Shown here: positions 1-64,000 of the stretch, in pieces
Numbering within the stretch: the stretch's first letter is position 1
Layout: the number at the start of each line of letters is the position of its first letter
Source: Candidatus Bathyarchaeota archaeon
GTDB lineage: Archaea > Thermoproteota > Bathyarchaeia > Bathyarchaeales > Bathycorpusculaceae
Reading direction: 5' to 3'
Assembly (NCBI GenBank): GCA_963770935.1
Contig: CAVYRJ010000016.1
Coordinates: forward strand, 59,304 to 123,303
Length of the DNA: 64,000 nucleotides
Position numbers and translations under genes: made by a program
The notes under the pieces: model-generated
Told to the model about the DNA's origin: nothing
The model's database searches: none
What the model saw: the letters and a program-made list of their open reading frames with translations, nothing else

Positions 1-216
1 ACCGCTTGGCGGCATCTTGTCGATCCAAAAGATGACATACACGTTTTGTCCAACACCTACAGGATTTGGTGAGACAACAATATAGGAAAATGTTGGAATC
101 TTCCATGCTGGAACATGTGCGTTAGCGTTTGGCAAAGCAAAGATCGTAACGGAAATTGTTAGCACCAGAAACAAAGCAAATGCAGTAGCTTTAGTTTTGT
201 TTTTAGAGTTTTTCAT
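1..216 (-). CDS. N-terminus (partial, runs off the window) of a secreted protein, probably a PQQ-like beta-propeller surface protein
   Basis: Not in the ORF track. Manual translation from the ATG at 216: MKNSKNKTKATAFALFLVLTISVTIFALPNANAHVPAWKIPTFSYIVVSPNPVGVGQNVYVIFWIDKMPPSG. It has a signal peptide plus the PNPVGVGQ motif typical of bathyarchaeial PQQ-propeller proteins. Confidence 0.75.
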   Translation of the reverse strand, partial: MKNSKNKTKATAFALFLVLTISVTIFALPNANAHVPAWKIPTFSYIVVSPNPVGVGQNVYVIFWIDKMPPSG

Positions 217-476
217 TTTCTTTTCTTCCTTTCTTTGCTGTTCTTACGTGAATAACGCAAGAACGCTATCTGCTAAATGTGACTACTGTTCCTATAAGAC
301 TTTCGAAAAGGGTAGTTTAGCGGATAATATCCAAATAGCCTTTTATAGAGCTTGCCGCGGCGACATAGTATTCCGTTTCCTTTTTAAGGAATCTGGCAAT
401 CAAATCACTGGCTAGCGAGCCTTATTTGAAAAACAAATTTCCGGTAATATTCTGCTCACCACTATTGAAGTTTGCC

Positions 477-1154
477 TTAGTTGGTTGCGATTCTTTGGTT
501 TAAGGCTTTTTTCTTGAACATGGCAGATAGCGTTTTTACAATCGCGATGCTGAAGAGCACAAGATAAAACAGATGTGCCAAAGCTAAGAGTGGAACCGTG
601 AGGAGTAATGAGTTGCTAAATGGGTAACCGATTGTGCTTGGTAGCAAAACTGTGGCTATTGGAATTATCAGAATCAAGTTTGTTTTGCTGCTTGTGAAAA
701 AGGCTTTCCAGTCTCTTGTTTTGTACAGGACAAGGGTTGCTACAGAAAACAAGGTTAGTTCAAGAGCTATGTTTACTGGGCTGAAGATGCTTAGGAAGTA
801 GGGAAATCCCGCCTCATGCAATCCAAACTGCCCAGTTGAAAGCGGCCAAAATAACTGAAGTTTTCCGCCTATCAAGAAGTCTCCCATCAACGGATGGGAA
901 ATCAACGCTAAAAAGTATGGGATTGCCTTTTTACGGTAGATAATGAAGATTGGAATGAAAGCCAGTGTTAAAACCACAATTGAATGTGTTGGTCCCCTAT
1001 GCATTTCTGAACCAGTCAAAAAATCAAAGATGATATCTATGTCAGGCAAAATAGAGAGAACCAGCACTATTGGTATGTTTAGTTTTATGAGTAGCGCCCT
1101 AGAGGAGCCTTTCCCTAAGAGGTAAGCAATTGCCATGTGTCCGACAGCAAACAC
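477..1154 (-). CDS. Membrane-bound metal-dependent hydrolase (YdjM/DUF457-like)
   Basis: Motifs GH, LPDID, HRGPTHS and SHPLMGD; several hydrophobic helices. Confidence 0.8.
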   Translation of the reverse strand: MFAVGHMAIAYLLGKGSSRALLIKLNIPIVLVLSILPDIDIIFDFLTGSEMHRGPTHSIVVLTLAFIPIFIIYRKKAIPYFLALISHPLMGDFLIGGKLQLFWPLSTGQFGLHEAGFPYFLSIFSPVNIALELTLFSVATLVLYKTRDWKAFFTSSKTNLILIIPIATVLLPSTIGYPFSNSLLLTVPLLALAHLFYLVLFSIAIVKTLSAMFKKKALNQRIATN

Positions 1155-1337
1155 GCAGATTTCCTCCTTTTGACTCAGACAGTTCTGTTTGCTTGGCTAT
1201 TAAGCATATAGGTTAGGTTAATTTTTTAGGAGAATGCTAACGGCAACTAAGGGCTGGCAGGATAACACATAATTTTTCATGCGGAATAATTGTTAAATAA
1301 CCCTATACTTAAGAAGTGAATACACAAGGGTAGTATA

Positions 1338-1790
1338 TTGGCAGTTGCTGAAGATTCAAATAAAGAATTCGGTTCTAAAGATTACAAGGCAAGAGTTGCA
1401 GCCCAAAAGCAATTAATTGAAGAGCTTAAGGCGCAGTGGAAGCTTTTGTGGAGTGAACGCTTTGATGATAGGGTTCGAGCTGAGGGAGTGTCAGTTAACG
1501 ATTACGCAATTTTAGACGTGGAGAAGGGAACAATCATTCACGCAACCAAGGATTTTAAGATCCTAAACCTCAAGCAAATTTTGGAAAAGTACAAAATTGA
1601 AAACCCAGACCGCTACGTTCAGCCAGACGTCAACGTTGGCGGCTGGAATAAGTTCATAAAAACAGAAATAACCAACAAATCCGCAAGGGGATCTCGTGCC
1701 GCTGCATATCTTGCTAATAGTGTTCCCGCAAAAAAGGGATCTAGACGGCAACCTAAGAAAGGTGGACGTGGTTGGCTTCATGTCACTTAA
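1338..1790 (+). CDS. Hypothetical protein with a basic C-terminal tail
   Basis: 150-aa ORF with protein-like composition; AT-rich promoter-like sequence upstream. Confidence 0.65.
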   Translation: MAVAEDSNKEFGSKDYKARVAAQKQLIEELKAQWKLLWSERFDDRVRAEGVSVNDYAILDVEKGTIIHATKDFKILNLKQILEKYKIENPDRYVQPDVNVGGWNKFIKTEITNKSARGSRAAAYLANSVPAKKGSRRQPKKGGRGWLHVT

Positions 1791-2218
1791 CAAAATTAGT
1801 TTTCGCTTAAAGCTCGTTATTTTAAGTTAGACACAGGATGAGGTAGGTACCGAAGGCATTTTTTTCCTGCTTTGCTGTGTGGCACAAGTTTTAATTCATA
1901 TCAAAATGACTTTGTTTCAAGATGAAATAGCGTTCATGGAAGCGCAAGACGGTTGATAGAGAATAACTAATTATGGGGCTAAAAGACAAACTCTTTGATG
2001 ATAGAGATTTTGAATGTTTCTTGTTGTACAGCGCATATACTGCAAGCTTTGAGGCTTTACTCGCAAAAAAGATTAAGTTGCAGATACATTTTTGTATTAA
2101 TTTTGTGAATTTTGATGTATTGCTGCATATCTGTTGATATAGGTCACCATTGAGAATGAATAACTGAATGGTTCACTATATCTTTTTGAGGAAAGATCAA
2201 TTAGGAAGCGGATGAGCC

Positions 2219-2557
2219 ATGGTTAAGAAAGAAGTTTTACTATGTGCTGCAATTATTTTGATGGGAACTCTGGATTGGCTGATAACTTTGGTGGGGATAG
2301 TGTTTTTTGGGGCAACAGAAACCAATCCTCTGCTTGCCAGCTTGACTCAATCAAATATGTTTCTATTCAGCGGTGTTAAACTAACAGCGATAACGCTGAC
2401 TGGACTATTATTCTATAGAGCCGAAACCAAAACCAACTGCACCAGCCAAATTTCGCCTTTTGCAAAAAAATTTCTAAATTCAGGGTACATCATATCCCTC
2501 TTTACGCTAATGGCTGTTGTATTAAACAATTTTGTTGCTATCGTTAAAGTGGCGTAA
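2219..2557 (+). CDS. Small membrane protein (DUF5658-like)
   Basis: Three hydrophobic segments with the LD..IT...G..E.NP...K pattern. Confidence 0.7.
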   Translation: MVKKEVLLCAAIILMGTLDWLITLVGIVFFGATETNPLLASLTQSNMFLFSGVKLTAITLTGLLFYRAETKTNCTSQISPFAKKFLNSGYIISLFTLMAVVLNNFVAIVKVA

Positions 2558-2612
2558 ATACTGGTTGCTGAAAAAAGATTTGATGTAGAATAGAGGCAAA
2601 AAAAGTTGGGAT

Positions 2613-3071
2613 TTAGTTAGTGCCGGTGATGTTAATTTGGACGCTAAAGTTTGTGACGTCAGCTATGGTTGGAGATACCGAAAGAGTGAAGGTTGCTGCA
2701 ACTGATTGTCCTGGTTGAAGTCTTGCTCCTTCTTGGCTCCATGTCAGGGTTATAGGTTCTTCTGCTCCTGCAGGAGTCCAGTTACTTGTTTCCATGCTTA
2801 GAGTAAGAGCAAGGCCACTGCCAGTGTTTTTTACATAGATTGTTCGAGTGATGTTTCCTCCTGCTGTTAAGGTTCCCCAATTTATGGAACTCAAAGAAGT
2901 AGTGCAAGCACTGTTTGAAAATACACCCAGATTTGCAGATGTGGTTACTTGTCCGCTAGATGATAGGCTTTGGCTTGTGGTTATGGCTGCAAAGGTTGTG
3001 AATGTTAGAGCGACTGCAATTAAAACTAAAATTATTACTGATGCTGTTACAGAGAGTTTTATTTTTGGCAT
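2613..3071 (-). CDS. Secreted beta-sandwich protein, candidate TasA/AbpA-like fibre subunit
   Basis: Signal peptide ending TTFA/A; Ser/Thr-rich N-terminal strand; motifs INWGTL.AG, IYVKNTG and LQPGQS; alternating beta-strand pattern; no C-terminal anchor. Confidence 0.6.
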   Translation of the reverse strand: MPKIKLSVTASVIILVLIAVALTFTTFAAITTSQSLSSSGQVTTSANLGVFSNSACTTSLSSINWGTLTAGGNITRTIYVKNTGSGLALTLSMETSNWTPAGAEEPITLTWSQEGARLQPGQSVAATFTLSVSPTIADVTNFSVQINITGTN

Positions 3072-3424
3072 ATTTTGTCCCCCGTAAATACCACGTGTAT
3101 CTTAAGTCTTAATAAATATTATTATCGTGTGTTTGCACTGTGCACTTGAACAACACGCCTACATAATTCAGCTATTTCCCATAAAACCACTCACAAGTTG
3201 AACGGCATGCATCAACCACAATATCAATATTGGATTGTCTTTCGTTCCCTTATTTTTGAATGAAAAAGTTCGGACAGTCCTCAAAATCGGATATAAACCA
3301 AAAATTTCCAATTACAGTCGCAACTAGCAATTAATAAACAACTCAAAAAACACTAAAAAGAAATACCGTTTGGCCTACAAAAGTTGACTCTTTAAGGTTC
3401 TGCCAGAAGCAACCAAAACAGGCT

Positions 3425-3438
3425 TGACTTCGAAGTCA
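3425..3438. promoter_or_regulatory. Perfect 14-bp palindrome TGACTTCGAAGTCA, candidate operator
   Basis: Self-complementary sequence in the divergent intergenic region 3072-3577. Function is inferred only. Confidence 0.35.
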
Positions 3439-3577
3439 GTCTGTTGAAAAACAGCAAAAAAAGTTATCAAAACTGATGTATTGCAGTTTTTGACATGTTG
3501 TTTTTTTCGCAACGTTGCTTTTATAGCGTGTAACAACATTTACGATTAACGATTAAAGAAAGGATGAGGTTAAGGAT

Positions 3578-4288
3578 TTGACGGTTCTAATTCAACGGAT
3601 TGAAGCACGTGAATCAGCGCAGTTAATTATTGCAGCATTAAATGAAGCGCCAGGAATAGGTCTCACTATCACCGAGATGAAGGACACTCTTGGCGAAATT
3701 CCAGTATTAGTCGTGGATGGCAAAAGCAGTGACCGAACAGTTGAGGTAGCTAAGAATTTAGGGGCAAAAGTTGTTTATCAAGATGGAAAAGGCAAAGGCG
3801 ATGCTTTAGCCAAATCTCTTGAAAACGTAGACCCAAACGTAAACTACATCATTCTTACTGACGCCGACTACACTTATCCCGCTGAATATGTTCCAGCGAT
3901 GATAAGGATTCTCGATGAAAATCCGCTTGTCGGCATGGTGTGTGGCAACAGACTCAGCGGAAACATTGACAAAAAAGCATTACATAATATTTTCCACATA
4001 GGCAATCAACTACTAGCATGGGCTCATAAAATGCTAAACGGAGTGCCACTTCAAGACCCATTAACAGGACTACGAGTAATACGAACAGACATTTTGAAGG
4101 GGTGGGTTATAAAATCCAAAGGATTTGATATCGAAGTCGAATTAAACCAAATGGTGGAACGACGAGGCTTTGAGATTGCAGAAATACCTATTGCTTATAG
4201 AGCACGCTTAGGCCAGAAAAAATTGAAAGTAAAACATGGCATCACAATACTCAAAAGAATACTGCTCGAAACAACCTTCAAGAATTGA
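3578..4288 (+). CDS. Glycosyltransferase family 2, polyprenol-phosphate glycosyltransferase (DPM1/AglJ-like)
   Basis: Motifs ALNEA, VVDGKSSDRT, GKGDA, TDADYTYP, DPLTGLR, FDIEVE, PIAYRARLG.KKL. Confidence 0.9.
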   Translation: MTVLIQRIEARESAQLIIAALNEAPGIGLTITEMKDTLGEIPVLVVDGKSSDRTVEVAKNLGAKVVYQDGKGKGDALAKSLENVDPNVNYIILTDADYTYPAEYVPAMIRILDENPLVGMVCGNRLSGNIDKKALHNIFHIGNQLLAWAHKMLNGVPLQDPLTGLRVIRTDILKGWVIKSKGFDIEVELNQMVERRGFEIAEIPIAYRARLGQKKLKVKHGITILKRILLETTFKN

Positions 4289-4584
4289 CAAACATCTCAG
4301 TCTTTATTTATACAAGTTTCTTGCCAAGTCCGTCCCCTATTCCATGGAGATTTTTTATGTCAGATTTGCCTATAGTTTTGTTCACAATGGTACAGCGGTG
4401 AAAATAACCACATTGAAAATTAAACCCATAATTGGCCCGAATATTCTGGTAATTTAAAGAAGAACATTTTTCATGGTTTACCACTTTCGAATTTTGCTTT
4501 TTCTTGGTTATAGTAGTTTTTCAATAGTATATTATCAAAACTTAGGAGATTTCCGCTTAAGCAAGATTATTATGAATTGGGAGT

Positions 4585-4791
4585 CTAAATGAAGCGTAGT
4601 AGAATAGTAAATAGGAAAGCAAGTCCGCATCCAATAGCGGCAAATCTCAGCCTGCTTTTTATAATTATGATTCTGCTTGAATATTCGGACGATACACTGA
4701 GAAGTTCAGAGGTAATGAGAAGTATTATGGCTGTGAGAGCTAGCCAGAGATTAAGGTCGGTGAGCGTTAGAGGAATGTCCATAGCAATCAC
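4585..4791 (-). CDS. Small two-TM membrane protein (paralog of 10578-10781)
   Basis: Shares PLTL.D..L.LA..AI.LL.T.EL and LRF.A with its paralog; begins 7 bp after the stop of 4799-6238. Confidence 0.8.
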   Translation of the reverse strand: MIAMDIPLTLTDLNLWLALTAIILLITSELLSVSSEYSSRIIIIKSRLRFAAIGCGLAFLFTILLRFI

Positions 4792-4798
4792 AATTTAT

Positions 4799-6238
4799 TT
4801 AATTAACCAAGAAAAAAGAAGCGAACTCTTTTTTGAAAATACTACGGGTATAGTCAATGAAGCTTTCTAAATCAGTCTCAGGAATCGCTTTATCAACGCT
4901 AGTCATTAGCGACTCAATGTTACATTTAAAAACTTCGGCGTTACCCAGGATTTGTAAAATACTTTCCATTTGATTTGTCTCTTTCTTGTTTTCTTTATCT
5001 CCAACTGTTTTACCAAGTATAATATCATTTAATACATAATACAAAAGAATTATGGCTTTTGTAGTAATGTAATTCAGAGCGCCTTCTTTATGGTCATTAT
5101 CGAGGCTTAAACTGTCGAAATACTCAAAAACACCTTTTAAGATGTTATACGCTTCTTCTGAAGTTGCTTTTGCATTCTGACTTTTTATAGCTGATGAGAT
5201 GTTGAAGAAATTCAAGTTCATCATAGGCATCGTTTGATTTCTGAAACTCAAAGCCTCCCCAAAAGGTTTAGAATAAGTTTCTAATAGTTCCCAATTAATT
5301 CGCTTCTTTTGCAAACCAACAAGAATATCAAAAGACAAATCAACGATGTTCATTGAAGCATTAATCATCTCTATCAGTTCCTTTTTTCTTATAGAGGCTT
5401 TGCCATAGGCCTCAATCAGTTTCTGCCGCTTCTCAAACAACTTATTGATAATTTTGAATGATATCGTTGTTGTTTTACCGTTGGGAGCAATTTTTATTTC
5501 TTGAATCATTGTAGGTTTACCCGCAGATTTTGCAATAGCACATGCTGCTGCATTGACAAGTGGGCAACCAAGCAAATAGACGCTCTTAAGGTTGTATTTT
5601 TCGCTATAGAGGTTTTTATAAAGAGAGCCAGTAATTTTCAGAATTATGTCGTTTTCGTTTATAGTTACTGCAATTCCTTTAGCCAAACAAAGCTCGCCAA
5701 GCAAGTTTGGTAATGCCTCGTCAAGTTCGCTGAGTGGGATTTTAGAAAAATCTGCATCAGGTTTTTGTTCAATTTTGTCCAAAATACATGCACCTGGAGA
5801 TGTTACTAGAAGCCCACTTGGTTTTTCAATCATGAATTTGCTACTTGCGATGTCTTCAATTTCTACTGTACTGTCCGTAAGTTCCGCAGGGATGAATGTT
5901 ACCGTTTCTTTGAGACCTGATAGATGTTCTGGCAAAAAAACATCTTTGGGATACGGAGGGATATTATATGCTTCATTCTTGGGGCTGAGCTGGTTGAGGA
6001 TTCTATCCAAGGTCATATAAGCAGGTAGAGTTGAGATTATTAAGAAATTGCTTTCAACATATCTCAAGGGTGTTATGAACAAGAAAAGTGCTCCCCAGAA
6101 AATTAACCCTAATCCAGTAATACAAATTATTTGTGAGCCCAAAAAAAGTGATAAGAAGAACATAGAGATACCTAAGATCAAAAACAAAAGTGCAGTTACG
6201 AGCGAATTGCGTTTTGGTTGTTTAGGTGTAATTTTCAT
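4799..6238 (-). CDS. Membrane protein with two N-terminal TMs, a V4R-like domain and a C-terminal helical extension (paralog of 10785-11573)
   Basis: Shared motifs FW..L.LF.TP, Y.PP, F.P, GL..T.PG and GC.L..A.ACA.AK...KP..IQ. Confidence 0.75.
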   Translation of the reverse strand: MKITPKQPKRNSLVTALLFLILGISMFFLSLFLGSQIICITGLGLIFWGALFLFITPLRYVESNFLIISTLPAYMTLDRILNQLSPKNEAYNIPPYPKDVFLPEHLSGLKETVTFIPAELTDSTVEIEDIASSKFMIEKPSGLLVTSPGACILDKIEQKPDADFSKIPLSELDEALPNLLGELCLAKGIAVTINENDIILKITGSLYKNLYSEKYNLKSVYLLGCPLVNAAACAIAKSAGKPTMIQEIKIAPNGKTTTISFKIINKLFEKRQKLIEAYGKASIRKKELIEMINASMNIVDLSFDILVGLQKKRINWELLETYSKPFGEALSFRNQTMPMMNLNFFNISSAIKSQNAKATSEEAYNILKGVFEYFDSLSLDNDHKEGALNYITTKAIILLYYVLNDIILGKTVGDKENKKETNQMESILQILGNAEVFKCNIESLMTSVDKAIPETDLESFIDYTRSIFKKEFASFFLVN

Positions 6239-6519
6239 TATGTTTTTTCGCCATGTTATATTTACTATTATCCTTGTTTGAGATATTCGTTATCTTAGTA
6301 TGAATATAAACTATGTTTTGTTAAAAACAAGAACGTCCCTTATTCTGTATTAAATAAGTAAAAACCTAAGAGGACTGAAAAAAACCGTTTCAGCGGTTGC
6401 TTAATGATGGATTGGAGATCCGTTTTGCGATTTCCAGTTACTTGACAGTTCCCAAAAAAGAGTGAATGTTTATCTGAATTTTGCGCTAAGTAAGATTTAG
6501 TTTTGGATTTGGGTTTGTG

Positions 6520-9500
6520 CTAAGTGTTGTCAGGTTTTCGTTTTAAGCGTCTGACAGCTATTACTGTATAGATTAAAATGATTTCAGGGACAGTTAAGCC
6601 GACAGCAATCATAGATGCAAAGGATGTTTCTTGAAATACTGAAGGTAATGCAAATTGTATTTTCACTTGATGCGTACTAAACTGCGTTGAATACCAAATA
6701 TAGTAGTTATATGCATCTTGAGTGTAGCCCTGAATAGGCGCTCGTTGGTTATCAATGAATATTTCAGGAGTTATGCCGTATTGTACAATATTTTTTGGAA
6801 TAGTCAGGTTGCTAAAACCTGTGGTTCCGTCTTGTCCTGTTAAAGTGAAAGTTACTGTAATTAATAGGGCAGATTGGTTTGCTGTTATAGTGACGTTAGA
6901 CATCTGGGAACTTGTTATATTTCCGCTGATTGCAAAATTAACGGTTGTCCCATTATCCGTCTTAGCTATTATAGTTGTGTCAAATGGAGTTGAAGAAGGC
7001 GATGGCTTTGTTGTGGGGTTAGAAGTAGCTTGTGGAGTTCCTGTTGGTCTTGGTGTCGGAGTTGGTATTAGAGTTGGGTTTGGTGAATGCGTTGGCGTGG
7101 ATGATGGGAGTGGAGTAACAGTATTTGTTACTGTAAATGAATTGCTGATTCCGGAATAAATAGAATCAGTAGCTGTAATGGTAACTCCAGAACCTACATC
7201 AGTTAAAGTAACAGAAGTCGATCCGATACCGTTAACGAAAGAATTCATAGTGACAGGACTAATTGACCCCGCTGAAACCGTTAAAATCGGCCTTCCAACA
7301 TAACCCAAAACGATATTCCCATAGACATCGTAAGCCGTAACTACTATATTAAAACTTGAACCAACATTTTGAGGACTATTGATAGGACTAAAAGTAAAGC
7401 TGTTGAGGGCACCAGAATTAACCGTGAAACTGTTGCTTGTTCCAGTCATGCCTGAACCAACAGTGAAAAGGGTAACTCCTGAATTGGCACCAGTCACAAT
7501 CACAAAACCTGTCCAAACACCTTTTGAAAAGGCACTAGTGATGCTTGGACTAATAGTTCCAGTAGAAACATTCAAGGTGTTAGTTCCAACGAAGTTTGTA
7601 AGAGTGTTATTAGAAGCGTCTTTAGCAATAATTGTAACGCTAAACGAAGTACCTGCAATCTGAGGACCTATAGAGCTAAAAATAAAGTGATCAAGTGGAG
7701 GAATATTTAGCATAATTGAAACCTCAGAAGAATTCACGACTGCATTTGCTGCATCAGTAACCTGAAGCATAAAACTCCAACTACCGGTAGCAGTAGAAAT
7801 CGAAGTAACAAAAGAGTAGCTAGATGAAGTCGCACCACTAATAGGCGAGTAAGAACCAGCACCAGGAGCCCGCGAAAGCCACTGATACGAATAAGGAGCA
7901 GTACCCGTAGACACAGAAGACGAATTAGACAAAACTGAAGACTGACCCTGATTAATCACAGCCACAGAAGCAGAAACAGCCGGAGCAACCAAAGCAGGAT
8001 TCACCACAACAGACACAGGAGAAGAAACAGCTGACGCTCCAGCAGCGTCTGTCACCTGCAATTCAAAGCGCCAAGTTCCAATAGCTGAAGAAACCGAAGT
8101 AACAAAAGAGTAGCTAGATGAAGTCGCACCACTAATAGGCGAGTAAGAACCAGCACCAGGAGCCCGCGAAAGCCACTGATACGAATAAGGAGCAGTACCC
8201 GTAGACACAGAAGACGAAGACAAACTACTAGTCTGACCCCGATTAATCGTATTTGCAGAAACAGACACCGTAGGAACGACCAAAGCAGAATTCACCGTAA
8301 CAGACGCTGCAGAAGATTGAACTGAAGTCGTACCAAAACTATCAGTAACAGTAGCCGTAATCGCATAAGAACCCACCGACCCTGGAGAAAAACTAAACGA
8401 CACAGTTTGACTACCCTGCACAACCCCATCCACATACCAACGATAACCCGAAGACGGATAACTACCCGACCCCCCACTAGCAACAGCCGTAAACGCCTTA
8501 ACCTGACCCATATCCATAGTCCAAGAACCAGGCGACACAGTCACAGTCGGAACCGCATTCACCACAACAGAAACGGCGTTAGAAGTCACCACAGCCGAAA
8601 CTGCATCAGTAACCTGAAGCATAAAACTCCAACTACCGGTAGCAGTAGAAATCGAAGTAACAAAAGAGTAGCTAGATGAAGTCGCACCACTAATAGGCGA
8701 GTAAGAACCAGCACCAGGAGCCCGCGAAAGCCACTGATACGAATAAGGAGCAGTACCCGTAGACACAGAAGACGAATTAGACAAAACTGAAGACTGACCC
8801 TGATTAATCACAGCCACAGAAGCAGAAACAGCCGGAGCAACCAAAGCAGGATTCACCACAACAGACACAGGAGAAGAAACAGCTGACGCTCCAGCAGCGT
8901 CTGTCACCTGCAATTCAAAGCGCCAAGTTCCAATAGCTGAAGAAGCCGAAGTAACAAAAGAGTAGCTAGATGAAGTCGCACCACTAATAGGCGAGTAAGA
9001 ACCAGCACCAGGAGCCCGCGAAAGCCACTGATACGAATAAGGAGCAGTACCCGTAGACACAGAAGACGAAGACAAACTACTAGTCTGACCCCGATTAATC
9101 GTATTTGCAGAAACAGACACCGTAGGAACGACCAAAGCAGAATTCACCGTAACAGACGCTGCAGAAGATTGAACTGAAGTCGTACCAAAACTATCAGTAA
9201 CAGTAGCCGTAATCGCATAAGAACCCACCGACCCTGGAGAAAAACTAAACGACACAGTTTGACTACCCTGCACAACCCCATCCACATACCAACGATAACC
9301 CGAAGACGGATAACTACCCGACCCCCCACTAGCAACAGCCGTAAACGCCTTAACCTGACCCATATCCATAGTCCAAGAACCAGGCGACACAGTCACAGTC
9401 GGAACCGCATTCACCACAACAGAAACGGCGTTAGAAGTCACCACAGCCGAAACTGCATCAGTAACCTGAAGCATAAAACTCCAACTACCGGTAGCAGTAG

Positions 9501-10305
9501 AAATCGAAGTAACAAAAGAGTAGCTAGATGAAGTCGCACCACTAATAGGCGAGTAAGAACCAGCACCAGGAGCCCGCGAAAGCCACTGATACGAATAAGG
9601 AGCAGTACCCGTAGACACAGAAGACGAATTAGACAAAACTGAAGACTGACCCTGATTAATCACAGCCACAGAAGCAGAAACAGCCGGAGCAACCAAAGCA
9701 GGATTCACCACAACAGACACAGCGTTAGAAAAAGGCGATGTAACCGGAGATGAAGCACTATCAGTCACCTTGCAAGTAACTAAGTACGAACCAGCAGCCG
9801 CCGGGCTAAAAGAATAAGTAGAACCAGTTGCACCCGAAACAACAGAACCACCCAGATACCATTGATATTTAATCGTACCTGAACCACCAATAGACGTTGC
9901 CGTAAACACTTGAACCTGACCAACATCCATCTTAATTGGACCATTAGGAGCAATACTAACAGTAGGTGGAGCAGCAACCGTAACAGAGACTGAATCCTGA
10001 GCGTTTTCTGTAAAATCAGTAACAAACACAGTAATCAAGTGGGGACCTGTGGAAGTAGCAGAAAAAGAATAATTCGGGCTATCAGACCCCACTGGGGAAC
10101 CATCCAAATTCCATTGAATAGACAGGGACCCCGAGCCACCATTAGGCGTAGCTGTAAACATCTGAACCTGGCCAACATCCATTGTAATAGGACCCTCAGG
10201 CGACACAGTAATACTTAAAACAGCAGCTTTGACTTGCGTACTTGCCAATGCGCAGATTGATAGCGAAATGAGAAATGCAATTATCAGAATTTGCGATTTG
10301 TTCAT
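6520..10305 (-). CDS. Large membrane-anchored cell-surface protein with tandem Ig/PKD-like domains (adhesin-like)
   Basis: Signal peptide; repeated ~95-aa beta domains (YSYQW...GAT.SSYSF...VTD); P/T-rich linker; C-terminal TM followed by RRLKRK. Confidence 0.85.
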   Translation of the reverse strand: MNKSQILIIAFLISLSICALASTQVKAAVLSITVSPEGPITMDVGQVQMFTATPNGGSGSLSIQWNLDGSPVGSDSPNYSFSATSTGPHLITVFVTDFTENAQDSVSVTVAAPPTVSIAPNGPIKMDVGQVQVFTATSIGGSGTIKYQWYLGGSVVSGATGSTYSFSPAAAGSYLVTCKVTDSASSPVTSPFSNAVSVVVNPALVAPAVSASVAVINQGQSSVLSNSSSVSTGTAPYSYQWLSRAPGAGSYSPISGATSSSYSFVTSISTATGSWSFMLQVTDAVSAVVTSNAVSVVVNAVPTVTVSPGSWTMDMGQVKAFTAVASGGSGSYPSSGYRWYVDGVVQGSQTVSFSFSPGSVGSYAITATVTDSFGTTSVQSSAASVTVNSALVVPTVSVSANTINRGQTSSLSSSSVSTGTAPYSYQWLSRAPGAGSYSPISGATSSSYSFVTSASSAIGTWRFELQVTDAAGASAVSSPVSVVVNPALVAPAVSASVAVINQGQSSVLSNSSSVSTGTAPYSYQWLSRAPGAGSYSPISGATSSSYSFVTSISTATGSWSFMLQVTDAVSAVVTSNAVSVVVNAVPTVTVSPGSWTMDMGQVKAFTAVASGGSGSYPSSGYRWYVDGVVQGSQTVSFSFSPGSVGSYAITATVTDSFGTTSVQSSAASVTVNSALVVPTVSVSANTINRGQTSSLSSSSVSTGTAPYSYQWLSRAPGAGSYSPISGATSSSYSFVTSVSSAIGTWRFELQVTDAAGASAVSSPVSVVVNPALVAPAVSASVAVINQGQSSVLSNSSSVSTGTAPYSYQWLSRAPGAGSYSPISGATSSSYSFVTSISTATGSWSFMLQVTDAANAVVNSSEVSIMLNIPPLDHFIFSSIGPQIAGTSFSVTIIAKDASNNTLTNFVGTNTLNVSTGTISPSITSAFSKGVWTGFVIVTGANSGVTLFTVGSGMTGTSNSFTVNSGALNSFTFSPINSPQNVGSSFNIVVTAYDVYGNIVLGYVGRPILTVSAGSISPVTMNSFVNGIGSTSVTLTDVGSGVTITATDSIYSGISNSFTVTNTVTPLPSSTPTHSPNPTLIPTPTPRPTGTPQATSNPTTKPSPSSTPFDTTIIAKTDNGTTVNFAISGNITSSQMSNVTITANQSALLITVTFTLTGQDGTTGFSNLTIPKNIVQYGITPEIFIDNQRAPIQGYTQDAYNYYIWYSTQFSTHQVKIQFALPSVFQETSFASMIAVGLTVPEIILIYTVIAVRRLKRKPDNT
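7749..9722. repeat. Intragenic tandem repeat, 852-bp period, ~2.3 copies
   Basis: CTGCATCAGTAACCTGAAGC recurs at 7749, 8601 and 9453. Identical shadow ORFs are offset by 852. One substitution was noticed (VTSASSA vs VTSVSSA). Confidence 0.95.
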
Positions 10306-10577
10306 ATTTTTTCGTCCGATGTTTTTTATTAACTTAGGTTTGCGTTAGTTATTTATGAAAAGAGAGTGCTCTGTGGCTTTAACCTTTTCTAATTTCATGT
10401 TTTCATTGTCGCATGAAAAAAAGAAGATGAGAAAATTATTCCTGATATCTTCCAGCACTAAATCTGATGGGTAAATCCTTGAGCCAAATCTATGAATCGA
10501 TTGACAAGGTGTAAGATTCAGTCTCTAATAATTTGTGGAAGCAATAGTCTTCTTAATCTCTTAAAATGTCTTAAGTT

Positions 10578-10781
10578 TTAGACTGCAAATATTATCATGA
10601 CAACAGTCACCATGAATAATACACCAATTACCATCGCCAGAAAACGAAGCTTTCTCATGTCTGAGACTAACGTCTTTTCCCCAAATATGTAAGGGACAAG
10701 TTCAGCCGTAACAAGAAGTAGGATAGCGCTAACAGCCAGAAGCAGGCTTATATCTTGGAGAGTTAAAGGAGGAAGCAGCAT
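10578..10781 (-). CDS. Small two-TM membrane protein (paralog of 4585-4791)
   Basis: Similar to 4585-4791; begins 3 bp after the stop of 10785-11573. Confidence 0.8.
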   Translation of the reverse strand: MLLPPLTLQDISLLLAVSAILLLVTAELVPYIFGEKTLVSDMRKLRFLAMVIGVLFMVTVVMIIFAV

Positions 10782-10784
10782 GGT

Positions 10785-11573
10785 TTATACATTTTCCATA
10801 ACGTATTCAATTATCATTGTTTTGTTATCAGGATTCAAAGTGTCTTTTTGGATTGTTATCGGTTTGTCCGAAGCTTTGGCAAATGCACATGCGAAAGCGC
10901 TCGCCAATATACAACCGACTTGAGCATGCGTTCGTGGTTGATTATCTTTGGCTTCACTGCAAAGTGTGTTAAAAATGCTTCCAGTGACTTCTAAATTTAT
11001 TGTACTATCTTGAATTTGAACTTGTGCTCCTTCTGCAAATTTCAGGTTGTTAACTAGTTTTTTTATTGCTATCTCCATTTGAGATATAGGAATTTTTCTG
11101 AAAGACATACCGAGTTCATGTTCAAACATTTGTGATAGTGCAAGACCTGGAGGAGTGAAGAATAGACCGTTTTTTTTCTCGGATAACAATTTATCTCCTG
11201 TCTCGTCAGCTGTAGGCAGAGTTGCCCGAAGCTTTTTAGGTACGAAGACAAGGCTAGATTCGAAGTTGTGGAGATTTTGTGGTGGCAGATATATTCCCTT
11301 TTCATCCAAATTGAACTCCATGAGGGATCGTTCAATATTGCTTCCGCTTGCACTTGCAGAAGCTCTCAACAGGGCGAGAAACACTTTTTTTGTTGGAGTA
11401 AAGAAGAGAAGCAGTAAACTCCAAAAAGATATAGAAACTCCTAGAACAGCCATAAATGATAGATTGTTTAACGCCGAGAATACTATCAAACCTAAGCCAG
11501 TCACTAGGGCTAAGCCTATTGTAACAACAACGACTACGTCTTGATTAATTCCGGTTTTCTTGATTTGAAGCAT
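10785..11573 (-). CDS. Membrane protein with two TMs and a V4R-like domain (paralog of 4799-6238)
   Basis: Motifs YLPP, GLFFTPPG, C...GCILASAFACAFAKASDKPITIQ. Confidence 0.75.
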   Translation of the reverse strand: MLQIKKTGINQDVVVVVTIGLALVTGLGLIVFSALNNLSFMAVLGVSISFWSLLLLFFTPTKKVFLALLRASASASGSNIERSLMEFNLDEKGIYLPPQNLHNFESSLVFVPKKLRATLPTADETGDKLLSEKKNGLFFTPPGLALSQMFEHELGMSFRKIPISQMEIAIKKLVNNLKFAEGAQVQIQDSTINLEVTGSIFNTLCSEAKDNQPRTHAQVGCILASAFACAFAKASDKPITIQKDTLNPDNKTMIIEYVMENV

Positions 11574-11689
11574 CTGCTTATCTTTGTTGTCGCTTCAATT
11601 AATATCTTATTCTAAAATATCCATGGTCTTTGAGAATTCGAATCGGACAGTTCAGATATCAACATCTTTGTTGAAACTTGTTTGTAGGA

Positions 11690-12669
11690 TCATTCTAAAT
11701 TCTCTATGGCAGTAATGTAGGTTTGGTAAATTGTTTTAGCAGCTTCAACTATTCCGTCTCGTTCATCTTCGGAAAGAATATTATACAAAGAAGAGCCCAC
11801 AATTGAGGAAAGGTGCACAGGTACTCCTACAAAAGTTGGCTCAAGAATTCCCGGGAACTTTATTGGAATAGACACAGGCAGAATTTCATTAGTATTATTT
11901 GCTATCGCTCTTGTGAGTCTCTAAATGAAGCAGCTGGACCGTATTCGGTGCCTCCAATGTTTTCAATTATGAATTTTGAAATCTCTTTTACATAAGAAAT
12001 GATGTCTTGTTTAAGGAACATCAATTTTTTCGATGATGCATATTCCTCGACTGGAAAACCGAAGACTTTGGTTGTTGACCATAATGGAATCGCTGCATCT
12101 CCATGTTCTCCCCCTATCCAACCGCTAACCTGAGACACCGGAACTCCGAGTGTTTGCGCAACTTTAGATCTGAACCTTAAGGACTCAAGGTTAGTTCCTG
12201 TGCTAATTACAAAGCTAGCATTAGTGAATTTCTTACACACCATTGCCATTGCATCAACAGGATTGGTGATCACTATATACTTTGCACCAGAATTTCCAGG
12301 AACAGTATCTTCTGACACTTGCTTAATAATCTCACCGTTTTGGACTGCTAAGTCCCTTCTTGACATTTTAACTCCCGGAGACCGGGGCTGTCCTGCAGAT
12401 ATCAAAATTATATCTGCTCCAGAAATATCTTCAGCTTTTTCACAAGAGTTAATTTCGATGTCAAGCCCGATGCTTGAAGCAACGTGTTTTAGTTCTTCAG
12501 CAAACGCAGCAGCAAGATGTGGTTTAATATCACATAATGTCAGCTCGTTTGCAATCTTCGAACACATTATTGTGTATGCTGTTGGTCGTCCAACTCGACC
12601 AGTTCCTATTTGGGCAATGTGCAAAGTTATCTGTCTCCAATTTTCTTTCTGTAATTTATCAGCCATCAT
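11690..12669 (-). CDS. mdh: Malate/lactate dehydrogenase family protein, malate-type; split by one frameshift near 11913
   Basis: Motifs GTGRVG, SAGQPRSPG..SRRDL, ITNPVD, GEHGD, GGTEYGPA. The reading continues as TRAIANNTNEILPVSIP in the 11690-11875 frame. Confidence 0.8.
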
Positions 12670-13133
12670 TCCTTGAGCTATCTATAATTGATTGAAAGAC
12701 TAAATATTTGAAAATTACGGAGGAAGCAGTTTATTGAAGGTTCAAATTTTTTGCTGAAAAAACCCATCGAGTAAGTCTACGTGAGGTTAGTTGTTTCCTA
12801 CCTTGAAAACGATCTGCGGATATCAGGACTATTTTGTTTCAATAAAACTTTCAATCAAAATAGTGGAAATAATATGACTACACAAGACATGGCCATGCCT
12901 ATACAAGTTTTAACTTTGTTTATTCTAGCACAGATTAGTGAGTTGGGTTTACCACAAATATACAAGGCAAACATATTTTTTGGGGATTCATGCAAAATCC
13001 GCTTCGCATGTTTAGTTAAACCAGGTTCGCAAAATCGCAAATGAAATTTACAAAAAACCTACAAGACTTCTCAAAAAGAATTAAATTAGGTGGAACCGAA
13101 GTTTGTTTAAAATTCAAGAAGAGAGAATATAAA

Positions 13134-15061
13134 ATGAATAATTTAAATAAAATAGTGAACTTGGGGAGTTTTAGAAAACTCAAAAAAACCTCAGCCCTAA
13201 GCATAAGCTTACTAATAATCATAAGCTCCTTGTCAATTTTCGGCGCAGCATCAATACAAGTCACCGCAGCAGCCGACACATTCACATTCGGAAATACATC
13301 AATCGGAACAATGACAAACTCTTTCACAACCGACAGAGACGCAAGCCGATTCCAACTAACCCAAAACGGCCAACTCCAAACCATAACAGTATACTACACA
13401 AACACAGGCTTTAACGCCAAAACCGCAATCTACGCAGACAACAATGGAGCACCCTCCACCCTAATAGCGCAAAGCAACAGCCAAACAATAACCCAAAGCG
13501 GCTGGCAAACATTCACCCTACCACAAACCACCCTAACCCCAGGATACTACTGGCTATGCACAGTCTCAAACAACCCCTCCTACGGAAAAATGGCAGCTAC
13601 ATCCACAAACCAACACGCATGGAAATACTCACCTTACTCAGCAGAGTACCCAGCAACCTTTGGAACACCCCGCTGGATACCAACAAACCGCCACAAGCAT
13701 ATACGCCACCTGCACCACCACAGCAGTAGTCAACCCCACCCCAACACCCACCCAACATCTACCCCAGCACCAACCGCGCTCCTACACCTGCGCCAGGCGG
13801 CGGAACAGCCACAAATAACAGTGTCTGCAGTAGTAGCCTCCTCATACTCCGGCACACATACCCCGAAGCCAAGCAATCGACGGAGTAGAATCAACCGCCA
13901 ACTACTGGGGAACAACGTTCAGCAAACGGTCTTCCCCAATGGCTACAACTTGACCTGGGCACACAAAAAAGCATCAGCCAAATCGTTACCCACTTCTACG
14001 ATGGGAACTCGAGAACATACACCTATTACATCCAAGTTTCAACTGACGGCTCCAATTGGAACACCGTTGTATCCACAAAAACTGGAAATAGCGTAGTAAC
14101 TGACTCATTCACCCAAACAACATGTAGATACGTTAGAATAACAATAACTGGCAACACAGCAAACTTAGCCGCACACATAGAAGAAATAAAAGTCTATCAA
14201 TCAGGCAGTTCATCTCCAGCACCTACTCCAACACCTACTCAAACACCCTATCCCACTGCCACTCCTACTCCAACTCCTTATACACCCAATTATGGAGGTA
14301 ACGGTATTTGGACTCAAGCTGGTTCTGATTTAGCTCCGTCGCAATGCTCATACTACAGACAACAAAAAATCACAGAAATTTACATGCAAGTCGGTTACTG
14401 GAAATCAGACTCCTCACTCTACTATCTAGTATCCTCAAGCCAAATTCAAACTGCCGTAGCAAACGCCCACGCAGCCGGACTAAAGATCTACGCGTGGGTA
14501 ACCTCGCAAGCATCATACGGAACAACAATCAACATAGGCGCATCAAATCTACGCCAAACCGCAATCAACAATATGGTCAACCTAGCAAGAGACTACAACT
14601 TCGACGGCATCGCAGACGATCTTGAAGAATTGCAATGCAGCGGCTATTCAGATTACGTATCATACTTCAACGGTGCAGCATCAGCACTGCATACAATAGG
14701 AAAACAATACTATACAGCAGTAGTAGCTTATCTGCCGCCAAACATGGGCGCTTCACTTTTCAGCACGATTCACGTAGACAGAATACAACCCATGCTGTAT
14801 GCTTATCCGTCTGGACTGCAAGAAACCAAGCTTAAGGAGCATGTTGATTTCTTTTTGCGTTACTCTTCTTCGCCTGTTGGTTTAGCGATTCATTCTGACC
14901 ATCCGCCTTATGGTACTTTAGTTGACGCTATGAGTTGGGTTGATGAGCAGTTAGCTACTGGAACACCAACTGGCAAGCTTGCGGGCATTGATATTTTCTG
15001 GGTCCATGGCATGACTCAGAGTCAATGGAACGCATGGAGCAACTGGAACACCAAAAACTAG
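13134..15061 (+). CDS. Secreted modular protein: beta domain + P/T linker + F5/8 type C (CBM32-like) + P/T linker + GH18-like TIM barrel; several indels between 13670 and 13925
   Basis: Joining frames gives AIDG...YWGT...LPQWLQLDLG...YYIQVSTDGSNW...RYVRITI...IEEIKVY (discoidin), in frame from ~13925 with ORF 14384-15061 (AHAAGLKIYAW, YNFDGIADDLEE). Start codon uncertain. Confidence 0.75.
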
Positions 15062-15077
15062 GATGATCCAAAATGGG
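14317..15077 (+). repeat. Direct repeat copy 1 (GH18-like domain plus sequence past the stop); copy 2 lies 1395 bp downstream
   Basis: 14317-14727 appears identical to 15712-16122; patchy divergence follows; identity resumes through TAGGATGATCCAAAATGGG. Confidence 0.9.
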
Positions 15078-16456
15078 AGTAACCTCAAAAAACATCATTC
15101 CTATTTTTTTCATAATAATAGTTATAGCTTCAAGCCTTTTCGTAGAATCAGCTACCGCGCAACAAAACAGATTCATTACGTATGGAAAAAGTACATCTTC
15201 TGATTCAATATTAGGCGATTCGCGTTCTTCTACTCCAATACTGACCTATTCGCCATCTCCCACTCCCTTTCCAATATTGCCAGCTGCTCCTACGCCTACT
15301 TCCTTGACACTTCGAACCCCTGGAGCAACAACACAGACAATAACATTAACCCCAACTCCTGTCCCAACTAGCAGTTACTTTATTTCACCCTTGCCAACTC
15401 CATCTCCAACAGCCAATCCAACTCCATCTCCAACAGCCACTCCAACTCCAGCACCAACAGCTACTCCAACTCCAGAACCAACAGCTACTCCAACTCCAGA
15501 ACCAACAACTACTCCAACTCCAGAACCAACAACTACTCCAACTCCAGAACCAACAACTACTCCAACTCCAGAACCAACAACTACTCCAACTCCAACCCCC
15601 ATCACCAACAACTACTCCAACTCCAACCCCATCACCAACAACTACTCCAACTCCAACCCCCATTCCAACTCCTATTCTATCCAGTGGGAACACTAACGGT
15701 TTATGGTCTACAGCTGGTTCTGATTTAGCTCCGTCGCAATGCTCATACTACAGACAACAAAAAATCACAGAAATTTACATGCAAGTCGGTTACTGGAAAT
15801 CAGACTCCTCACTCTACTATCTAGTATCCTCAAGCCAAATTCAAACTGCCGTAGCAAACGCCCACGCAGCCGGACTAAAGATCTACGCGTGGGTAACCTC
15901 GCAAGCATCATACGGAACAACAATCAACATAGGCGCATCAAATCTACGCCAAACCGCAATCAACAATATGGTCAACCTAGCAAGAGACTACAACTTCGAC
16001 GGCATCGCAGACGATCTTGAAGAATTGCAATGCAGCGGCTATTCAGATTACGTATCATACTTCAACGGTGCAGCATCAGCACTGCATACAATAGGAAAAC
16101 AATACTATACAGCAGTAGTAGCCTACTTAGCTCCAAACATGGGCACAGCGCTCTTCAGCACAATTCACGTAGACAGAATACAACCCATGCTATACACCTA
16201 TCCGTCTGGACTACAAGAAACAAAAGCAAAGGAACACATTGATTTTTATTTGCGTTACTCTTCTTCGCCTGTTGGTTTAGCGATTCACTCTGATTATCCA
16301 GCTTACGGTACTTTGGCAGATGCTATGAGTTGGGTTGATGAGCAGTTAGCTACTGGAACACCAACTGGCAAGCTTGCGGGCATTGATATTTTCTGGCTCC
16401 ACGGGATGACTCAGAGTCAATGGAACGCATGGAGCAACTGGAACACCAAAAACTAG
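15073..16456 (+). CDS. Secreted protein: signal peptide + long P/T stalk + GH18-like domain; one frameshift near 15600
   Basis: ORF 15073-15696 joins ORF 15779-16456 if one C is removed from the C-run near 15600, reading ...PILSSGNTNGLWSTAGSDLAPSQ. Confidence 0.8.
15410..15660 (+). repeat. 24-bp tandem repeats encoding TPTPEPTT, followed by two ~30-bp units
   Basis: ACTCCAACTCCAGAACCAACAACT is repeated several times. Confidence 0.9.
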
Positions 16457-16472
16457 GATGATCCAAAATGGG
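15712..16472 (+). repeat. Direct repeat copy 2 of the GH18-like domain
   Basis: See 14317-15077. Confidence 0.9.
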
Positions 16473-16871
16473 GCAATCTTTTTGGCAACCACACGCTTTT
16501 TACGTTTTATAACTTTTTCTTGATCCACGCCAATTTATGCATGACGACCCTATAAAAGCTGTAATGATCAGCGAAAAAGCAATGAATACAATTGGAAATA
16601 TGCAGTAATCTATAACGAGAAGTAATGGATAAAAAAAGGAAAGAACTAAAACAGAAGATAAGTTAAGATGCCCTTTGCAGCGGTTTAAAAAAAGAATTTG
16701 GAAAGGGATAACCAAAATATGTATGCATCAAAAATCTTTGATAGACGTAAACACGATCTAAGAAATTGAAAAGAATGGCAATGATTATTATCTTAAGGGC
16801 TCTTCTGGAATCGATTATATTGTTGAATCACCAAATCAGAAAGTAAGGGTTGATTAGCTGATCTCTTCTAA

Positions 16872-18011
16872 TCAAATCTTCTTAAGCGAGTGTCTAATTG
16901 AAGAAAGCAGCAACAAATATTTTAGTAGAACGAAGTAAATTTTTGACTTAATAAGCACTTTAAGCCCTACGTCTATCAGATTGGAGGACGTTTTCTTGTT
17001 CACCAATTTTATGTTCATATTTGTTCGAGACTTTTCAGTCCAATCAAACTTATAAGGTTCAGCTCCTTGCATGAAATCATATTCAACAATTCCTTTTGCA
17101 ACGCACTCTTCCAAAACTTTTAAAGTTAACAAACTCCCTACCCTATATTTGGAGAAGTTTGGGTCAAAGCCTTTAAGGTGACAATACATTGTCCCTTTAT
17201 ATTCTAAATTTAGCTCCACGGCAACGGGTTTCTTTTCTACCGTCAAAAAATACAGTCTTAACCAGTCTTTTTCAGCAAAATACTTCGCCGTTTGAAAGGT
17301 AATATTCCGAGATTTTTCCAATCTAAACCTTCCGGGTTCACTCTTTGATACCCACCTCATCTGATGTAAATCAAAGAATATTTCCATTGCTTGCTCTAGA
17401 GAACCCAATTCGCGGTACTGTTTTAGCTCTACCTTACCTTGTTCAGCTTCCAATTTTTGCAGGCTCTTTTTCAGCTTTTTTTGAAACTTGGAATTTAGGC
17501 TTGCTATCAATTTGTCTTTTGTATTAGGAACCGCAACGAAAGGGCAAACTATTCCTTTTTTAATTTCAAGTTTAGGAATTTCAGATGAGTTTTCAATTAT
17601 TGCCAAGCTTGGTGATGATTGGGGCAAATCTGGAAAATTCATGAAATCCCAATCTTTTTGGCTAAACAAGTAAGTCAAGAACTCGTGAACGCATTGATCT
17701 TCGTTTTGCGTCACGATTATTCCATTGTAGTCTGTATCTCCATTAGTCAACGGTTCAAGGATGCCATATCCCAAGGGCCAAATCAGACCCTTACGAGTTA
17801 CCCGAAAAGGGGCAATTCCCACAAGCTCATCACCTTCAGTCGCACATAATATCTTAAGTGAACTATGATTGCCCAGATAGTTTACTGAAGGGGCCATTTT
17901 TTCCCAAGTTAAAAAAATATTGTCCTCTACGCTTTTGTTGAGGGTCTGATCCCAACGATTCTTCATTTTAAAAAATTCCATCTTGGTGTTTATCTCGCTA
18001 ATGCGTAGCAT
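16872..18011 (-). CDS. GNAT family acyltransferase (CelD/BcsL, Acetyltransf_6-like)
   Basis: Motifs FLTWE, VGIAP, DY, LH..RW, LRLYFL, GFDP, DFMQGAEPYKFDW. Confidence 0.85.
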   Translation of the reverse strand: MLRISEINTKMEFFKMKNRWDQTLNKSVEDNIFLTWEKMAPSVNYLGNHSSLKILCATEGDELVGIAPFRVTRKGLIWPLGYGILEPLTNGDTDYNGIIVTQNEDQCVHEFLTYLFSQKDWDFMNFPDLPQSSPSLAIIENSSEIPKLEIKKGIVCPFVAVPNTKDKLIASLNSKFQKKLKKSLQKLEAEQGKVELKQYRELGSLEQAMEIFFDLHQMRWVSKSEPGRFRLEKSRNITFQTAKYFAEKDWLRLYFLTVEKKPVAVELNLEYKGTMYCHLKGFDPNFSKYRVGSLLTLKVLEECVAKGIVEYDFMQGAEPYKFDWTEKSRTNMNIKLVNKKTSSNLIDVGLKVLIKSKIYFVLLKYLLLLSSIRHSLKKI

Positions 18012-18200
18012 TCAAATCCCTGTATGTTTCATTAAGGCTTAAATCTACATATAATTGAGTACTGCCAATGTTGAAATATATCCGGTATCGGTGTATTGGA
18101 TAATTGCGCTTATTATTGTGATAACAAAAGTCGAACACACATTAATACAACAAGCGTGATTGTGGTGTTTCACATTTTGATAAGTGGATTTAACCTTTGC

Positions 18201-18860
18201 TTACTCTTTCTTGCCCCTATTTCTCATGACCTCTGTGGCTCTAACCCAACGACCCTCTGAACCTTTGTTCGAGATTTTCCTCGCAGGGCAACCACCTATA
18301 CTTATGTTTGGTTCGTCAAAAGTTTTGTTTACAAAGGAATTAGCCCCTATGACGATTCCCTCAGCTATCGATATGGGACCTACGATAACGGCCCCCGTAC
18401 TGATAATGACATTTTTGCCTATGGTGGGTACTCCATTGTTTATCAAGTCTGTACCTATTGTAACTCCATGATGTATTCGGCAGTTTTCTCCCACTTGCAC
18501 TCCATGATGTATAACTATTGAACCTCTATGCGCTATTGATAAGCCAGGACCGAAAACGTTGCGAGGAATAACAAAACCAAGTTTAATGCTTAGCTTTTCA
18601 AGGTCATAACGGGAATGTAAACACGATAACTTGCTAATAGGATTCGCTTTGCAATTTTCCAAGTACTCTACCTTTCGTAGGCAACGTTGAAATTTCCAGA
18701 TTTCGTCTTGAAATAATCGGGGTTGTTTTGATTCTACGTTAAGGGCTATTTGGTCAGCTTCTAAATAGAACAAATAATCTTCTTTTGTTCGTATCACGGT
18801 GTTTTCTTGAGTTGGTCGCAAACGCTTAAAAAGTTTGTGATTCTTGTTTTCCAATTCCAT
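18201..18860 (-). CDS. Hexapeptide-repeat O-acetyltransferase (serine acetyltransferase/WcaB-like)
   Basis: FGPGLSIAHRGSIVIH, GENCRIHHGVTIG, PTIGKNV, IGANSFV, GGCPARKI. Confidence 0.85.
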   Translation of the reverse strand: MELENKNHKLFKRLRPTQENTVIRTKEDYLFYLEADQIALNVESKQPRLFQDEIWKFQRCLRKVEYLENCKANPISKLSCLHSRYDLEKLSIKLGFVIPRNVFGPGLSIAHRGSIVIHHGVQVGENCRIHHGVTIGTDLINNGVPTIGKNVIISTGAVIVGPISIAEGIVIGANSFVNKTFDEPNISIGGCPARKISNKGSEGRWVRATEVMRNRGKKE

Positions 18861-19060
18861 AGTTGATGTTTTTTCTATTAATTTTCCGGTGACTAACGAG
18901 GGTCCTTCATATGCTTGTAAGGCGGTGGTCTCTACTTTGTAAAATCCAATTTAGACTAACCTTGAGCACTATCAATTTTGGATATATTTCAAAATTCGCA
19001 GCTTTAATTAAATGCTAACTCCAACATCTTAAGTCTTATTCTAGCGTGGAGGAAACATAA

Positions 19061-20197
19061 GTGCTGCGCATAAGTGAGATAAATACTAAAACAGAGTTTT
19101 TCAATATGAAAGGTTATTGGGATCAGACCCTTACCACGACTATAGATAACAATGTTTTTCTAACTTGGGAGAAAACGACTACTTCAGCATCATTTCTAAG
19201 AAATGACTTTGCAATCAAGATATTATGTACGACTGAAGGTAACGAAATTATAAGTATTGCTCCTTTTCGTGTAACTCACAAAGGTCTAAGAAGCCACTTT
19301 GGTGATGATTTTCTTGAGCCTTTGGCTGAGGGAAAAACAGACTGCGAAAGAGTAAAAGTGGCTCAAGAAGAAGATCTATGTCTACATCAATTTGTACCAT
19401 ATATAATTAGCCAAAAAGATGGCGATTTCAAGAATTTCCGAGATTTACCACAATTCCCGAGTTTAGGAGTTAATGAAAATTCACGAGAAATTTCTAAATT
19501 AGAAATTGAAAAAGGAATAATTTGCCCTTTTATTGCAGTTCCCAACTCAACAGAAAAACTAGAGTCAAGCCTAAAATCTAAGTTTCAGAAAAAGCTGAAA
19601 AATAATTTGAAAGAGTTGGAGAAACAGCACGGCAAAGTTGAGCTAAAACTATACCAAGATATAGGCTCTTTAGAACAGGCAATGGATGTTTTCTTTAATT
19701 TACATCGCAAAAAAAGTTTATCAAAAGGTGACCTTGGAAGGTTCGAAAAAAAGAAAGCTCGAGAAATTACCTTTCAGACAGCAAAATATTTTGCTGAAAA
19801 AGACTTGCTAAGACTGTATTTTCTCACGGTAAACAACAAACCCATTGCAGTTGAGTTGAATTTAGAATATGAAGGTAAAATGTACTGCCACTTTAAAAGT
19901 TTTGATCCAAACTACTCTAAATACAGAGTAGGAAACTTGTTGACCTTAAAGGTATTAGAAGAATGCATTGCAAAAGGAATTGTTGAGTACAATTTCATGC
20001 AAGGGGCTAAAAACTACAAATATGAATGGACCAACAAGTTTAGACGAACCATCAACATAAAATTAGTAAAAAAGAAAACCTCAGCCCATCTGATTGATGT
20101 CGGGTTCAAGATTCTCAATAAGTCAAAAATTGATTCGCTTCTAACAAAATATGCATTAGTGCTTTCTTCAATTAGATACTTGTTTAAGAAGTTTTGA
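19061..20197 (+). CDS. GNAT family acyltransferase, inverted duplicate of 16872-18011 with degenerate motifs
   Basis: Colinear with the paralog from MLRISEINTK to LSSIR. Confidence 0.8.
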   Translation: MLRISEINTKTEFFNMKGYWDQTLTTTIDNNVFLTWEKTTTSASFLRNDFAIKILCTTEGNEIISIAPFRVTHKGLRSHFGDDFLEPLAEGKTDCERVKVAQEEDLCLHQFVPYIISQKDGDFKNFRDLPQFPSLGVNENSREISKLEIEKGIICPFIAVPNSTEKLESSLKSKFQKKLKNNLKELEKQHGKVELKLYQDIGSLEQAMDVFFNLHRKKSLSKGDLGRFEKKKAREITFQTAKYFAEKDLLRLYFLTVNNKPIAVELNLEYEGKMYCHFKSFDPNYSKYRVGNLLTLKVLEECIAKGIVEYNFMQGAKNYKYEWTNKFRRTINIKLVKKKTSAHLIDVGFKILNKSKIDSLLTKYALVLSSIRYLFKKF

Positions 20198-20487
20198 TTA
20201 AGGTACGATGCATTTATCGTTCCCTCATTTCTGATAATGATTATTCAACAATCTAATCAAAGTTTAAAAATACTCAATAGGCAGATGGAAATTAAATTTT
20301 TAAAATTAGATAAAATAGGAACAGTCAACCCAACAAAAAAATTGATTTAGAAGCTTTTGGACAAAAATTTAGAATTTACTCATCATCATTGGACACTTGG
20401 CTTATTGCACTTCAAGCGTTATCTTGATTAAAGAGCAAGGAAGTCAAGGAAAAAAAATATCTGTTCTACGTTGACAGCGTGGAAAAA

Positions 20488-21189
20488 CTACAAAATGGCT
20501 TTTCTGCAGTGAAAAGCTTCAGCGTAGCCGCTTTGGGAATTAGATTCTACGCCTCGAATTCTCATTATTGACCTGAAGTTGTCTTGAGAGAACCAGGAAT
20601 TCTCTTTTTGAGTTTTAAAGAAGCTACATAAAAGATGAATTTTATTATCAACATCTGGGACATCGATATGATTGTAGAGGTTTGGAGTGACTAAATCTCC
20701 ATCATATTTGGGAATTTCATACTCTAAAATGAGGTGATTTCTGTAAGTATTCCAAGTGAGGTTTGATATTAGTCTATGATCTTGGTGAGCGTCATTGCTA
20801 TAGTGGGTGAAAATGACATCAGGATCAAAATTGACTTTAATTTCCTCGAAGTAGTCTTTAATCTCCGCACCAATAAAAGGAAAGTATGAATCTCGAAAGT
20901 CTTGAATATCTATCGTCTTTGACTTTGTTTGTGAGAGAAAAGATTTGGCGCTTTCATTCGCTTCTTTAGCCCGATTTCCTTTTGCACTAAATACAACCCA
21001 GTAGAATTGAGCTTCAGGTGCTTCCCTCAATAATTTAAGAATTGTTCCACCACACCCTATTTCTATATCGTCTGAGTGGGCACCTAAACACAAGATTTTA
21101 GGAGATTTTTTTTCCCAAAGGAGATTAAGTTTAAGCATGCTTTTTCTCCGAGGGTTTTTTGCCGCCCCAGATTTCCCAAAATGATCCAT
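20488..21189 (-). CDS. PIG-L/LmbE family deacetylase (true start probably 21138)
   Basis: GAHSDDIEIGCGGT, DAHQDH, YEIPKYDGD, YAEAF. Confidence 0.9.
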   Translation of the reverse strand: MDHFGKSGAAKNPRRKSMLKLNLLWEKKSPKILCLGAHSDDIEIGCGGTILKLLREAPEAQFYWVVFSAKGNRAKEANESAKSFLSQTKSKTIDIQDFRDSYFPFIGAEIKDYFEEIKVNFDPDVIFTHYSNDAHQDHRLISNLTWNTYRNHLILEYEIPKYDGDLVTPNLYNHIDVPDVDNKIHLLCSFFKTQKENSWFSQDNFRSIMRIRGVESNSQSGYAEAFHCRKAIL

Positions 21190-21934
21190 TGTTTGAAGCT
21201 AATTCGTCTAAACGCTGCTTATCCTTGTATGTGTCAAGACTAGCCCAGAACCCGTCATGGGGATAGGCGATCAACTGGTCTTTTTTAATTAGTCTTTCGA
21301 ATGGTTCGATCACAAGATCTTCGCCTGGATTGATGTATTCGAATATTTGTTTTTTGAATATGAAAAAACCGCCGTTTATTCTAAGTGGAGTATTGTTAAG
21401 GGGGCTAACACTTTGGACAAAGCCTTGATCGTTGATTGAAACGTAATGAAAAGTGAAACCAACGGGTTTTACTGCGGTTAAGCAGGCGATTTTGTCGCGT
21501 TCGGTAAAATATTTGATCATATTTGTAAGGGGTAAGTCGGTTAGAGCATCTGAGTAATTAGCCATGAACATGTCCTCGCCATCAAGATATTTACGGACCG
21601 CCATTAATCGTTGGCCAACATTTGCGTTAAGACCGGTCTCGGCGAATGTTATATTCCAATCTTGGAGGTCGTTTTTGCTCAGTTGTTTTTTGACTCCGTT
21701 TGAAAGCATGAAATCGTCTTGTGGACATTCCTCATAATTGAGGAAGAATTTTTTAATTTCTTCGCCCTTGTAACCGAGGCAAAGAATGAAGTCCTTATGA
21801 CCAAAATATGAGTAGTATTTCATTAGAAGCAACAAGACGGGTTTTCCGCCAACTTGAACCAAAGGTTTTGGAATATTTTCTGTTGCAGGGTGAAGTCTTA
21901 AGCCTAACCCACCGCAAAAAAGAACAACTTTCAT
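21131..21934 (-). CDS. rfbF: Glucose-1-phosphate cytidylyltransferase-like
   Basis: VVLFCGGLGLRL, PKPLV, ILCLGYKG, INGGFF, FWASLDTYKD. Confidence 0.85.
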   Translation of the reverse strand: MKVVLFCGGLGLRLHPATENIPKPLVQVGGKPVLLLLMKYYSYFGHKDFILCLGYKGEEIKKFFLNYEECPQDDFMLSNGVKKQLSKNDLQDWNITFAETGLNANVGQRLMAVRKYLDGEDMFMANYSDALTDLPLTNMIKYFTERDKIACLTAVKPVGFTFHYVSINDQGFVQSVSPLNNTPLRINGGFFIFKKQIFEYINPGEDLVIEPFERLIKKDQLIAYPHDGFWASLDTYKDKQRLDELASNNGSFWEIWGGKKPSEKKHA

Positions 21935-21935
21935 T

Positions 21936-23225
21936 TTAGTTTCCCCCTAAGTTAACGATTTTTCTTTCGTTTTTAGTACCATTCGAGTCATACACTGTCA
22001 GTTCTGGAATTGGTACTATAAACTTGCCACCCCATTCACCAATGTAGGCCATTTGACTCATAAGCTCTCCCTTGATAGCCCAAGGTAAGATAAAAACATA
22101 GTCAGGTTTAGTCTCTTTTATCTTATCTGGATGATAAATTGGTATCCGAGTTCCACCCAAAAACTTGCCTTGCTTGTTTGGATTACGATCCGCTGTATAG
22201 TCTAGAAAATCTGAACGAATACCACAGAAGTTAAGAAGAGTATTAGCTTCTGCATGTGCTCCGTATCCTATAATGGATTTGTTGTGATTTTTAAGTTCTA
22301 TCAGATACGCCAAGATGCCTCTTTTTGTCTTTTTAACTTTTTCATTAAAAGCGATATACGTATCAGTTTTACTTAATCCATTGTCGTCCTCTTTTTTCCG
22401 CAACTCGGCAATATGTGGTGAAATGGGTTTAGATTTATCTTCAGTATGACAAGCATAAATCCTTAATGACCCCCCATGTGTGGGAATCTCTTCAACATCG
22501 AAAATCTTTAAGCCATGGCTTGCAAAGATTTTCTCGACAACTCTGAAAGAAAAATATGAAAATCGTTCATGACTGATTGTGTCAAACTGGCTGTTATTAA
22601 TTAACTTCATTATATGGTGAAACTCGATTGTTATAATGCCCGTTGGCTTGAGAAGATTTCCTAGGTTTTCTACAAAACCATTTAAATCAGGCACTTGGGC
22701 TAAAATATTATTTCCAACTATAAGGTCTGCCTGTTTGTTTTGACTAATTAACTTCTCACAAGTCGCCTTATCAAAAAAATTAACGAGAGTTGGAATGCCT
22801 TTCTTTATAGCTTCTTCCGCAACATTGCCGGCAGGTTCAACACCTATTACAGGAATACCGCGTTGTGCAAGAAACTGAAGGAGGTAACCATCGTTACTTC
22901 CAATTTCTACAACTTGACTCTTTTCATTTAAGTTCAGTTTCGCTGTAATCATTTCAGAGTAGCTCTCGATATGTTTCATCCAGCCCGTAGAATGAGACGA
23001 AAAGTATGCGTAATTTGAAAAAAGTTCTTTTGGGGTCATCGATTCTTCAAGTTGAACTAAAAAGCAATTATTGCAGAAATAGGCACGAATCGCATAGAAA
23101 GGCTCCATTTTATTTTGATCTTCAGCAGCGAGATAACTTTCACAAAAGGGTTGAACACCTAGATCAGCGAATATGTGTTCAAGTGGGGATCCACAGAAGC
23201 GGCATGTTGAAACAGATTTTATCAT
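21936..23225 (-). CDS. NDP-hexose C-methyltransferase family protein
   Basis: CRFCG, C..CFLVQL, YAYFSS, VEIGSNDGYLL, FDTISHE, THGGSLR, NPNKQGKF. Confidence 0.9.
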   Translation of the reverse strand: MIKSVSTCRFCGSPLEHIFADLGVQPFCESYLAAEDQNKMEPFYAIRAYFCNNCFLVQLEESMTPKELFSNYAYFSSHSTGWMKHIESYSEMITAKLNLNEKSQVVEIGSNDGYLLQFLAQRGIPVIGVEPAGNVAEEAIKKGIPTLVNFFDKATCEKLISQNKQADLIVGNNILAQVPDLNGFVENLGNLLKPTGIITIEFHHIMKLINNSQFDTISHERFSYFSFRVVEKIFASHGLKIFDVEEIPTHGGSLRIYACHTEDKSKPISPHIAELRKKEDDNGLSKTDTYIAFNEKVKKTKRGILAYLIELKNHNKSIIGYGAHAEANTLLNFCGIRSDFLDYTADRNPNKQGKFLGGTRIPIYHPDKIKETKPDYVFILPWAIKGELMSQMAYIGEWGGKFIVPIPELTVYDSNGTKNERKIVNLGGN

Positions 23226-23260
23226 TACTGTTCGACCTTATGACCTTGAATAGTTTTGTG

Positions 23261-24307
23261 TCAATTGTTTACCTTTAAACGCATTGTACTATCTATTCTG
23301 CCTGAACGTAAACTGTTTTCCAGATGGGTGATGCGTCTGTATCTAGGACCTTCAAACTCTTCAACTAGCAATCCAACTTTTTTGTATGCTTCGTAAAGCT
23401 GCTTTGCTCCTTTCGCGACTGTCCATTGAGGCTTAAAAGCAGGCAAAGCAGTAGCTATCTTGTCGAACTCAACCCGATAAGAACGTTGGTCTGGTTCAGC
23501 CCCTTCCACATATTGAATCTGACTATTTGGCACTGTTTGTTTAGCTATTTCTGCCACTTCACGTATTCGATAATTTTCACTATTTTGACCGACATTGAAG
23601 ATTTGGTTGTGGACTACGTCTTTGGGAGCCTTCAAAACGGAAATGAAAGCGCGGGAAATATCTTCTATATGTACAAATGGACGCCATGCACTGCCATCAC
23701 TCTTCAAAAGCACAATTCCTTTTGTAAACGACCAAGCAATAAAATTGTTGACAACTAGGTCAAATCGAAGCATCGGAGAGAGACCATATGCTGTTGAAGA
23801 GCGCAAAAAAGTCGGGCTGAAATTGGAGTCAGCTAATTTAGCAATGTCCTTTTCAGCCATAACTTTTGACTCAGCATAAGGTGTAACTGGATTTACTTCA
23901 GACTCCTCATTTACGATATCAGTGGTAGCAGCACCATATACGCTGCATGATGACGACAAAATATAACGTTCAATGCCTGCTTCTTTGGCCAATTTTGCCA
24001 ATTTTACAGAGGCCTCATGGTTAATTTCATAGGTCACTCTTGGGTTAAGATTGCCTAACGGATCATTAGATAAGGCACAAAGGTGAATAACCGCGTCTAC
24101 ACCTTTCAAGTCGGAAAGTTCTACATCGCGTATGTCTTTCTTAATATAAGGAATCGGTGAAATTGCTCCTGTTACAGAAGCATCACCAAAAACACAACCA
24201 TCAAAAAGATCACTATCTAATCCGCATACTTCAAAACCGGCTGCTTCTATAATAGGCACCATAACTGTTCCTATGTATCCATGGTGACCAGTCACTAATA
24301 CGCGCAA
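23261..24307 (-). CDS. NAD-dependent epimerase/dehydratase (extended SDR)
   Basis: TGHHGYIG, LSNDPLG, SSSCSVYG, YAESK, RFDLVVN, WRPFVH. Confidence 0.9.
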   Translation of the reverse strand: MRVLVTGHHGYIGTVMVPIIEAAGFEVCGLDSDLFDGCVFGDASVTGAISPIPYIKKDIRDVELSDLKGVDAVIHLCALSNDPLGNLNPRVTYEINHEASVKLAKLAKEAGIERYILSSSCSVYGAATTDIVNEESEVNPVTPYAESKVMAEKDIAKLADSNFSPTFLRSSTAYGLSPMLRFDLVVNNFIAWSFTKGIVLLKSDGSAWRPFVHIEDISRAFISVLKAPKDVVHNQIFNVGQNSENYRIREVAEIAKQTVPNSQIQYVEGAEPDQRSYRVEFDKIATALPAFKPQWTVAKGAKQLYEAYKKVGLLVEEFEGPRYRRITHLENSLRSGRIDSTMRLKVNN

Positions 24308-24413
24308 TTTTTTTCACACTCTGCTTGCTCAAGCACTTTCAAGTATATTAACTATATTCCAATCCATTACATAAGATTTAAGATATGATTGTAGGAGCTG
24401 AAGGCAATTCGAC

Positions 24414-25600
24414 TTAGTTACAAGGGATGTACTCTGCAGAGATGCCCATGTCGTCCATCATTTTCTTGATTTCATTGCAGTAGATCGGATTCATTACAAT
24501 TACTGTGTCAGGTTTGTACTGTTTGAGAAATTCTGGTGAAACAATTTGCTTTCCAACACCTGGAATAAATTTGCCATGCCTTCGAGGGTTTATGTCAACA
24601 ATATACTGTATTTCATCTTTGACTCCAAGCGTAGTCATGAAACCAACACACTTGGATCCTGATCCCCAAACAATTGCCTTCTTTTTCTTATCCTTAATTT
24701 CTAAAAGCTGATTTTTCCAGAAACTAAGCTTTTCCTTTGAATGCATAGCAAAGCTTTCAACATCCTTTGCGGTTTCCTCCACGCTTTCTTCGTTTTTGAA
24801 GACTTTTTGGGATTTTTTGCTAACAGGTTTAGCTTCAATCAAGAGATATTGATCGAAATAATCCTTCTGTAGATTTGTTACTTCAAAATTGCAGAACCGA
24901 AATAGGCGCGCAAGGGAACCTAAATTGAAGTATGAACAATGTTCATAGTAAATATCCCAAAATGCAACTTCATGCAAGATTCTGGTGACGTCTGGTACCT
25001 CAAAAAAGGTTGCAGTGCTTAACTTATCGCTAATTCCATGGCGAAGACAGTTTATGAAATCGGCTGTGTCATGAATATGTTCCAATGTATGTCGGCAACA
25101 AACTAAATCCCCGTTTTGATGGGCGTATTTGTCTGAATAATAGTCATGAATGAACGTCAAGCGACTTGAGGCTTCGCTCTCTACACCGCCGCTCACGGTT
25201 GAAGGGTCAATTCCTACTCCGTAGTTGTTGCCTATTTGGCAGAGTAGAGCTAGAAAGTCTCCTCTTCCGCAACCAATCTCTGATATATGCTTATCATGCA
25301 AATTGTAATCTTGAACAAGGCGAGATGCTAACCTGTTAGCGTAAGCATTGAACGTCCCTGAGAACCCTTGTTCTTCTGGAGCGAGAGTGGAATAATCTAA
25401 TTTTGAAGAATCAAAAGCCAAGTTTGAAATAAAACCACAATTATCACAAAAGCCAAGAACAACGTCACCTCTGGGAAAACTAACTGCTTCTTCATGATTT
25501 GAAAACATCATACAACTGTTTGCAGGAACATTCTTGGCTTCGTAAAAAGTTGACATAGCCAGTCCTCTTGCAACTTGGGCAAACGTGACTAGTTTTTATT
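24414..25600 (-). CDS. Second NDP-hexose C-methyltransferase family protein; the N-terminal CPSC motif is displaced by a frameshift near 25560
   Basis: C..CGFI, EIGCGRG, HTLEH, YYEHCSYF, WGSGSK, VDINP. The upstream frame reads SHVCPSCKRTG. Confidence 0.85.
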
Positions 25601-25930
25601 ATTAAGCCTCAACTCCGAGATTCTTGATAAATTATTTTGAAATTTTGAATACGTTAATCTTTAATATAAAGATACAGCTCATCAAACTGATTCATTGGAA
25701 TCCAATAGTTAAAACCAACTCAAATTTTTTAATGTTCTTAACAGCTTGGTTTTACATTTTAGGACTCAAGGAATTTGTCAATAGTCCATTCTGCATGAAG
25801 ACAAACTCTTAACAATCAGCAGACAACTAAATCTTTATGCAAATTATGTGCCTATTTAGAAGAAATAGATGTAAAAAGAAAAATACATTTAAATGAGTTT
25901 ATACAAGGCTTTTCATTAAGAAGGCAAATA

Positions 25931-26722
25931 GTGTACTCATTACTGCCAACAAGACTTAAAAATGTTGGAAGCGTTTGGGAAGAGAGTAGTATAGTTGAAC
26001 TATATAACTCAGAAAAAACGCTACATAAGCCTGAGCTAATCATTCTAAATATTCTTAAACCCATGCTTCCAAAAATGAAAATGCTTGATATCGGCGTTGG
26101 AGCAGGACGAACCACGATTCATTTTGCACCACTAGCCAGTGAGTATGTTGCTATCGATTATTCAGTAAATATGATAAATGCTTGCAAAAAAAAATTTTGC
26201 GAAAATAAAAAGTGGTCATTTAAAGTTGTAAACGCGACAAACTTACAAGCCTTCGGAAACAACGAATTTGATTTTGTGATGTTCAGCTTCAATGGTTTAG
26301 ATTATATATTAGACCATCAGAATCGACTAAAAGCAATTTGTGAAATTTGGCGTGTACTCAAACCCCACGGGTACTTCTATTTTACCACTCATAATCTAAA
26401 CTATTTGTGGAGATTTTGTGAATTTAAATCTTTTAATCTTAATGAAACACGTAGGATGCTGCTAATGAGAATTTATAATTGGAAATCATGGAGAATCATG
26501 AGGCAGAGAAACAAGAATGTAACTCACATGATAGCTAATAATGGAACACACAACTTCAAAGTGTCAAATTATTTTATAACACCAAAATTTCAAATTATGG
26601 CATTACGAAATCTAGGATTCAAAGAAATTAGCGTTTATGACTTGGAGGGCAAATTAATAGATTCGTCAATTGCAGATTCAAATGATAGCAATAGTTATTT
26701 GCACTATTTGTGCAAAAAATAG
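25931..26722 (+). CDS. Class I SAM-dependent methyltransferase
   Basis: MLDIGVGAGRTT, FDFVMFSFNGLDY, RVLKP.G. Confidence 0.9.
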   Translation: MYSLLPTRLKNVGSVWEESSIVELYNSEKTLHKPELIILNILKPMLPKMKMLDIGVGAGRTTIHFAPLASEYVAIDYSVNMINACKKKFCENKKWSFKVVNATNLQAFGNNEFDFVMFSFNGLDYILDHQNRLKAICEIWRVLKPHGYFYFTTHNLNYLWRFCEFKSFNLNETRRMLLMRIYNWKSWRIMRQRNKNVTHMIANNGTHNFKVSNYFITPKFQIMALRNLGFKEISVYDLEGKLIDSSIADSNDSNSYLHYLCKK

Positions 26723-27155
26723 TTAGCTTTTTTTACAAACCGTTCTGAATAGTTTTTAATGTTTTTTCAAAAGTTAGTTTTTCCAGGATTTAAGGTACAC
26801 TACTCATTTCCGAAGTTTGTAACCTCACTAATCGTTTCTGAAACCCCGAATATCATGTAGAGGCAGTCCAGATCATAAGATTTCTGGATCTAGCACTTAT
26901 GCACGTTTTACTGTACGTTTTCCTAAGACAATTCTACCGTAAGCCTAAAAAATCAAGCATCCGCCGGAAGCCAATCTCAAAACGTTTTACAAAACAAACC
27001 AATGAGCAATATCTAAATCAAATCAAAAAACCTTTTACCTTGTCATTTTTTTCAATTGTATTGTACTCTCAAAACATCAAATTACAGGCAAAGTACGTAC
27101 TATAGCGCCCTTTGTGAGGTAGTTTTCTTGGTATTGCATAATTTTATGTCATGTC

Positions 27156-28050
27156 TTATCCTAAAGGGTTACTCTCTAAGTGCGCTTGCTTGTTGTTGCA
27201 TAGGTAGTAAAGCCAGCCATCCATTGAATCCGTTAGATTGAAATTGTTTTTGATCTCTCTTCCGTCCAACAAACCGTAGATTTTGATGTCCGAAAAATTT
27301 AGTTCTGTCAATTGTTTAATTTGCTCGGTAGGTGTGACGTAATATGTTTTTAATCGGAAATTATGAGCACCGTCATTAAATATCATGTACTTTTGTCTTC
27401 CAACTCTTTTTCTGAGGGCTTTCCACGATTTTTTGTTAAGCAGTCGCATTAGAATGAGTCTGCGTGTTTCCATGAAAAGCTTGACCGGGTTCTTTGATAA
27501 TCGAAATGTACAGTGTTTGAAAGCAATGTTTAGATTATGTGTTGAAAAACAAAAATATCCACCATTTTTTGTGACCCGGGATATTTCACGCAAGGCTGTT
27601 AATCGATCTTGGTGATTCATATAATCGATGCCATTGAAGCTGAAAAGAACCAAGTCAAAATAATTGCTTTCGAAGGATTTTAGGGCTCTTGCGTCTGCAA
27701 CTTCAAATGAAAGTTTTTTTGGGGACCCTCGGTATTTTTGTTGGCATATCTTTATCATCTTCTCGAGAATAGTCTACACCTACATATCGTTTAGTCAGTG
27801 GAGCGAAATACTTAGTAGTGCGACCTGCGCCAACTCCAATATCAAGCATTTTCATATTCGGTAGCTTGTTTCTCAATTCGTTCAATATTGTCTCTTCAGG
27901 TTTTTGCAGACCTTCTCCGCTGGAGTAACCCTTGACTATGTCCTCAGACCCGTAAACGTCTTTGTTTGACAAGTGAACTGGGTAGAAAAGTATTTCTTTA
28001 AGGATTGTCTCCCCACCATTGGCGATTGTTTGCGGCACTCCGTATAGCAA
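27156..28050 (-). CDS. Class I SAM-dependent methyltransferase (paralog of 25931-26722); frameshift near 27765; start uncertain
   Basis: ORF 27703-28050 carries MLDIGVGAGRTT; ORF 27156-27758 carries FDLVLFSFNGIDY and THNLN. Confidence 0.85.
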
Positions 28051-28117
28051 TCTTGGCTTCCGGAAAAAATTGCATAATAATAAATAATTATTATCAGTCT
28101 CCTATAAAGTTCTTTAG

Positions 28118-28639
28118 TTACCTGTCTTGACTTCTAGCGTAATCCAGTTTATCGCAAGCGCAGTTGAGGAATCTGAATACAAGCCAGCGCGCTACAGGGA
28201 GTCTAAACGAAGATAGATATACTTGTCTTAAGTAATTAAAAAAAGGGTTCTTCACCAAATTGCGAATAAGTGCTCTTAGAAGTATATTATGATATTTAGT
28301 GAAAGAATAGGTTTCTTCTGGTTTACATCCTCGATCAAGCTTTATTTTTTCCATCGACCACCTATAATATATTTTTTCTACACCGTTCTCAATAGCCCAT
28401 TTAATGGGCGTATAGAAAGTTAGGTTAAAATATGAAAAATCGGTTTCTGTTTGCATACTGTAATTGAACCCGACCATCATGACATCAAGGACGCCCCTTT
28501 GTAGTAACGTTAAGGAAAATCCTATTACTTCACAGTTCTTCTTTGCGATGAATAGTTTTATCTTTTCTTTTGAATACATATTTAGTGTGCTAAAAAAATC
28601 GGGATCAAAAATTTTCTTTGCGTTCTTATTATATGTCAA
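28118..28639 (-). pseudogene. C-terminal half of a GNAT/FemAB-like acyltransferase; N-terminal half missing or decayed
   Basis: SYFNLTFYTPIKWAIENG...K..RGC is typical of the FemAB-like C-lobe. No intact upstream frame in 28640-29040. Confidence 0.5.
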
Positions 28640-28725
28640 AGAGAAGATAGATTCTATATGCGAGAAACAAAAGATTCTGATTAGCGAGTTTTGTTTTGTT
28701 TCCGAGTTTGATAAACTTTTAAACG

Positions 28726-28803
28726 AGAATCTTCAGAACTACGGTTAGCATAACACACGTTTCAAGAATCTTCAGAATTACGGCTACCATAAAAACGCGT
28801 TTC
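28726..28803. repeat. Imperfect 39-bp tandem duplication
   Basis: AGAATCTTCAGAACTACGGTTAGCATAACACACGTTTC versus AGAATCTTCAGAATTACGGCTACCATAAAAACGCGTTTC. Confidence 0.8.
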
Positions 28804-29048
28804 CGAACACAACCACTTTTTATCTTGCCACTTCACAATCAATTCCATGGTAATAATACATTCTGTCTCTTTTCCGGAGGTTAAACGAGTATTGTCCCCA
28901 AACAGCAACTGGCTACTTTTGCTCGCTGGATAACAATCCAAAAAAATAGAACTAACTTGCACAATGAACAGAACTTATGCTTGGTTTAGAAACAGTTGCA
29001 CTTTTTTTTGTAACACTTAACTTTTCATCTGTTGCCAATTTTATGTGT

Positions 29049-30041
29049 TTAAGACACTTTTCGTATTTTTCGATATATATATCCGTATTCAATTCTCGCT
29101 CGCCCATCAAGAATTTGCTCGCTCCTTGGCTCAAAATTAATTTGCCAAAACTCGCATTCTTTGCAAGGTGAACCAGACGGAAATTTCTTTGTTAAAAGAG
29201 CTTTCCTGTAATTCTGATATTTTTCACCCTTCCATATTTGTTTTATTGACTCTTTATTAGCATCTCCTAGAACCAGTTTACTGTAATCAAAACAACAACC
29301 CTTTACATTGCCATCCCACAAAATATTCAATGTTTCCATGGGGAAGGAGCAAAACGCTGGCGGAGGAGCCATTTTTAGATTTTTAGTAACAATTTCTTTG
29401 TTTTCCCAAGTATCATCTGGAAGAATCGAAGGTATGAGCTCGATTCCGTCAACACGTTGAGCCCATACACTGTAAAATTCCATTTTCTGTTCATCAGTTT
29501 TTCCGTGATCAACCATATTCAAAAGAACTGTGGGTTTCTCAGCGGATCCACGTTTCTCAAGAAGATAAATAATATTCTTCTCAATTACCGAATATTTAGA
29601 ACCCACACGCATACTGTCGTTAACTTGCCCTACGCCATCAAGGCTAAAAGAAACCCAATCTACCTTAAGTGATACAGCCAGGTCGGCAATGCTTTGATTA
29701 AAAAGCATCCCATTAGTGCACCAACCAACCCTGCCAATTTTTCCATGGTTTCGTTTTTGAACTGCATATTCCAGGAAAGATTTGAAATCTGGGTGGACAA
29801 GGCTTTCGCCATAACCATTCAAACAAAGACTATCAACTCCCATTTCGGAGAGCTGATCAACACAGCTTTCAAATAAAGATCTCGAAATAAAGCCAGTTAC
29901 TCTTCCAGATTGCCAGTTGCACATTTCACATCTCAAATTACATCTGTTTGTAGGCTCCAAGTAAACTGTCCCAAGCTTCGGATGGTAGTTATTGCGGAGA
30001 AAACGATTTCTGTAAATAATAGGAAGACAAGCCAATTTCAC
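29049..30041 (-). CDS. Radical SAM protein with a SPASM/twitch domain
   Basis: CNLRCEMC, GYGES, TNG, SLDG; C-terminal C...DGNVKGCC.D...LG...C..C. Confidence 0.9.
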   Translation of the reverse strand: MKLACLPIIYRNRFLRNNYHPKLGTVYLEPTNRCNLRCEMCNWQSGRVTGFISRSLFESCVDQLSEMGVDSLCLNGYGESLVHPDFKSFLEYAVQKRNHGKIGRVGWCTNGMLFNQSIADLAVSLKVDWVSFSLDGVGQVNDSMRVGSKYSVIEKNIIYLLEKRGSAEKPTVLLNMVDHGKTDEQKMEFYSVWAQRVDGIELIPSILPDDTWENKEIVTKNLKMAPPPAFCSFPMETLNILWDGNVKGCCFDYSKLVLGDANKESIKQIWKGEKYQNYRKALLTKKFPSGSPCKECEFWQINFEPRSEQILDGRARIEYGYIYRKIRKVS

Positions 30042-30218
30042 CTTTTGTATTACAACTCTACCTAAACCTTTTACACCTTTTGTAGCATATGCAGTAGAAG
30101 CTTTTTTTGTGTATCTTCGAATTTTGCTGCTAATACAGACAAGTCCTAAATCTACGTAAATTATTATACAAATAAAGTTTATTCCTAACTAATAATTTCA
30201 ACATATGGTATGGGTTCT

Positions 30219-31328
30219 TCAGAATGAGATTTTAGCACGTGCTGCGTTTCTTGTCTTTTCAATTAGAGCAATAATTTGGGCGGAAAGTCTTCTGTTAATA
30301 AGTCTAACATTAAAGTTATATCTGAAATCCTTGGTCCATCTAGACTTGTAAAGTTCCTCACCTTTCATAAAATCAAATTCTGTAAAGCCCTGATTGATAC
30401 ATTCTTCCACAATTTTAAGCAACAATAAATTACTGACACTATACTTGTAGTATTCTGGATCAAATCCAGTCAAACATAAGTACAATTTCTTGTTATATTT
30501 CAAAGAATAATACGCTGCAACTGATTTGTCATTTACAGTCAAGAAGTAAAGACCTAACCAGCCTTTTGGTGCAAAAAGTTTCGCTCTATCAAGAAAAATG
30601 GTGCGTATTTTGTCTGAACTAAATGCCCCTGTTTTGCCCTTTGATGTCCATCTTTTTTGGTGCAAATCAAAAAAGAGACCCATTGTATACTCCAGGGAGC
30701 CAATCTGATGATATTCTTTAAGCTCCACTTTACCATGATCTCTCTGAAGACTCCTCAAACACCACCTCAAAACTTTCCGATGATGAGGTTTCAGATTGTT
30801 TAGGAACTTGTCCATTGAATCGGGAAGTGTCATATAGGGACATTTTTCCCCTTTTTCAAAATTAAATTTGAAGCCCCAATCTTTTTTTTGGGTTAGTAAA
30901 CGCATGAAAGTGGATGTTTCAGGGGCATCATTGATACTTAAGAAATTCCAATTATTCTGATAGTATAAATAAGTTAAGAAAATTTGTAAGCATTCGGTTT
31001 CTCTTTCAGATAGAATAAAGCCTGTATAATCTGTGGCACTTCCGTAATCTAAAGGTTCAATTACGTCGTACCCGACACGCCATAACTTATACCGAGAATT
31101 TCGCAAAGGCGCAATTGCAACAATTCGATCCCCACTAGTTATATACAGGATCCTTAGACTTTGATTATTCTTCAAGTTTTTGACTGAAACATAGATATGT
31201 TCCCAAGTTAAGACCGCAGAGTTGTCTTTGCTTTTTTCCAGAATTTTATTCCAGCATTTTTTAAGTTTAAGAAATCCTTCAATCGTATTAGTTTCATGTA
31301 TTTCAAGCTTTGTCTCGCTTCCTTTCAT
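30219..31328 (-). CDS. GNAT family acyltransferase (CelD/BcsL-like)
   Basis: LTWE, AIAPL, TDY, LHQKRW, GFDP, FDFMKGEELYKSRW. Confidence 0.85.
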   Translation of the reverse strand: MKGSETKLEIHETNTIEGFLKLKKCWNKILEKSKDNSAVLTWEHIYVSVKNLKNNQSLRILYITSGDRIVAIAPLRNSRYKLWRVGYDVIEPLDYGSATDYTGFILSERETECLQIFLTYLYYQNNWNFLSINDAPETSTFMRLLTQKKDWGFKFNFEKGEKCPYMTLPDSMDKFLNNLKPHHRKVLRWCLRSLQRDHGKVELKEYHQIGSLEYTMGLFFDLHQKRWTSKGKTGAFSSDKIRTIFLDRAKLFAPKGWLGLYFLTVNDKSVAAYYSLKYNKKLYLCLTGFDPEYYKYSVSNLLLLKIVEECINQGFTEFDFMKGEELYKSRWTKDFRYNFNVRLINRRLSAQIIALIEKTRNAARAKISF

Positions 31329-31553
31329 TGAATTGACCTACTTTTTTAAACAGAAACTTTACCGCGCGCACACGTTGACAGTCAGGTTTTGTGCGAAGAC
31401 TTTAGACCAATAAATCCCTTTCTCTTGAGAAGAAAGATCGTGAATAATTTTTTGTCAAATTGTAATCCGAGGTTTAGAACGGTTAACTTTTACGTAAGTT
31501 AATGGTAAATAATCGACATTCATAATCAGTTTACTTAGAGTCAACTGTCACTT

Positions 31554-32519
31554 TTATTTTGATACCTTTTGCTTAGCGCGTTGGCGGACTAATCCAGCCC
31601 ACCAGAGGTCAACCACGTTGACTAAGTCCCATTTCATCAATCCCTTGCCTTTTCCAAGGAACCATCTTGTTATTTCTCTAAAACAAAGCCATCGTTCGGA
31701 CCATGTCAAAGGTGAGCGTATGACTGATCTATAGAATTCAAAACAGTTTCTCCAGTGAGGCAAAACTACAAGAGCTTTTCTTTTAGCGCCCGTCCACCAA
31801 AGCGTTTCGGTTCGATAGTCATGTATTCTAACAGGTTTGTAATAATGGCTGTCGGTGTAAGCTTCTGCATGATCTCTTCTGTAGAATAAGTATTCAGGAA
31901 TTTCAATTATTCGACCATTAAGACTTACTTCTGCAAGTAGGTTCCAGTCAGATCCTATATAATTTCCAAAGATTGGCGTCTTGCTAAGTAAGTCTTTACG
32001 AAAAACTCCAAAAACTAGCCAAGGGAGACCCTTTTTGTTGAGCATTTCTCGGAAACGTTCATGCGGTTTTTCCGAGTCAATTATATCCCCCAACTTATAA
32101 GCTCCAACTACTTTGCTCTTCTCATCAATAATAGCATCTTTGGAATGGCAAAGGATTATGCCAGGGTCTTTCTCAAGTTCACGGATGCATCTTTCAACAA
32201 ATTCAGGGGCCATTAGATCGTCATGTGCTGCCCATTTGAAATAAACTCCTGTTGATAATTTAAAAACTCGATTCCAGTTCCATGCTCCACCATTATTTTT
32301 TTTACTTCGGTGGTAATGAACACGCGGATCTTTCAAGTATTCCCTACAAATCTCTTCCGTTCTATCCGTTGAGGCATTATCTGATATTATCAACTCGAAA
32401 TCTTGATACGTTTGAGCGAGAATTGATCCAATAGCTTGCCTGACGTAGTTCTGACCATTGTAAACTGGAAGACCTATAGTTAGTTGAGGTTTGTTGTTTA
32501 CCAATCCCATTGTGCCCAT
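31554..32519 (-). CDS. Glycosyltransferase family 2
   Basis: IGLPVYNG, ISDNASTD, YFKWAAHDD. Confidence 0.9.
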   Translation of the reverse strand: MGTMGLVNNKPQLTIGLPVYNGQNYVRQAIGSILAQTYQDFELIISDNASTDRTEEICREYLKDPRVHYHRSKKNNGGAWNWNRVFKLSTGVYFKWAAHDDLMAPEFVERCIRELEKDPGIILCHSKDAIIDEKSKVVGAYKLGDIIDSEKPHERFREMLNKKGLPWLVFGVFRKDLLSKTPIFGNYIGSDWNLLAEVSLNGRIIEIPEYLFYRRDHAEAYTDSHYYKPVRIHDYRTETLWWTGAKRKALVVLPHWRNCFEFYRSVIRSPLTWSERWLCFREITRWFLGKGKGLMKWDLVNVVDLWWAGLVRQRAKQKVSK

Positions 32520-32593
32520 CTACGAAGTGTTTGTGGTTATCGTTGTTAAGCAAAATATTATGAATAGTTAAATAAAAGCTTAAGATAGAAGAA

Positions 32594-33770
32594 TTAAATT
32601 TCGTTGATTGTCTTTATTAATTCTTCTCGTTTTTCTTTAGCCAAAGATAAGGCTTGTTTTCGATTTTGTTGCCCCATTTCAATTATTCTTTCTTTTCCTA
32701 AATTCAAAAATTGTTTTAGTTTGGCCACAAAATCGAAATAATCAACATAGGTATATTCATTTGGAAGTAGATCGCCTCGAGCTCCAAAGTTGTCTGAAAA
32801 AACAACTAAGCCAGCTAATGCGTAGTCATATTTTCTTTGATTAGATCCGCCTGAATGGATACCCAAGTTTATGCCAATCCAAGACTTGCTTATAACTTCC
32901 AAATAATCCTCTCTACTGGGAATGTACTCATAATGCTTGAGAAAAACATTTCTTGTTGGCTGTTGGGGTTTGACTCCGATCATATAAACTTTGATGGGTT
33001 TATCAAGGCAAGCTAATGCTATGAATAATTTTTCGAGAGATCTCTTTGCTTTAGAACCCCAGTGTCCTCGCAAGACTATAGCGATGCTTGGAATTGGATC
33101 TTTGTCGCTTAGTTCAAAATCAATTGGATAAATATTTGGATAAAAGAGCACTTTTTTGCCGCCCAAGTTGATGTATTTAAGTCGATCTCTTTCACTGCAG
33201 GCTATCACCAGATCCGGCAGCGTTATTGAATCCTTTTCTAGCTTATACATTAACTTTGATGCTGCAAAATTGTCTCCGTAGAAATCTGCCGCTATATCTG
33301 AGGAAACATAAATTATACGACCCCGCTTTTTCAATTTTTGTATATCAACAGTGTTTAAGCTGAAAAACTCGTCAACTATGAAAATAATTGGTTTGTCAAT
33401 TCTATTTAGAGATTGTAAAAGCTTCTCTGTTCTAGGCAGATCTTGCAAAATATTGGTACAATGCTTCTGAAAGTGTAGTTATGAATCCTCTGCTTCCTGA
33501 AGCACTTTTCCGCCTCATAATTCGGTTAATTACACTATCATGTAAATCCTTTGGCGATATTAACAATTGAATTAATAAGAAATATCCAAAAATTCCTGAA
33601 ACTGAAGTGGCTAATTCCACCTGATTCTTTTGCCAATTTTCATCAAATTTGTTTTGCTCTCTTCGTAGAACGTAGAACAATTCAAGCGCATGGTTTTGTC
33701 TAAAAAGTTGAACGATGAATTTTCCTTTTAGTGAGAGTGTCGGACCATCTCTAATAACTACGACTATCAT
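32594..33770 (-). CDS. Divergent GT-B-fold glycosyltransferase-like protein; frameshift near 33435
   Basis: Two overlapping ORFs (112 aa and 284 aa); IACSERDR, YPN, GGSNQRKYDYALAGLVV resemble a GT4-type C-terminal domain. Confidence 0.6.
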
Positions 33771-33985
33771 AGGGGTAACCTATTTTGAACTTATTTTGTA
33801 TATTAACTCTCAATAGCTTCAAATGCGTTATGATACATTCTTGGCAATTATTATTTATCTATGTGGATTTTTTCGATTAATTATATCTGTTTAGAGCAAA
33901 CCAATTTTTTATTCGATAATCTTTTCTTTAATATTTTGAATTGCCAAGAAATACCTTCTGATTATCATCGATTGTTCATTTGCTT

Positions 33986-35101
33986 TTAGAAATGTGAATT
34001 AAAGAGTTTAGTAAATTTCTGTGCGAAATTTTCCTCGCTGAATTGATCTGCAGCCATAGAGATGCTTCTAGCGTTGCTTGGGGACCACTCAGTAATTGCT
34101 TGTTCCACCTTCTTTGCAGCTTCTTCTATGTTACTGTATCGATGATTTTGTGAAACAAATTCCATTGGCCCCCCAGAATTGTGCACAACTGGAATACACC
34201 CAGAAGACATAGCCTCAACTATAGAGATACCAAAATGCTCATTTATTGTTGTGTGGAGATAAACTTTGGTGTTTAGCAATAGATTTCTTAGTTGTTCTCG
34301 CTTAACGTTTGTATGTATCTTTACTCTATCAGATAGTTTTAGGTCTTTTATCTGTCTGATAAGAGAGATTAGCGTTGCTTCGGAATCTAATAGGCCTACA
34401 ATGTTGAAGGATATTTCTTTGTTTGTTAATTTGGCTATTTGAGGTATTATTTTCAGATTCTTGGCAACGGCTATGCGTGAGACAGTTGTTACAGTGTTAT
34501 TTCTTCCTTTATTAAAATCGTCTTGGTTGTGATTTAGGATTTCGCTAGAGACAGAAGGGTAAAGCACGTAGGAATATAGCCCTGTTTCAGTCTTTATTGC
34601 TTTAGCCGTAAAATTGCTGTTTGCGAGTACAAGCTTATCGGAGTTTCTCCGAAGTTTTAGAAGGCTTTGATAAGGAAGGAAATAAGTCTTGTTTCTCCAC
34701 GAAGGCGCACCAATTTCTATTCTTCTTAGCAAGGGGTGATGAATATAAGCAATGTTAGTTGCAGGAAGTATAGCATTTGAGAACGTATCAATTAGAATGT
34801 CACATTTTGATTTCAGAACTATCATTCTAATTGCATCAGTATATATATTCTTAAGATCTGTCGATGAGAAGAATCTTAAGGGAAAAATAATCTGTTGATC
34901 TACGGATACTTTTCTGTTGAAAACACTTTGAAACCTGCTTTGATTCAAGGGATTATCGGTTAGGACAACTACTTGATGACCATTTTCTTTTAGAACATTT
35001 ATTATGTTAACTGCTACCCATTCTGCTCCTCCACACCAATTTATATTAGGAGAGAACACCCCTACAATCAAAAATCCATTCGCCTCGACTTGTTTACTCA
35101 A
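33986..35101 (-). CDS. Glycosyltransferase family 4, ALG11-like
   Basis: GGAEWV, YIHHP, ANSNFT, LHTTINEHFGISIVEAMSSG.IPVVHNSGGP. Confidence 0.85.
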   Translation of the reverse strand: MSKQVEANGFLIVGVFSPNINWCGGAEWVAVNIINVLKENGHQVVVLTDNPLNQSRFQSVFNRKVSVDQQIIFPLRFFSSTDLKNIYTDAIRMIVLKSKCDILIDTFSNAILPATNIAYIHHPLLRRIEIGAPSWRNKTYFLPYQSLLKLRRNSDKLVLANSNFTAKAIKTETGLYSYVLYPSVSSEILNHNQDDFNKGRNNTVTTVSRIAVAKNLKIIPQIAKLTNKEISFNIVGLLDSEATLISLIRQIKDLKLSDRVKIHTNVKREQLRNLLLNTKVYLHTTINEHFGISIVEAMSSGCIPVVHNSGGPMEFVSQNHRYSNIEEAAKKVEQAITEWSPSNARSISMAADQFSEENFAQKFTKLFNSHF

Positions 35102-35130
35102 TCGCTGATTTTTTTAGCTTCTTTTTTCAT

Positions 35131-37353
35131 TCAAGTTATCGAGCTTTGTGGGCTTCGATATTTTATTTCGCTTGCCCCATTTGAATATATTTTATTGATA
35201 AACGTACCTGTAGAGTCTAAAATTGGAAGTTCATTGTAAGTGTAGGTAATATTTCTTCTAGTGTCCCATTGGATGGTATGGTAGATGACATTAAATTGTC
35301 TTAGATAAATGTATGAGGTATTTGCGACTTTTGGAATTACATAAGATATCAAACCATCACCACGAATAATGCCTGTAGTGTTGGAAAGCAAGAATATCAA
35401 GCTCGGGTCTATGCGGCTATAACTAGCCAGAACGTGCGATAAGGATACTGTATCAGCATAGGTTGCCATATTGCGGATATCACCATGATTAGAGAGCCAT
35501 TGTGCGGAAAAAACATCAGATTCATGAAGTAGCCATGTAGAATTCTGCATTTTGTAGTAACTTAAAGAAAAAGAGGATGGAGCAGGATCATTGGATACTT
35601 CATAAATAACTCCTGTTTGAAATAGGAAAAAGGCCACCAATATTATCAGAGTTAAAACTAATGAAATAACCTCCGTCAGTTTTTCACCTTTAAGATCTAT
35701 AGGCTTCTTTGTTTTTACTTTGGCTAAAATAGATTTAAAGAGAGCTTCAGCGCCTATTGCAAAAAGAGGTGACAAAAACAGCAATAATGTTTGATATAGT
35801 CTTCCCAATTCAAGAAAACCGGCAAACGAAGGTACAACAACAGCTGCAAATAGGAGAATAATATTAAGAGTTATTAATAATCGATATTCGGGATTGAGTT
35901 CCCTCTTTCGCCATTTTAGTATCAGAGCTATAAAACCTATCAAAATTAGAAGGATAGTAATATCGTAAAGAATCGTGCCAACGTAATGAAGCAGACTAGG
36001 TCGTGCGGTTATGCCCAACGCGGTTTGAATGTCTTCACCTCTCGATGAGGACGAAAAGAACTCTGTCACAAAGTTGTCGACTGTTGTTCTAACGACGCCT
36101 GCAAATTTATCGAAAGGACCTGTTGAAACTACATAAATGTACCAGAAAAATACAAGACAAGAGGTAAAGACGACGAATGATGCTTTTATTCTTTTAGTTA
36201 TTCTCTTAAAGAAAAGCTGTCCGCCAAACCATGTAAAGAAAACAAATAAAATGAAAATAAAATCTAATGAATAATGTGAGACAATTAGCCCAAAGAGGGC
36301 TAAAACCAGAATCATCCAGCTGGTTTTATGGCTTTCCGCACCTTTAGCAAGCAGTTCTAAAAATAGTATAACAAAAAATAATTCGCCAATCATTTGTTTG
36401 GCATTTGTTAGCAAACCAACAAAGAAGACATAGTTTGCTGTGAAAAATATTACTGAGATAAAAGCAACCTTTTCACTCCATTGCCGTCTATATAATTCGT
36501 ATAATCCCATAGGCACTAAAGAGAAAATTACGGGGAATAGAAGTTTAAAAACCAAGCTTGGTTCGATATTCAATACGTTTGAAATTATGGTTGGAAGAAT
36601 CGTAATGCTAAGCATAGAAATGTCTGACGACTGTTGTACAGTAGAATAATTCTGTGGATTCCAAAATAGTGCATTTTTTGTTCCCAGAAATGTTCTAAAT
36701 TCGCCGTGAATGTCGTCACCGTACATGTAGTTTGACATTAGAGCAGAACTTAACAAGAGTGCTAACACTATCGAAAAAAGAATCAGGGGATAGTAAGATG
36801 ATAACTTGGACCTGAGAGCACTAGCTACAAAAACGAAGACTATTAGTGCTAATACGAGAATTGAAAAGAGGTTGCTTTGAAAATAAGAGACAGCTAGCAC
36901 ACCAATTACGCTTAAAATCGGAAGCAGGAAAAAAGGTAGATATCGCCTGGGGGTTCCCCAACTTTTGGGGTCTAAGCTTTTGTATTGTTTGTTGGTAAAG
37001 TAACTTGTGACACATAAGCAGGCAACAATTATGTTGATAAAAATAGCAACAGGTTCGGTTGCCAAAGGAGAGGCAAGGACGTTTAATGTTCCAAGCTCAT
37101 TCAATACAAACCCTATGAGCATTAGAAAGCTAAGACTCAATCCTACGGACAAAACGATAGTTTCAGTTAGATGAGGTCTTTCAACTCTAAAAACTCTGAG
37201 AAGAAGAAAACCAGGTATAAATGCAAGAAAAATAAAACCTAATACTTGCCTAACAAATGGAACATCAAAAATTGTCGAAATACCCACTATACCTTGAAAT
37301 GCAAGTATGTATAGCGATAATTTCGATGAATTAGTACTGGAACTCATATACAT
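35131..37353 (-). CDS. Multi-pass membrane protein, DUF2206-like (possible GT-C or polymerase)
   Basis: Many TMs; PGFLLLR, SVGLS, GDDIHGE, MLSITILP, SHYS, R.Y and D...A.WL motifs. Confidence 0.75.
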   Translation of the reverse strand: MYMSSSTNSSKLSLYILAFQGIVGISTIFDVPFVRQVLGFIFLAFIPGFLLLRVFRVERPHLTETIVLSVGLSLSFLMLIGFVLNELGTLNVLASPLATEPVAIFINIIVACLCVTSYFTNKQYKSLDPKSWGTPRRYLPFFLLPILSVIGVLAVSYFQSNLFSILVLALIVFVFVASALRSKLSSYYPLILFSIVLALLLSSALMSNYMYGDDIHGEFRTFLGTKNALFWNPQNYSTVQQSSDISMLSITILPTIISNVLNIEPSLVFKLLFPVIFSLVPMGLYELYRRQWSEKVAFISVIFFTANYVFFVGLLTNAKQMIGELFFVILFLELLAKGAESHKTSWMILVLALFGLIVSHYSLDFIFILFVFFTWFGGQLFFKRITKRIKASFVVFTSCLVFFWYIYVVSTGPFDKFAGVVRTTVDNFVTEFFSSSSRGEDIQTALGITARPSLLHYVGTILYDITILLILIGFIALILKWRKRELNPEYRLLITLNIILLFAAVVVPSFAGFLELGRLYQTLLLFLSPLFAIGAEALFKSILAKVKTKKPIDLKGEKLTEVISLVLTLIILVAFFLFQTGVIYEVSNDPAPSSFSLSYYKMQNSTWLLHESDVFSAQWLSNHGDIRNMATYADTVSLSHVLASYSRIDPSLIFLLSNTTGIIRGDGLISYVIPKVANTSYIYLRQFNVIYHTIQWDTRRNITYTYNELPILDSTGTFINKIYSNGASEIKYRSPQSSIT

Positions 37354-37583
37354 CTACTTTCTGCTAAATATATTGTATGTCTTTAGTTGTTTTAAGTTGT
37401 GTTTTATTGTGAAACATGTGTGTGCAGGGTTTCTTGGAGGAATATGCAGTGTTTTTTCTACGTTTAGAGGCTTTCTAGGGCGGTTCCCATTTAGAAGATG
37501 CAACCGACCTTTGGGGTGTTTTATCAAAAACCCTTGGAAAATGCTTCTTTTTTAAAAACCAGCTTAAATCAAAAACAAACAAG

Positions 37584-37640
37584 AGAAGATGCTGCTGCTA
37601 CTGCAACTTTTATTATAGCGCCAGTTGCATCAATCAACAC
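37584..37640 (+). repeat. Bipartite hairpin repeat, copy A (copy B at 61011-61068 on the opposite strand)
   Basis: AGAAGATGCTGCTG-N24-CAGTTGCATCAATCAACAC; both arms are identical to copy B. Confidence 0.75.
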
Positions 37641-37849
37641 CTGCAAAACTAACCTTCAACAATAGAAAGGTCAGATATCAGCCAAAGCCGACACCGCGAA
37701 AAACGCCACACCAACCTTAATATAACCAAGTCAAAAAAACCAAGCAAAATAACGTGCAGACAGTTATCTAAACAAGGTTTTCAGAAGCTTTCTTGGTAAT
37801 TTAACTTACGCGATATTTTCAAGAGTAATGAAGTTACTTTAATGAATAG

Positions 37850-38746
37850 CTATTTGTGCCCATATAGGTCAAAGTGGCTATTAACAAAACCTATGTTCCA
37901 TGCAACCTTTTTTACAAAATAAAAAATGGGTAGAAAAAGTGCTATTTTCTTTCTTGTTGTTTTGTAAGCAGGAGAAAAAGCTAAAATACCCTCAACAAAT
38001 CCAGCTATCGGAGTGCTTTTGTATACCATATCCCTCAGTTCAATGTGTTTATGGATTGTAAAATGAGCTCCGTAGCCATACCAAAAGTTTTTTTTCCAAA
38101 CTTGTCTAAATTTTGTATTATAATCAATTAAAAAACCGGTTTTAGTAATAAATATTTTCCACCCAGCCTTCAAAATTCGATAGGCGATGTCTGTATCTTC
38201 ACCTGCACCCCGAATATCTTTTTGAAAGCCTCCAACCTGCTGTACCGCCTTTATTCGGTAAACAGAGCCGCTTGCACCCGGTAGCTTGGTTGTTGCAGTT
38301 CCAGCATATTTGTTACTAAAAGCTAAATGGATCATGTTTTCAAGTATAGAAATACGATTTTGCCCTTTATATGCGCCAATGTACCCCCTAACAATTCCGA
38401 CATTTGGATTCCTTTTCAAGAATTCAACATGTTTTTTGACATAGTCTTTGGGGATTATTGTGCCATCGTCAACCCACACGATATAATCACCGGAGGCGTT
38501 GTCAATGACTACATTCCTTGAATAGCCTAGCCCTTTCCAACTATGATGAAACACCTTGTAGTTCATATTCAACCCTGGAGCAACCTGCGAAATTTCGGAC
38601 AAAGTGTTATCATCGCTACCATCATCAACAAAAAGTAATTCCATTTTTCCATGGGGAAAATCTTGGGCTTTGATACGATCAGCGATTTGAGCAATTGCTT
38701 TACCGCCGTTTTTGATACAAACCCCGATAGTGACCTCAACAGTCAT
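37850..38746 (-). CDS. Glycosyltransferase family 2
   Basis: VDDGSDDNT, GLGYSRN, WVDDG, VGGF, GEDTD, WYGYG. Confidence 0.9.
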   Translation of the reverse strand: MTVEVTIGVCIKNGGKAIAQIADRIKAQDFPHGKMELLFVDDGSDDNTLSEISQVAPGLNMNYKVFHHSWKGLGYSRNVVIDNASGDYIVWVDDGTIIPKDYVKKHVEFLKRNPNVGIVRGYIGAYKGQNRISILENMIHLAFSNKYAGTATTKLPGASGSVYRIKAVQQVGGFQKDIRGAGEDTDIAYRILKAGWKIFITKTGFLIDYNTKFRQVWKKNFWYGYGAHFTIHKHIELRDMVYKSTPIAGFVEGILAFSPAYKTTRKKIALFLPIFYFVKKVAWNIGFVNSHFDLYGHK

Positions 38747-38780
38747 TCAAGTTATCCCCTCCTCTGAAAGATTGATAAAT

Positions 38781-39928
38781 TTAGGATAGAGCACCCACGT
38801 ATAAGTGCTCGATTTTATCCATTACAGCAAAACTACTGAACTCGTTTAGAGCTTTTTGGCGTGCATTTTGCCCAAGCTTTATCTTGAACTTCTCATTTTT
38901 CAATATTCTTATCAGAGCATCAGCTATCTGCTGACTATTTCTTGGTTGCACTTGTAAACCTGTCTCTTCATGGACAATAGTGTCTAACATTCCGCCGATA
39001 CAAGAACCCACTACTGGTTTGCCACAAGCCATAGCTTCAAGAGTTACATTTCCAAACCGTTCTTCTAATGAAGGCAAAACAACAACATCGCATCCTGGGT
39101 AAACGTTTGGCATTACTTCATTTGGGACAAACGGCAAGGAAATAATACTACTTGGAAATCGTTTTTGTAGATCTCAACCTCTGTTTGCAGTGGACCTCCC
39201 CCGAGTAGCACTAATTTTGCGTCTGGTATAGCCTTAAGCACTATTGGAAACGCGTTTAGAAGATATTTTATTCCCTTTACTTCCGAAAATCTACCAACGT
39301 AAAGTATAACAGGCGATGAGATGTTCAACCGGTCTTTTAACAGGTTTTTATTATTTGGTGCAAACTTGTTAGTGTCTATAGCGTTTGGTATTACTTGTAT
39401 TTTGTTGCTTGATACACCAAAAAGGGATAGATGCCCTTGAATTGCTCTAGTGAGTGCGATTATTTTTTTTGCTTGTCGTAGCGTAAAACGGCCAACTGTG
39501 CATGCGTCAGCGTAATAAAGACTTCTATTAATGAATGAGCGTGGAAATTGGTCATTATGCTGTGTTATGACAAACGGGGTATGTCTCATTACTTTAACTA
39601 TGCTGCCGTAAAGGGCAGATGGAGAAAAAAACTCATGAGCATGTATAATATCAAAATTTTCAGCAATTAAGGACTCAAAAAGTTCGGGCATTATTTGAAT
39701 ATCTCTTATTCTGAGTCTTGAAGGAAATCGTTTGATAGTGAATTCTTCATAATGTTCAATACTTTTTTCTATCGAGTTTTCTTTAAGCATCGCATATTCT
39801 TGTCGAGGTTGTGCAGTAGTGAAGACTGTTACGTCATGGCCTCTTTTGGATAGTTCTCGGCATAGAAATAACTCATTAGAGCCATAGTTTTTAGGCATGA
39901 AGAAACCGGTGACTTGAGCTATCTTCAT
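38781..39928 (-). CDS. Glycosyltransferase family 4; frameshift near 39140
   Basis: N-terminal ORF has RGHDVTV, IPNAID, YVGRF...KG; C-terminal ORF has LPSLEERFGNVTLEAMACGKPVV. Confidence 0.85.
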
Positions 39929-40229
39929 TGGTTAGAACTCCAAAATTTACTTTGAAAACATGTTTAGATTGTACAAATCATTACTAAGTGAAACCCTTGG
40001 GCGAATTGCATCTAACTGCCTTTTTGTACTTTAAAAAGCTCATGCATCCCATTGAATTTGTGTCATTCAGTGCACCCAGAAAAGTATTTAGGCGTGCAAT
40101 TTTGCTGGCTCGTGTTCCAGTAGCTAACTGCTGTTCTATACAAATCATGACATTTGCCAAGCATCATAAGTTGAATAATCAGAATTGCAGCAAATTAAAA
40201 ATAAAAAAGAGGAAAAAATAGTTTGAAGC

Positions 40230-42300
40230 TTAAGGCTTAATAGACTTCCTTTTGCGAATGACTAAGATTACGACAATGGCGGCTATAATAACTATTGCAG
40301 CAGCTAAAGCGTAGAGGATTGTTTCAGTATTTAGTGTTCCGGCAGATGAAGTTGGAGATGGGCTGGCAGTAGTAGTTAGAGTTGGCGAAGGAGACATTGT
40401 TGGAGTAGGTGTGGGAGATGAAGTAGCTGGAGCAGTTGGTGTTACGGTTGGGGTCGCAGTAGGTGATTGAGTCGAGGTTGGAGTAGAGGTTGGTGTTGGG
40501 GTAGGAGATGGAGACGGAGACGGACTTGGAGACGGAGATGGACTTGGAGACGGAGACGGACTTGGAGAGGAGATGGACTTGGAGATGGAGCGGAGATGGA
40601 CTTGGGGTTGGAGTAGGAGCCAAGGGTAGCTTGGTAAGCTGCTATTTCTTTAATGTGGACTGCAGTGTTTGCTGTGTTATGTGTTACGATAATCCTAACA
40701 TACCTAGCCATAACTTGTGCAAAGCTATCAGAAACTGCACTACCGCTAATCTTTGATGGAACAACAGTTGTCCATGTTGAACCATCGGTGGATACAGCAA
40801 TAGAGTAAGTATATGCCCGTGTATCAACATCGTAGAAGTGTGTCGTAACTTGATTAACTGGCACTAAAGTCCATAAATCAAGAGTCAAAGATTGTGGAAA
40901 ACCTTCAGCGCTGGACGTGCCCCAATAGCTTGACAAATCTGAATCGAGTGCTTTTGATGGATTATGGTCCGAATCAAGGTAGTTAGATGCTACAATGCCG
41001 TGTACTGGAATTTTTACCTGAGGAGGTTGAGTAGTGGGTGCAGAAACAGTTGGAATAGGGACCTCTGGAGGAGTCAAAGGCGAAAACACCGAAACACCAG
41101 GATTTCCATACAAATCGTTAGCAGCAACGCCGATCTTGTTAATTGTAGCGGAACTCGGAATATCTACTTTCCAAGTATTGGTTCCAATAAGAGACGCAGC
41201 GGGATGAGAGTATGCCCCGTTATTGTAAAGTACGGCTATGTAAGGATTATTATTCCATAGCGTTTCATTTGAACTGATAATATAAGTGCTGCTGTTGCGT
41301 GATACAGTAAAAGTCGGGGGTGTAACATCATTGTAACCTAAAGCTAACTGCATAGCTTGAGCAGCAGTGACATACTTGAAAGTTACATCAGTGTAGATAT
41401 TAGCTATACTGTTGAGAGTGCTCTGCAGATAATTAATTTCTCCAGTCATATTGTCATAGCTGTGCATGTAGAAAGAATAAATACTACTTCCTTGGTTCCG
41501 AGCTTTGGTGAAAGCACTTTGAATATCAGCGTAATAGGAAAAGTGCGCTGTCTGAACTTGCATAATGGTTCATACCCTGGGTATTCATTTGATGGATACC
41601 AGCCGCTGGCAGTGTGTAATGGAGAGAAGTCGAAAGGAATCCATTGTTCAAGCCAATTAGATAAGGGAGTTGATTGTAAATCCCAGCCGCTTCTGAAAGA
41701 TGAAGGATAAAAGCTGCGGTTTATTATCATTTTGTCTAATGCACTCATTTGATAGCCAGGATAGCTTGCGTCTGGTCCGTGCTCGGCAATTTGCCAAATG
41801 CCATTAGAGTAATATTGGAAGTGATGATGATATTCAATCGAGTCGCCGTATGACTGGATTTGCGTTCCCCAATTTTTTCGCATCAAATCAAGTAATGCTG
41901 TATAACCAGAGAAGCTTGTAAGATGTGTAGCATTGTAAAAAAGACTCTTTGAAGTTAAGTAATCCATTTCAACAAACCATGTTAGTTTAATTCCGTTACT
42001 ATAACTATCGTGAGTGGTTTGGCGAAAACTAGAGTCAAAGACACGGGTTACTGATGAGACAGGATATGTTGAAAAAAGATCTATGTCCATATCTGGCAGT
42101 GCATCAGTACTATTAATGAATTTTCCAGTTGGGCTTTCGGTATCAATACCTGTGACGACGTAAACTGTTTTTTGAATAGGTGCCGCTTGAACTTTAGCAT
42201 ATGTTACTGCACATGATAGAACGATTATTGTGCATAGGAGAGCTGCAAGGAGATATGTTTTATTTATTTTTGGGGGTTTGATTGTCAATTTTTTATTCAC
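40230..42300 (-). CDS. Membrane-anchored protein: CE4/NodB-like deacetylase domain + F5/8 type C domain + P/S/T linker + TM; several frameshifts
   Basis: Three overlapping ORFs: GIDTE, LTWF, EYHHH, FRSGW, FYMHS; discoidin motifs (ALD, STDGSTW, ARYVRI). A manually read tail, ILYALAAAIVIIAAIVVILVIRKRKSIKP*, ends at 40230. Confidence 0.7.
40503..40603. repeat. 6/18-bp low-complexity repeat encoding (PS)n on the minus strand
   Basis: GGAGACGGAGATGGACTT units. Confidence 0.85.
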
Positions 42301-43067
42301 CGATATTTTTTAGAATTAATTAGGGGTTATATGAAAATTAATGTTATAAGGATTTCTACAAAATTATGATATATAACTAATTTAGGAATATGTCAAAATA
42401 CAAAATACATGAACTCTAATCTGATTATTTTTTCGAATAAGCTTGAGCGAACATATTTAGTTACGATTTAAGTCTCTACATGCTGAAAAACATGCAATAA
42501 TACGTCTAAATATAGCATATAATTCTCTCGAAAAAAAGCTATAAAGGTTATCTTGAAGTTTCAGTGTATATGCCTTAAACTTTTTTCCGGTTCAGCTAAA
42601 GCATAGTTCTTTGCACCTAATTTTCTGACGTTTTTATAAATTTTCTTTGTAATTTCAGATCATATGAAGAGTTTCTAAAAGCTTCAGGAGAATTTGGAGT
42701 GCCCCATATTTAGATGTTAATTGAACTTTCATTGTAATAAAATTGCTGGCTGGCACTTCAAATAACAATAATTGACTTCTCACAATGGAACTTCCATACA
42801 CACTCAATCCTTCGGATGAGTGTTAAACAACAAAGAAAGATTCAAAAAAATCTGAAAACAAGAGTTCCAATAAGAACATTATTTGAGTATCTTGAGCTAC
42901 GTGGCTTTTTATGCTAATATTTGCGATAGGCGCAAGTACTCTGCCTGTTATTTCTGCAGCAATTAAAAGTGACTGCGAAGATGACGAGAAACCAGCCTTA
43001 CTGTTGGAGCCGTTGTCGGCGAAGTAGTAGTCGATGATTTTGGAGTAGGTGTTCTACAATTTCAAAA

Positions 43068-43853
43068 TTAGGGATCTTTTAATAGCAAAGCATTTTCATA
43101 GATTGAGAGAGAGTCGGGGAGAGAATTCCCAGGAATTTTCTGCATTTTCAAGAATACAAAATATTTTTTAAGGGTCTTCCTGATATTTGAATAGTCTTGC
43201 TTGTGCGTATGGGGATTTGTTAAACGATCCAGTTTTGTTTTGTTGTTTTGGTCCCAAACATGCGATTCAGATTTCCAAAAAGATTTAACAATAATCTCTA
43301 GCATTTTTGTTTCAATTGGATAGCCTGCCGCAAGCAATCCATTTGTTTTAAGTACGAATTTTATATTTTGGAGTGCTTGATCTAAATTCTCTATATGCTC
43401 AAACACACTTGCACAAACTGTTAAGTCAACAGAGGATTCTCGGAGTGGTAAATGACACAAGTCACAACAAACAAAGTCGGTATGCCTTAAAGATTGTTTT
43501 GCCCAATGAAGCTGACTCTTATCTATATCTAAACCAATCGTGTTAGCTCTCAACGACAAATAACCAGTGAGATATCCTACATTGCAACCCATATCGACTA
43601 CAAAAATTCTCTCCTTTAGAGCAAAATCAATCATTCTTAACAAATATTCTTGTCTCATTGTTAACAGAGCGGGAAGTACCCAATGATAAATTCCCTTTTT
43701 CCCCTCCCGAATAAGTGATTCAGTTAGGGCAACATTCAATACGTTCTTGCTCTTTTTCACTTTCAATCCACCGATTACTCCCTGGAGATTATAGTATAAT
43801 TTTTCTAATGTGTTGATTTGTATCAAAGAAACAGTTACCAAGCCTAAATTCAA
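43068..43853 (-). CDS. Class I SAM-dependent methyltransferase (start probably downstream of the ORF-track start)
   Basis: VVDMGCNVG, GLDID, LPLRESSVD, VFEHI. Confidence 0.85.
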   Translation of the reverse strand: MNLGLVTVSLIQINTLEKLYYNLQGVIGGLKVKKSKNVLNVALTESLIREGKKGIYHWVLPALLTMRQEYLLRMIDFALKERIFVVDMGCNVGYLTGYLSLRANTIGLDIDKSQLHWAKQSLRHTDFVCCDLCHLPLRESSVDLTVCASVFEHIENLDQALQNIKFVLKTNGLLAAGYPIETKMLEIIVKSFWKSESHVWDQNNKTKLDRLTNPHTHKQDYSNIRKTLKKYFVFLKMQKIPGNSLPDSLSIYENALLLKDP

Positions 43854-43984
43854 GTCATCTATTTTTCGAAGTAAAAAGGAGACTAAAAAAATATTGTCTG
43901 CGACAAAAAACGTGTTTAACGTTAAACTAATTATGCTGTTTTTGAAGTGGCTTTAATGAAAATCAAAAAAATAAACAATTGTCA

Positions 43985-44926
43985 TCAGCTATAGTTCTTG
44001 GTGCTCCAATTGCTCCATGCGTTCCATTGACTCTGAGTCATACCATGGACCCAGAAAATATCAATGCCCGCAAACTTATCCGCAGGCATTCCAGCAGCAA
44101 ACTGTTCATCAACCCAACTCATTGCATCTGCCAAAGGATAGTAATCCGGAAAATCAGAGTGAATCGCTAAACCAACAGGCGATGACGAGTAACGTAAAAA
44201 GAAATCCATGTGCTCTTTAACTTTTGTTTCTGTTTGTCCTGATGGATAGTTACCATAGAGCATGGGTTGCAAGCGATCAACGTGGATAGAGTTGAATAAT
44301 ATTGAACCCATACTTGGCCCCCAATAGCTTATCATAGCAGTGAAATATTCTTTTCCCAATGTGTGCATGGCTGCAGTTGCGTCATTGTAGTAACTAATTA
44401 AGTTGGTATAGCTCCAAGGGTTCATAGCTTCAACATCATCAGCGATCCCGTCAAAATTGTAGGCGTTAATGAGATTAATCATGTTGTTGATTTGTGTTTG
44501 TCGCTTTGATGGGCTTACATCTATTATTGATCCATAGTTTTCTTGTGAGGTAATCCATGCATAAATCATTAGACCCGCGGTGTGGGCATTTGAAACTGCT
44601 GTGCGCAATTCCGCATCCGATGGAAAACCATTTCTACCTATATTACCGTTTGATAGCCAATAACCTGTTTGAACATAAACATAAGATATTTTTTTTGTTT
44701 TGTAAAATTGACTCTCCGACGAAGTTATTTCCGATCCTGCTTGACACCAAATACCGCTAGCTTCATCATTTCCCGGAGGTGACGATATTGCGCCATACGA
44801 TGAAATTGCTTTATAGGTCGTGGTTGATGTTTGGCCTAATGCAATTTCAACAATGCTCGCGTTAAGAATTAAACTTATAAAGATTACAGAAATAACAATT
44901 TTTACGACTGATTGTTGCATAGCCAC
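43985..44926 (-). CDS. Secreted GH18-like TIM-barrel protein, third paralog
   Basis: Signal peptide; AHTAGLMIYAW, YNFDGIADDVE; C-terminus nearly identical to that of 14384-15061. Confidence 0.8.
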   Translation of the reverse strand: MAMQQSVVKIVISVIFISLILNASIVEIALGQTSTTTYKAISSYGAISSPPGNDEASGIWCQAGSEITSSESQFYKTKKISYVYVQTGYWLSNGNIGRNGFPSDAELRTAVSNAHTAGLMIYAWITSQENYGSIIDVSPSKRQTQINNMINLINAYNFDGIADDVEAMNPWSYTNLISYYNDATAAMHTLGKEYFTAMISYWGPSMGSILFNSIHVDRLQPMLYGNYPSGQTETKVKEHMDFFLRYSSSPVGLAIHSDFPDYYPLADAMSWVDEQFAAGMPADKFAGIDIFWVHGMTQSQWNAWSNWSTKNYS

Positions 44927-45259
44927 CCACTAGCAATGTATGCATTATTACGATTCACGACCGAATTTAAATGTTGTGTTGCAGTGAACCAGAAATGAAA
45001 CAATTCACAACCGATAACAAACAAATAATCTTGATATGCATTTACCAGTTTCTTCATAATAGAATAACAAAACAAGAAGCCAAAACTTCCAATGAAACAA
45101 AAAATAGGCGAAATTTTCTCTACTGGCATAAATTTAACTTAAAAATGATCATAAGCAAGTTAAGAAGTACCAATTGATTATCTGAAGTTCATTTTTCAGA
45201 AAATATGTAAAGAAACCTTCCGCTTGTTTCGAAGTCCAAGAAGTAATGGGTGATTGGCA

Positions 45260-46075
45260 CTATGAAATTGCCTTACTTGCTTTCCAGTTCTTGTATGTCG
45301 AATCAACAGTTATTGCACTTTTTAGAAGCGTGCCACCATTGGTTAGTGATATAAGATACCTAATATCCTTAGGTAGACAGTGCCCACCGATCCCCTCCTT
45401 GGCATCTAGAAGGTCGATGTTCCATTTTGTGTTGCATGCTTCTCGAACTTGCTCGAAGCTCAAATCAAGATCGTTACAGATCATTTTAAGTTCTTCGGCA
45501 AAAGATATTTGCACAAATCGATAGGCATTTTCTGCAACTTTTGTCATTTCTGCAATTTCTATAGAAGGAACTACGTGTAAGGGTATCCCATTGTCCTCAT
45601 AGAATTCCCTGCCCAATTTGAGACTTTTTTCATCAATCCCGCCTATCACTCTTTTCTGTTTTACGCCATGCTCTAAAGGTTCAGCACCATAAAACCTATG
45701 GGGCACATGGACTAATGCAATTCTTTTTTCAAAAATGTCTTCATAGATTTTTCTCGAAGTAAATGGTACAATTGTACTTTCAATAGAAACTAAAGAGGGC
45801 TTGCCATCAACTTTAGCAATTTTTTCGCAACAATCAAACACTGGGACTAAGTCTGGTGTTCCATCTTTAGATAGCCGAGTGGAAACGCATACGACATAAA
45901 CATCCATGGAGGGTACTTCAGACCAGTTTGTTGTAGCTCTAGAAAGTCCGGCATCTTTCGCCTTGTTCACTGCAGAAGAAGCTATATCGTAACCCCAAAC
46001 TTCGTGTTCACGTACCATGTACAAAGCAGTTGGCAGACCAACTTCACCTAGTCCTAATACACAGATTTTCAACAT
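45260..46075 (-). CDS. UDP-sugar 6-dehydrogenase family protein (WecC-like), short form lacking the C-terminal domain
   Basis: GLGEVGLPTA, ESTIVP, AEMTKVAENAYR, GIGGHCLPKD. Confidence 0.85.
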   Translation of the reverse strand: MLKICVLGLGEVGLPTALYMVREHEVWGYDIASSAVNKAKDAGLSRATTNWSEVPSMDVYVVCVSTRLSKDGTPDLVPVFDCCEKIAKVDGKPSLVSIESTIVPFTSRKIYEDIFEKRIALVHVPHRFYGAEPLEHGVKQKRVIGGIDEKSLKLGREFYEDNGIPLHVVPSIEIAEMTKVAENAYRFVQISFAEELKMICNDLDLSFEQVREACNTKWNIDLLDAKEGIGGHCLPKDIRYLISLTNGGTLLKSAITVDSTYKNWKASKAIS

Positions 46076-46310
46076 AATACCTCAACATTAATAGTAATTA
46101 TCCTTGTTTCAAGCAGTTCTTATTTTCTTCAAAATACCTATTTTAAGATTTTGTACTCAGGATACATATTTTATTTACATAGTATTTTGTCGACTCTCAA
46201 AAGATCTTAAAACCCTACTTAATACCTGTAAAGCAATTAGAATCTCTGGATTGACTATCATCTGAAGAACCGCAGTGTGGGATCAACATTTCTAAAGAAA
46301 CCGCATTTTT

Positions 46311-47519
46311 CTAAAGTTGGGGCAATGTATTATTTGAAATAGCATAATACATATCTTCAAATCTCTTTCCGACAGTTTCCCAAGAGTAATTCTCTGTCGC
46401 AAATTTCTTTCCATTTTTTCCCATTTCCGCTGAAATCTCAGGATTGTCCAGTATTTTCTCTAAAGCATCTACTAATTGTGAAACACTTCCGTATTTGACA
46501 ACTAGGCCAAACTTACCTTTTTTTACAAAATCCATAGCAGGAGCGTCAGATACAATCACTGGTTTGCCCATCAAGCCTGCTTCTAAGGGGACAATTCCAA
46601 ATCCTTCTTGAATGCTGTCATAAACAACAACAGAAGCAGAATTGTAAGCCGCCAACACTTGTTTGCGGTTCAGAGATCCAGTAAAAATGACTTTGCTTGT
46701 TAAACTAAGGTCTATTACAATTTCTTTTAAAGTACCTAAGAAACCATCATCTGGACCTGCTATCACCAATTTCATATTATTCTTTCTTTGAGAAATAGAA
46801 GCAAAAGCCTTTACAAGGATATCAATACCTTTTTCGCAGTGAACTCTACCCAAATAAAGAACAACTTCAGCATCATCTATTCCAAAGAATTTTCTAAAAT
46901 CAATTGTTTGAGAGAAATCTGAAAAATCTGAAGGAGTCACCCCGTTGGGTACAATGGTAATCTTATTTCGTTTTATTCCAGCATTGACATATTGAGTTGC
47001 TTCAAATTGTGATAGAGCATGTAGTGTGCTTGCGTCTTTCACTAATTTTTTTCCAAAACTGAACTCAAAAACTCTTCGTAATATTGACCAATCCCAAGAT
47101 TCTTTCTGGTAAGAAAACTCTCCGTGAGATGACAAAACATATGGAACACGGTTTCTATTAAGATAATAGAAGATTATATTCTGAAAAGTTCTGTATTCAT
47201 GAAGATGTATGACGTCAAAAGAGCTAACGTTTTTTCGCAAAGCTTGAATCATTTTTGGAGTAATGAAAATACCGGCAAAAAGTCTAGCTATGCTTTGAAA
47301 ATAAAAAATTTCAATGCCATCTATAATTTGATGTTTTTCCTTAATTTTGGAGTTAGAGTGTATGTCTAAAGCGTCTGAAGTATATACAACAACTCTATGA
47401 CCTCTTTTGACTAAGTACTTTGAAAGTTCATAGGTGCATTGAACTGGACCTCCAAAGCTTACGGCAGGATAGAAATATTTTGTGATCTGAAGAATATTCA
47501 TGGCTTTCACAGACAACAT
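46311..47519 (-). CDS. Glycosyltransferase family 4
   Basis: FGGP, VPNGV, YLGRVH.EKG, AGPDDG, EGFGIVPLEA. Confidence 0.9.
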   Translation of the reverse strand: MLSVKAMNILQITKYFYPAVSFGGPVQCTYELSKYLVKRGHRVVVYTSDALDIHSNSKIKEKHQIIDGIEIFYFQSIARLFAGIFITPKMIQALRKNVSSFDVIHLHEYRTFQNIIFYYLNRNRVPYVLSSHGEFSYQKESWDWSILRRVFEFSFGKKLVKDASTLHALSQFEATQYVNAGIKRNKITIVPNGVTPSDFSDFSQTIDFRKFFGIDDAEVVLYLGRVHCEKGIDILVKAFASISQRKNNMKLVIAGPDDGFLGTLKEIVIDLSLTSKVIFTGSLNRKQVLAAYNSASVVVYDSIQEGFGIVPLEAGLMGKPVIVSDAPAMDFVKKGKFGLVVKYGSVSQLVDALEKILDNPEISAEMGKNGKKFATENYSWETVGKRFEDMYYAISNNTLPQL

Positions 47520-47564
47520 AGAATTAGTGTAGGGTACAGCATTTCTCGATTAAATATTTATGGA

Positions 47565-48173
47565 CTAATTTGAAGGGATTACCACGTTAAACCACATGTT
47601 AACTGAAGCCGAAGATAATCCCTTTTCAGATTCCCAGCCAAAGACATATTCTTCAGAACTGTTGTCCTGAACCCAAAGTTCAAAAACCATAATGAAGGAG
47701 TGATTCATTGAAATTAAAGTATCAATATTAACTGGTTGATCGTTGACCAATAGTTGGTCTATAACAACAGAACCATTGTGTGCTTCTGCATCCATTATGC
47801 TCCAAGAGAAAGGGATCAACACACTTTGATTGACAGATAGTGAAAGAGGAAACGCGACAAAAGAGGTCAAGTTGCTGGGCTTGTTCTCCTGATCATCAGG
47901 TAGTTCCATTATAGAGTTAAGGAGTTTTACCCTTACGCTAACATTCTGTGCGTATCCAAGGTGATTATGGAGATAGATAAACCAACTACTTAGTGTGCCA
48001 ACATTGATATCGGAATTTTCGTTGGAAAAATATGCATTGGCAGTTTTGTCTTTTCCAAGCAAACCTAACTCGATAAACCGCTCCTCCTGAGTTGGCCAAA
48101 CGCTACTTATTACAGCTACTATAACAATAAGCAACAGGATAAGTCCCGCAATAATAATAACTGTTTTATGCAT
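47565..48173 (-). CDS. Membrane-anchored DUF1616-like protein
   Basis: N-terminal TM followed by P..EERFIELGLLG...A..Y and NH.G; C-terminal ELW...W..V. Confidence 0.7.
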   Translation of the reverse strand: MHKTVIIIAGLILLLIVIVAVISSVWPTQEERFIELGLLGKDKTANAYFSNENSDINVGTLSSWFIYLHNHLGYAQNVSVRVKLLNSIMELPDDQENKPSNLTSFVAFPLSLSVNQSVLIPFSWSIMDAEAHNGSVVIDQLLVNDQPVNIDTLISMNHSFIMVFELWVQDNSSEEYVFGWESEKGLSSASVNMWFNVVIPSN

Positions 48174-48667
48174 TAATTAGATCAACCAACGTAAACATAC
48201 AGTGCATATTTTCAACAAGCGGATTGCACCGAGATCTGATATTATTTATCAAAATATGTTTAATGCTCATATACTGGATGGGATGAAAACTGATCGACTA
48301 AGCAATTTCCGTGTTATCACAAATAAGCTTGTCCTTCCTCAAAAGAAACTACCTTAAGAACCACGATAAATTTCAGCCTATCAAACGTTTTCCCAATTGG
48401 TGAGTTAAAAAATCACCAATTTTCACGTTAAAAAGTTTCTATAGTGATTTCTTCTATCTTTAGAACTTCTTCAAAGACTATCTATCTTGGATCTGCCCAT
48501 AAAATCGTACCAAAACCTTTTGAAAGGCTCACAATTTCGTTAGACAAGCAAGACAAATCATCTTTGGAACAAATTCCTTTAACATATAAGCTGTCAAATC
48601 GACAGGAGCCAATGGACTTTGATCTACATCTAATACAAAAAAGGAAAGTATGTTGCCTAATAAGCTA

Positions 48668-49627
48668 TTATGTTAACTGTTGCTGTATCCATTTGTAGGT
48701 TTTTGTCAAGCCTTCCTCAAGTGTCACTTCGGGTTGCCAATTAAGCACCTTCTTGACAAGCGTCAGATCTGCATTTCTGCCCCTAACGCCTTGCGGCGCA
48801 TTGAGATCATATGTTTTACTTATATTTTTTCCGGCGATTTTAATTACAATGTCCGCCAATTCATTAATCGTTACCAGCCTATCTGAACCTATATTGAGCG
48901 GTTTATTATGATCTGATTCCATGAGCAGCACTGTAGCTCTAACTGCATCATCAACGTAACAGTATGATCTCGATTGTTTGCCGTCGCCCCAAATTTCAAT
49001 TGAGCCAGGATTAGGAGCCTCAGCAACTTTTCTGCATATTGCAGCAGGTGATTTTTCTCTGCCGCCCTTATATGTTCCTTCAGGCCCATAGATGTTATGG
49101 TATCGTAGAACCCTTATGTCCATATTATAATCACGCTGGTAAGCTTCGCACATTTTTTCTGTGTATAGCTTTTCCCAACCATAAAAATTATCAGGGTCAG
49201 CCGGATAAGCATCTTCTTCGCGTAGACCTTCAATGTTTGGGTTTGTCTGTCTATAGGTTGGATAAACACATGCTGAACTTGAGAAAAGGTAACGTTTGAC
49301 TTTTCCTAGCCGAGACGCCTCAAGCATTAGAGTATTGATCAGAGTATTATCATGCATGACTTCGGCTCCTATTTCAGTTATAAAGCCAATTCCACCCATG
49401 TTAGCTGCTAAATTGTATACTTTGTCAATTCCTTCAACAGCCTTGAAACAGTTGTCTTTTTCACGAAGATCAAGCATTTTTCTTTCAGAATAATAGTCCG
49501 TTATGTAATCATCAAATTTGATATCAACAACACGCACAAAGTGACCTTGTTTCAAGAGATACCGTGCTAAGTGACTGCCGACAAAGCCGCCTCCACCCGT
49601 AACTAAAACTCTATCCATCATGATCAA
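48668..49627 (-). CDS. GDP-mannose 3,5-epimerase-like SDR
   Basis: LAANMGGIGFI, FSSSACVYP, YGWEK, RYHNIYGPEGTYKGGREKSPAAICRK, PQGVRGRN. Confidence 0.85.
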   Translation of the reverse strand: MIMMDRVLVTGGGGFVGSHLARYLLKQGHFVRVVDIKFDDYITDYYSERKMLDLREKDNCFKAVEGIDKVYNLAANMGGIGFITEIGAEVMHDNTLINTLMLEASRLGKVKRYLFSSSACVYPTYRQTNPNIEGLREEDAYPADPDNFYGWEKLYTEKMCEAYQRDYNMDIRVLRYHNIYGPEGTYKGGREKSPAAICRKVAEAPNPGSIEIWGDGKQSRSYCYVDDAVRATVLLMESDHNKPLNIGSDRLVTINELADIVIKIAGKNISKTYDLNAPQGVRGRNADLTLVKKVLNWQPEVTLEEGLTKTYKWIQQQLT

Positions 49628-49751
49628 ACTCCAATTAAGATTTTCATTTGTATTTAGATTTAATAATTAATACTTTTTCCTTACTATTTAAGTCCTATTC
49701 CCACTTTAGAAATAATAATCCACGTAAAAGAAAACTCCACTCTTAAAAACT

Positions 49752-50909
49752 CTATCTTCTTGTTGACTGAACAGTATCAATGTTGTCATGTTTCTTTTTT
49801 GTAAGAGCCACTTCAAATAGTGCTTTAAGAAGGCTGATCTCAAAATCTACGAAAGTACCAAGGAGATGTTTTGAAATAAGGATCGAGAAAAGAGAAATAG
49901 CACCAATCACACTCCAAATAACCAACGAAAGAAACGGATCAAAAAACGTAAGCACGATCAAAGAACAAAGGCCTAGAAAAATTGCTACAGGGGCAACCAT
50001 TAGCATTCCAAAATTAGCCGGTAGCGTTAGCGTTCCAAATTTACCATATCTATAATTGAAAGCCATATTTCTGAATTTAAGCAAAATTTTAATCCAATTC
50101 GCTGCTCTAATCGTCTTCTGCTTGACTCGCTCATTACGCAGTTTGGGTGCGTACTCATAAAACTTCGCTTCTGAATCAAAAATCGTCTTATATCCTTTCT
50201 GTCTAATGAACAAAGCTGTTGCAGTATCAAAAGTAGCACCGTAACTCTCAAGGTCCGAAATAAGATCTTTTCTAACAGCAGAAGCCTCCCCTTTAAAATA
50301 GAAAGTTGAGTCCATATTAGTCTCAGAGGCTCTAACAAAATTAAAGATTTTCATGTATAATGCTTCTGACCCGCCGACCCCTTCATCAACATTAAGAATT
50401 ACATCCTTGCCAGTCACAGCCCCAATTCTTGGGTTAGAAAAATTCCTGATGAGGTTAAATATCGTGTCACTGTCATGAAATGATCCTGCATCGCTTAGAA
50501 TGATAATATCACCTTTGGACTCTTTGATTCCGGCAAACATGCAAGGACTATATCCCATTCGTTTATTGAATCTGATCAGACGAACATTTGGATACTTTAA
50601 AGAGTACTCTTCAATTAAATGAGCCGTAGAATCATTTGAATCATCGACAAAAATCAACTCCTGATTTTCCATAGGGTAATTGGATTGCAGCAAATTCTCA
50701 ATTTTTTTCGTAATAATTTTTTCTTCGTTGTGAGTTGGAGTAACAACGGATACAAAGGGTTTAAACTCGCTTCCAAATGTCTTCTTGTCAATTCCTGTTG
50801 GTCGTTTACGTATTCTACTAAAGTAGATTAAGACTAAGCCATATAGCCCAAAAATAAAAATAGGAATCGCAAAGAACAAAAATACCAAGATACGCAATAC
50901 TTCAATCAT
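49752..50909 (-). CDS. Membrane-embedded GT2 (PgaC/IcaA-like topology)
   Basis: One N-terminal TM; PTHNEE, VDDSND, SDA, GE, FD, QKTIRA; two to three C-terminal TMs. Confidence 0.8.
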   Translation of the reverse strand: MIEVLRILVFLFFAIPIFIFGLYGLVLIYFSRIRKRPTGIDKKTFGSEFKPFVSVVTPTHNEEKIITKKIENLLQSNYPMENQELIFVDDSNDSTAHLIEEYSLKYPNVRLIRFNKRMGYSPCMFAGIKESKGDIIILSDAGSFHDSDTIFNLIRNFSNPRIGAVTGKDVILNVDEGVGGSEALYMKIFNFVRASETNMDSTFYFKGEASAVRKDLISDLESYGATFDTATALFIRQKGYKTIFDSEAKFYEYAPKLRNERVKQKTIRAANWIKILLKFRNMAFNYRYGKFGTLTLPANFGMLMVAPVAIFLGLCSLIVLTFFDPFLSLVIWSVIGAISLFSILISKHLLGTFVDFEISLLKALFEVALTKKKHDNIDTVQSTRR

Positions 50910-50920
50910 AATACTTACAT

Positions 50921-51859
50921 CTATCCCAACATTGTTTTAGAATCAAGGTCATTTCTATTTTGAAAGCTCTTTTTAAGAAAATTGAATGTTTCAAGTGCTT
51001 GATCTACTGTTGACACTCCAACAACCATACCTTCAAGATTTGGCAGACTTTCAATATATTCAACTGCGTCGGGAAGTCTAATGTAGCCAGCAGCTAGTAT
51101 GCTCATTGCTATGACTTTACATTCAGGGATTTTTGCCAATGCTTGTTCACAGCTAGTTTTTGAGGGATTCATCTGGAATCCAACTTTGTTAAAAGAGGAC
51201 ACAAGCTCAATTTCCCCAAAGTCAACATCCCAATCAGAAAATTTATTCACTAAGTAAGTAAAGTTTCGAGTCTCAAATCCCGGTTTTATGCCCAATCTTG
51301 AGACAAAATGAATATACGATTTAATTAACCAATCTAAATTGAGGGCAACGGCCATATCAGTAACAACTTCATGAAGCAGTATAGAAGATAGCTTTTGCTT
51401 CTTTCCTATTGAAGATCTAATTCTTGATTCTTCATACTTCAAATATGTTTTCATAAGATCTTCAGGGTCCATGCGGACAATACCGCTAATACCGCTGGCA
51501 ACTGCACTTAAATTTCCTGACATCAAAATCTGTCCAGCTAATTTTTTTCCCAACCCCAGGGTACCTATATGTGTTGCCAACCTTACATATTCATAAGCAT
51601 ATGGAACAATAGCATGTAGCTCTATTGATGGATCATCAATCTTTTCACATATTATCCTCAAAGTAGAGAGGGTGGTATCGCTCACAGAAAACATGAACCC
51701 ATTTGCACCGTTCTTAATGGATTCCAAAACTATTTCAGCTGCACATTCTGCTTGACTTATTTTGCGTCCTCTGTCTCTTGCTCTATCTTCAGTTAGATGA
51801 CTAATTCCATGAAAAGGGTTATCACCCACGAGGATCAATTTCTCTGCCTTATGCAACAA
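50921..51859 (-). CDS. Uncharacterised TIM-barrel protein, distantly aldo/keto-reductase-like
   Basis: LVGDNPFHGISH, NKVGFQM, IAMSILAAG, VVGVS; overlaps the upstream oxidoreductase gene. Confidence 0.6.
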   Translation of the reverse strand: MLHKAEKLILVGDNPFHGISHLTEDRARDRGRKISQAECAAEIVLESIKNGANGFMFSVSDTTLSTLRIICEKIDDPSIELHAIVPYAYEYVRLATHIGTLGLGKKLAGQILMSGNLSAVASGISGIVRMDPEDLMKTYLKYEESRIRSSIGKKQKLSSILLHEVVTDMAVALNLDWLIKSYIHFVSRLGIKPGFETRNFTYLVNKFSDWDVDFGEIELVSSFNKVGFQMNPSKTSCEQALAKIPECKVIAMSILAAGYIRLPDAVEYIESLPNLEGMVVGVSTVDQALETFNFLKKSFQNRNDLDSKTMLG

Positions 51860-52892
51860 TTTTTTTTGCCTCTTTTCTTACTAGATCAATAATCTGATCT
51901 ACTTTAGACGCTTCTAGAAAGCTAGGATCAGCCTTACCACTGTTAAGAATTGAATTAATATATGATTCATCTTCCCTGTAATACTCAGAATCCCCGAGTA
52001 GATAATTCACATGGTCATCGAGATCATGCTTGAACCATTTTTGAGGAGCCTCATTTCTCAGTTTTAGATCCACCGTGTAATCATTGACCTTTAAAGTTCC
52101 ATCATGTCCAGTTATTTTTAATCCAAAATTTGGCATTCGGTAGTTATCCATACACCAAGATGCATGAATAGTACCTTCTAAATCGAATTTTTTAACTTCA
52201 AAGTCGACAGAGTCTTCCCCTTCTTGATCAACTATTGATTTTGAAAAGGCTGACTTTACTTCGAATTCATTGAAATACCACAATGCTAAATCAATGACGT
52301 GAGAGCCCAAATCAGACAATACTCCACCTCTTAAAGTTGACTTCTTGGAACCAGGTTGAACATTGGAAAAATCTGATGAGTAGGCATATGCATCAAAAGA
52401 AATTAGGTCTCCCAATATATTCTGAGTTAACATTTTTTTAACTTTCAGAAAGGTGACGGAGAATCTTTTCATGTAACCGACCATATTGACGCCTGCAACG
52501 GTTCGGGCTAACTCGCATAGCTCCTTTGATTTCTCCCAACTTGAGGTCAATGTCTTTTCTACAAAAATACTTGTTGCTATATGATTAGTAAGCAGGTTCT
52601 TAACAATGGGAAAATGACTAGGTATTGGTGTTGTCACATATACTGAACTTAGATCCAAACCAGCGAGTTTTTCCACATCATCGACTACTTGAGCAGACTT
52701 GAAAAGTCTCTTGACGAGTCTACGGAGTATGGAACTTTTGTCGCATAATGCCACGATCTCAACGTTAGGCATTGTATTTAGAATACTAGCATGAAGTAAA
52801 CCCATTTTACCGAGTCCAACAACTGCAACCTTAATAGTTTTCATATTAGAAATCTCCAGATAATGTTCTAAAGCTAATGCCATAGCTTTCAA
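51849..52892 (-). CDS. Gfo/Idh/MocA family oxidoreductase (start probably 52844)
   Basis: VGLGKMG, TTP..SH, FVEK, VGYMKRF, GGVLSDLGSHVID. Confidence 0.9.
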   Translation of the reverse strand: MKAMALALEHYLEISNMKTIKVAVVGLGKMGLLHASILNTMPNVEIVALCDKSSILRRLVKRLFKSAQVVDDVEKLAGLDLSSVYVTTPIPSHFPIVKNLLTNHIATSIFVEKTLTSSWEKSKELCELARTVAGVNMVGYMKRFSVTFLKVKKMLTQNILGDLISFDAYAYSSDFSNVQPGSKKSTLRGGVLSDLGSHVIDLALWYFNEFEVKSAFSKSIVDQEGEDSVDFEVKKFDLEGTIHASWCMDNYRMPNFGLKITGHDGTLKVNDYTVDLKLRNEAPQKWFKHDLDDHVNYLLGDSEYYREDESYINSILNSGKADPSFLEASKVDQIIDLVRKEAKKIVA

Positions 52893-53358
52893 TCGACAAA
52901 ATGTCTAAACTCAATAAACGTGTCAAATTCTTAGCAAGTACTTTCAAGCAGCCAAACTCCAATAGAATAAAGAACCCCTTAAGAAGCTTAAAGAAATTAA
53001 CAATACTTGTAATTTATTCAGACTAAACCTTAATTTAATATTTGGAAGTTTAAATTGAACTAATATTGAAGGCATACTCTACAAAGTCCCTCTCTGACAA
53101 GAGCAGACAAGCAACACGGAGTTTACAATAAGCATTCAATACTCTTACTTATCCCAACATCCCCAATACATTCCAGAAGCATATTTATAAACACAGAACT
53201 GCAGAAGCAAACAGGCAAACTCTAACTGTATAAAAAACATCCATGTCCGAATTTGAGATTTGTTCTATTTTTCTCAACAGCACTATGCCAAAGATGTAAG
53301 GAAAGCTAACAATAAAACTAATTATCATAAGAAAGGGTCTTTCATCAATAATCAGAAA

Positions 53359-54066
53359 CTAATAATTCGTCTCTAATAATATGCGCCTCAAAATTTCAGC
53401 ACCATTCTTAACTCCAAGTTTTTTCTCACCTAATCTTTCTCTATATTTAATTGGAACTTCCACGATGCCAAACCCTTCCCGCTCTACATAACTATTAAGC
53501 TCTACCTCGACGTCGAAGCCCCTGGATTTTACTTTCCAGTTTCTAAGTATTTTCGCTCGCACAACTCGTAACCCTGTTAAAGGATCTGCTAATGTGATTC
53601 CATTTAGCAGATTGTGGGTAAAAGCAATGAGCCTATTGCCCAAGTAAAAAACGCTGTTCAACACCTTCATATCTTCGTAACCGCTAAATCTGTTACCACA
53701 GACCATACCCACATCAGGAGATTTCTCCAAAATCCGAATCATCTCAGGAACATATACAGCCGGATAAGTATAATCTCCATCTGTTAAAACAATATAATCA
53801 ACCATTGAATCTATATGCGCAATGCCTTTCGATATCGCATCTCCTTTACCTAGTCCATCTTGTAAAGCGATATCAGCACCCAAATTCTTGGCTATCTCAA
53901 CTGTTCGATCGGTGCTTCTTCCGTCAACTACCAGAACACGAGGACGCTCAAGGATATCCATTAGCTCAGCTACTGTGAGCCCTATACCTTCTTCCTCGTT
54001 CAACGCAGCTATGATAACTTGCGTCGGGGGGATACCCAGTCCTTCTGCTTTCGCCAAAACAATCAA
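53359..54066 (-). CDS. Glycosyltransferase family 2 (DPM1/AglJ-like), paralog of 3578-4288
   Basis: IIAALNEE.GIGLT, TDGDYTYPA, VGMVCGNR, DPLTGLR, ILLET. Confidence 0.9.
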   Translation of the reverse strand: MIVLAKAEGLGIPPTQVIIAALNEEEGIGLTVAELMDILERPRVLVVDGRSTDRTVEIAKNLGADIALQDGLGKGDAISKGIAHIDSMVDYIVLTDGDYTYPAVYVPEMIRILEKSPDVGMVCGNRFSGYEDMKVLNSVFYLGNRLIAFTHNLLNGITLADPLTGLRVVRAKILRNWKVKSRGFDVEVELNSYVEREGFGIVEVPIKYRERLGEKKLGVKNGAEILRRILLETNY

Positions 54067-54876
54067 TCCAATTTGAACACTAAACTCATTGATGGAACCT
54101 TATTTAAGGTACAGAAAGACCACAAATACATCGCTATCCACAGTTCTAATTTTTCACCATATATCATATTTTTTGGAATTCCGCTTTGTTTAAGTCGAGC
54201 ACGCCTATTTTGGGGTCGGAACAAACATGATAGTCTTTTTCTGAACCACTAATTTCATTTTTCGTTTCATTGCTTCTTTTTTGGATCCTGCCCAGAAAAG
54301 CCCCAGCCAATACACCAAACAAAGGCACTTATCGGCATCAACAGCAACGATACTACTCTGTTTCGCCTTGGCATGGCTATTTATTGTCACGAATAACTAA
54401 TAAAACTTTATAATTTGTTAACATATTTAGCCAATTATAGGTACTCTTTTACTAAACCATCAGCTAAATTTAGTTGATAGTAATTATTGAGACAGGGTTT
54501 TTATCCAAAAAAATCATCCCAGTTATCACTGCAAAATCCCTTCCTGAAGGAAGTGGATATGAAGCGAAAACTTTTTTATAATCTTTCTATCTTTCTCACC
54601 AAGATTGCCATAACTTTCCGACGCACCATCTTTTAAATTTTTTGCACTTTACTCTAAGATAACTACTTGCCTTCCCACAAGCACATTAAACGATTTCTAC
54701 GATTTGATTTACCTACAGAAATATCTCTTGTTGTAGAAAGGATAAACTAGCAGCGAAATTTATTCTAAAAGGCGATAACTGATTTTGTTTTTGATATCGG
54801 GGCTCTCTTAATTGTCTGCTAGCTTGCTTTGCAACATTTAAATTCTACTTTAACAATAAGTTTGCAGTGATTATTT

Positions 54877-56061
54877 ATGTCCATGTCTGTTACTGCTAAG
54901 GATATTTTTTCTAAAGGATTTAATTCTGTTCAAGACAACGATACGCTCTCAAGGTGTCTGGAGAGTTTTAAGAAGGGAATGCCGCCTGTTTTGGCTGTTT
55001 TGGATGAGAAAGGCAAGTATGTGGGTACAATTACCAGGCGGTCGATTTTGCGGTCGCGACTTGATCCGACTGTAGCTAAGGTTCGGTCTTTGATGCAGGC
55101 TGCCCCGCAGGTCAGTTTAGACGCTTCTTTGGGCGCTTTGGCGAAGTTGATGATTGGAAGCGGTATGCGGCAGCTTCCTTTGTTTGATAAGGGCAAGTTA
55201 CTGGGGTTTGTCACCGACGAGAACGTAATCCATGGAGCTGTTGCCGACGGATGGGGGAAAACTGAAGTTGAAAAAGTTATGACCCGTGCACCACACACAT
55301 TGGAGTCCAACCGCAGTGTCGGCGCAGTCTTAGGGTTAATGCGTGAACACGGTATCTCACATGTTCCCATTTTGGAAGGCAGCAAACTCGTCGGCATGGT
55401 CAGCATCGAAGACATTTTGGAGAACATATACTGGCCTCAACGACGTCAAACGCTAGGAGATATTGTTGGAGAGAAGATAGAGACGTTGGGCATTGCCGTC
55501 AAAGGAATCATGGCTTCCCCAGTCATCACGGTTGATCCAAAGATGAGTTTACGCGATGCTGAGCAGCGGATGCACGATCACGACATCGCATGCGTAGCTG
55601 TTATCTCGGGTGAGCGGCTTGTGGGAATTGTCACGAAACTTGATTTTCTAGAGCCGATCTCTGCGTTAGAAGCGGCTGCAGCACGCAAGTTTTCGGTGCA
55701 GTTTGGCGTTAAAGGCGTTGATGTGTCAGCTGACCAGCAGGCATTTATGATGAACGAGTTTGACTCGTTTACCCATCGCTTCCAAGAAGCATTCCAGTTA
55801 GGCACACTGTTTGTTTACATGAAAAGCCACGGCGATAACGGCGTCCGCGACACACCACTGGTACACTGCCGACTTCAATTCCGCACAGCAAGAGGCACAT
55901 TTTTCAGCGCAAGCGAAGGCTGGGGTGTGGAACCAACTTTCCGCGTGGCACTGGTACGACTTGAAAGGCGACTGTTACGCAGCAAAGAACTCTTAGCGTA
56001 TAACCCAAAATATGCCAAAGACTATCTACGCAAAATAGGGCTGCCATCAGAAGAAGAATAA
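54877..56061 (+). CDS. Four CBS domains + C-terminal HPF/RaiA-like domain; candidate ribosome hibernation factor
   Basis: Four CBS repeats (e.g. ISHVPILEG.KLVGMVS.EDI). The last ~120 aa show a beta-alpha-beta-beta-beta-alpha pattern ending ALVRLERRL. Confidence 0.75.
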   Translation: MSMSVTAKDIFSKGFNSVQDNDTLSRCLESFKKGMPPVLAVLDEKGKYVGTITRRSILRSRLDPTVAKVRSLMQAAPQVSLDASLGALAKLMIGSGMRQLPLFDKGKLLGFVTDENVIHGAVADGWGKTEVEKVMTRAPHTLESNRSVGAVLGLMREHGISHVPILEGSKLVGMVSIEDILENIYWPQRRQTLGDIVGEKIETLGIAVKGIMASPVITVDPKMSLRDAEQRMHDHDIACVAVISGERLVGIVTKLDFLEPISALEAAAARKFSVQFGVKGVDVSADQQAFMMNEFDSFTHRFQEAFQLGTLFVYMKSHGDNGVRDTPLVHCRLQFRTARGTFFSASEGWGVEPTFRVALVRLERRLLRSKELLAYNPKYAKDYLRKIGLPSEEE

Positions 56062-56087
56062 CCTCTCTCTCTTCCGCCACTCTTTTG

Positions 56088-56621
56088 CTATACCCCACAA
56101 GTAAAAGCAACATTAATTGCCGCTTTTAGAGTTTGCTTCGCCGGTACTATACTCGCCTTACCCAGAACCTTGGTCTTCTCGGTACAGTAAACAGGAATGC
56201 AGGGATCAAGAAAGCTGACATCTTGGCTATGGTCAAAATGTGCGTGCGAGACAAAAACGCCATAAACCGCCGGATGCTCAGGGTTGCAAGGGCAAACATC
56301 CGTAGTTTTCCAGTAATCCAACGCTTGATCTGAAGGAACTTTTTTAGCAACCTCTTCGTTTTCGAACAAAACAGTCATGTCAACCAAATGCGGCGTAAAG
56401 ATTCCGTCCATCTTTGGCAAGATTCCCAGCCGAAGCATATCCCGCAATACATTCTTGGAGCGGACAACAAGGGATTCTGAGAAGAACTTGTTGTATTCGC
56501 CCATTCTGCGGCCAAAGTCTAACAGAACTGAACCATCTTCCGTTTGCAGTAAGATCTTGTTGCCGCCAATTTCGTTGACTCCGCCATAGAACGTAAGCTT
56601 AGCAGTCATGGGTTGTCCCAA
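56088..56621 (-). pseudogene. N-terminal fragment of an MBL-fold (RNase J-like) hydrolase
   Basis: FYGGVNEIGGNKILL, LDFG, SHAHFDH, PVYC...TK. Similarity stops near 56150 and there is no room for the remainder before the convergent gene. Confidence 0.75.
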
Positions 56622-56804
56622 ATGCCAGATTACAATGTAACTTGCTTTTAATAATTTGCCATTCTTAAGAAAGAGTTGTTTATTGAACGTTTCTTGACTG
56701 GTTTTAGTCGAGATTCTGGATTATGAATTTTGGTTTTCCACTAACAACCATATTTCCTAAATCACAAAAAAAGTGGGCAGAAGACTGAAGTCTTTTTTGG
56801 GAAT

Positions 56805-57047
56805 TTAGGTTTCAGCTTCTCCAACTATTTCTTGACTTGTGGTAAGATAGCCTCCATCTGGCACCCAATAAACAGGTTTTTCATTTCGCAACATGTCAGC
56901 TATGTACACAACGTTTTCCTTAGGCGGAAACCAGTTGACGTTTCGCCATTGAGTTCCTTCTTTGTAGTGGAAGATAATCCAGGGACGTTCATTGTTTTTG
57001 TCGTATCGGAGGACATAGTTTTCTATTAAGTAAACGGTATAGGGCAT
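56805..57047 (-). CDS. Small hypothetical protein (80 aa)
   Basis: Strong RBS GGAGGTGA before the ATG at 57047; DMLRNEKPVY...L.T..E.VGE motif. Confidence 0.75.
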   Translation of the reverse strand: MPYTVYLIENYVLRYDKNNERPWIIFHYKEGTQWRNVNWFPPKENVVYIADMLRNEKPVYWVPDGGYLTTSQEIVGEAET

Positions 57048-57162
57048 TTTTTCACCTCCATAACTCAAAGAACACAAATTGACATTAGTGATTTCTTGAA
57101 AATATAATTTGCTATAAACTAATCCTAACACGTTTATTGTTTGTCTCATCCGAAAAATGGTA

Positions 57163-57537
57163 CTAATTGTGACTGTTTGACCTTTGATTTATCCTTCTTT
57201 TTCTTTTGAGAATCAGATAGTAATCATAGCTGTTCAAGTAAGTATAAGCAGTTTTCTGGGGCGTATCCGCAAAAACTTGGTAAGCTTCGTCGATGGGTTT
57301 TAGTCCGATCTTATGTGTTAGGTCTTGATGGCAGCGAACTGAAAAAGTGAAATCTTTAGGCACGGTTTTTCTCCATCCCTCAACCAGGCGGGTGTTTGGG
57401 TACTGGTAGAAGGTGTAGTTGACTTCTACAAAGTTGAAAACTTCTGAGTAGGCTTTAAGGGAGGGCTTGTTTTGCACTTTGAAATACGCCCAGCCGCCAG
57501 TGCCAACGAGGAAATCAGTCAACACAATTACCCCCAA
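57163..57537 (-). pseudogene. N-terminal fragment of a DUF72 family protein
   Basis: VGTGGW, VEVNYTFY..P, W...VP.DF.FSV...Q..TH; similarity lost after ~57270. Confidence 0.75.
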
Positions 57538-57752
57538 TACCCTTCTATTGCTCTAAGTTTATTAGCATTACAGCGTGATAGGCACAAAGAAAAGCATGTT
57601 GCACATGAATTTAATGGATTTTGCTAATCAAGTATAATAACTACCTGTGTTTTTCTTATTATATTGCGCGGATTGCATTAGTTTTTCTTTACCTTGATCG
57701 GGATTTTATGATTTAGTGATATCTGGGCAAGTCGAATGGAGTATAAATAAAA

Positions 57753-58748
57753 ATGAGTTTAACCCAAACAAGTTCAACTAAAGAAGCTTCAAAAACCCCT
57801 CAGCGCTCAGCTGAAAAATGCCCTGAATGCGCAGGTAAAAATCTAGTTCACGACTATGATAGCGGCGAAACCATCTGCGGCGACTGTGGTCTGGTTTTGT
57901 ATGAGCAGATGTTGGATAAAGGACCAGAATGGCGCGCTTTCACTCAGCAAGAGAAAGCCTCAAGAAGCCGCGTCGGCATGCCAACGTCATATTCAATTCA
58001 CGATAAAGGATTATCAACAACTATTAGTCAAGTGGACAGAGATGCATTCGGAAGAAAACTTCCCATATCTACAAGACTACAAATGTGGCGCCTTCGCAAA
58101 TGGCAAATACGCAGCAGAGTCCACTCATCTATCGACCGAAACCTCTCCCAAGCCATGAGCGAACTTGAACGCTTATCAGGCAAAGTCTCCATTTCACCTT
58201 CACTTAAAGAAAAAGCGGCTCTTATTTACCGCAAAGCGCTCGAAAAAGGGTTAGTTCGGGGAAGATCAATAAACGCCATCGCTTCCGCTGCACTCTATGC
58301 TGCTTGCCGCCAAAATGGAACACCTAGGAGCCTTCGCGATATCTGTGAGGCTAGTCTTGTCGATAGGAAAGATGTTGCAAGATGCTATAGATTACTGCTG
58401 CAACAGCTCAGTTTTGCTATGCCAGTTGCCGACTCACTGACTTACGTTTCAAAAATTGCCGAAAAATGCAGAATATCAGGTAGAACACAGGGCGCTGCCA
58501 TAACTATACTTGCAGACGCTAAACGAAAAAGGTTTGCGGCGGGAAAAGATCCAATGGGTTTGGCTGCAGCTGCACTCTATATCGCTTGCCTTCAGCATAG
58601 CGAGAAGATTACTCAAAAAGACATTGCGGATGCATCCGGAGTTACAGAAGTTACGGTTAGAAATAGGTACAAAGCACTAAAGAAGCAATTAGGTCTCATT
58701 ACGCCTGACAAAGATCAAAAATCCCCGAGGTATTCACAAGTAAGTTAG
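57753..58748 (+). CDS. tfb: Transcription initiation factor IIB
   Basis: Zn ribbon CPEC...CGDCG, GPEWRAF, SIHDKGLST, cyclin repeats, GKDPMGLAAAALY, VTEVTVRNRYK. Confidence 0.97.
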   Translation: MSLTQTSSTKEASKTPQRSAEKCPECAGKNLVHDYDSGETICGDCGLVLYEQMLDKGPEWRAFTQQEKASRSRVGMPTSYSIHDKGLSTTISQVDRDAFGRKLPISTRLQMWRLRKWQIRSRVHSSIDRNLSQAMSELERLSGKVSISPSLKEKAALIYRKALEKGLVRGRSINAIASAALYAACRQNGTPRSLRDICEASLVDRKDVARCYRLLLQQLSFAMPVADSLTYVSKIAEKCRISGRTQGAAITILADAKRKRFAAGKDPMGLAAAALYIACLQHSEKITQKDIADASGVTEVTVRNRYKALKKQLGLITPDKDQKSPRYSQVS

Positions 58749-58781
58749 CCATCACCTAATTAGCCTCGAAATATACACATG

Positions 58782-59429
58782 CTATTTATGGGCAAGAACC
58801 GCATTCCAATCCGATTTTCGCTTTCTAAAAACCTTTACACTGCTGAAACCAGCTGAAAAAAGCATCCTTTGTATTTCCTGCAACGGCACGAGATGGACCT
58901 GGGTCTTAGCGATTATTTCTGCATTCTCCACTTCATATACTCCGTCCTTGATCATTTCGCTTATTAAAAGAAGGTAACCCCCGTTTTTCAGAATACGTCT
59001 TATCTCTCGGAAAGCCTGTTCAAGATTGGGCCAGAAATAGTAGGTTTCAATCGCAGTCACCAAATCAAAAGAGTCGTCTTTGAAAACTGTTTTCTCAACT
59101 GAGTTTTGGACTATTTTCACGCGGTTTTTCTCGATAAGCTTTTTGTTTACTTGTTTTGAATATTCAACCATATCTGCAGAGTGGTCTATACCGTATACTT
59201 TGCTTTGAGTTGCCCGTCTTGCGAGACGGCTTATGGTCTTGCCTCCTCCGCAACCAACATCAACAATTGCAGAATCCGGCTTGATGTTGACATATTTTAA
59301 GCCCCAAGTCGTCAAGTCCCAATGTCCTTTGTTCATGTTTGCAGCAACCGTTCTCCCAGAACCCCCAGTTGGGCATCTGTACTGACTCCAATGTTCATTC
59401 GCGGTTTTGTCTTTCTCTTGGGGTTGCAT
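58782..59429 (-). CDS. Class I SAM-dependent methyltransferase
   Basis: P.G..GR...MN.GH, VDVGCGGG, FDLVTAIETYYFWP. Confidence 0.9.
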   Translation of the reverse strand: MQPQEKDKTANEHWSQYRCPTGGSGRTVAANMNKGHWDLTTWGLKYVNIKPDSAIVDVGCGGGKTISRLARRATQSKVYGIDHSADMVEYSKQVNKKLIEKNRVKIVQNSVEKTVFKDDSFDLVTAIETYYFWPNLEQAFREIRRILKNGGYLLLISEMIKDGVYEVENAEIIAKTQVHLVPLQEIQRMLFSAGFSSVKVFRKRKSDWNAVLAHK

Positions 59430-59609
59430 CCAGCAAAATCAAGAAAACGACGTAATAAACCATACGCGGAAGTAGCCAGAATTCAGTTTTTTTACGTTTG
59501 ATGGTTGATTTCGCCTATAATTACGCGGCTATACTTAACGCAGATTACAAAAGAATTAAGTAAGAAGCAACCTTCTTAGCAACCATGGATCAAGAAGTTC
59601 CAAAAGATC

Positions 59610-60934
59610 TTGAAGGACTTGATCGTCCAATTCGTTAACACATACAGTAATGTGGTTGATTTAGAACTTGATCAAAACCTAGACCCTAAGCTCTGGTTCA
59701 TGCCCCTGAACAGCTCTGCCTCAAAGAAAGAAGCCGCCCACTACTTCTTACTTTCAGCATCCCTAAGCGACCACCAGTTAACTGGAAACCCTCGAAACAT
59801 ACGAATGCTACTAAACCATCTACATCAAGCACTTGGAGAAAAGCTATACACCACAGAGAAACCCGACGACTTCAAACGGGAAATCCCAAGGTACGAACAA
59901 AAAAACCAGCTTCTCGATAGGCTTGGGGAAAGTAAAGCTGAAATTCCAGAGGTTCTATGCTCAGTTAACCGTTTCGTGAAGCAGAAAGCTAACGGAGATC
60001 TCGTAGAGTACGCAACAGGCTTCATAAGAAGGGTAGAAAACCAAGGGATCTCGTACAACAGCTCTCATATGCAGTTAAGAGGATGAACAAGCAAAACAAA
60101 TCCAAAGCTTGGCTTTATCTGCGTTGGATGGTACGAAATATACCTGATCTTGGGTTGTTCCCTTTTGAACCCAAAGACTTGATGGTTCCATTAACGACGC
60201 CAAAGTTCAGAGTTTACGTTTCATTGGAACTTAGCAGGGACGAAAACCTGCCCTTCAAATTAAACGTTAAAAATAGACCTGAGAGCTGGTGGACAAATAC
60301 CCAGGAATTCGACGTCGACGCTGAAAAACTAACCAACTTTGCACGAGAACTTTTTCCAGACGACCCAGCAAAAGTTGATTTTCCATTCTTCATCTTGGGC
60401 ACTTGGTTAGAGTACTCTGATCTAACACCTGCTTCCCTTGAAAAATCCATGAAGTTCTTTATTCTAAAGCATGAAGAGTTCCTGCAGCCCCTTATGCGGT
60501 ATCTAACGGTTGTCTACCATTACAATCGAATCGGCGAACGCATCGAGCCAGGAGCATTCTCGGCGCTGGAACTTGATGTCTACGATTTTCTGCGTAGCAA
60601 ACAAGTTGTCTTCACCTATGAGTTCATGGAGTTTAATCTTTCAAAAGACAACCCTGCGTTAACCTACAAACCGGACTTTCTTTTGCCACAATACACCAAT
60701 AGGGGTAGGAAAGTCGTGTTGGAACCACATGGAATTAGAGGAAACCTTGAAGATACGCTCGGTAAGCTTGCAATGTTTAGAGGACACTACGGCAAGTATT
60801 TCTGCTTAATACTAATAGTGCCCGATGACTTTGTGGATACCATTAACCACCTTGATCAAGGCCACAACTCCTACGACTTTTTGTGGAAACAAAGCGTCTA
60901 CAAAATACAGTTCGAAAATTTCAAAAAAACCTAA
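59610..60934 (+). CDS. DUF2400/HhH-like helical region plus PD-(D/E)XK nuclease-like domain; probably one gene frameshifted near 60015, alternatively two ATGA-coupled genes
   Basis: KAWLYLRWMVR..PDLGLF....L.VPL and DDPAKVDFPFF; C-terminal YE...YKPDFLL...VLEPHG. Confidence 0.6.
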
Positions 60935-61010
60935 CATACTCTGTTCAGAAGCAGGTGATAACGTGAGTAGTATTGAGATAATAGCACCCAAACTCGTTAG
61001 ATTGTTATAT

Positions 61011-61068
61011 GTGTTGATTGATGCAACTGTTTGGAATGTGAATCACAGCATGATCAGCAGCATCTTCT
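61011..61068 (-). repeat. Bipartite hairpin repeat, copy B
   Basis: Minus strand reads AGAAGATGCTGCTG-N25-CAGTTGCATCAATCAACAC; lies between two convergent genes. Confidence 0.75.
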
Positions 61069-61094
61069 TCACAGACACTTCGTCGCGCTCTGTT

Positions 61095-61751
61095 CTAGAC
61101 TTTCTGGAACATCAGTTCCCTTCCCTTCTTTCCAGCTAATCCAATAACGCCACCTTTTTTTAGACAGTAAGTTATTTGCCGCACCTTCCTCACAGAAATC
61201 TTGGTTAATTTTGCTAACTCTCTGTTGGTGAAATCTTCATTTAGGCCTTCTGGTAATATTTTGAGGTAGTCAGCCTTGGTTCGGAAGAGAATTCTATCGT
61301 TTACTTTCAAAAGCTTTCTGTCTTTAATGCTGACACCTCTTCTTCTCCAACTTCCTTTCCCATCATCGCACCTAACCTCCTCTTCATCGATAAGTAGAAC
61401 TTCCAAAGAAAAGTTCTCTTCCCCGATAATATCCGGAATCATTACAAGTTCACGAAACAGATCCGTCAGTCTTCCCTTTTTTGGTGATTTACGTGTATTC
61501 AGGACTTTATGATCTTTTGTAATGTGTGTTATCCACTTCTTTTCCGGTAAAGGATAAACTAACCTGACCCGATGATTTTCTTTCAGCACTTGAAGTTTTT
61601 CCTTGAGGGCTGAAAAATTCTTTGTTTGGACTTCGATGACCAAGTTTCCTCTCAAGATGTCGATGATGTAGTTGCCTAATTTAACTTCAAATTGATCTCC
61701 GGGAAGTGAGTAAGCTTTCTTGATTTCTGAATGAAGCGAGCATTCGTTCAT
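61095..61751 (-). CDS. PD-(D/E)XK nuclease-like protein with a C-terminal winged HTH
   Basis: E.SLH..IK, IIDI.....IEVQT, FTNRELAK...YCLKK.G.I...GKKGR. Confidence 0.65.
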   Translation of the reverse strand: MNECSLHSEIKKAYSLPGDQFEVKLGNYIIDILRGNLVIEVQTKNFSALKEKLQVLKENHRVRLVYPLPEKKWITHITKDHKVLNTRKSPKKGRLTDLFRELVMIPDIIGEENFSLEVLLIDEEEVRCDDGKGSWRRRGVSIKDRKLLKVNDRILFRTKADYLKILPEGLNEDFTNRELAKLTKISVRKVRQITYCLKKGGVIGLAGKKGRELMFQKV

Positions 61752-62046
61752 TATTCTTCAAAAGGCTAATTTGTAGCTAATAAGCTTACTTTTCGATGAT
61801 AAAAGTTAGGAATTTTTGTTGTGTTACGGTTTCCCTTTCAATACCCCCGACGCAACAATACAAAAAGAAAAGATTAAGAAAACCATTTGCGTCTTAAAAT
61901 TTTTCTTTGTTTAACAACTTCCATGTAATATCGTGTAGTTGAGGCAGAAAATCGTTCAACAAAGGATCTGGAATTTGGCGCCTAAATCTGCAAGCTATAT
62001 ACCCAAAACTTCAACTATCGCATCATTAAGATTTAAGAATTCAACC

Positions 62047-63243
62047 TTAACCTCCCGTTGTTGTCATAGGCTGCCAATTCAAATTAGATCCAATGTTAGG
62101 GTTAAAATCTATGTTTTCTGCCAAGATGTATTCTCCATTGCCATTAACCCAAGCGTTGTTATAGCCAGATGGGAGGTTAACAGTTGTTCCGTCGATCGGA
62201 TTGTTGTAAGGCTGAATCTCAAGGATTTGGTTGCAGAAATCCGTCACGAGTTGATCGTTAACGCTTTGTCGCTGTTCCCAATCTTGAAGATTTTCTTGGC
62301 TTATTTGATCGCTCGTTTGAGCCAAAATTTGGCTAAGTTGACCTGCATTTTGGATTTGCCGTATCTGGTTTTGAATAAGGTATGCTACCAATTGGTTATA
62401 TTTGTTAAGCCAATTCTTGTCAATAGTACATGAGTAGGCAATCGTTTGGAATAGCTTTGACGCAGACTCAAGGTGTCCTTTCTCTGCTCTAAACGATGCA
62501 AGGTACGACATATACCAATTGTTGCTTGTTGTAGTCCCATAAATAGATTGTATGGGAATTGTGATAGATTGGATCACACAATACAGCTCATCTTCCATGG
62601 CAACTCCATCAAGGTTGTATTCGGCTCTTATTTTTCCACTATTCACGGAATATGATATCCCACTGGTTGGGTCAGTCCCTGTTTTAAAAAGTTGATCCAT
62701 CGAAGGCAATAATTGTTCACTTACAACATTCAGATTCTCCACGTTGCTTCTAAATGTCGGTACCACTACTTCTTTAAGGGCTTCGATAGGTCCAATCGGA
62801 GCACTAACCGTAGCGCCAAAGTAAGTTGAACCGGGCGGATTGGTCTGCTGGACTAAAGGGTTATCTGTCCAATAGAACGCTTGATTTGGAAAAACATCAA
62901 ATTCTTCATTGTTATTTGGGTTCCAGGCTCTGATATTCGCACTTGCCGGCATTAGCGTGTTGTCCAGATTCCAGACGACAGTGCCTTCAAATTGCCAGTC
63001 AGAGGGGATAAGTAGACTAAACGCTTTTGTGCCAATTCCCTGAGTATCGATATAGTTTGCTGCCTTATATCTAAGAACATTGCCAGCGACTGGCACCGTT
63101 GTAGGTTGAGTGGATGGATTAACCGGTGAATCAGTAGGTTGAGGTAATCCGAATTGTTGCATAGAGAGGTAATAAGCTCCAAAAACAAATCCGGAAAATC
63201 CGATAATAACTATTATCAAAAGCGCTATTATTTGCTTGTTCAT
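62047..63243 (-). CDS. Membrane-anchored extracellular hypothetical protein
   Basis: N-terminal TM; P/T linker; AFSLLIP.DW; Gln-rich coil; C-terminal Y.NP.DG....LPSGY..AW. Confidence 0.75.
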   Translation of the reverse strand: MNKQIIALLIIVIIGFSGFVFGAYYLSMQQFGLPQPTDSPVNPSTQPTTVPVAGNVLRYKAANYIDTQGIGTKAFSLLIPSDWQFEGTVVWNLDNTLMPASANIRAWNPNNNEEFDVFPNQAFYWTDNPLVQQTNPPGSTYFGATVSAPIGPIEALKEVVVPTFRSNVENLNVVSEQLLPSMDQLFKTGTDPTSGISYSVNSGKIRAEYNLDGVAMEDELYCVIQSITIPIQSIYGTTTSNNWYMSYLASFRAEKGHLESASKLFQTIAYSCTIDKNWLNKYNQLVAYLIQNQIRQIQNAGQLSQILAQTSDQISQENLQDWEQRQSVNDQLVTDFCNQILEIQPYNNPIDGTTVNLPSGYNNAWVNGNGEYILAENIDFNPNIGSNLNWQPMTTTGG

Positions 63244-63472
63244 CTACTTTCTCCCAAAGTACCTTTTCTTAGTTAAACATATATAAAATTTTTCAGTCAC
63301 TAAAACACCAAAAAATGCATTAAATGTTCACCTTAACTCTTCTATATCGGATTATTTCCTCTGGATTCAAAATGCCTTATGGTTAAATTGACAATGCACT
63401 ATCTGTTGTTAGGTATTATTTCAGAAGATTTTTATGCTCATAGCAACAAACAGCATTTGGGAGAGAGCTTAG

Positions 63473-64000
63473 TTGAGAAACAGGGCGGGTCTTCTCAGTA
63501 TTCAGATTTCCACTATTTTCCTTATAGTGCTCACGTTGGTTGCTTCAATCCCAATAATTTCTTGCGACTACACCAAAGTGTGGTATGTCCATGACGTCAT
63601 AACCCCGTCTATGGATGAAATCAAATGGCTTGAAGAAGGCGCCATAGCAGAGCCACCGGCATGGATCGCAGACGGCTCATTTTATCAGGCTCATATGCGC
63701 CAGAGCCTAGTAAACGCAAACGATATCTTCGTCTCGACATACGAGGAGTTTAACTGGCCCCTTGTGCGTCCAATCGCAGAATATTATTATGGCTTAAACT
63801 TCAATTCGTTCCAAGACTTCGAAAACGCCGTTACAAACAATCCAGGTCGATGGATAGATGCGTCATGGCAACTCGATACGAAATGGTATGGAGTAACCCA
63901 AAACAACACAAAAGTTACTGCCTCACTAAACCAGACAACTTCTGTCGCACAGTTATGGACCTGGTTCCATATCACACGCGTACCAGAATATGTAGTTGGC
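63473..64000 (+). CDS. Secreted hypothetical protein (partial, runs off the window)
   Basis: Not in the ORF track. An open frame of 176 codons runs from the TTG at 63473 (MRNRAGLLSIQISTIFLIVLTLVASIPIISCDYTKVWY...), with a purine-rich RBS upstream. Confidence 0.75.
   Translation, partial: MRNRAGLLSIQISTIFLIVLTLVASIPIISCDYTKVWYVHDVITPSMDEIKWLEEGAIAEPPAWIADGSFYQAHMRQSLVNANDIFVSTYEEFNWPLVRPIAEYYYGLNFNSFQDFENAVTNNPGRWIDASWQLDTKWYGVTQNNTKVTASLNQTTSVAQLWTWFHITRVPEYVVG

Follow-up and report, generated by a model that had tools for sequence, protein, structure and literature searches.

The window analysed here, a stretch of 64,000 nucleotides from a Bathyarchaeia archaeon, contains an island of about 52 kb (Table 1) whose slot lies between a conserved YdjM gene and a conserved CBS-domain gene, with a GC content of 0.35-0.39 inside the island against 0.40-0.43 on its right flank. 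Using Pfam and NCBIfam, we found five GT2, three GT4, one GT1-like and one DUF2206 polytopic membrane protein as glycan genes, together with a tailoring set of four FemAB-like GNATs, a hexapeptide acyltransferase, five methyltransferases and a CDP-sugar C-methylation pathway. The surface or extracellular set comprises a PKD-repeat protein, a CE4-fold/CBM32 protein and three GH18-like genes.

Table 1. Features of the island and its right-hand neighbour
Feature	Position	Strand	Remarks
Small membrane-anchored Ig-like protein	2613..3071	-	152 aa
Left bracketing AglJ/DPM1-like short GT2	3578..4288	+	putative Dol-P-hexose synthase; no TM
Two-gene TM cassette	4585..6238	-	479-aa protein with 2 N-terminal TMs; 68-aa 2-TM protein
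PKD/Ig-repeat surface protein	6520..10305	-	1261 aa; PKD-type Pfam matches
Paralogous TM cassette	10578-11573
GH18-like gene 1	13041..15061	+	open frame 13940-15061; one frameshift in this assembly
GH18-like gene 2	15073..16456	+	signal segment, PT repeats, GH18-like domain (15779-16456)
Sugar-nucleotide/tailoring block	16872..31328	-	19061-20197 and 25931-26722 on +
Acetyltransf_6/FemAB-like GNATs	16872-18011, 19061-20197, 30219-31328		fragment 28118-28639
Hexapeptide acyltransferase	18201-18860
Methyltransferases	21936-23225, 24414-25556, 25931-26722, 27156-28050, 43068-43853		27156-28050 split
GT2 (321 aa), GT1-like (split), GT4 (371 aa)	31554..35101	-	Pfam, NCBIfam, G427 comparison; GT2 31554-32519, GT1-like 32594-33448 (weak match), GT4 33986-35101
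DUF2206 polytopic membrane protein	35131..37353	-	putative GT-C-type glycosyltransferase
GT2 (298 aa), GT4	37850..39928	-	GT2 37850-38746; GT4 38781-39928, split ~39113-39137; 57-66% identical in G427
CE4-like surface protein	40324..42300	-	parts 41446-42300 and 40442-41563; at least 2 frameshifts in this assembly
GH18-like gene 3	43985..44926	-	intact; N-terminal signal/TM segment
NDP-sugar dehydrogenase (truncated), GT4 (402 aa), DUF1616-like membrane protein, GDP-fucose-synthase-like SDR	45260..49627	-	GT4 46311-47519
Membrane GT2	49752-50909	-	385 aa; 1 N-terminal and at least 2 C-terminal TMs
312-aa protein, GFO/IDH/MocA oxidoreductase	50921..52892	-	conserved pair; oxidoreductase UDP-GlcNAc 3-dehydrogenase-like
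Right bracketing AglJ/DPM1-like short GT2	53359..54066	-	adjoins CBS-domain gene
CBS-domain gene	54877-56061		conserved

Annotation of the genes by profile and structure upheld most of the inventory of the original prediction, nearly all items being located at or near the expected positions, among them the four GNATs (one as a fragment), the O-acetyltransferase (the hexapeptide acyltransferase), the methyltransferases and, besides the membrane GT2, the other GT or GT-like genes (GT2, GT4, weak GT1-like and DUF2206). The tailoring block also contains a PIG-L deacetylase, a Glc-1-P cytidylyltransferase (G1P_cyt_trans, 2.1e-58), a C-methyltransferase (Methyltransf_14, 2.3e-62), an SDR epimerase/dehydratase, SAM methyltransferases and a radical SAM/SPASM protein. 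In this assembly at least seven of the interval's genes are broken, either split or truncated, so gene decay is possible; the many frameshifts are probably assembly errors. A cluster this large is not a chance arrangement; a collinear copy is found in another species of the genus, G427. This copy corresponds to the middle of the island, is nearly collinear with it at 50-86% identity (74-86% for the tailoring block) and preserves the order of the GT genes and of the CE4-like and GH18-like genes interleaved with them.

The three genes predicted to encode secreted hydrolases all appear GH18-like by profile: that of the family matches solved GH18 chitinases (1.8e-13), and E166 is invariant (48/48 members), with D159 in 46/48 and D164 in 43/48. 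Pfam GH114 is also touched by five of the 48 members and GH85 by three. Gene 1 encodes a secreted or anchored N-terminal domain followed by an F5/8C (CBM32-like) module, a PT linker and the GH18-like domain, and its G427 orthologue is an intact 671-aa frame; gene 2 has a frameshift within a 24-nt PT repeat and a GH18-like domain that is a 98% duplicate of that of gene 1. The CE4-like protein consists of a signal/TM segment, a CE4-fold barrel, an Ig-like domain, an F5/8C (CBM32) module, a PS/PT linker and a C-terminal TM anchor. The model of a full-length homologue (74% identical) aligns with polysaccharide deacetylases over 226 residues (Z 15.2, rmsd 3.9), and D53 is kept in 24/24 ungapped rows of the alignment and D113, D154, H160, D190 and D225 in 27/27; the surface deacetylase of the original prediction is thus upheld as an anchored protein with a modelled CE4 fold. 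Its frame is intact at 41566/41578 in contigs from related populations, and G427 has three intact copies of 698-703 aa.

Both families are rare in the class, the CE4-like domain being present in 2/401 genomes, only the two with this island type, and the GH18-like family in 8/401, G427 having three island copies. Because of this rarity and of the interleaving in the collinear G427 copy, we infer that both kinds of gene are co-inherited with the GT cluster and are not random passengers. GH18-like genes of two other congeners, G385 and G428, are also found inside glycan clusters, that of G385 beside a membrane-GT2 homologue. It is very unlikely that the interval is a glycan island hosting unrelated nutrient-acquisition enzymes (for chitin, peptidoglycan or necromass) inserted in a recombination hot spot: such a mixture would fit the rarity of both families, which were not found in the syntenic loci of five congeners (G046, G014, G045, G068 and G001), the one GH18-like copy of the four in this genome that lies among unrelated genes on contig 17, outside any glycan cluster, and the CBM32 plus catalytic-barrel architectures, which look like secreted glycosidases, but the interleaving with same-strand GT genes is kept between two species, the proteins are tethered by C-terminal TM anchors instead of being released, and Pfam revealed no sugar transporters or catabolic genes nearby. 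Foreign polymers are nevertheless possible substrates of the CE4-like and GH18-like proteins.

A hydrolase and a deacetylase within a biosynthetic locus are a hallmark of pgaABCD, and Pel and fungal galactosaminogalactan loci likewise hold both genes. Like these systems (pgaABCD being that of E. coli K-12), the island encodes a membrane GT2, a CE4-type fold and a TIM-barrel hydrolase together with biosynthetic genes, and this arrangement in two species, the GH18-like genes in the G385 and G428 clusters and the GH114 matches are what favours the integrated biofilm matrix of the original prediction, in which the membrane GT2 would extrude a PNAG/Pel-like hexosamine exopolysaccharide, partly deacetylated by the CE4-like protein and trimmed by the GH18-like proteins, with a fibre and the PKD adhesin completing the matrix. 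The top NCBIfam model of the membrane GT2 is indeed PgaC_IcaA (1.1e-21, residues 12-355), but at 77.3 bits for a cut-off of 422.3, and the DxD of PgaC is replaced in this protein by D-A-G, its QxxRW by Q-K-T-I-R, with no W. Its nearest solved relative is the non-processive PcManGT of Pyrobaculum calidifontis (6yv7, E 4.2e-23, residues 21-257), involved in N-glycan biosynthesis according to the title of a paper cited in PMC10569066, and none of its 23 PDB matches at E<=0.01 is a processive synthase. Both proteins have a GT-A domain followed by a few TM helices, although the match spans the GT-A part only and the protein of the island differs in its additional N-terminal TM and its degenerate DxD. 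In addition, the membrane GT2 is only 35% identical between the window and G427 islands, against 50-86% for its neighbours, no PgaD/IcaD-like partner was identified, the deacetylase and the hydrolase are distinct proteins that are anchored at the C-terminus and bear CBM32, and the island has many extra GTs and dolichol-type genes. A PgaC/IcaA-like synthase is not supported.

The proposed fibre subunit fared no better. The AF2 model of the small Ig-like protein (pLDDT 88) has a helix (8-30) and a beta-sandwich, a feature common to TasA of Bacillus and the AbpA bundling pili of Pyrobaculum, but its best structural matches are generic PapD/MSP/ASH Ig domains (Z 8-9), AbpA (7ueg) ranking 38th (Z 6.3, rmsd 3.7, 102 residues); the protein shows no specific likeness to TasA or AbpA. 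Pfam and NCBIfam gave weak DUF7507/choice_anchor_D matches and no Peptidase_M73/TasA match was found in Pfam; the family is multi-copy, occurs in 49/61 congeners and was not found in the 80 kb covered around the G427 island. What stands of the Ig-repeat adhesin is an anchored Ig/PKD-repeat surface protein with an N-terminal hydrophobic segment, a PT-rich stalk and a C-terminal TM anchor, containing 13 N-x-S/T sequons and 31% Ser+Thr and encoded by a gene with three 852-nt repeats (94-100% identity); relatives (47-51%) are found in G001, G427 and G428. The 479-aa and 68-aa proteins of the neighbouring TM cassette have no Pfam or NCBIfam match (the Atlas lead for the former is DUF7982, score 0.92), and relatives of this cassette occur in glycan loci of G046, G014, G001, G427 and G385. 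An integrated matrix is, in our judgement, unlikely: of that claim, the co-inheritance of extracellular CE4-like and GH18-like genes with GTs is supported, the fibre and the PgaC-like synthase are not.

The two short GT2s that bracket the island are inverted paralogs (62% identical). The left one matches AglJ (TIGR04182) at 1.2e-43 and 149.6 bits, below the equivalog cut-off of 325, and its sole PDB match at E<=1e-5 is the Dol-P-Man synthase 5mlz (2.5e-8). The DUF2206 protein, single copy in the genome, has about 15-17 hydrophobic segments followed by a C-terminal soluble domain and matches PF09971 (1.4e-44) and DUF6541 (8.3e-11), while a threshold as loose as E<=10 yielded no solved relative; a putative GT-C-like nature is suggested by the DUF6541 similarity, the hydropathy and a language-model (Atlas) lead to a 'Dol-P-Man protein mannosyltransferase domain' cluster (0.97). 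By hand count, 30/44 DUF2206 copies of the genus have an AglJ-like GT2 within 25 kb. This linkage and the AglJ-like brackets suggest dolichol-phosphate-based glycosylation. The bracket is not universal, since no AglJ-like GT2 was found in the 80 kb around the G427 island.

Haloferax volcanii uses the Dol-P-hexose synthases AglJ and AglD and an external Dol-P-mannose-using transferase, AglS. The island resembles Agl sets in its short GT2s, nearest to AglJ/Dol-P-Man synthase and linked to a polytopic membrane protein, and in its many soluble GT2/GT4 and sugar-tailoring genes; it differs in the low AglJ score and in having AglB and the flippase on other contigs, and DUF2206 is not, to our knowledge, an Agl family. 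No flippase, polymerase, initiating phosphoglycosyltransferase or oligosaccharyltransferase was found in the island, so its pathway is incomplete on its own: AglB and its AglH-like (GlcNAc-1-P-transferase-like) neighbour are on contig 1, and the sole Wzx of the genome, with NeuB and RmlABCD, is on contig 4. Protein glycosylation only (N- and/or O-glycan), with the surface proteins as substrates and the GH18-like proteins as endo-beta-N-acetylglucosaminidase-type enzymes cutting chitobiose-core N-glycans, is unlikely. The AglJ-like GT2s, the PcManGT and DUF2206 leads, the PT-rich linkers and sequon-rich surface proteins, the AglB neighbourhood and the GH85 matches argue for it, as does the chitobiose core of crenarchaeal N-glycans described in PMC8993221. 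Against it stands the fact that neither AglB nor the flippase is linked to the island. Typical agl clusters are smaller than this one, with its at least nine GTs and many tailoring genes, and we know of no role in N-glycosylation for an extracellular CE4-fold deacetylase.

In most congeners the slot between YdjM and CBS holds other glycan gene sets. That of G046 and G014 (33-43 kb) holds CBS, unk150, PIG-L, an AglJ-like GT2, GFO, the 312-aa gene, GT2s, a GT4, DUF2206, the TM cassette and YdjM; its flanking genes are 64-67% identical to those of the window and its GTs only 25-40%, and it has no GH18-like, CE4-like, PKD or C-methyl pathway genes. The 312-aa/GFO pair adjoins the AglJ-like GT2 in G046, G014 and G001 (48-55% identical); the 312-aa family has 2070 relatives and no Pfam family. 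G001 matches the island at its two ends (AglJ-like 76%, TM cassette 72-77%, PKD 51%) but not in the middle. Such exchange of glycan gene sets at one site in most congeners is the pattern of a replacement surface-glycan island, for which two reports give archaeal envelope precedents (PMC4535781, PMC4033161). As in these, one chromosomal slot carries different genes of the same function class (surface glycoproteins, envelope or glycan synthesis) in relatives, and the structure is mosaic, here with ends common to one relative and the middle to another; it differs in that species of a genus, not strains, are compared and that anchored enzymes of the CE4-fold and GH18-like kinds are part of the variant described here.

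We thus consider it somewhat more probable than the alternatives together that we are dealing with a flexible genomic island of the replacement type, the genes of which serve to make, export and tailor a glycan of this archaeon's cell envelope. Cytoplasmic enzymes would make unusual activated sugars (a C-methylated deoxyhexose from CDP-glucose, a uronic acid and amino sugars, the last acylated or aminoacylated by the FemAB-like GNATs and methylated), and soluble GT2 and GT4 enzymes would assemble a dolichol-linked oligosaccharide. The AglJ-like enzymes would load Dol-P with hexose, and DUF2206, taken as GT-C-like, may use Dol-P-hexose outside the membrane, extending the glycan or glycosylating Ser/Thr-rich surface proteins, while flipping and any N-linkage would rely on the distant Wzx, AglB and AglH-like genes. 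At the surface, the anchored CE4-fold and GH18-like proteins, each with a CBM32-type module, would bind, de-N-acetylate and cut a HexNAc-containing glycan. The island is a rare variant of replacement envelope-glycan island; its most likely role is to make and trim a glycan of the cell surface, and the island itself is most likely swapped between related species.

The island (window 2219-54066; the window is contig 16:59304-123303), in a genome of 1.98 Mb in 18 contigs, is a nearly unbroken run of glycan-related genes, most of them on the minus strand, as judged from the ORF listing and from Pfam and NCBIfam scans. Its GC content is 0.35-0.39 for most of its length, against 0.40-0.43 at the right flank, with the exception of the PKD repeats and the PT-rich genes. 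Besides five GT2 and three GT4 genes, it encodes a Glc-1-P cytidylyltransferase (match at 2.1e-58), a C-methyltransferase of the Methyltransf_13/14 type and a second methyltransferase related to it, three more SAM methyltransferases, two SDR epimerase/dehydratases, a truncated NDP-sugar dehydrogenase, a GFO/IDH/MocA oxidoreductase, a PIG-L deacetylase, a radical SAM/SPASM protein, a hexapeptide acyltransferase and four Acetyltransf_6/FemAB-like GNATs, one of which is a fragment. No island gene reaches an NCBIfam equivalog cut-off, and Pfam scans of the island detect no initiating phosphoglycosyltransferase, recognisable polymerase or exporter. A TFIIB gene in the window (Pfam), homologues whose source is named "Candidatus Bathyarchaeia archaeon" and the Atlas taxa are consistent with the assignment to Bathyarchaeia. 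As no tRNA gene was found at the borders of the island and no integrase or transposase is matched there by Pfam, nothing points to a classical mobile element.

Features of the island, its flank and related loci (positions are those of the window unless a contig is named)
Feature	Position	Remark
Small Ig-like protein	2613-3071	
AglJ-like GT2, left end	3578-4288	
Two-gene cassette, first copy	4585-6238	
PKD/Ig protein	6520-10305	
Two-gene cassette, second copy	10578-11573	
Lactate/malate dehydrogenase-like gene	11690-12669	frameshifted
GH18-like gene	13041-15061	
GH18-like gene	15073-16456	
GT2	31554-32519	
GT1-like gene	32594-33448	weak match
GT4	33986-35101	
DUF2206 protein	35131-37353	740 aa
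GT2	37850-38746	
GT4	38781-39928	split
CE4-like gene	40324-42300	
GH18-like gene	43985-44926	
GT4	46311-47519	
DUF1616-like protein	47565-48173	
Membrane GT2	49752-50909	
312-aa protein	50921-51859	
AglJ-like GT2, right end	53359-54066	
CBS-domain gene	54877-56061	conserved flank
YdjM gene		conserved flank
Frameshift sites in the window	27703-27758, 33432-33448, 39113-39137, 41446-41563, ~13891-14096, 15352-15696, 11690-12669	
Frameshift site outside the window	contig 1:41646-42778	
AglJ/DPM1-like GT2 elsewhere	C4:154943, C4:156136, C9:197514	
Second glycan cluster (L028)	contig 4:95001-115000	

Using tblastn, we compared 58 proteins of the window with six loci fetched from related genomes. 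Orthologues of the CBS-domain gene that neighbours the right AglJ-like GT2 occur in 58 of 61 genomes, often adjoining an AglJ-like GT2. Two congeners, G046 and G014, share the slot, their CBS-domain and YdjM genes being 64-67% identical to those of the window and 32-41 kb apart; they contain AglJ-like GT2, the GFO oxidoreductase, the 312-aa gene, GT2 and GT4 genes, DUF2206 (31-32%) and the TM cassette, and tblastn finds in these two slots no gene of the GH18-like, CE4-like, PKD or radical SAM types and no C-methyl pathway gene. A third congener, G001, has both island ends in common but not the middle. From tblastn and the positions of the CBS-domain and AglJ-like genes, related genomes thus carry different internal gene sets between the same flanks, the pattern by which a replacement island is recognised. 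In Haloquadratum and further aquatic prokaryotes, replacement flexible islands for exposed structures have been described (PMC4535781, PMC4033161), and our slot, with its conserved flanks, exchangeable content and mosaic make-up, fits this type.

The middle of the island has a counterpart in G427, contig 4 of which holds a collinear island. In order, it has genes for the hexapeptide acyltransferase (74% identity), PIG-L (74%), cytidylyltransferase (86%), C-methyltransferase (77%), SDR (85%) and methyltransferase (83%), followed by a GT2 (50%), a GT4 (64%), DUF2206 (62%) and a GH18-like gene, then by a GT2 (57%), GT4 (63-66%) and three intact CE4-like genes (51-58%), then by a GT4 (67%), the DUF1616-like gene and the membrane GT2 (35%), and then by a GNAT, the radical SAM gene (54%), the TM cassette, the PKD gene (47%) and a long GH18-like gene (59%). 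No AglJ-like, CBS-domain or YdjM gene is seen in the 80 kb around it. Elsewhere these enzymes are scarce: a first draw of 40 relatives contained no GH18-like protein, a profile search found the GH18-like family in 8 of 401 genomes of the class, this genome counted, and the CE4-like domain was found in two of the 401, this genome and G427. A GH18-like gene lies within a glycan cluster in G385 and G428 also, and in G385 it adjoins a homologue of the membrane GT2.

Several smaller genes recur in these loci. The frameshifted lactate/malate dehydrogenase-like gene, an odd conserved passenger of the island, has a 78% relative in G428, where it neighbours the PKD and GH18-like genes, and is represented by a fragment in the G427 island. 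The two-gene cassette duplicated around the PKD gene encodes a protein with two N-terminal TMs (Atlas lead DUF7982, 0.92) and a 2-TM protein of 67-68 aa, with relatives in glycan loci of G046, G014, G001, G427 and G385. The 312-aa protein, which has 2070 relatives at E<=1e-5 and no match in either Pfam or NCBIfam, is encoded next to the GFO oxidoreductase and AglJ-like GT2 in G046, G014 and G001, and probably represents a sugar-modifying enzyme not yet recognised as such. The DUF1616-like protein has a single TM and six N-x-S/T sequons in 202 aa, and its gene in G427 also sits between a GT4 and the membrane GT2; the Atlas groups DUF1616 and DUF6541 in a cluster near DUF2206.

The CE4-like gene is a single gene split by frameshifts; a metagenomic homologue, P0122 (688 aa, 74% identity), spans both window ORFs. 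Pfam gives no match at E<=0.01 for 41446-42300, and PF01522 is precomputed for 2 of 47 longer homologues. Structural comparison used a model of P0122 (pLDDT 72 overall, >85 in the N-terminal domain); CBM32 and GH29 architectures dominated the Foldseek results for this 688-aa multi-domain model, giving no information on the N-terminal domain, and VIA-align was therefore used. Residues 43-327 match polysaccharide deacetylases, with 3qbu first (Z 15.2, rmsd 3.9, 226 aligned), and also 1z7a (Z 14.5), 3rxz (Z 13.9) and the chitin deacetylase 5z34 (Z 12.9). By proxy of P0122, the product of the frameshifted window gene is predicted to fold as a distorted (beta/alpha) barrel, as polysaccharide deacetylases do. 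In P0122 this domain is followed by an Ig-like domain, a CBM32, a PT linker and a C-terminal TM helix. When 27 homologues were examined for the Asp-His-His metal triad and catalytic Asp/His of CE4, a set of conserved Asp, Glu, His and Arg residues was observed: D113, D154, H160, D190 and D225 are kept in all 27, R204 in 26 and H159/H161 in 23-24, and D53 is kept in 24/24 and E55 in 22/24.

Of the three GH18-like domains in the window, two form a 98% tandem duplicate, both preceded by PT linkers and the first also by an F5/8C module; the fourth copy of the genome is on contig 17, where its neighbours are unrelated genes. Members of the family are rare, 1.84 billion representatives yielding 101 clusters at E<=1e-3, and the Pfam match in the window stays below the gathering score of PF00704 (17 bits vs 29.6). 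When Pfam was run on 48 family members, GH18 was matched by eight (E<=0.01), GH114 by five and GH85 by three, and a profile of the same 48 sequences matched solved GH18 chitinases, with 4wiw (1.8e-13), 5gzu (2.8e-13) and 3co4 (5e-12). The motif D159-G-x-x-D163-D164-x-E166 can be compared with the DxxDxDxE of GH18: its Asp-x-Glu pair is kept (D164 in 43/48, E166 in 48/48), and the middle Asp position is A, N or H. Read-through of a stop as pyrrolysine was considered for the GH18-like genes, the genome search having marked "1 TAG" in three copies, and was rejected: 13940-15061 translates unbroken to a single terminal stop, and the stops are taken to lie at or beyond the ORF ends. Another surface protein, the PKD/Ig protein of 1261 aa, has three 852-nt repeats of 94-100% identity and a stalk rich in PT, and is anchored by a C-terminal TM; its repeats exceed the 500 period limit of Tandem Repeats Finder, which missed them, and were detected by a second repeat search.

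At least seven island genes are split, as are AglB, an AglH-like gene, a PolB fragment and flanking genes. Related wetland and peat contigs have one base fewer at 41566 and at 41578, which restores the CE4-like frame, and the G427 orthologues of the split genes have intact frames where checked. For this reason we attribute most of the breaks to assembly error, with an assembly rich in indels as the likely explanation and real gene decay as a possible one. In sequencing runs examined as contigs, the best of which carried 39% of the words and in which uncovered parts are uninformative, contigs from the sediment metatranscriptome library X20 span the CE4-like gene (40552-42207) of a ~94%-identical relative and cover near-identical pieces of the GH18-like (44364-44596) and NDP-sugar dehydrogenase (45255-45550) genes, which is suggestive of expression of these three genes, short of proof.

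The original prediction compared the locus with PNAG and Pel systems, the membrane GT2 having a PgaC/IcaA topology; the tests made here support neither this specific analogy nor a biofilm role. The best NCBIfam model for this protein is PgaC_IcaA (TIGR03937), at 77.3 bits (E 1.1e-21), below the equivalog cut-off of 422.3. In a MAFFT alignment the D-G-D of E. coli PgaC falls on D-A-G here and on D-A-A in G427, the DxD being kept in the G385, G046 and G014 homologues, and Q-R-L-R-W falls on Q-K-T-I-R; the processive Q(R/Q)xRW motif is absent, and relatives have QxxRR with no Trp. Kyte-Doolittle profiles give one N-terminal and at least two C-terminal segments, against two and 3-4 in PgaC. Among solved structures 6yv7 is the best relative (4.2e-23) and Dol-P-Man synthase comes next; no processive synthase is among the 23 PDB matches at E<=0.01. 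6yv7 is the Pyrobaculum mannosyltransferase PcManGT, which the title of its paper, as cited in PMC10569066, links to N-glycan biosynthesis.

Dolichol-type genes are also found at the island ends, where two short GT2 genes, 62% identical and inverted to each other, have AglJ as their best NCBIfam match (149.6 and 136.8 bits vs a cut-off of 325; 1e-43 and 1e-39) and Dol-P-Man synthase 5mlz as a solved structural match (2.5e-8); neither has a TM segment. The genus carries this family in multiple copies (up to nine; 55 of 61 genomes have it at E<=1e-20), and this genome has AglJ/DPM1-like GT2 in five places. The inverted pair brackets the island both here and in G001, and could permit inversion or cassette exchange. 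DUF2206 is present in 33 of the 61 genomes, and a comparison by hand places 30 of its 44 full-length copies no more than 25 kb from an AglJ-like GT2 of the same contig, in most cases at 9-13 kb, the remaining 14 being partly on short contigs. The DUF2206 protein combines ~15-17 hydrophobic segments with a soluble C-terminal part and has a secondary Pfam match to DUF6541; its Atlas lead is a "Dol-P-Man protein mannosyltransferase domain" cluster, no solved structure matches it at E<=10, and our literature search found no paper on it. Its recurrent linkage to an AglJ-like Dol-P-sugar synthase suggests a new family of external glycosyltransferases in archaea.

AglB (STT3) is absent from the island and its surroundings, STT3 matches being restricted to contigs 1 and 5; on contig 1, AglB is in three frames and adjoins a Glycos_transf_4 gene. 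The sole Polysacc_synt (Wzx-type flippase) gene of the genome is in the second glycan cluster, on contig 4, together with NeuB (nonulosonic acid synthase), RmlABCD, a GNAT, Acyl_transf_3 and a beta-helix protein. As read from gene content, the dolichol-type genes would fit glycoprotein or envelope glycans at least as much as a shed matrix.

A matrix fibre had been proposed for the small Ig protein, a role that the tests made here do not support. The model of this 152-aa protein (pLDDT 88) has an N-terminal helix and an Ig-like sandwich, for which the best Foldseek match is FimA (E 9e-4, TM 0.35-0.43, rmsd 6-7 A), and the top VIA-align rows are generic PapD/MSP/ASH-type domains (Z 8-9). AbpA (7ueg) is at rank 38 with Z 6.3, the Tafi pilus at 6.1 and RbmA at 6.0, values in the range that VIA-align calls common, and no TasA-family Pfam match was found. 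The protein belongs to a multi-copy family, with at least 140 relatives at >=49% identity among those listed, present in 49 of the 61 genomes with up to seven copies each, which often stand in tandem and one of which, in several genomes, adjoins an AglJ-like GT2. The archaeal class III (prepilin) signal has the pattern K/R-G/A, and the N-terminus, with K-L/I-S before the hydrophobic helix, misfits it by eye. These results neither establish nor dismiss a fibre.

What survives of the predicted matrix system is the tie between the surface enzymes and the glycan product. CE4-fold and GH18-like genes are interleaved with GT genes, an arrangement conserved in G427, from which we argue that the enzymes act on the product of the island. 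On gene content and order, the island is a rare variant that would couple glycan synthesis to anchored CE4-fold and GH18-like enzymes. A further reading, drawn by analogy and in our opinion improbable, is that it is the archaeal equivalent, itself rare, of exopolysaccharide systems based on deacetylated hexosamine (PNAG, Pel, galactosaminogalactan). A HexNAc-rich surface polymer would then be built by dolichol and DUF2206 machinery and not by a synthase-porin, and anchored CBM32-bearing CE4-fold deacetylases and GH18-like hydrolases, whose genes are inherited together with the GT genes, would partly de-N-acetylate and cut it; if true, this would equip these archaea of sediments and wetlands with an adhesive coat that can be tuned.

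To our knowledge, the cell envelope of Bathyarchaeia has no experimental description, and among the papers listed by our literature search none is, by title and abstract, on a characterised envelope or exopolysaccharide locus of these organisms. A conserved slot with content exchanged between species is a pattern tied elsewhere to virus pressure on surface structures. The CE4-fold and GH18-like proteins represent two uncharacterised families of anchored enzymes that travel with GT genes, and their expression and assay would require no culture of the organism.
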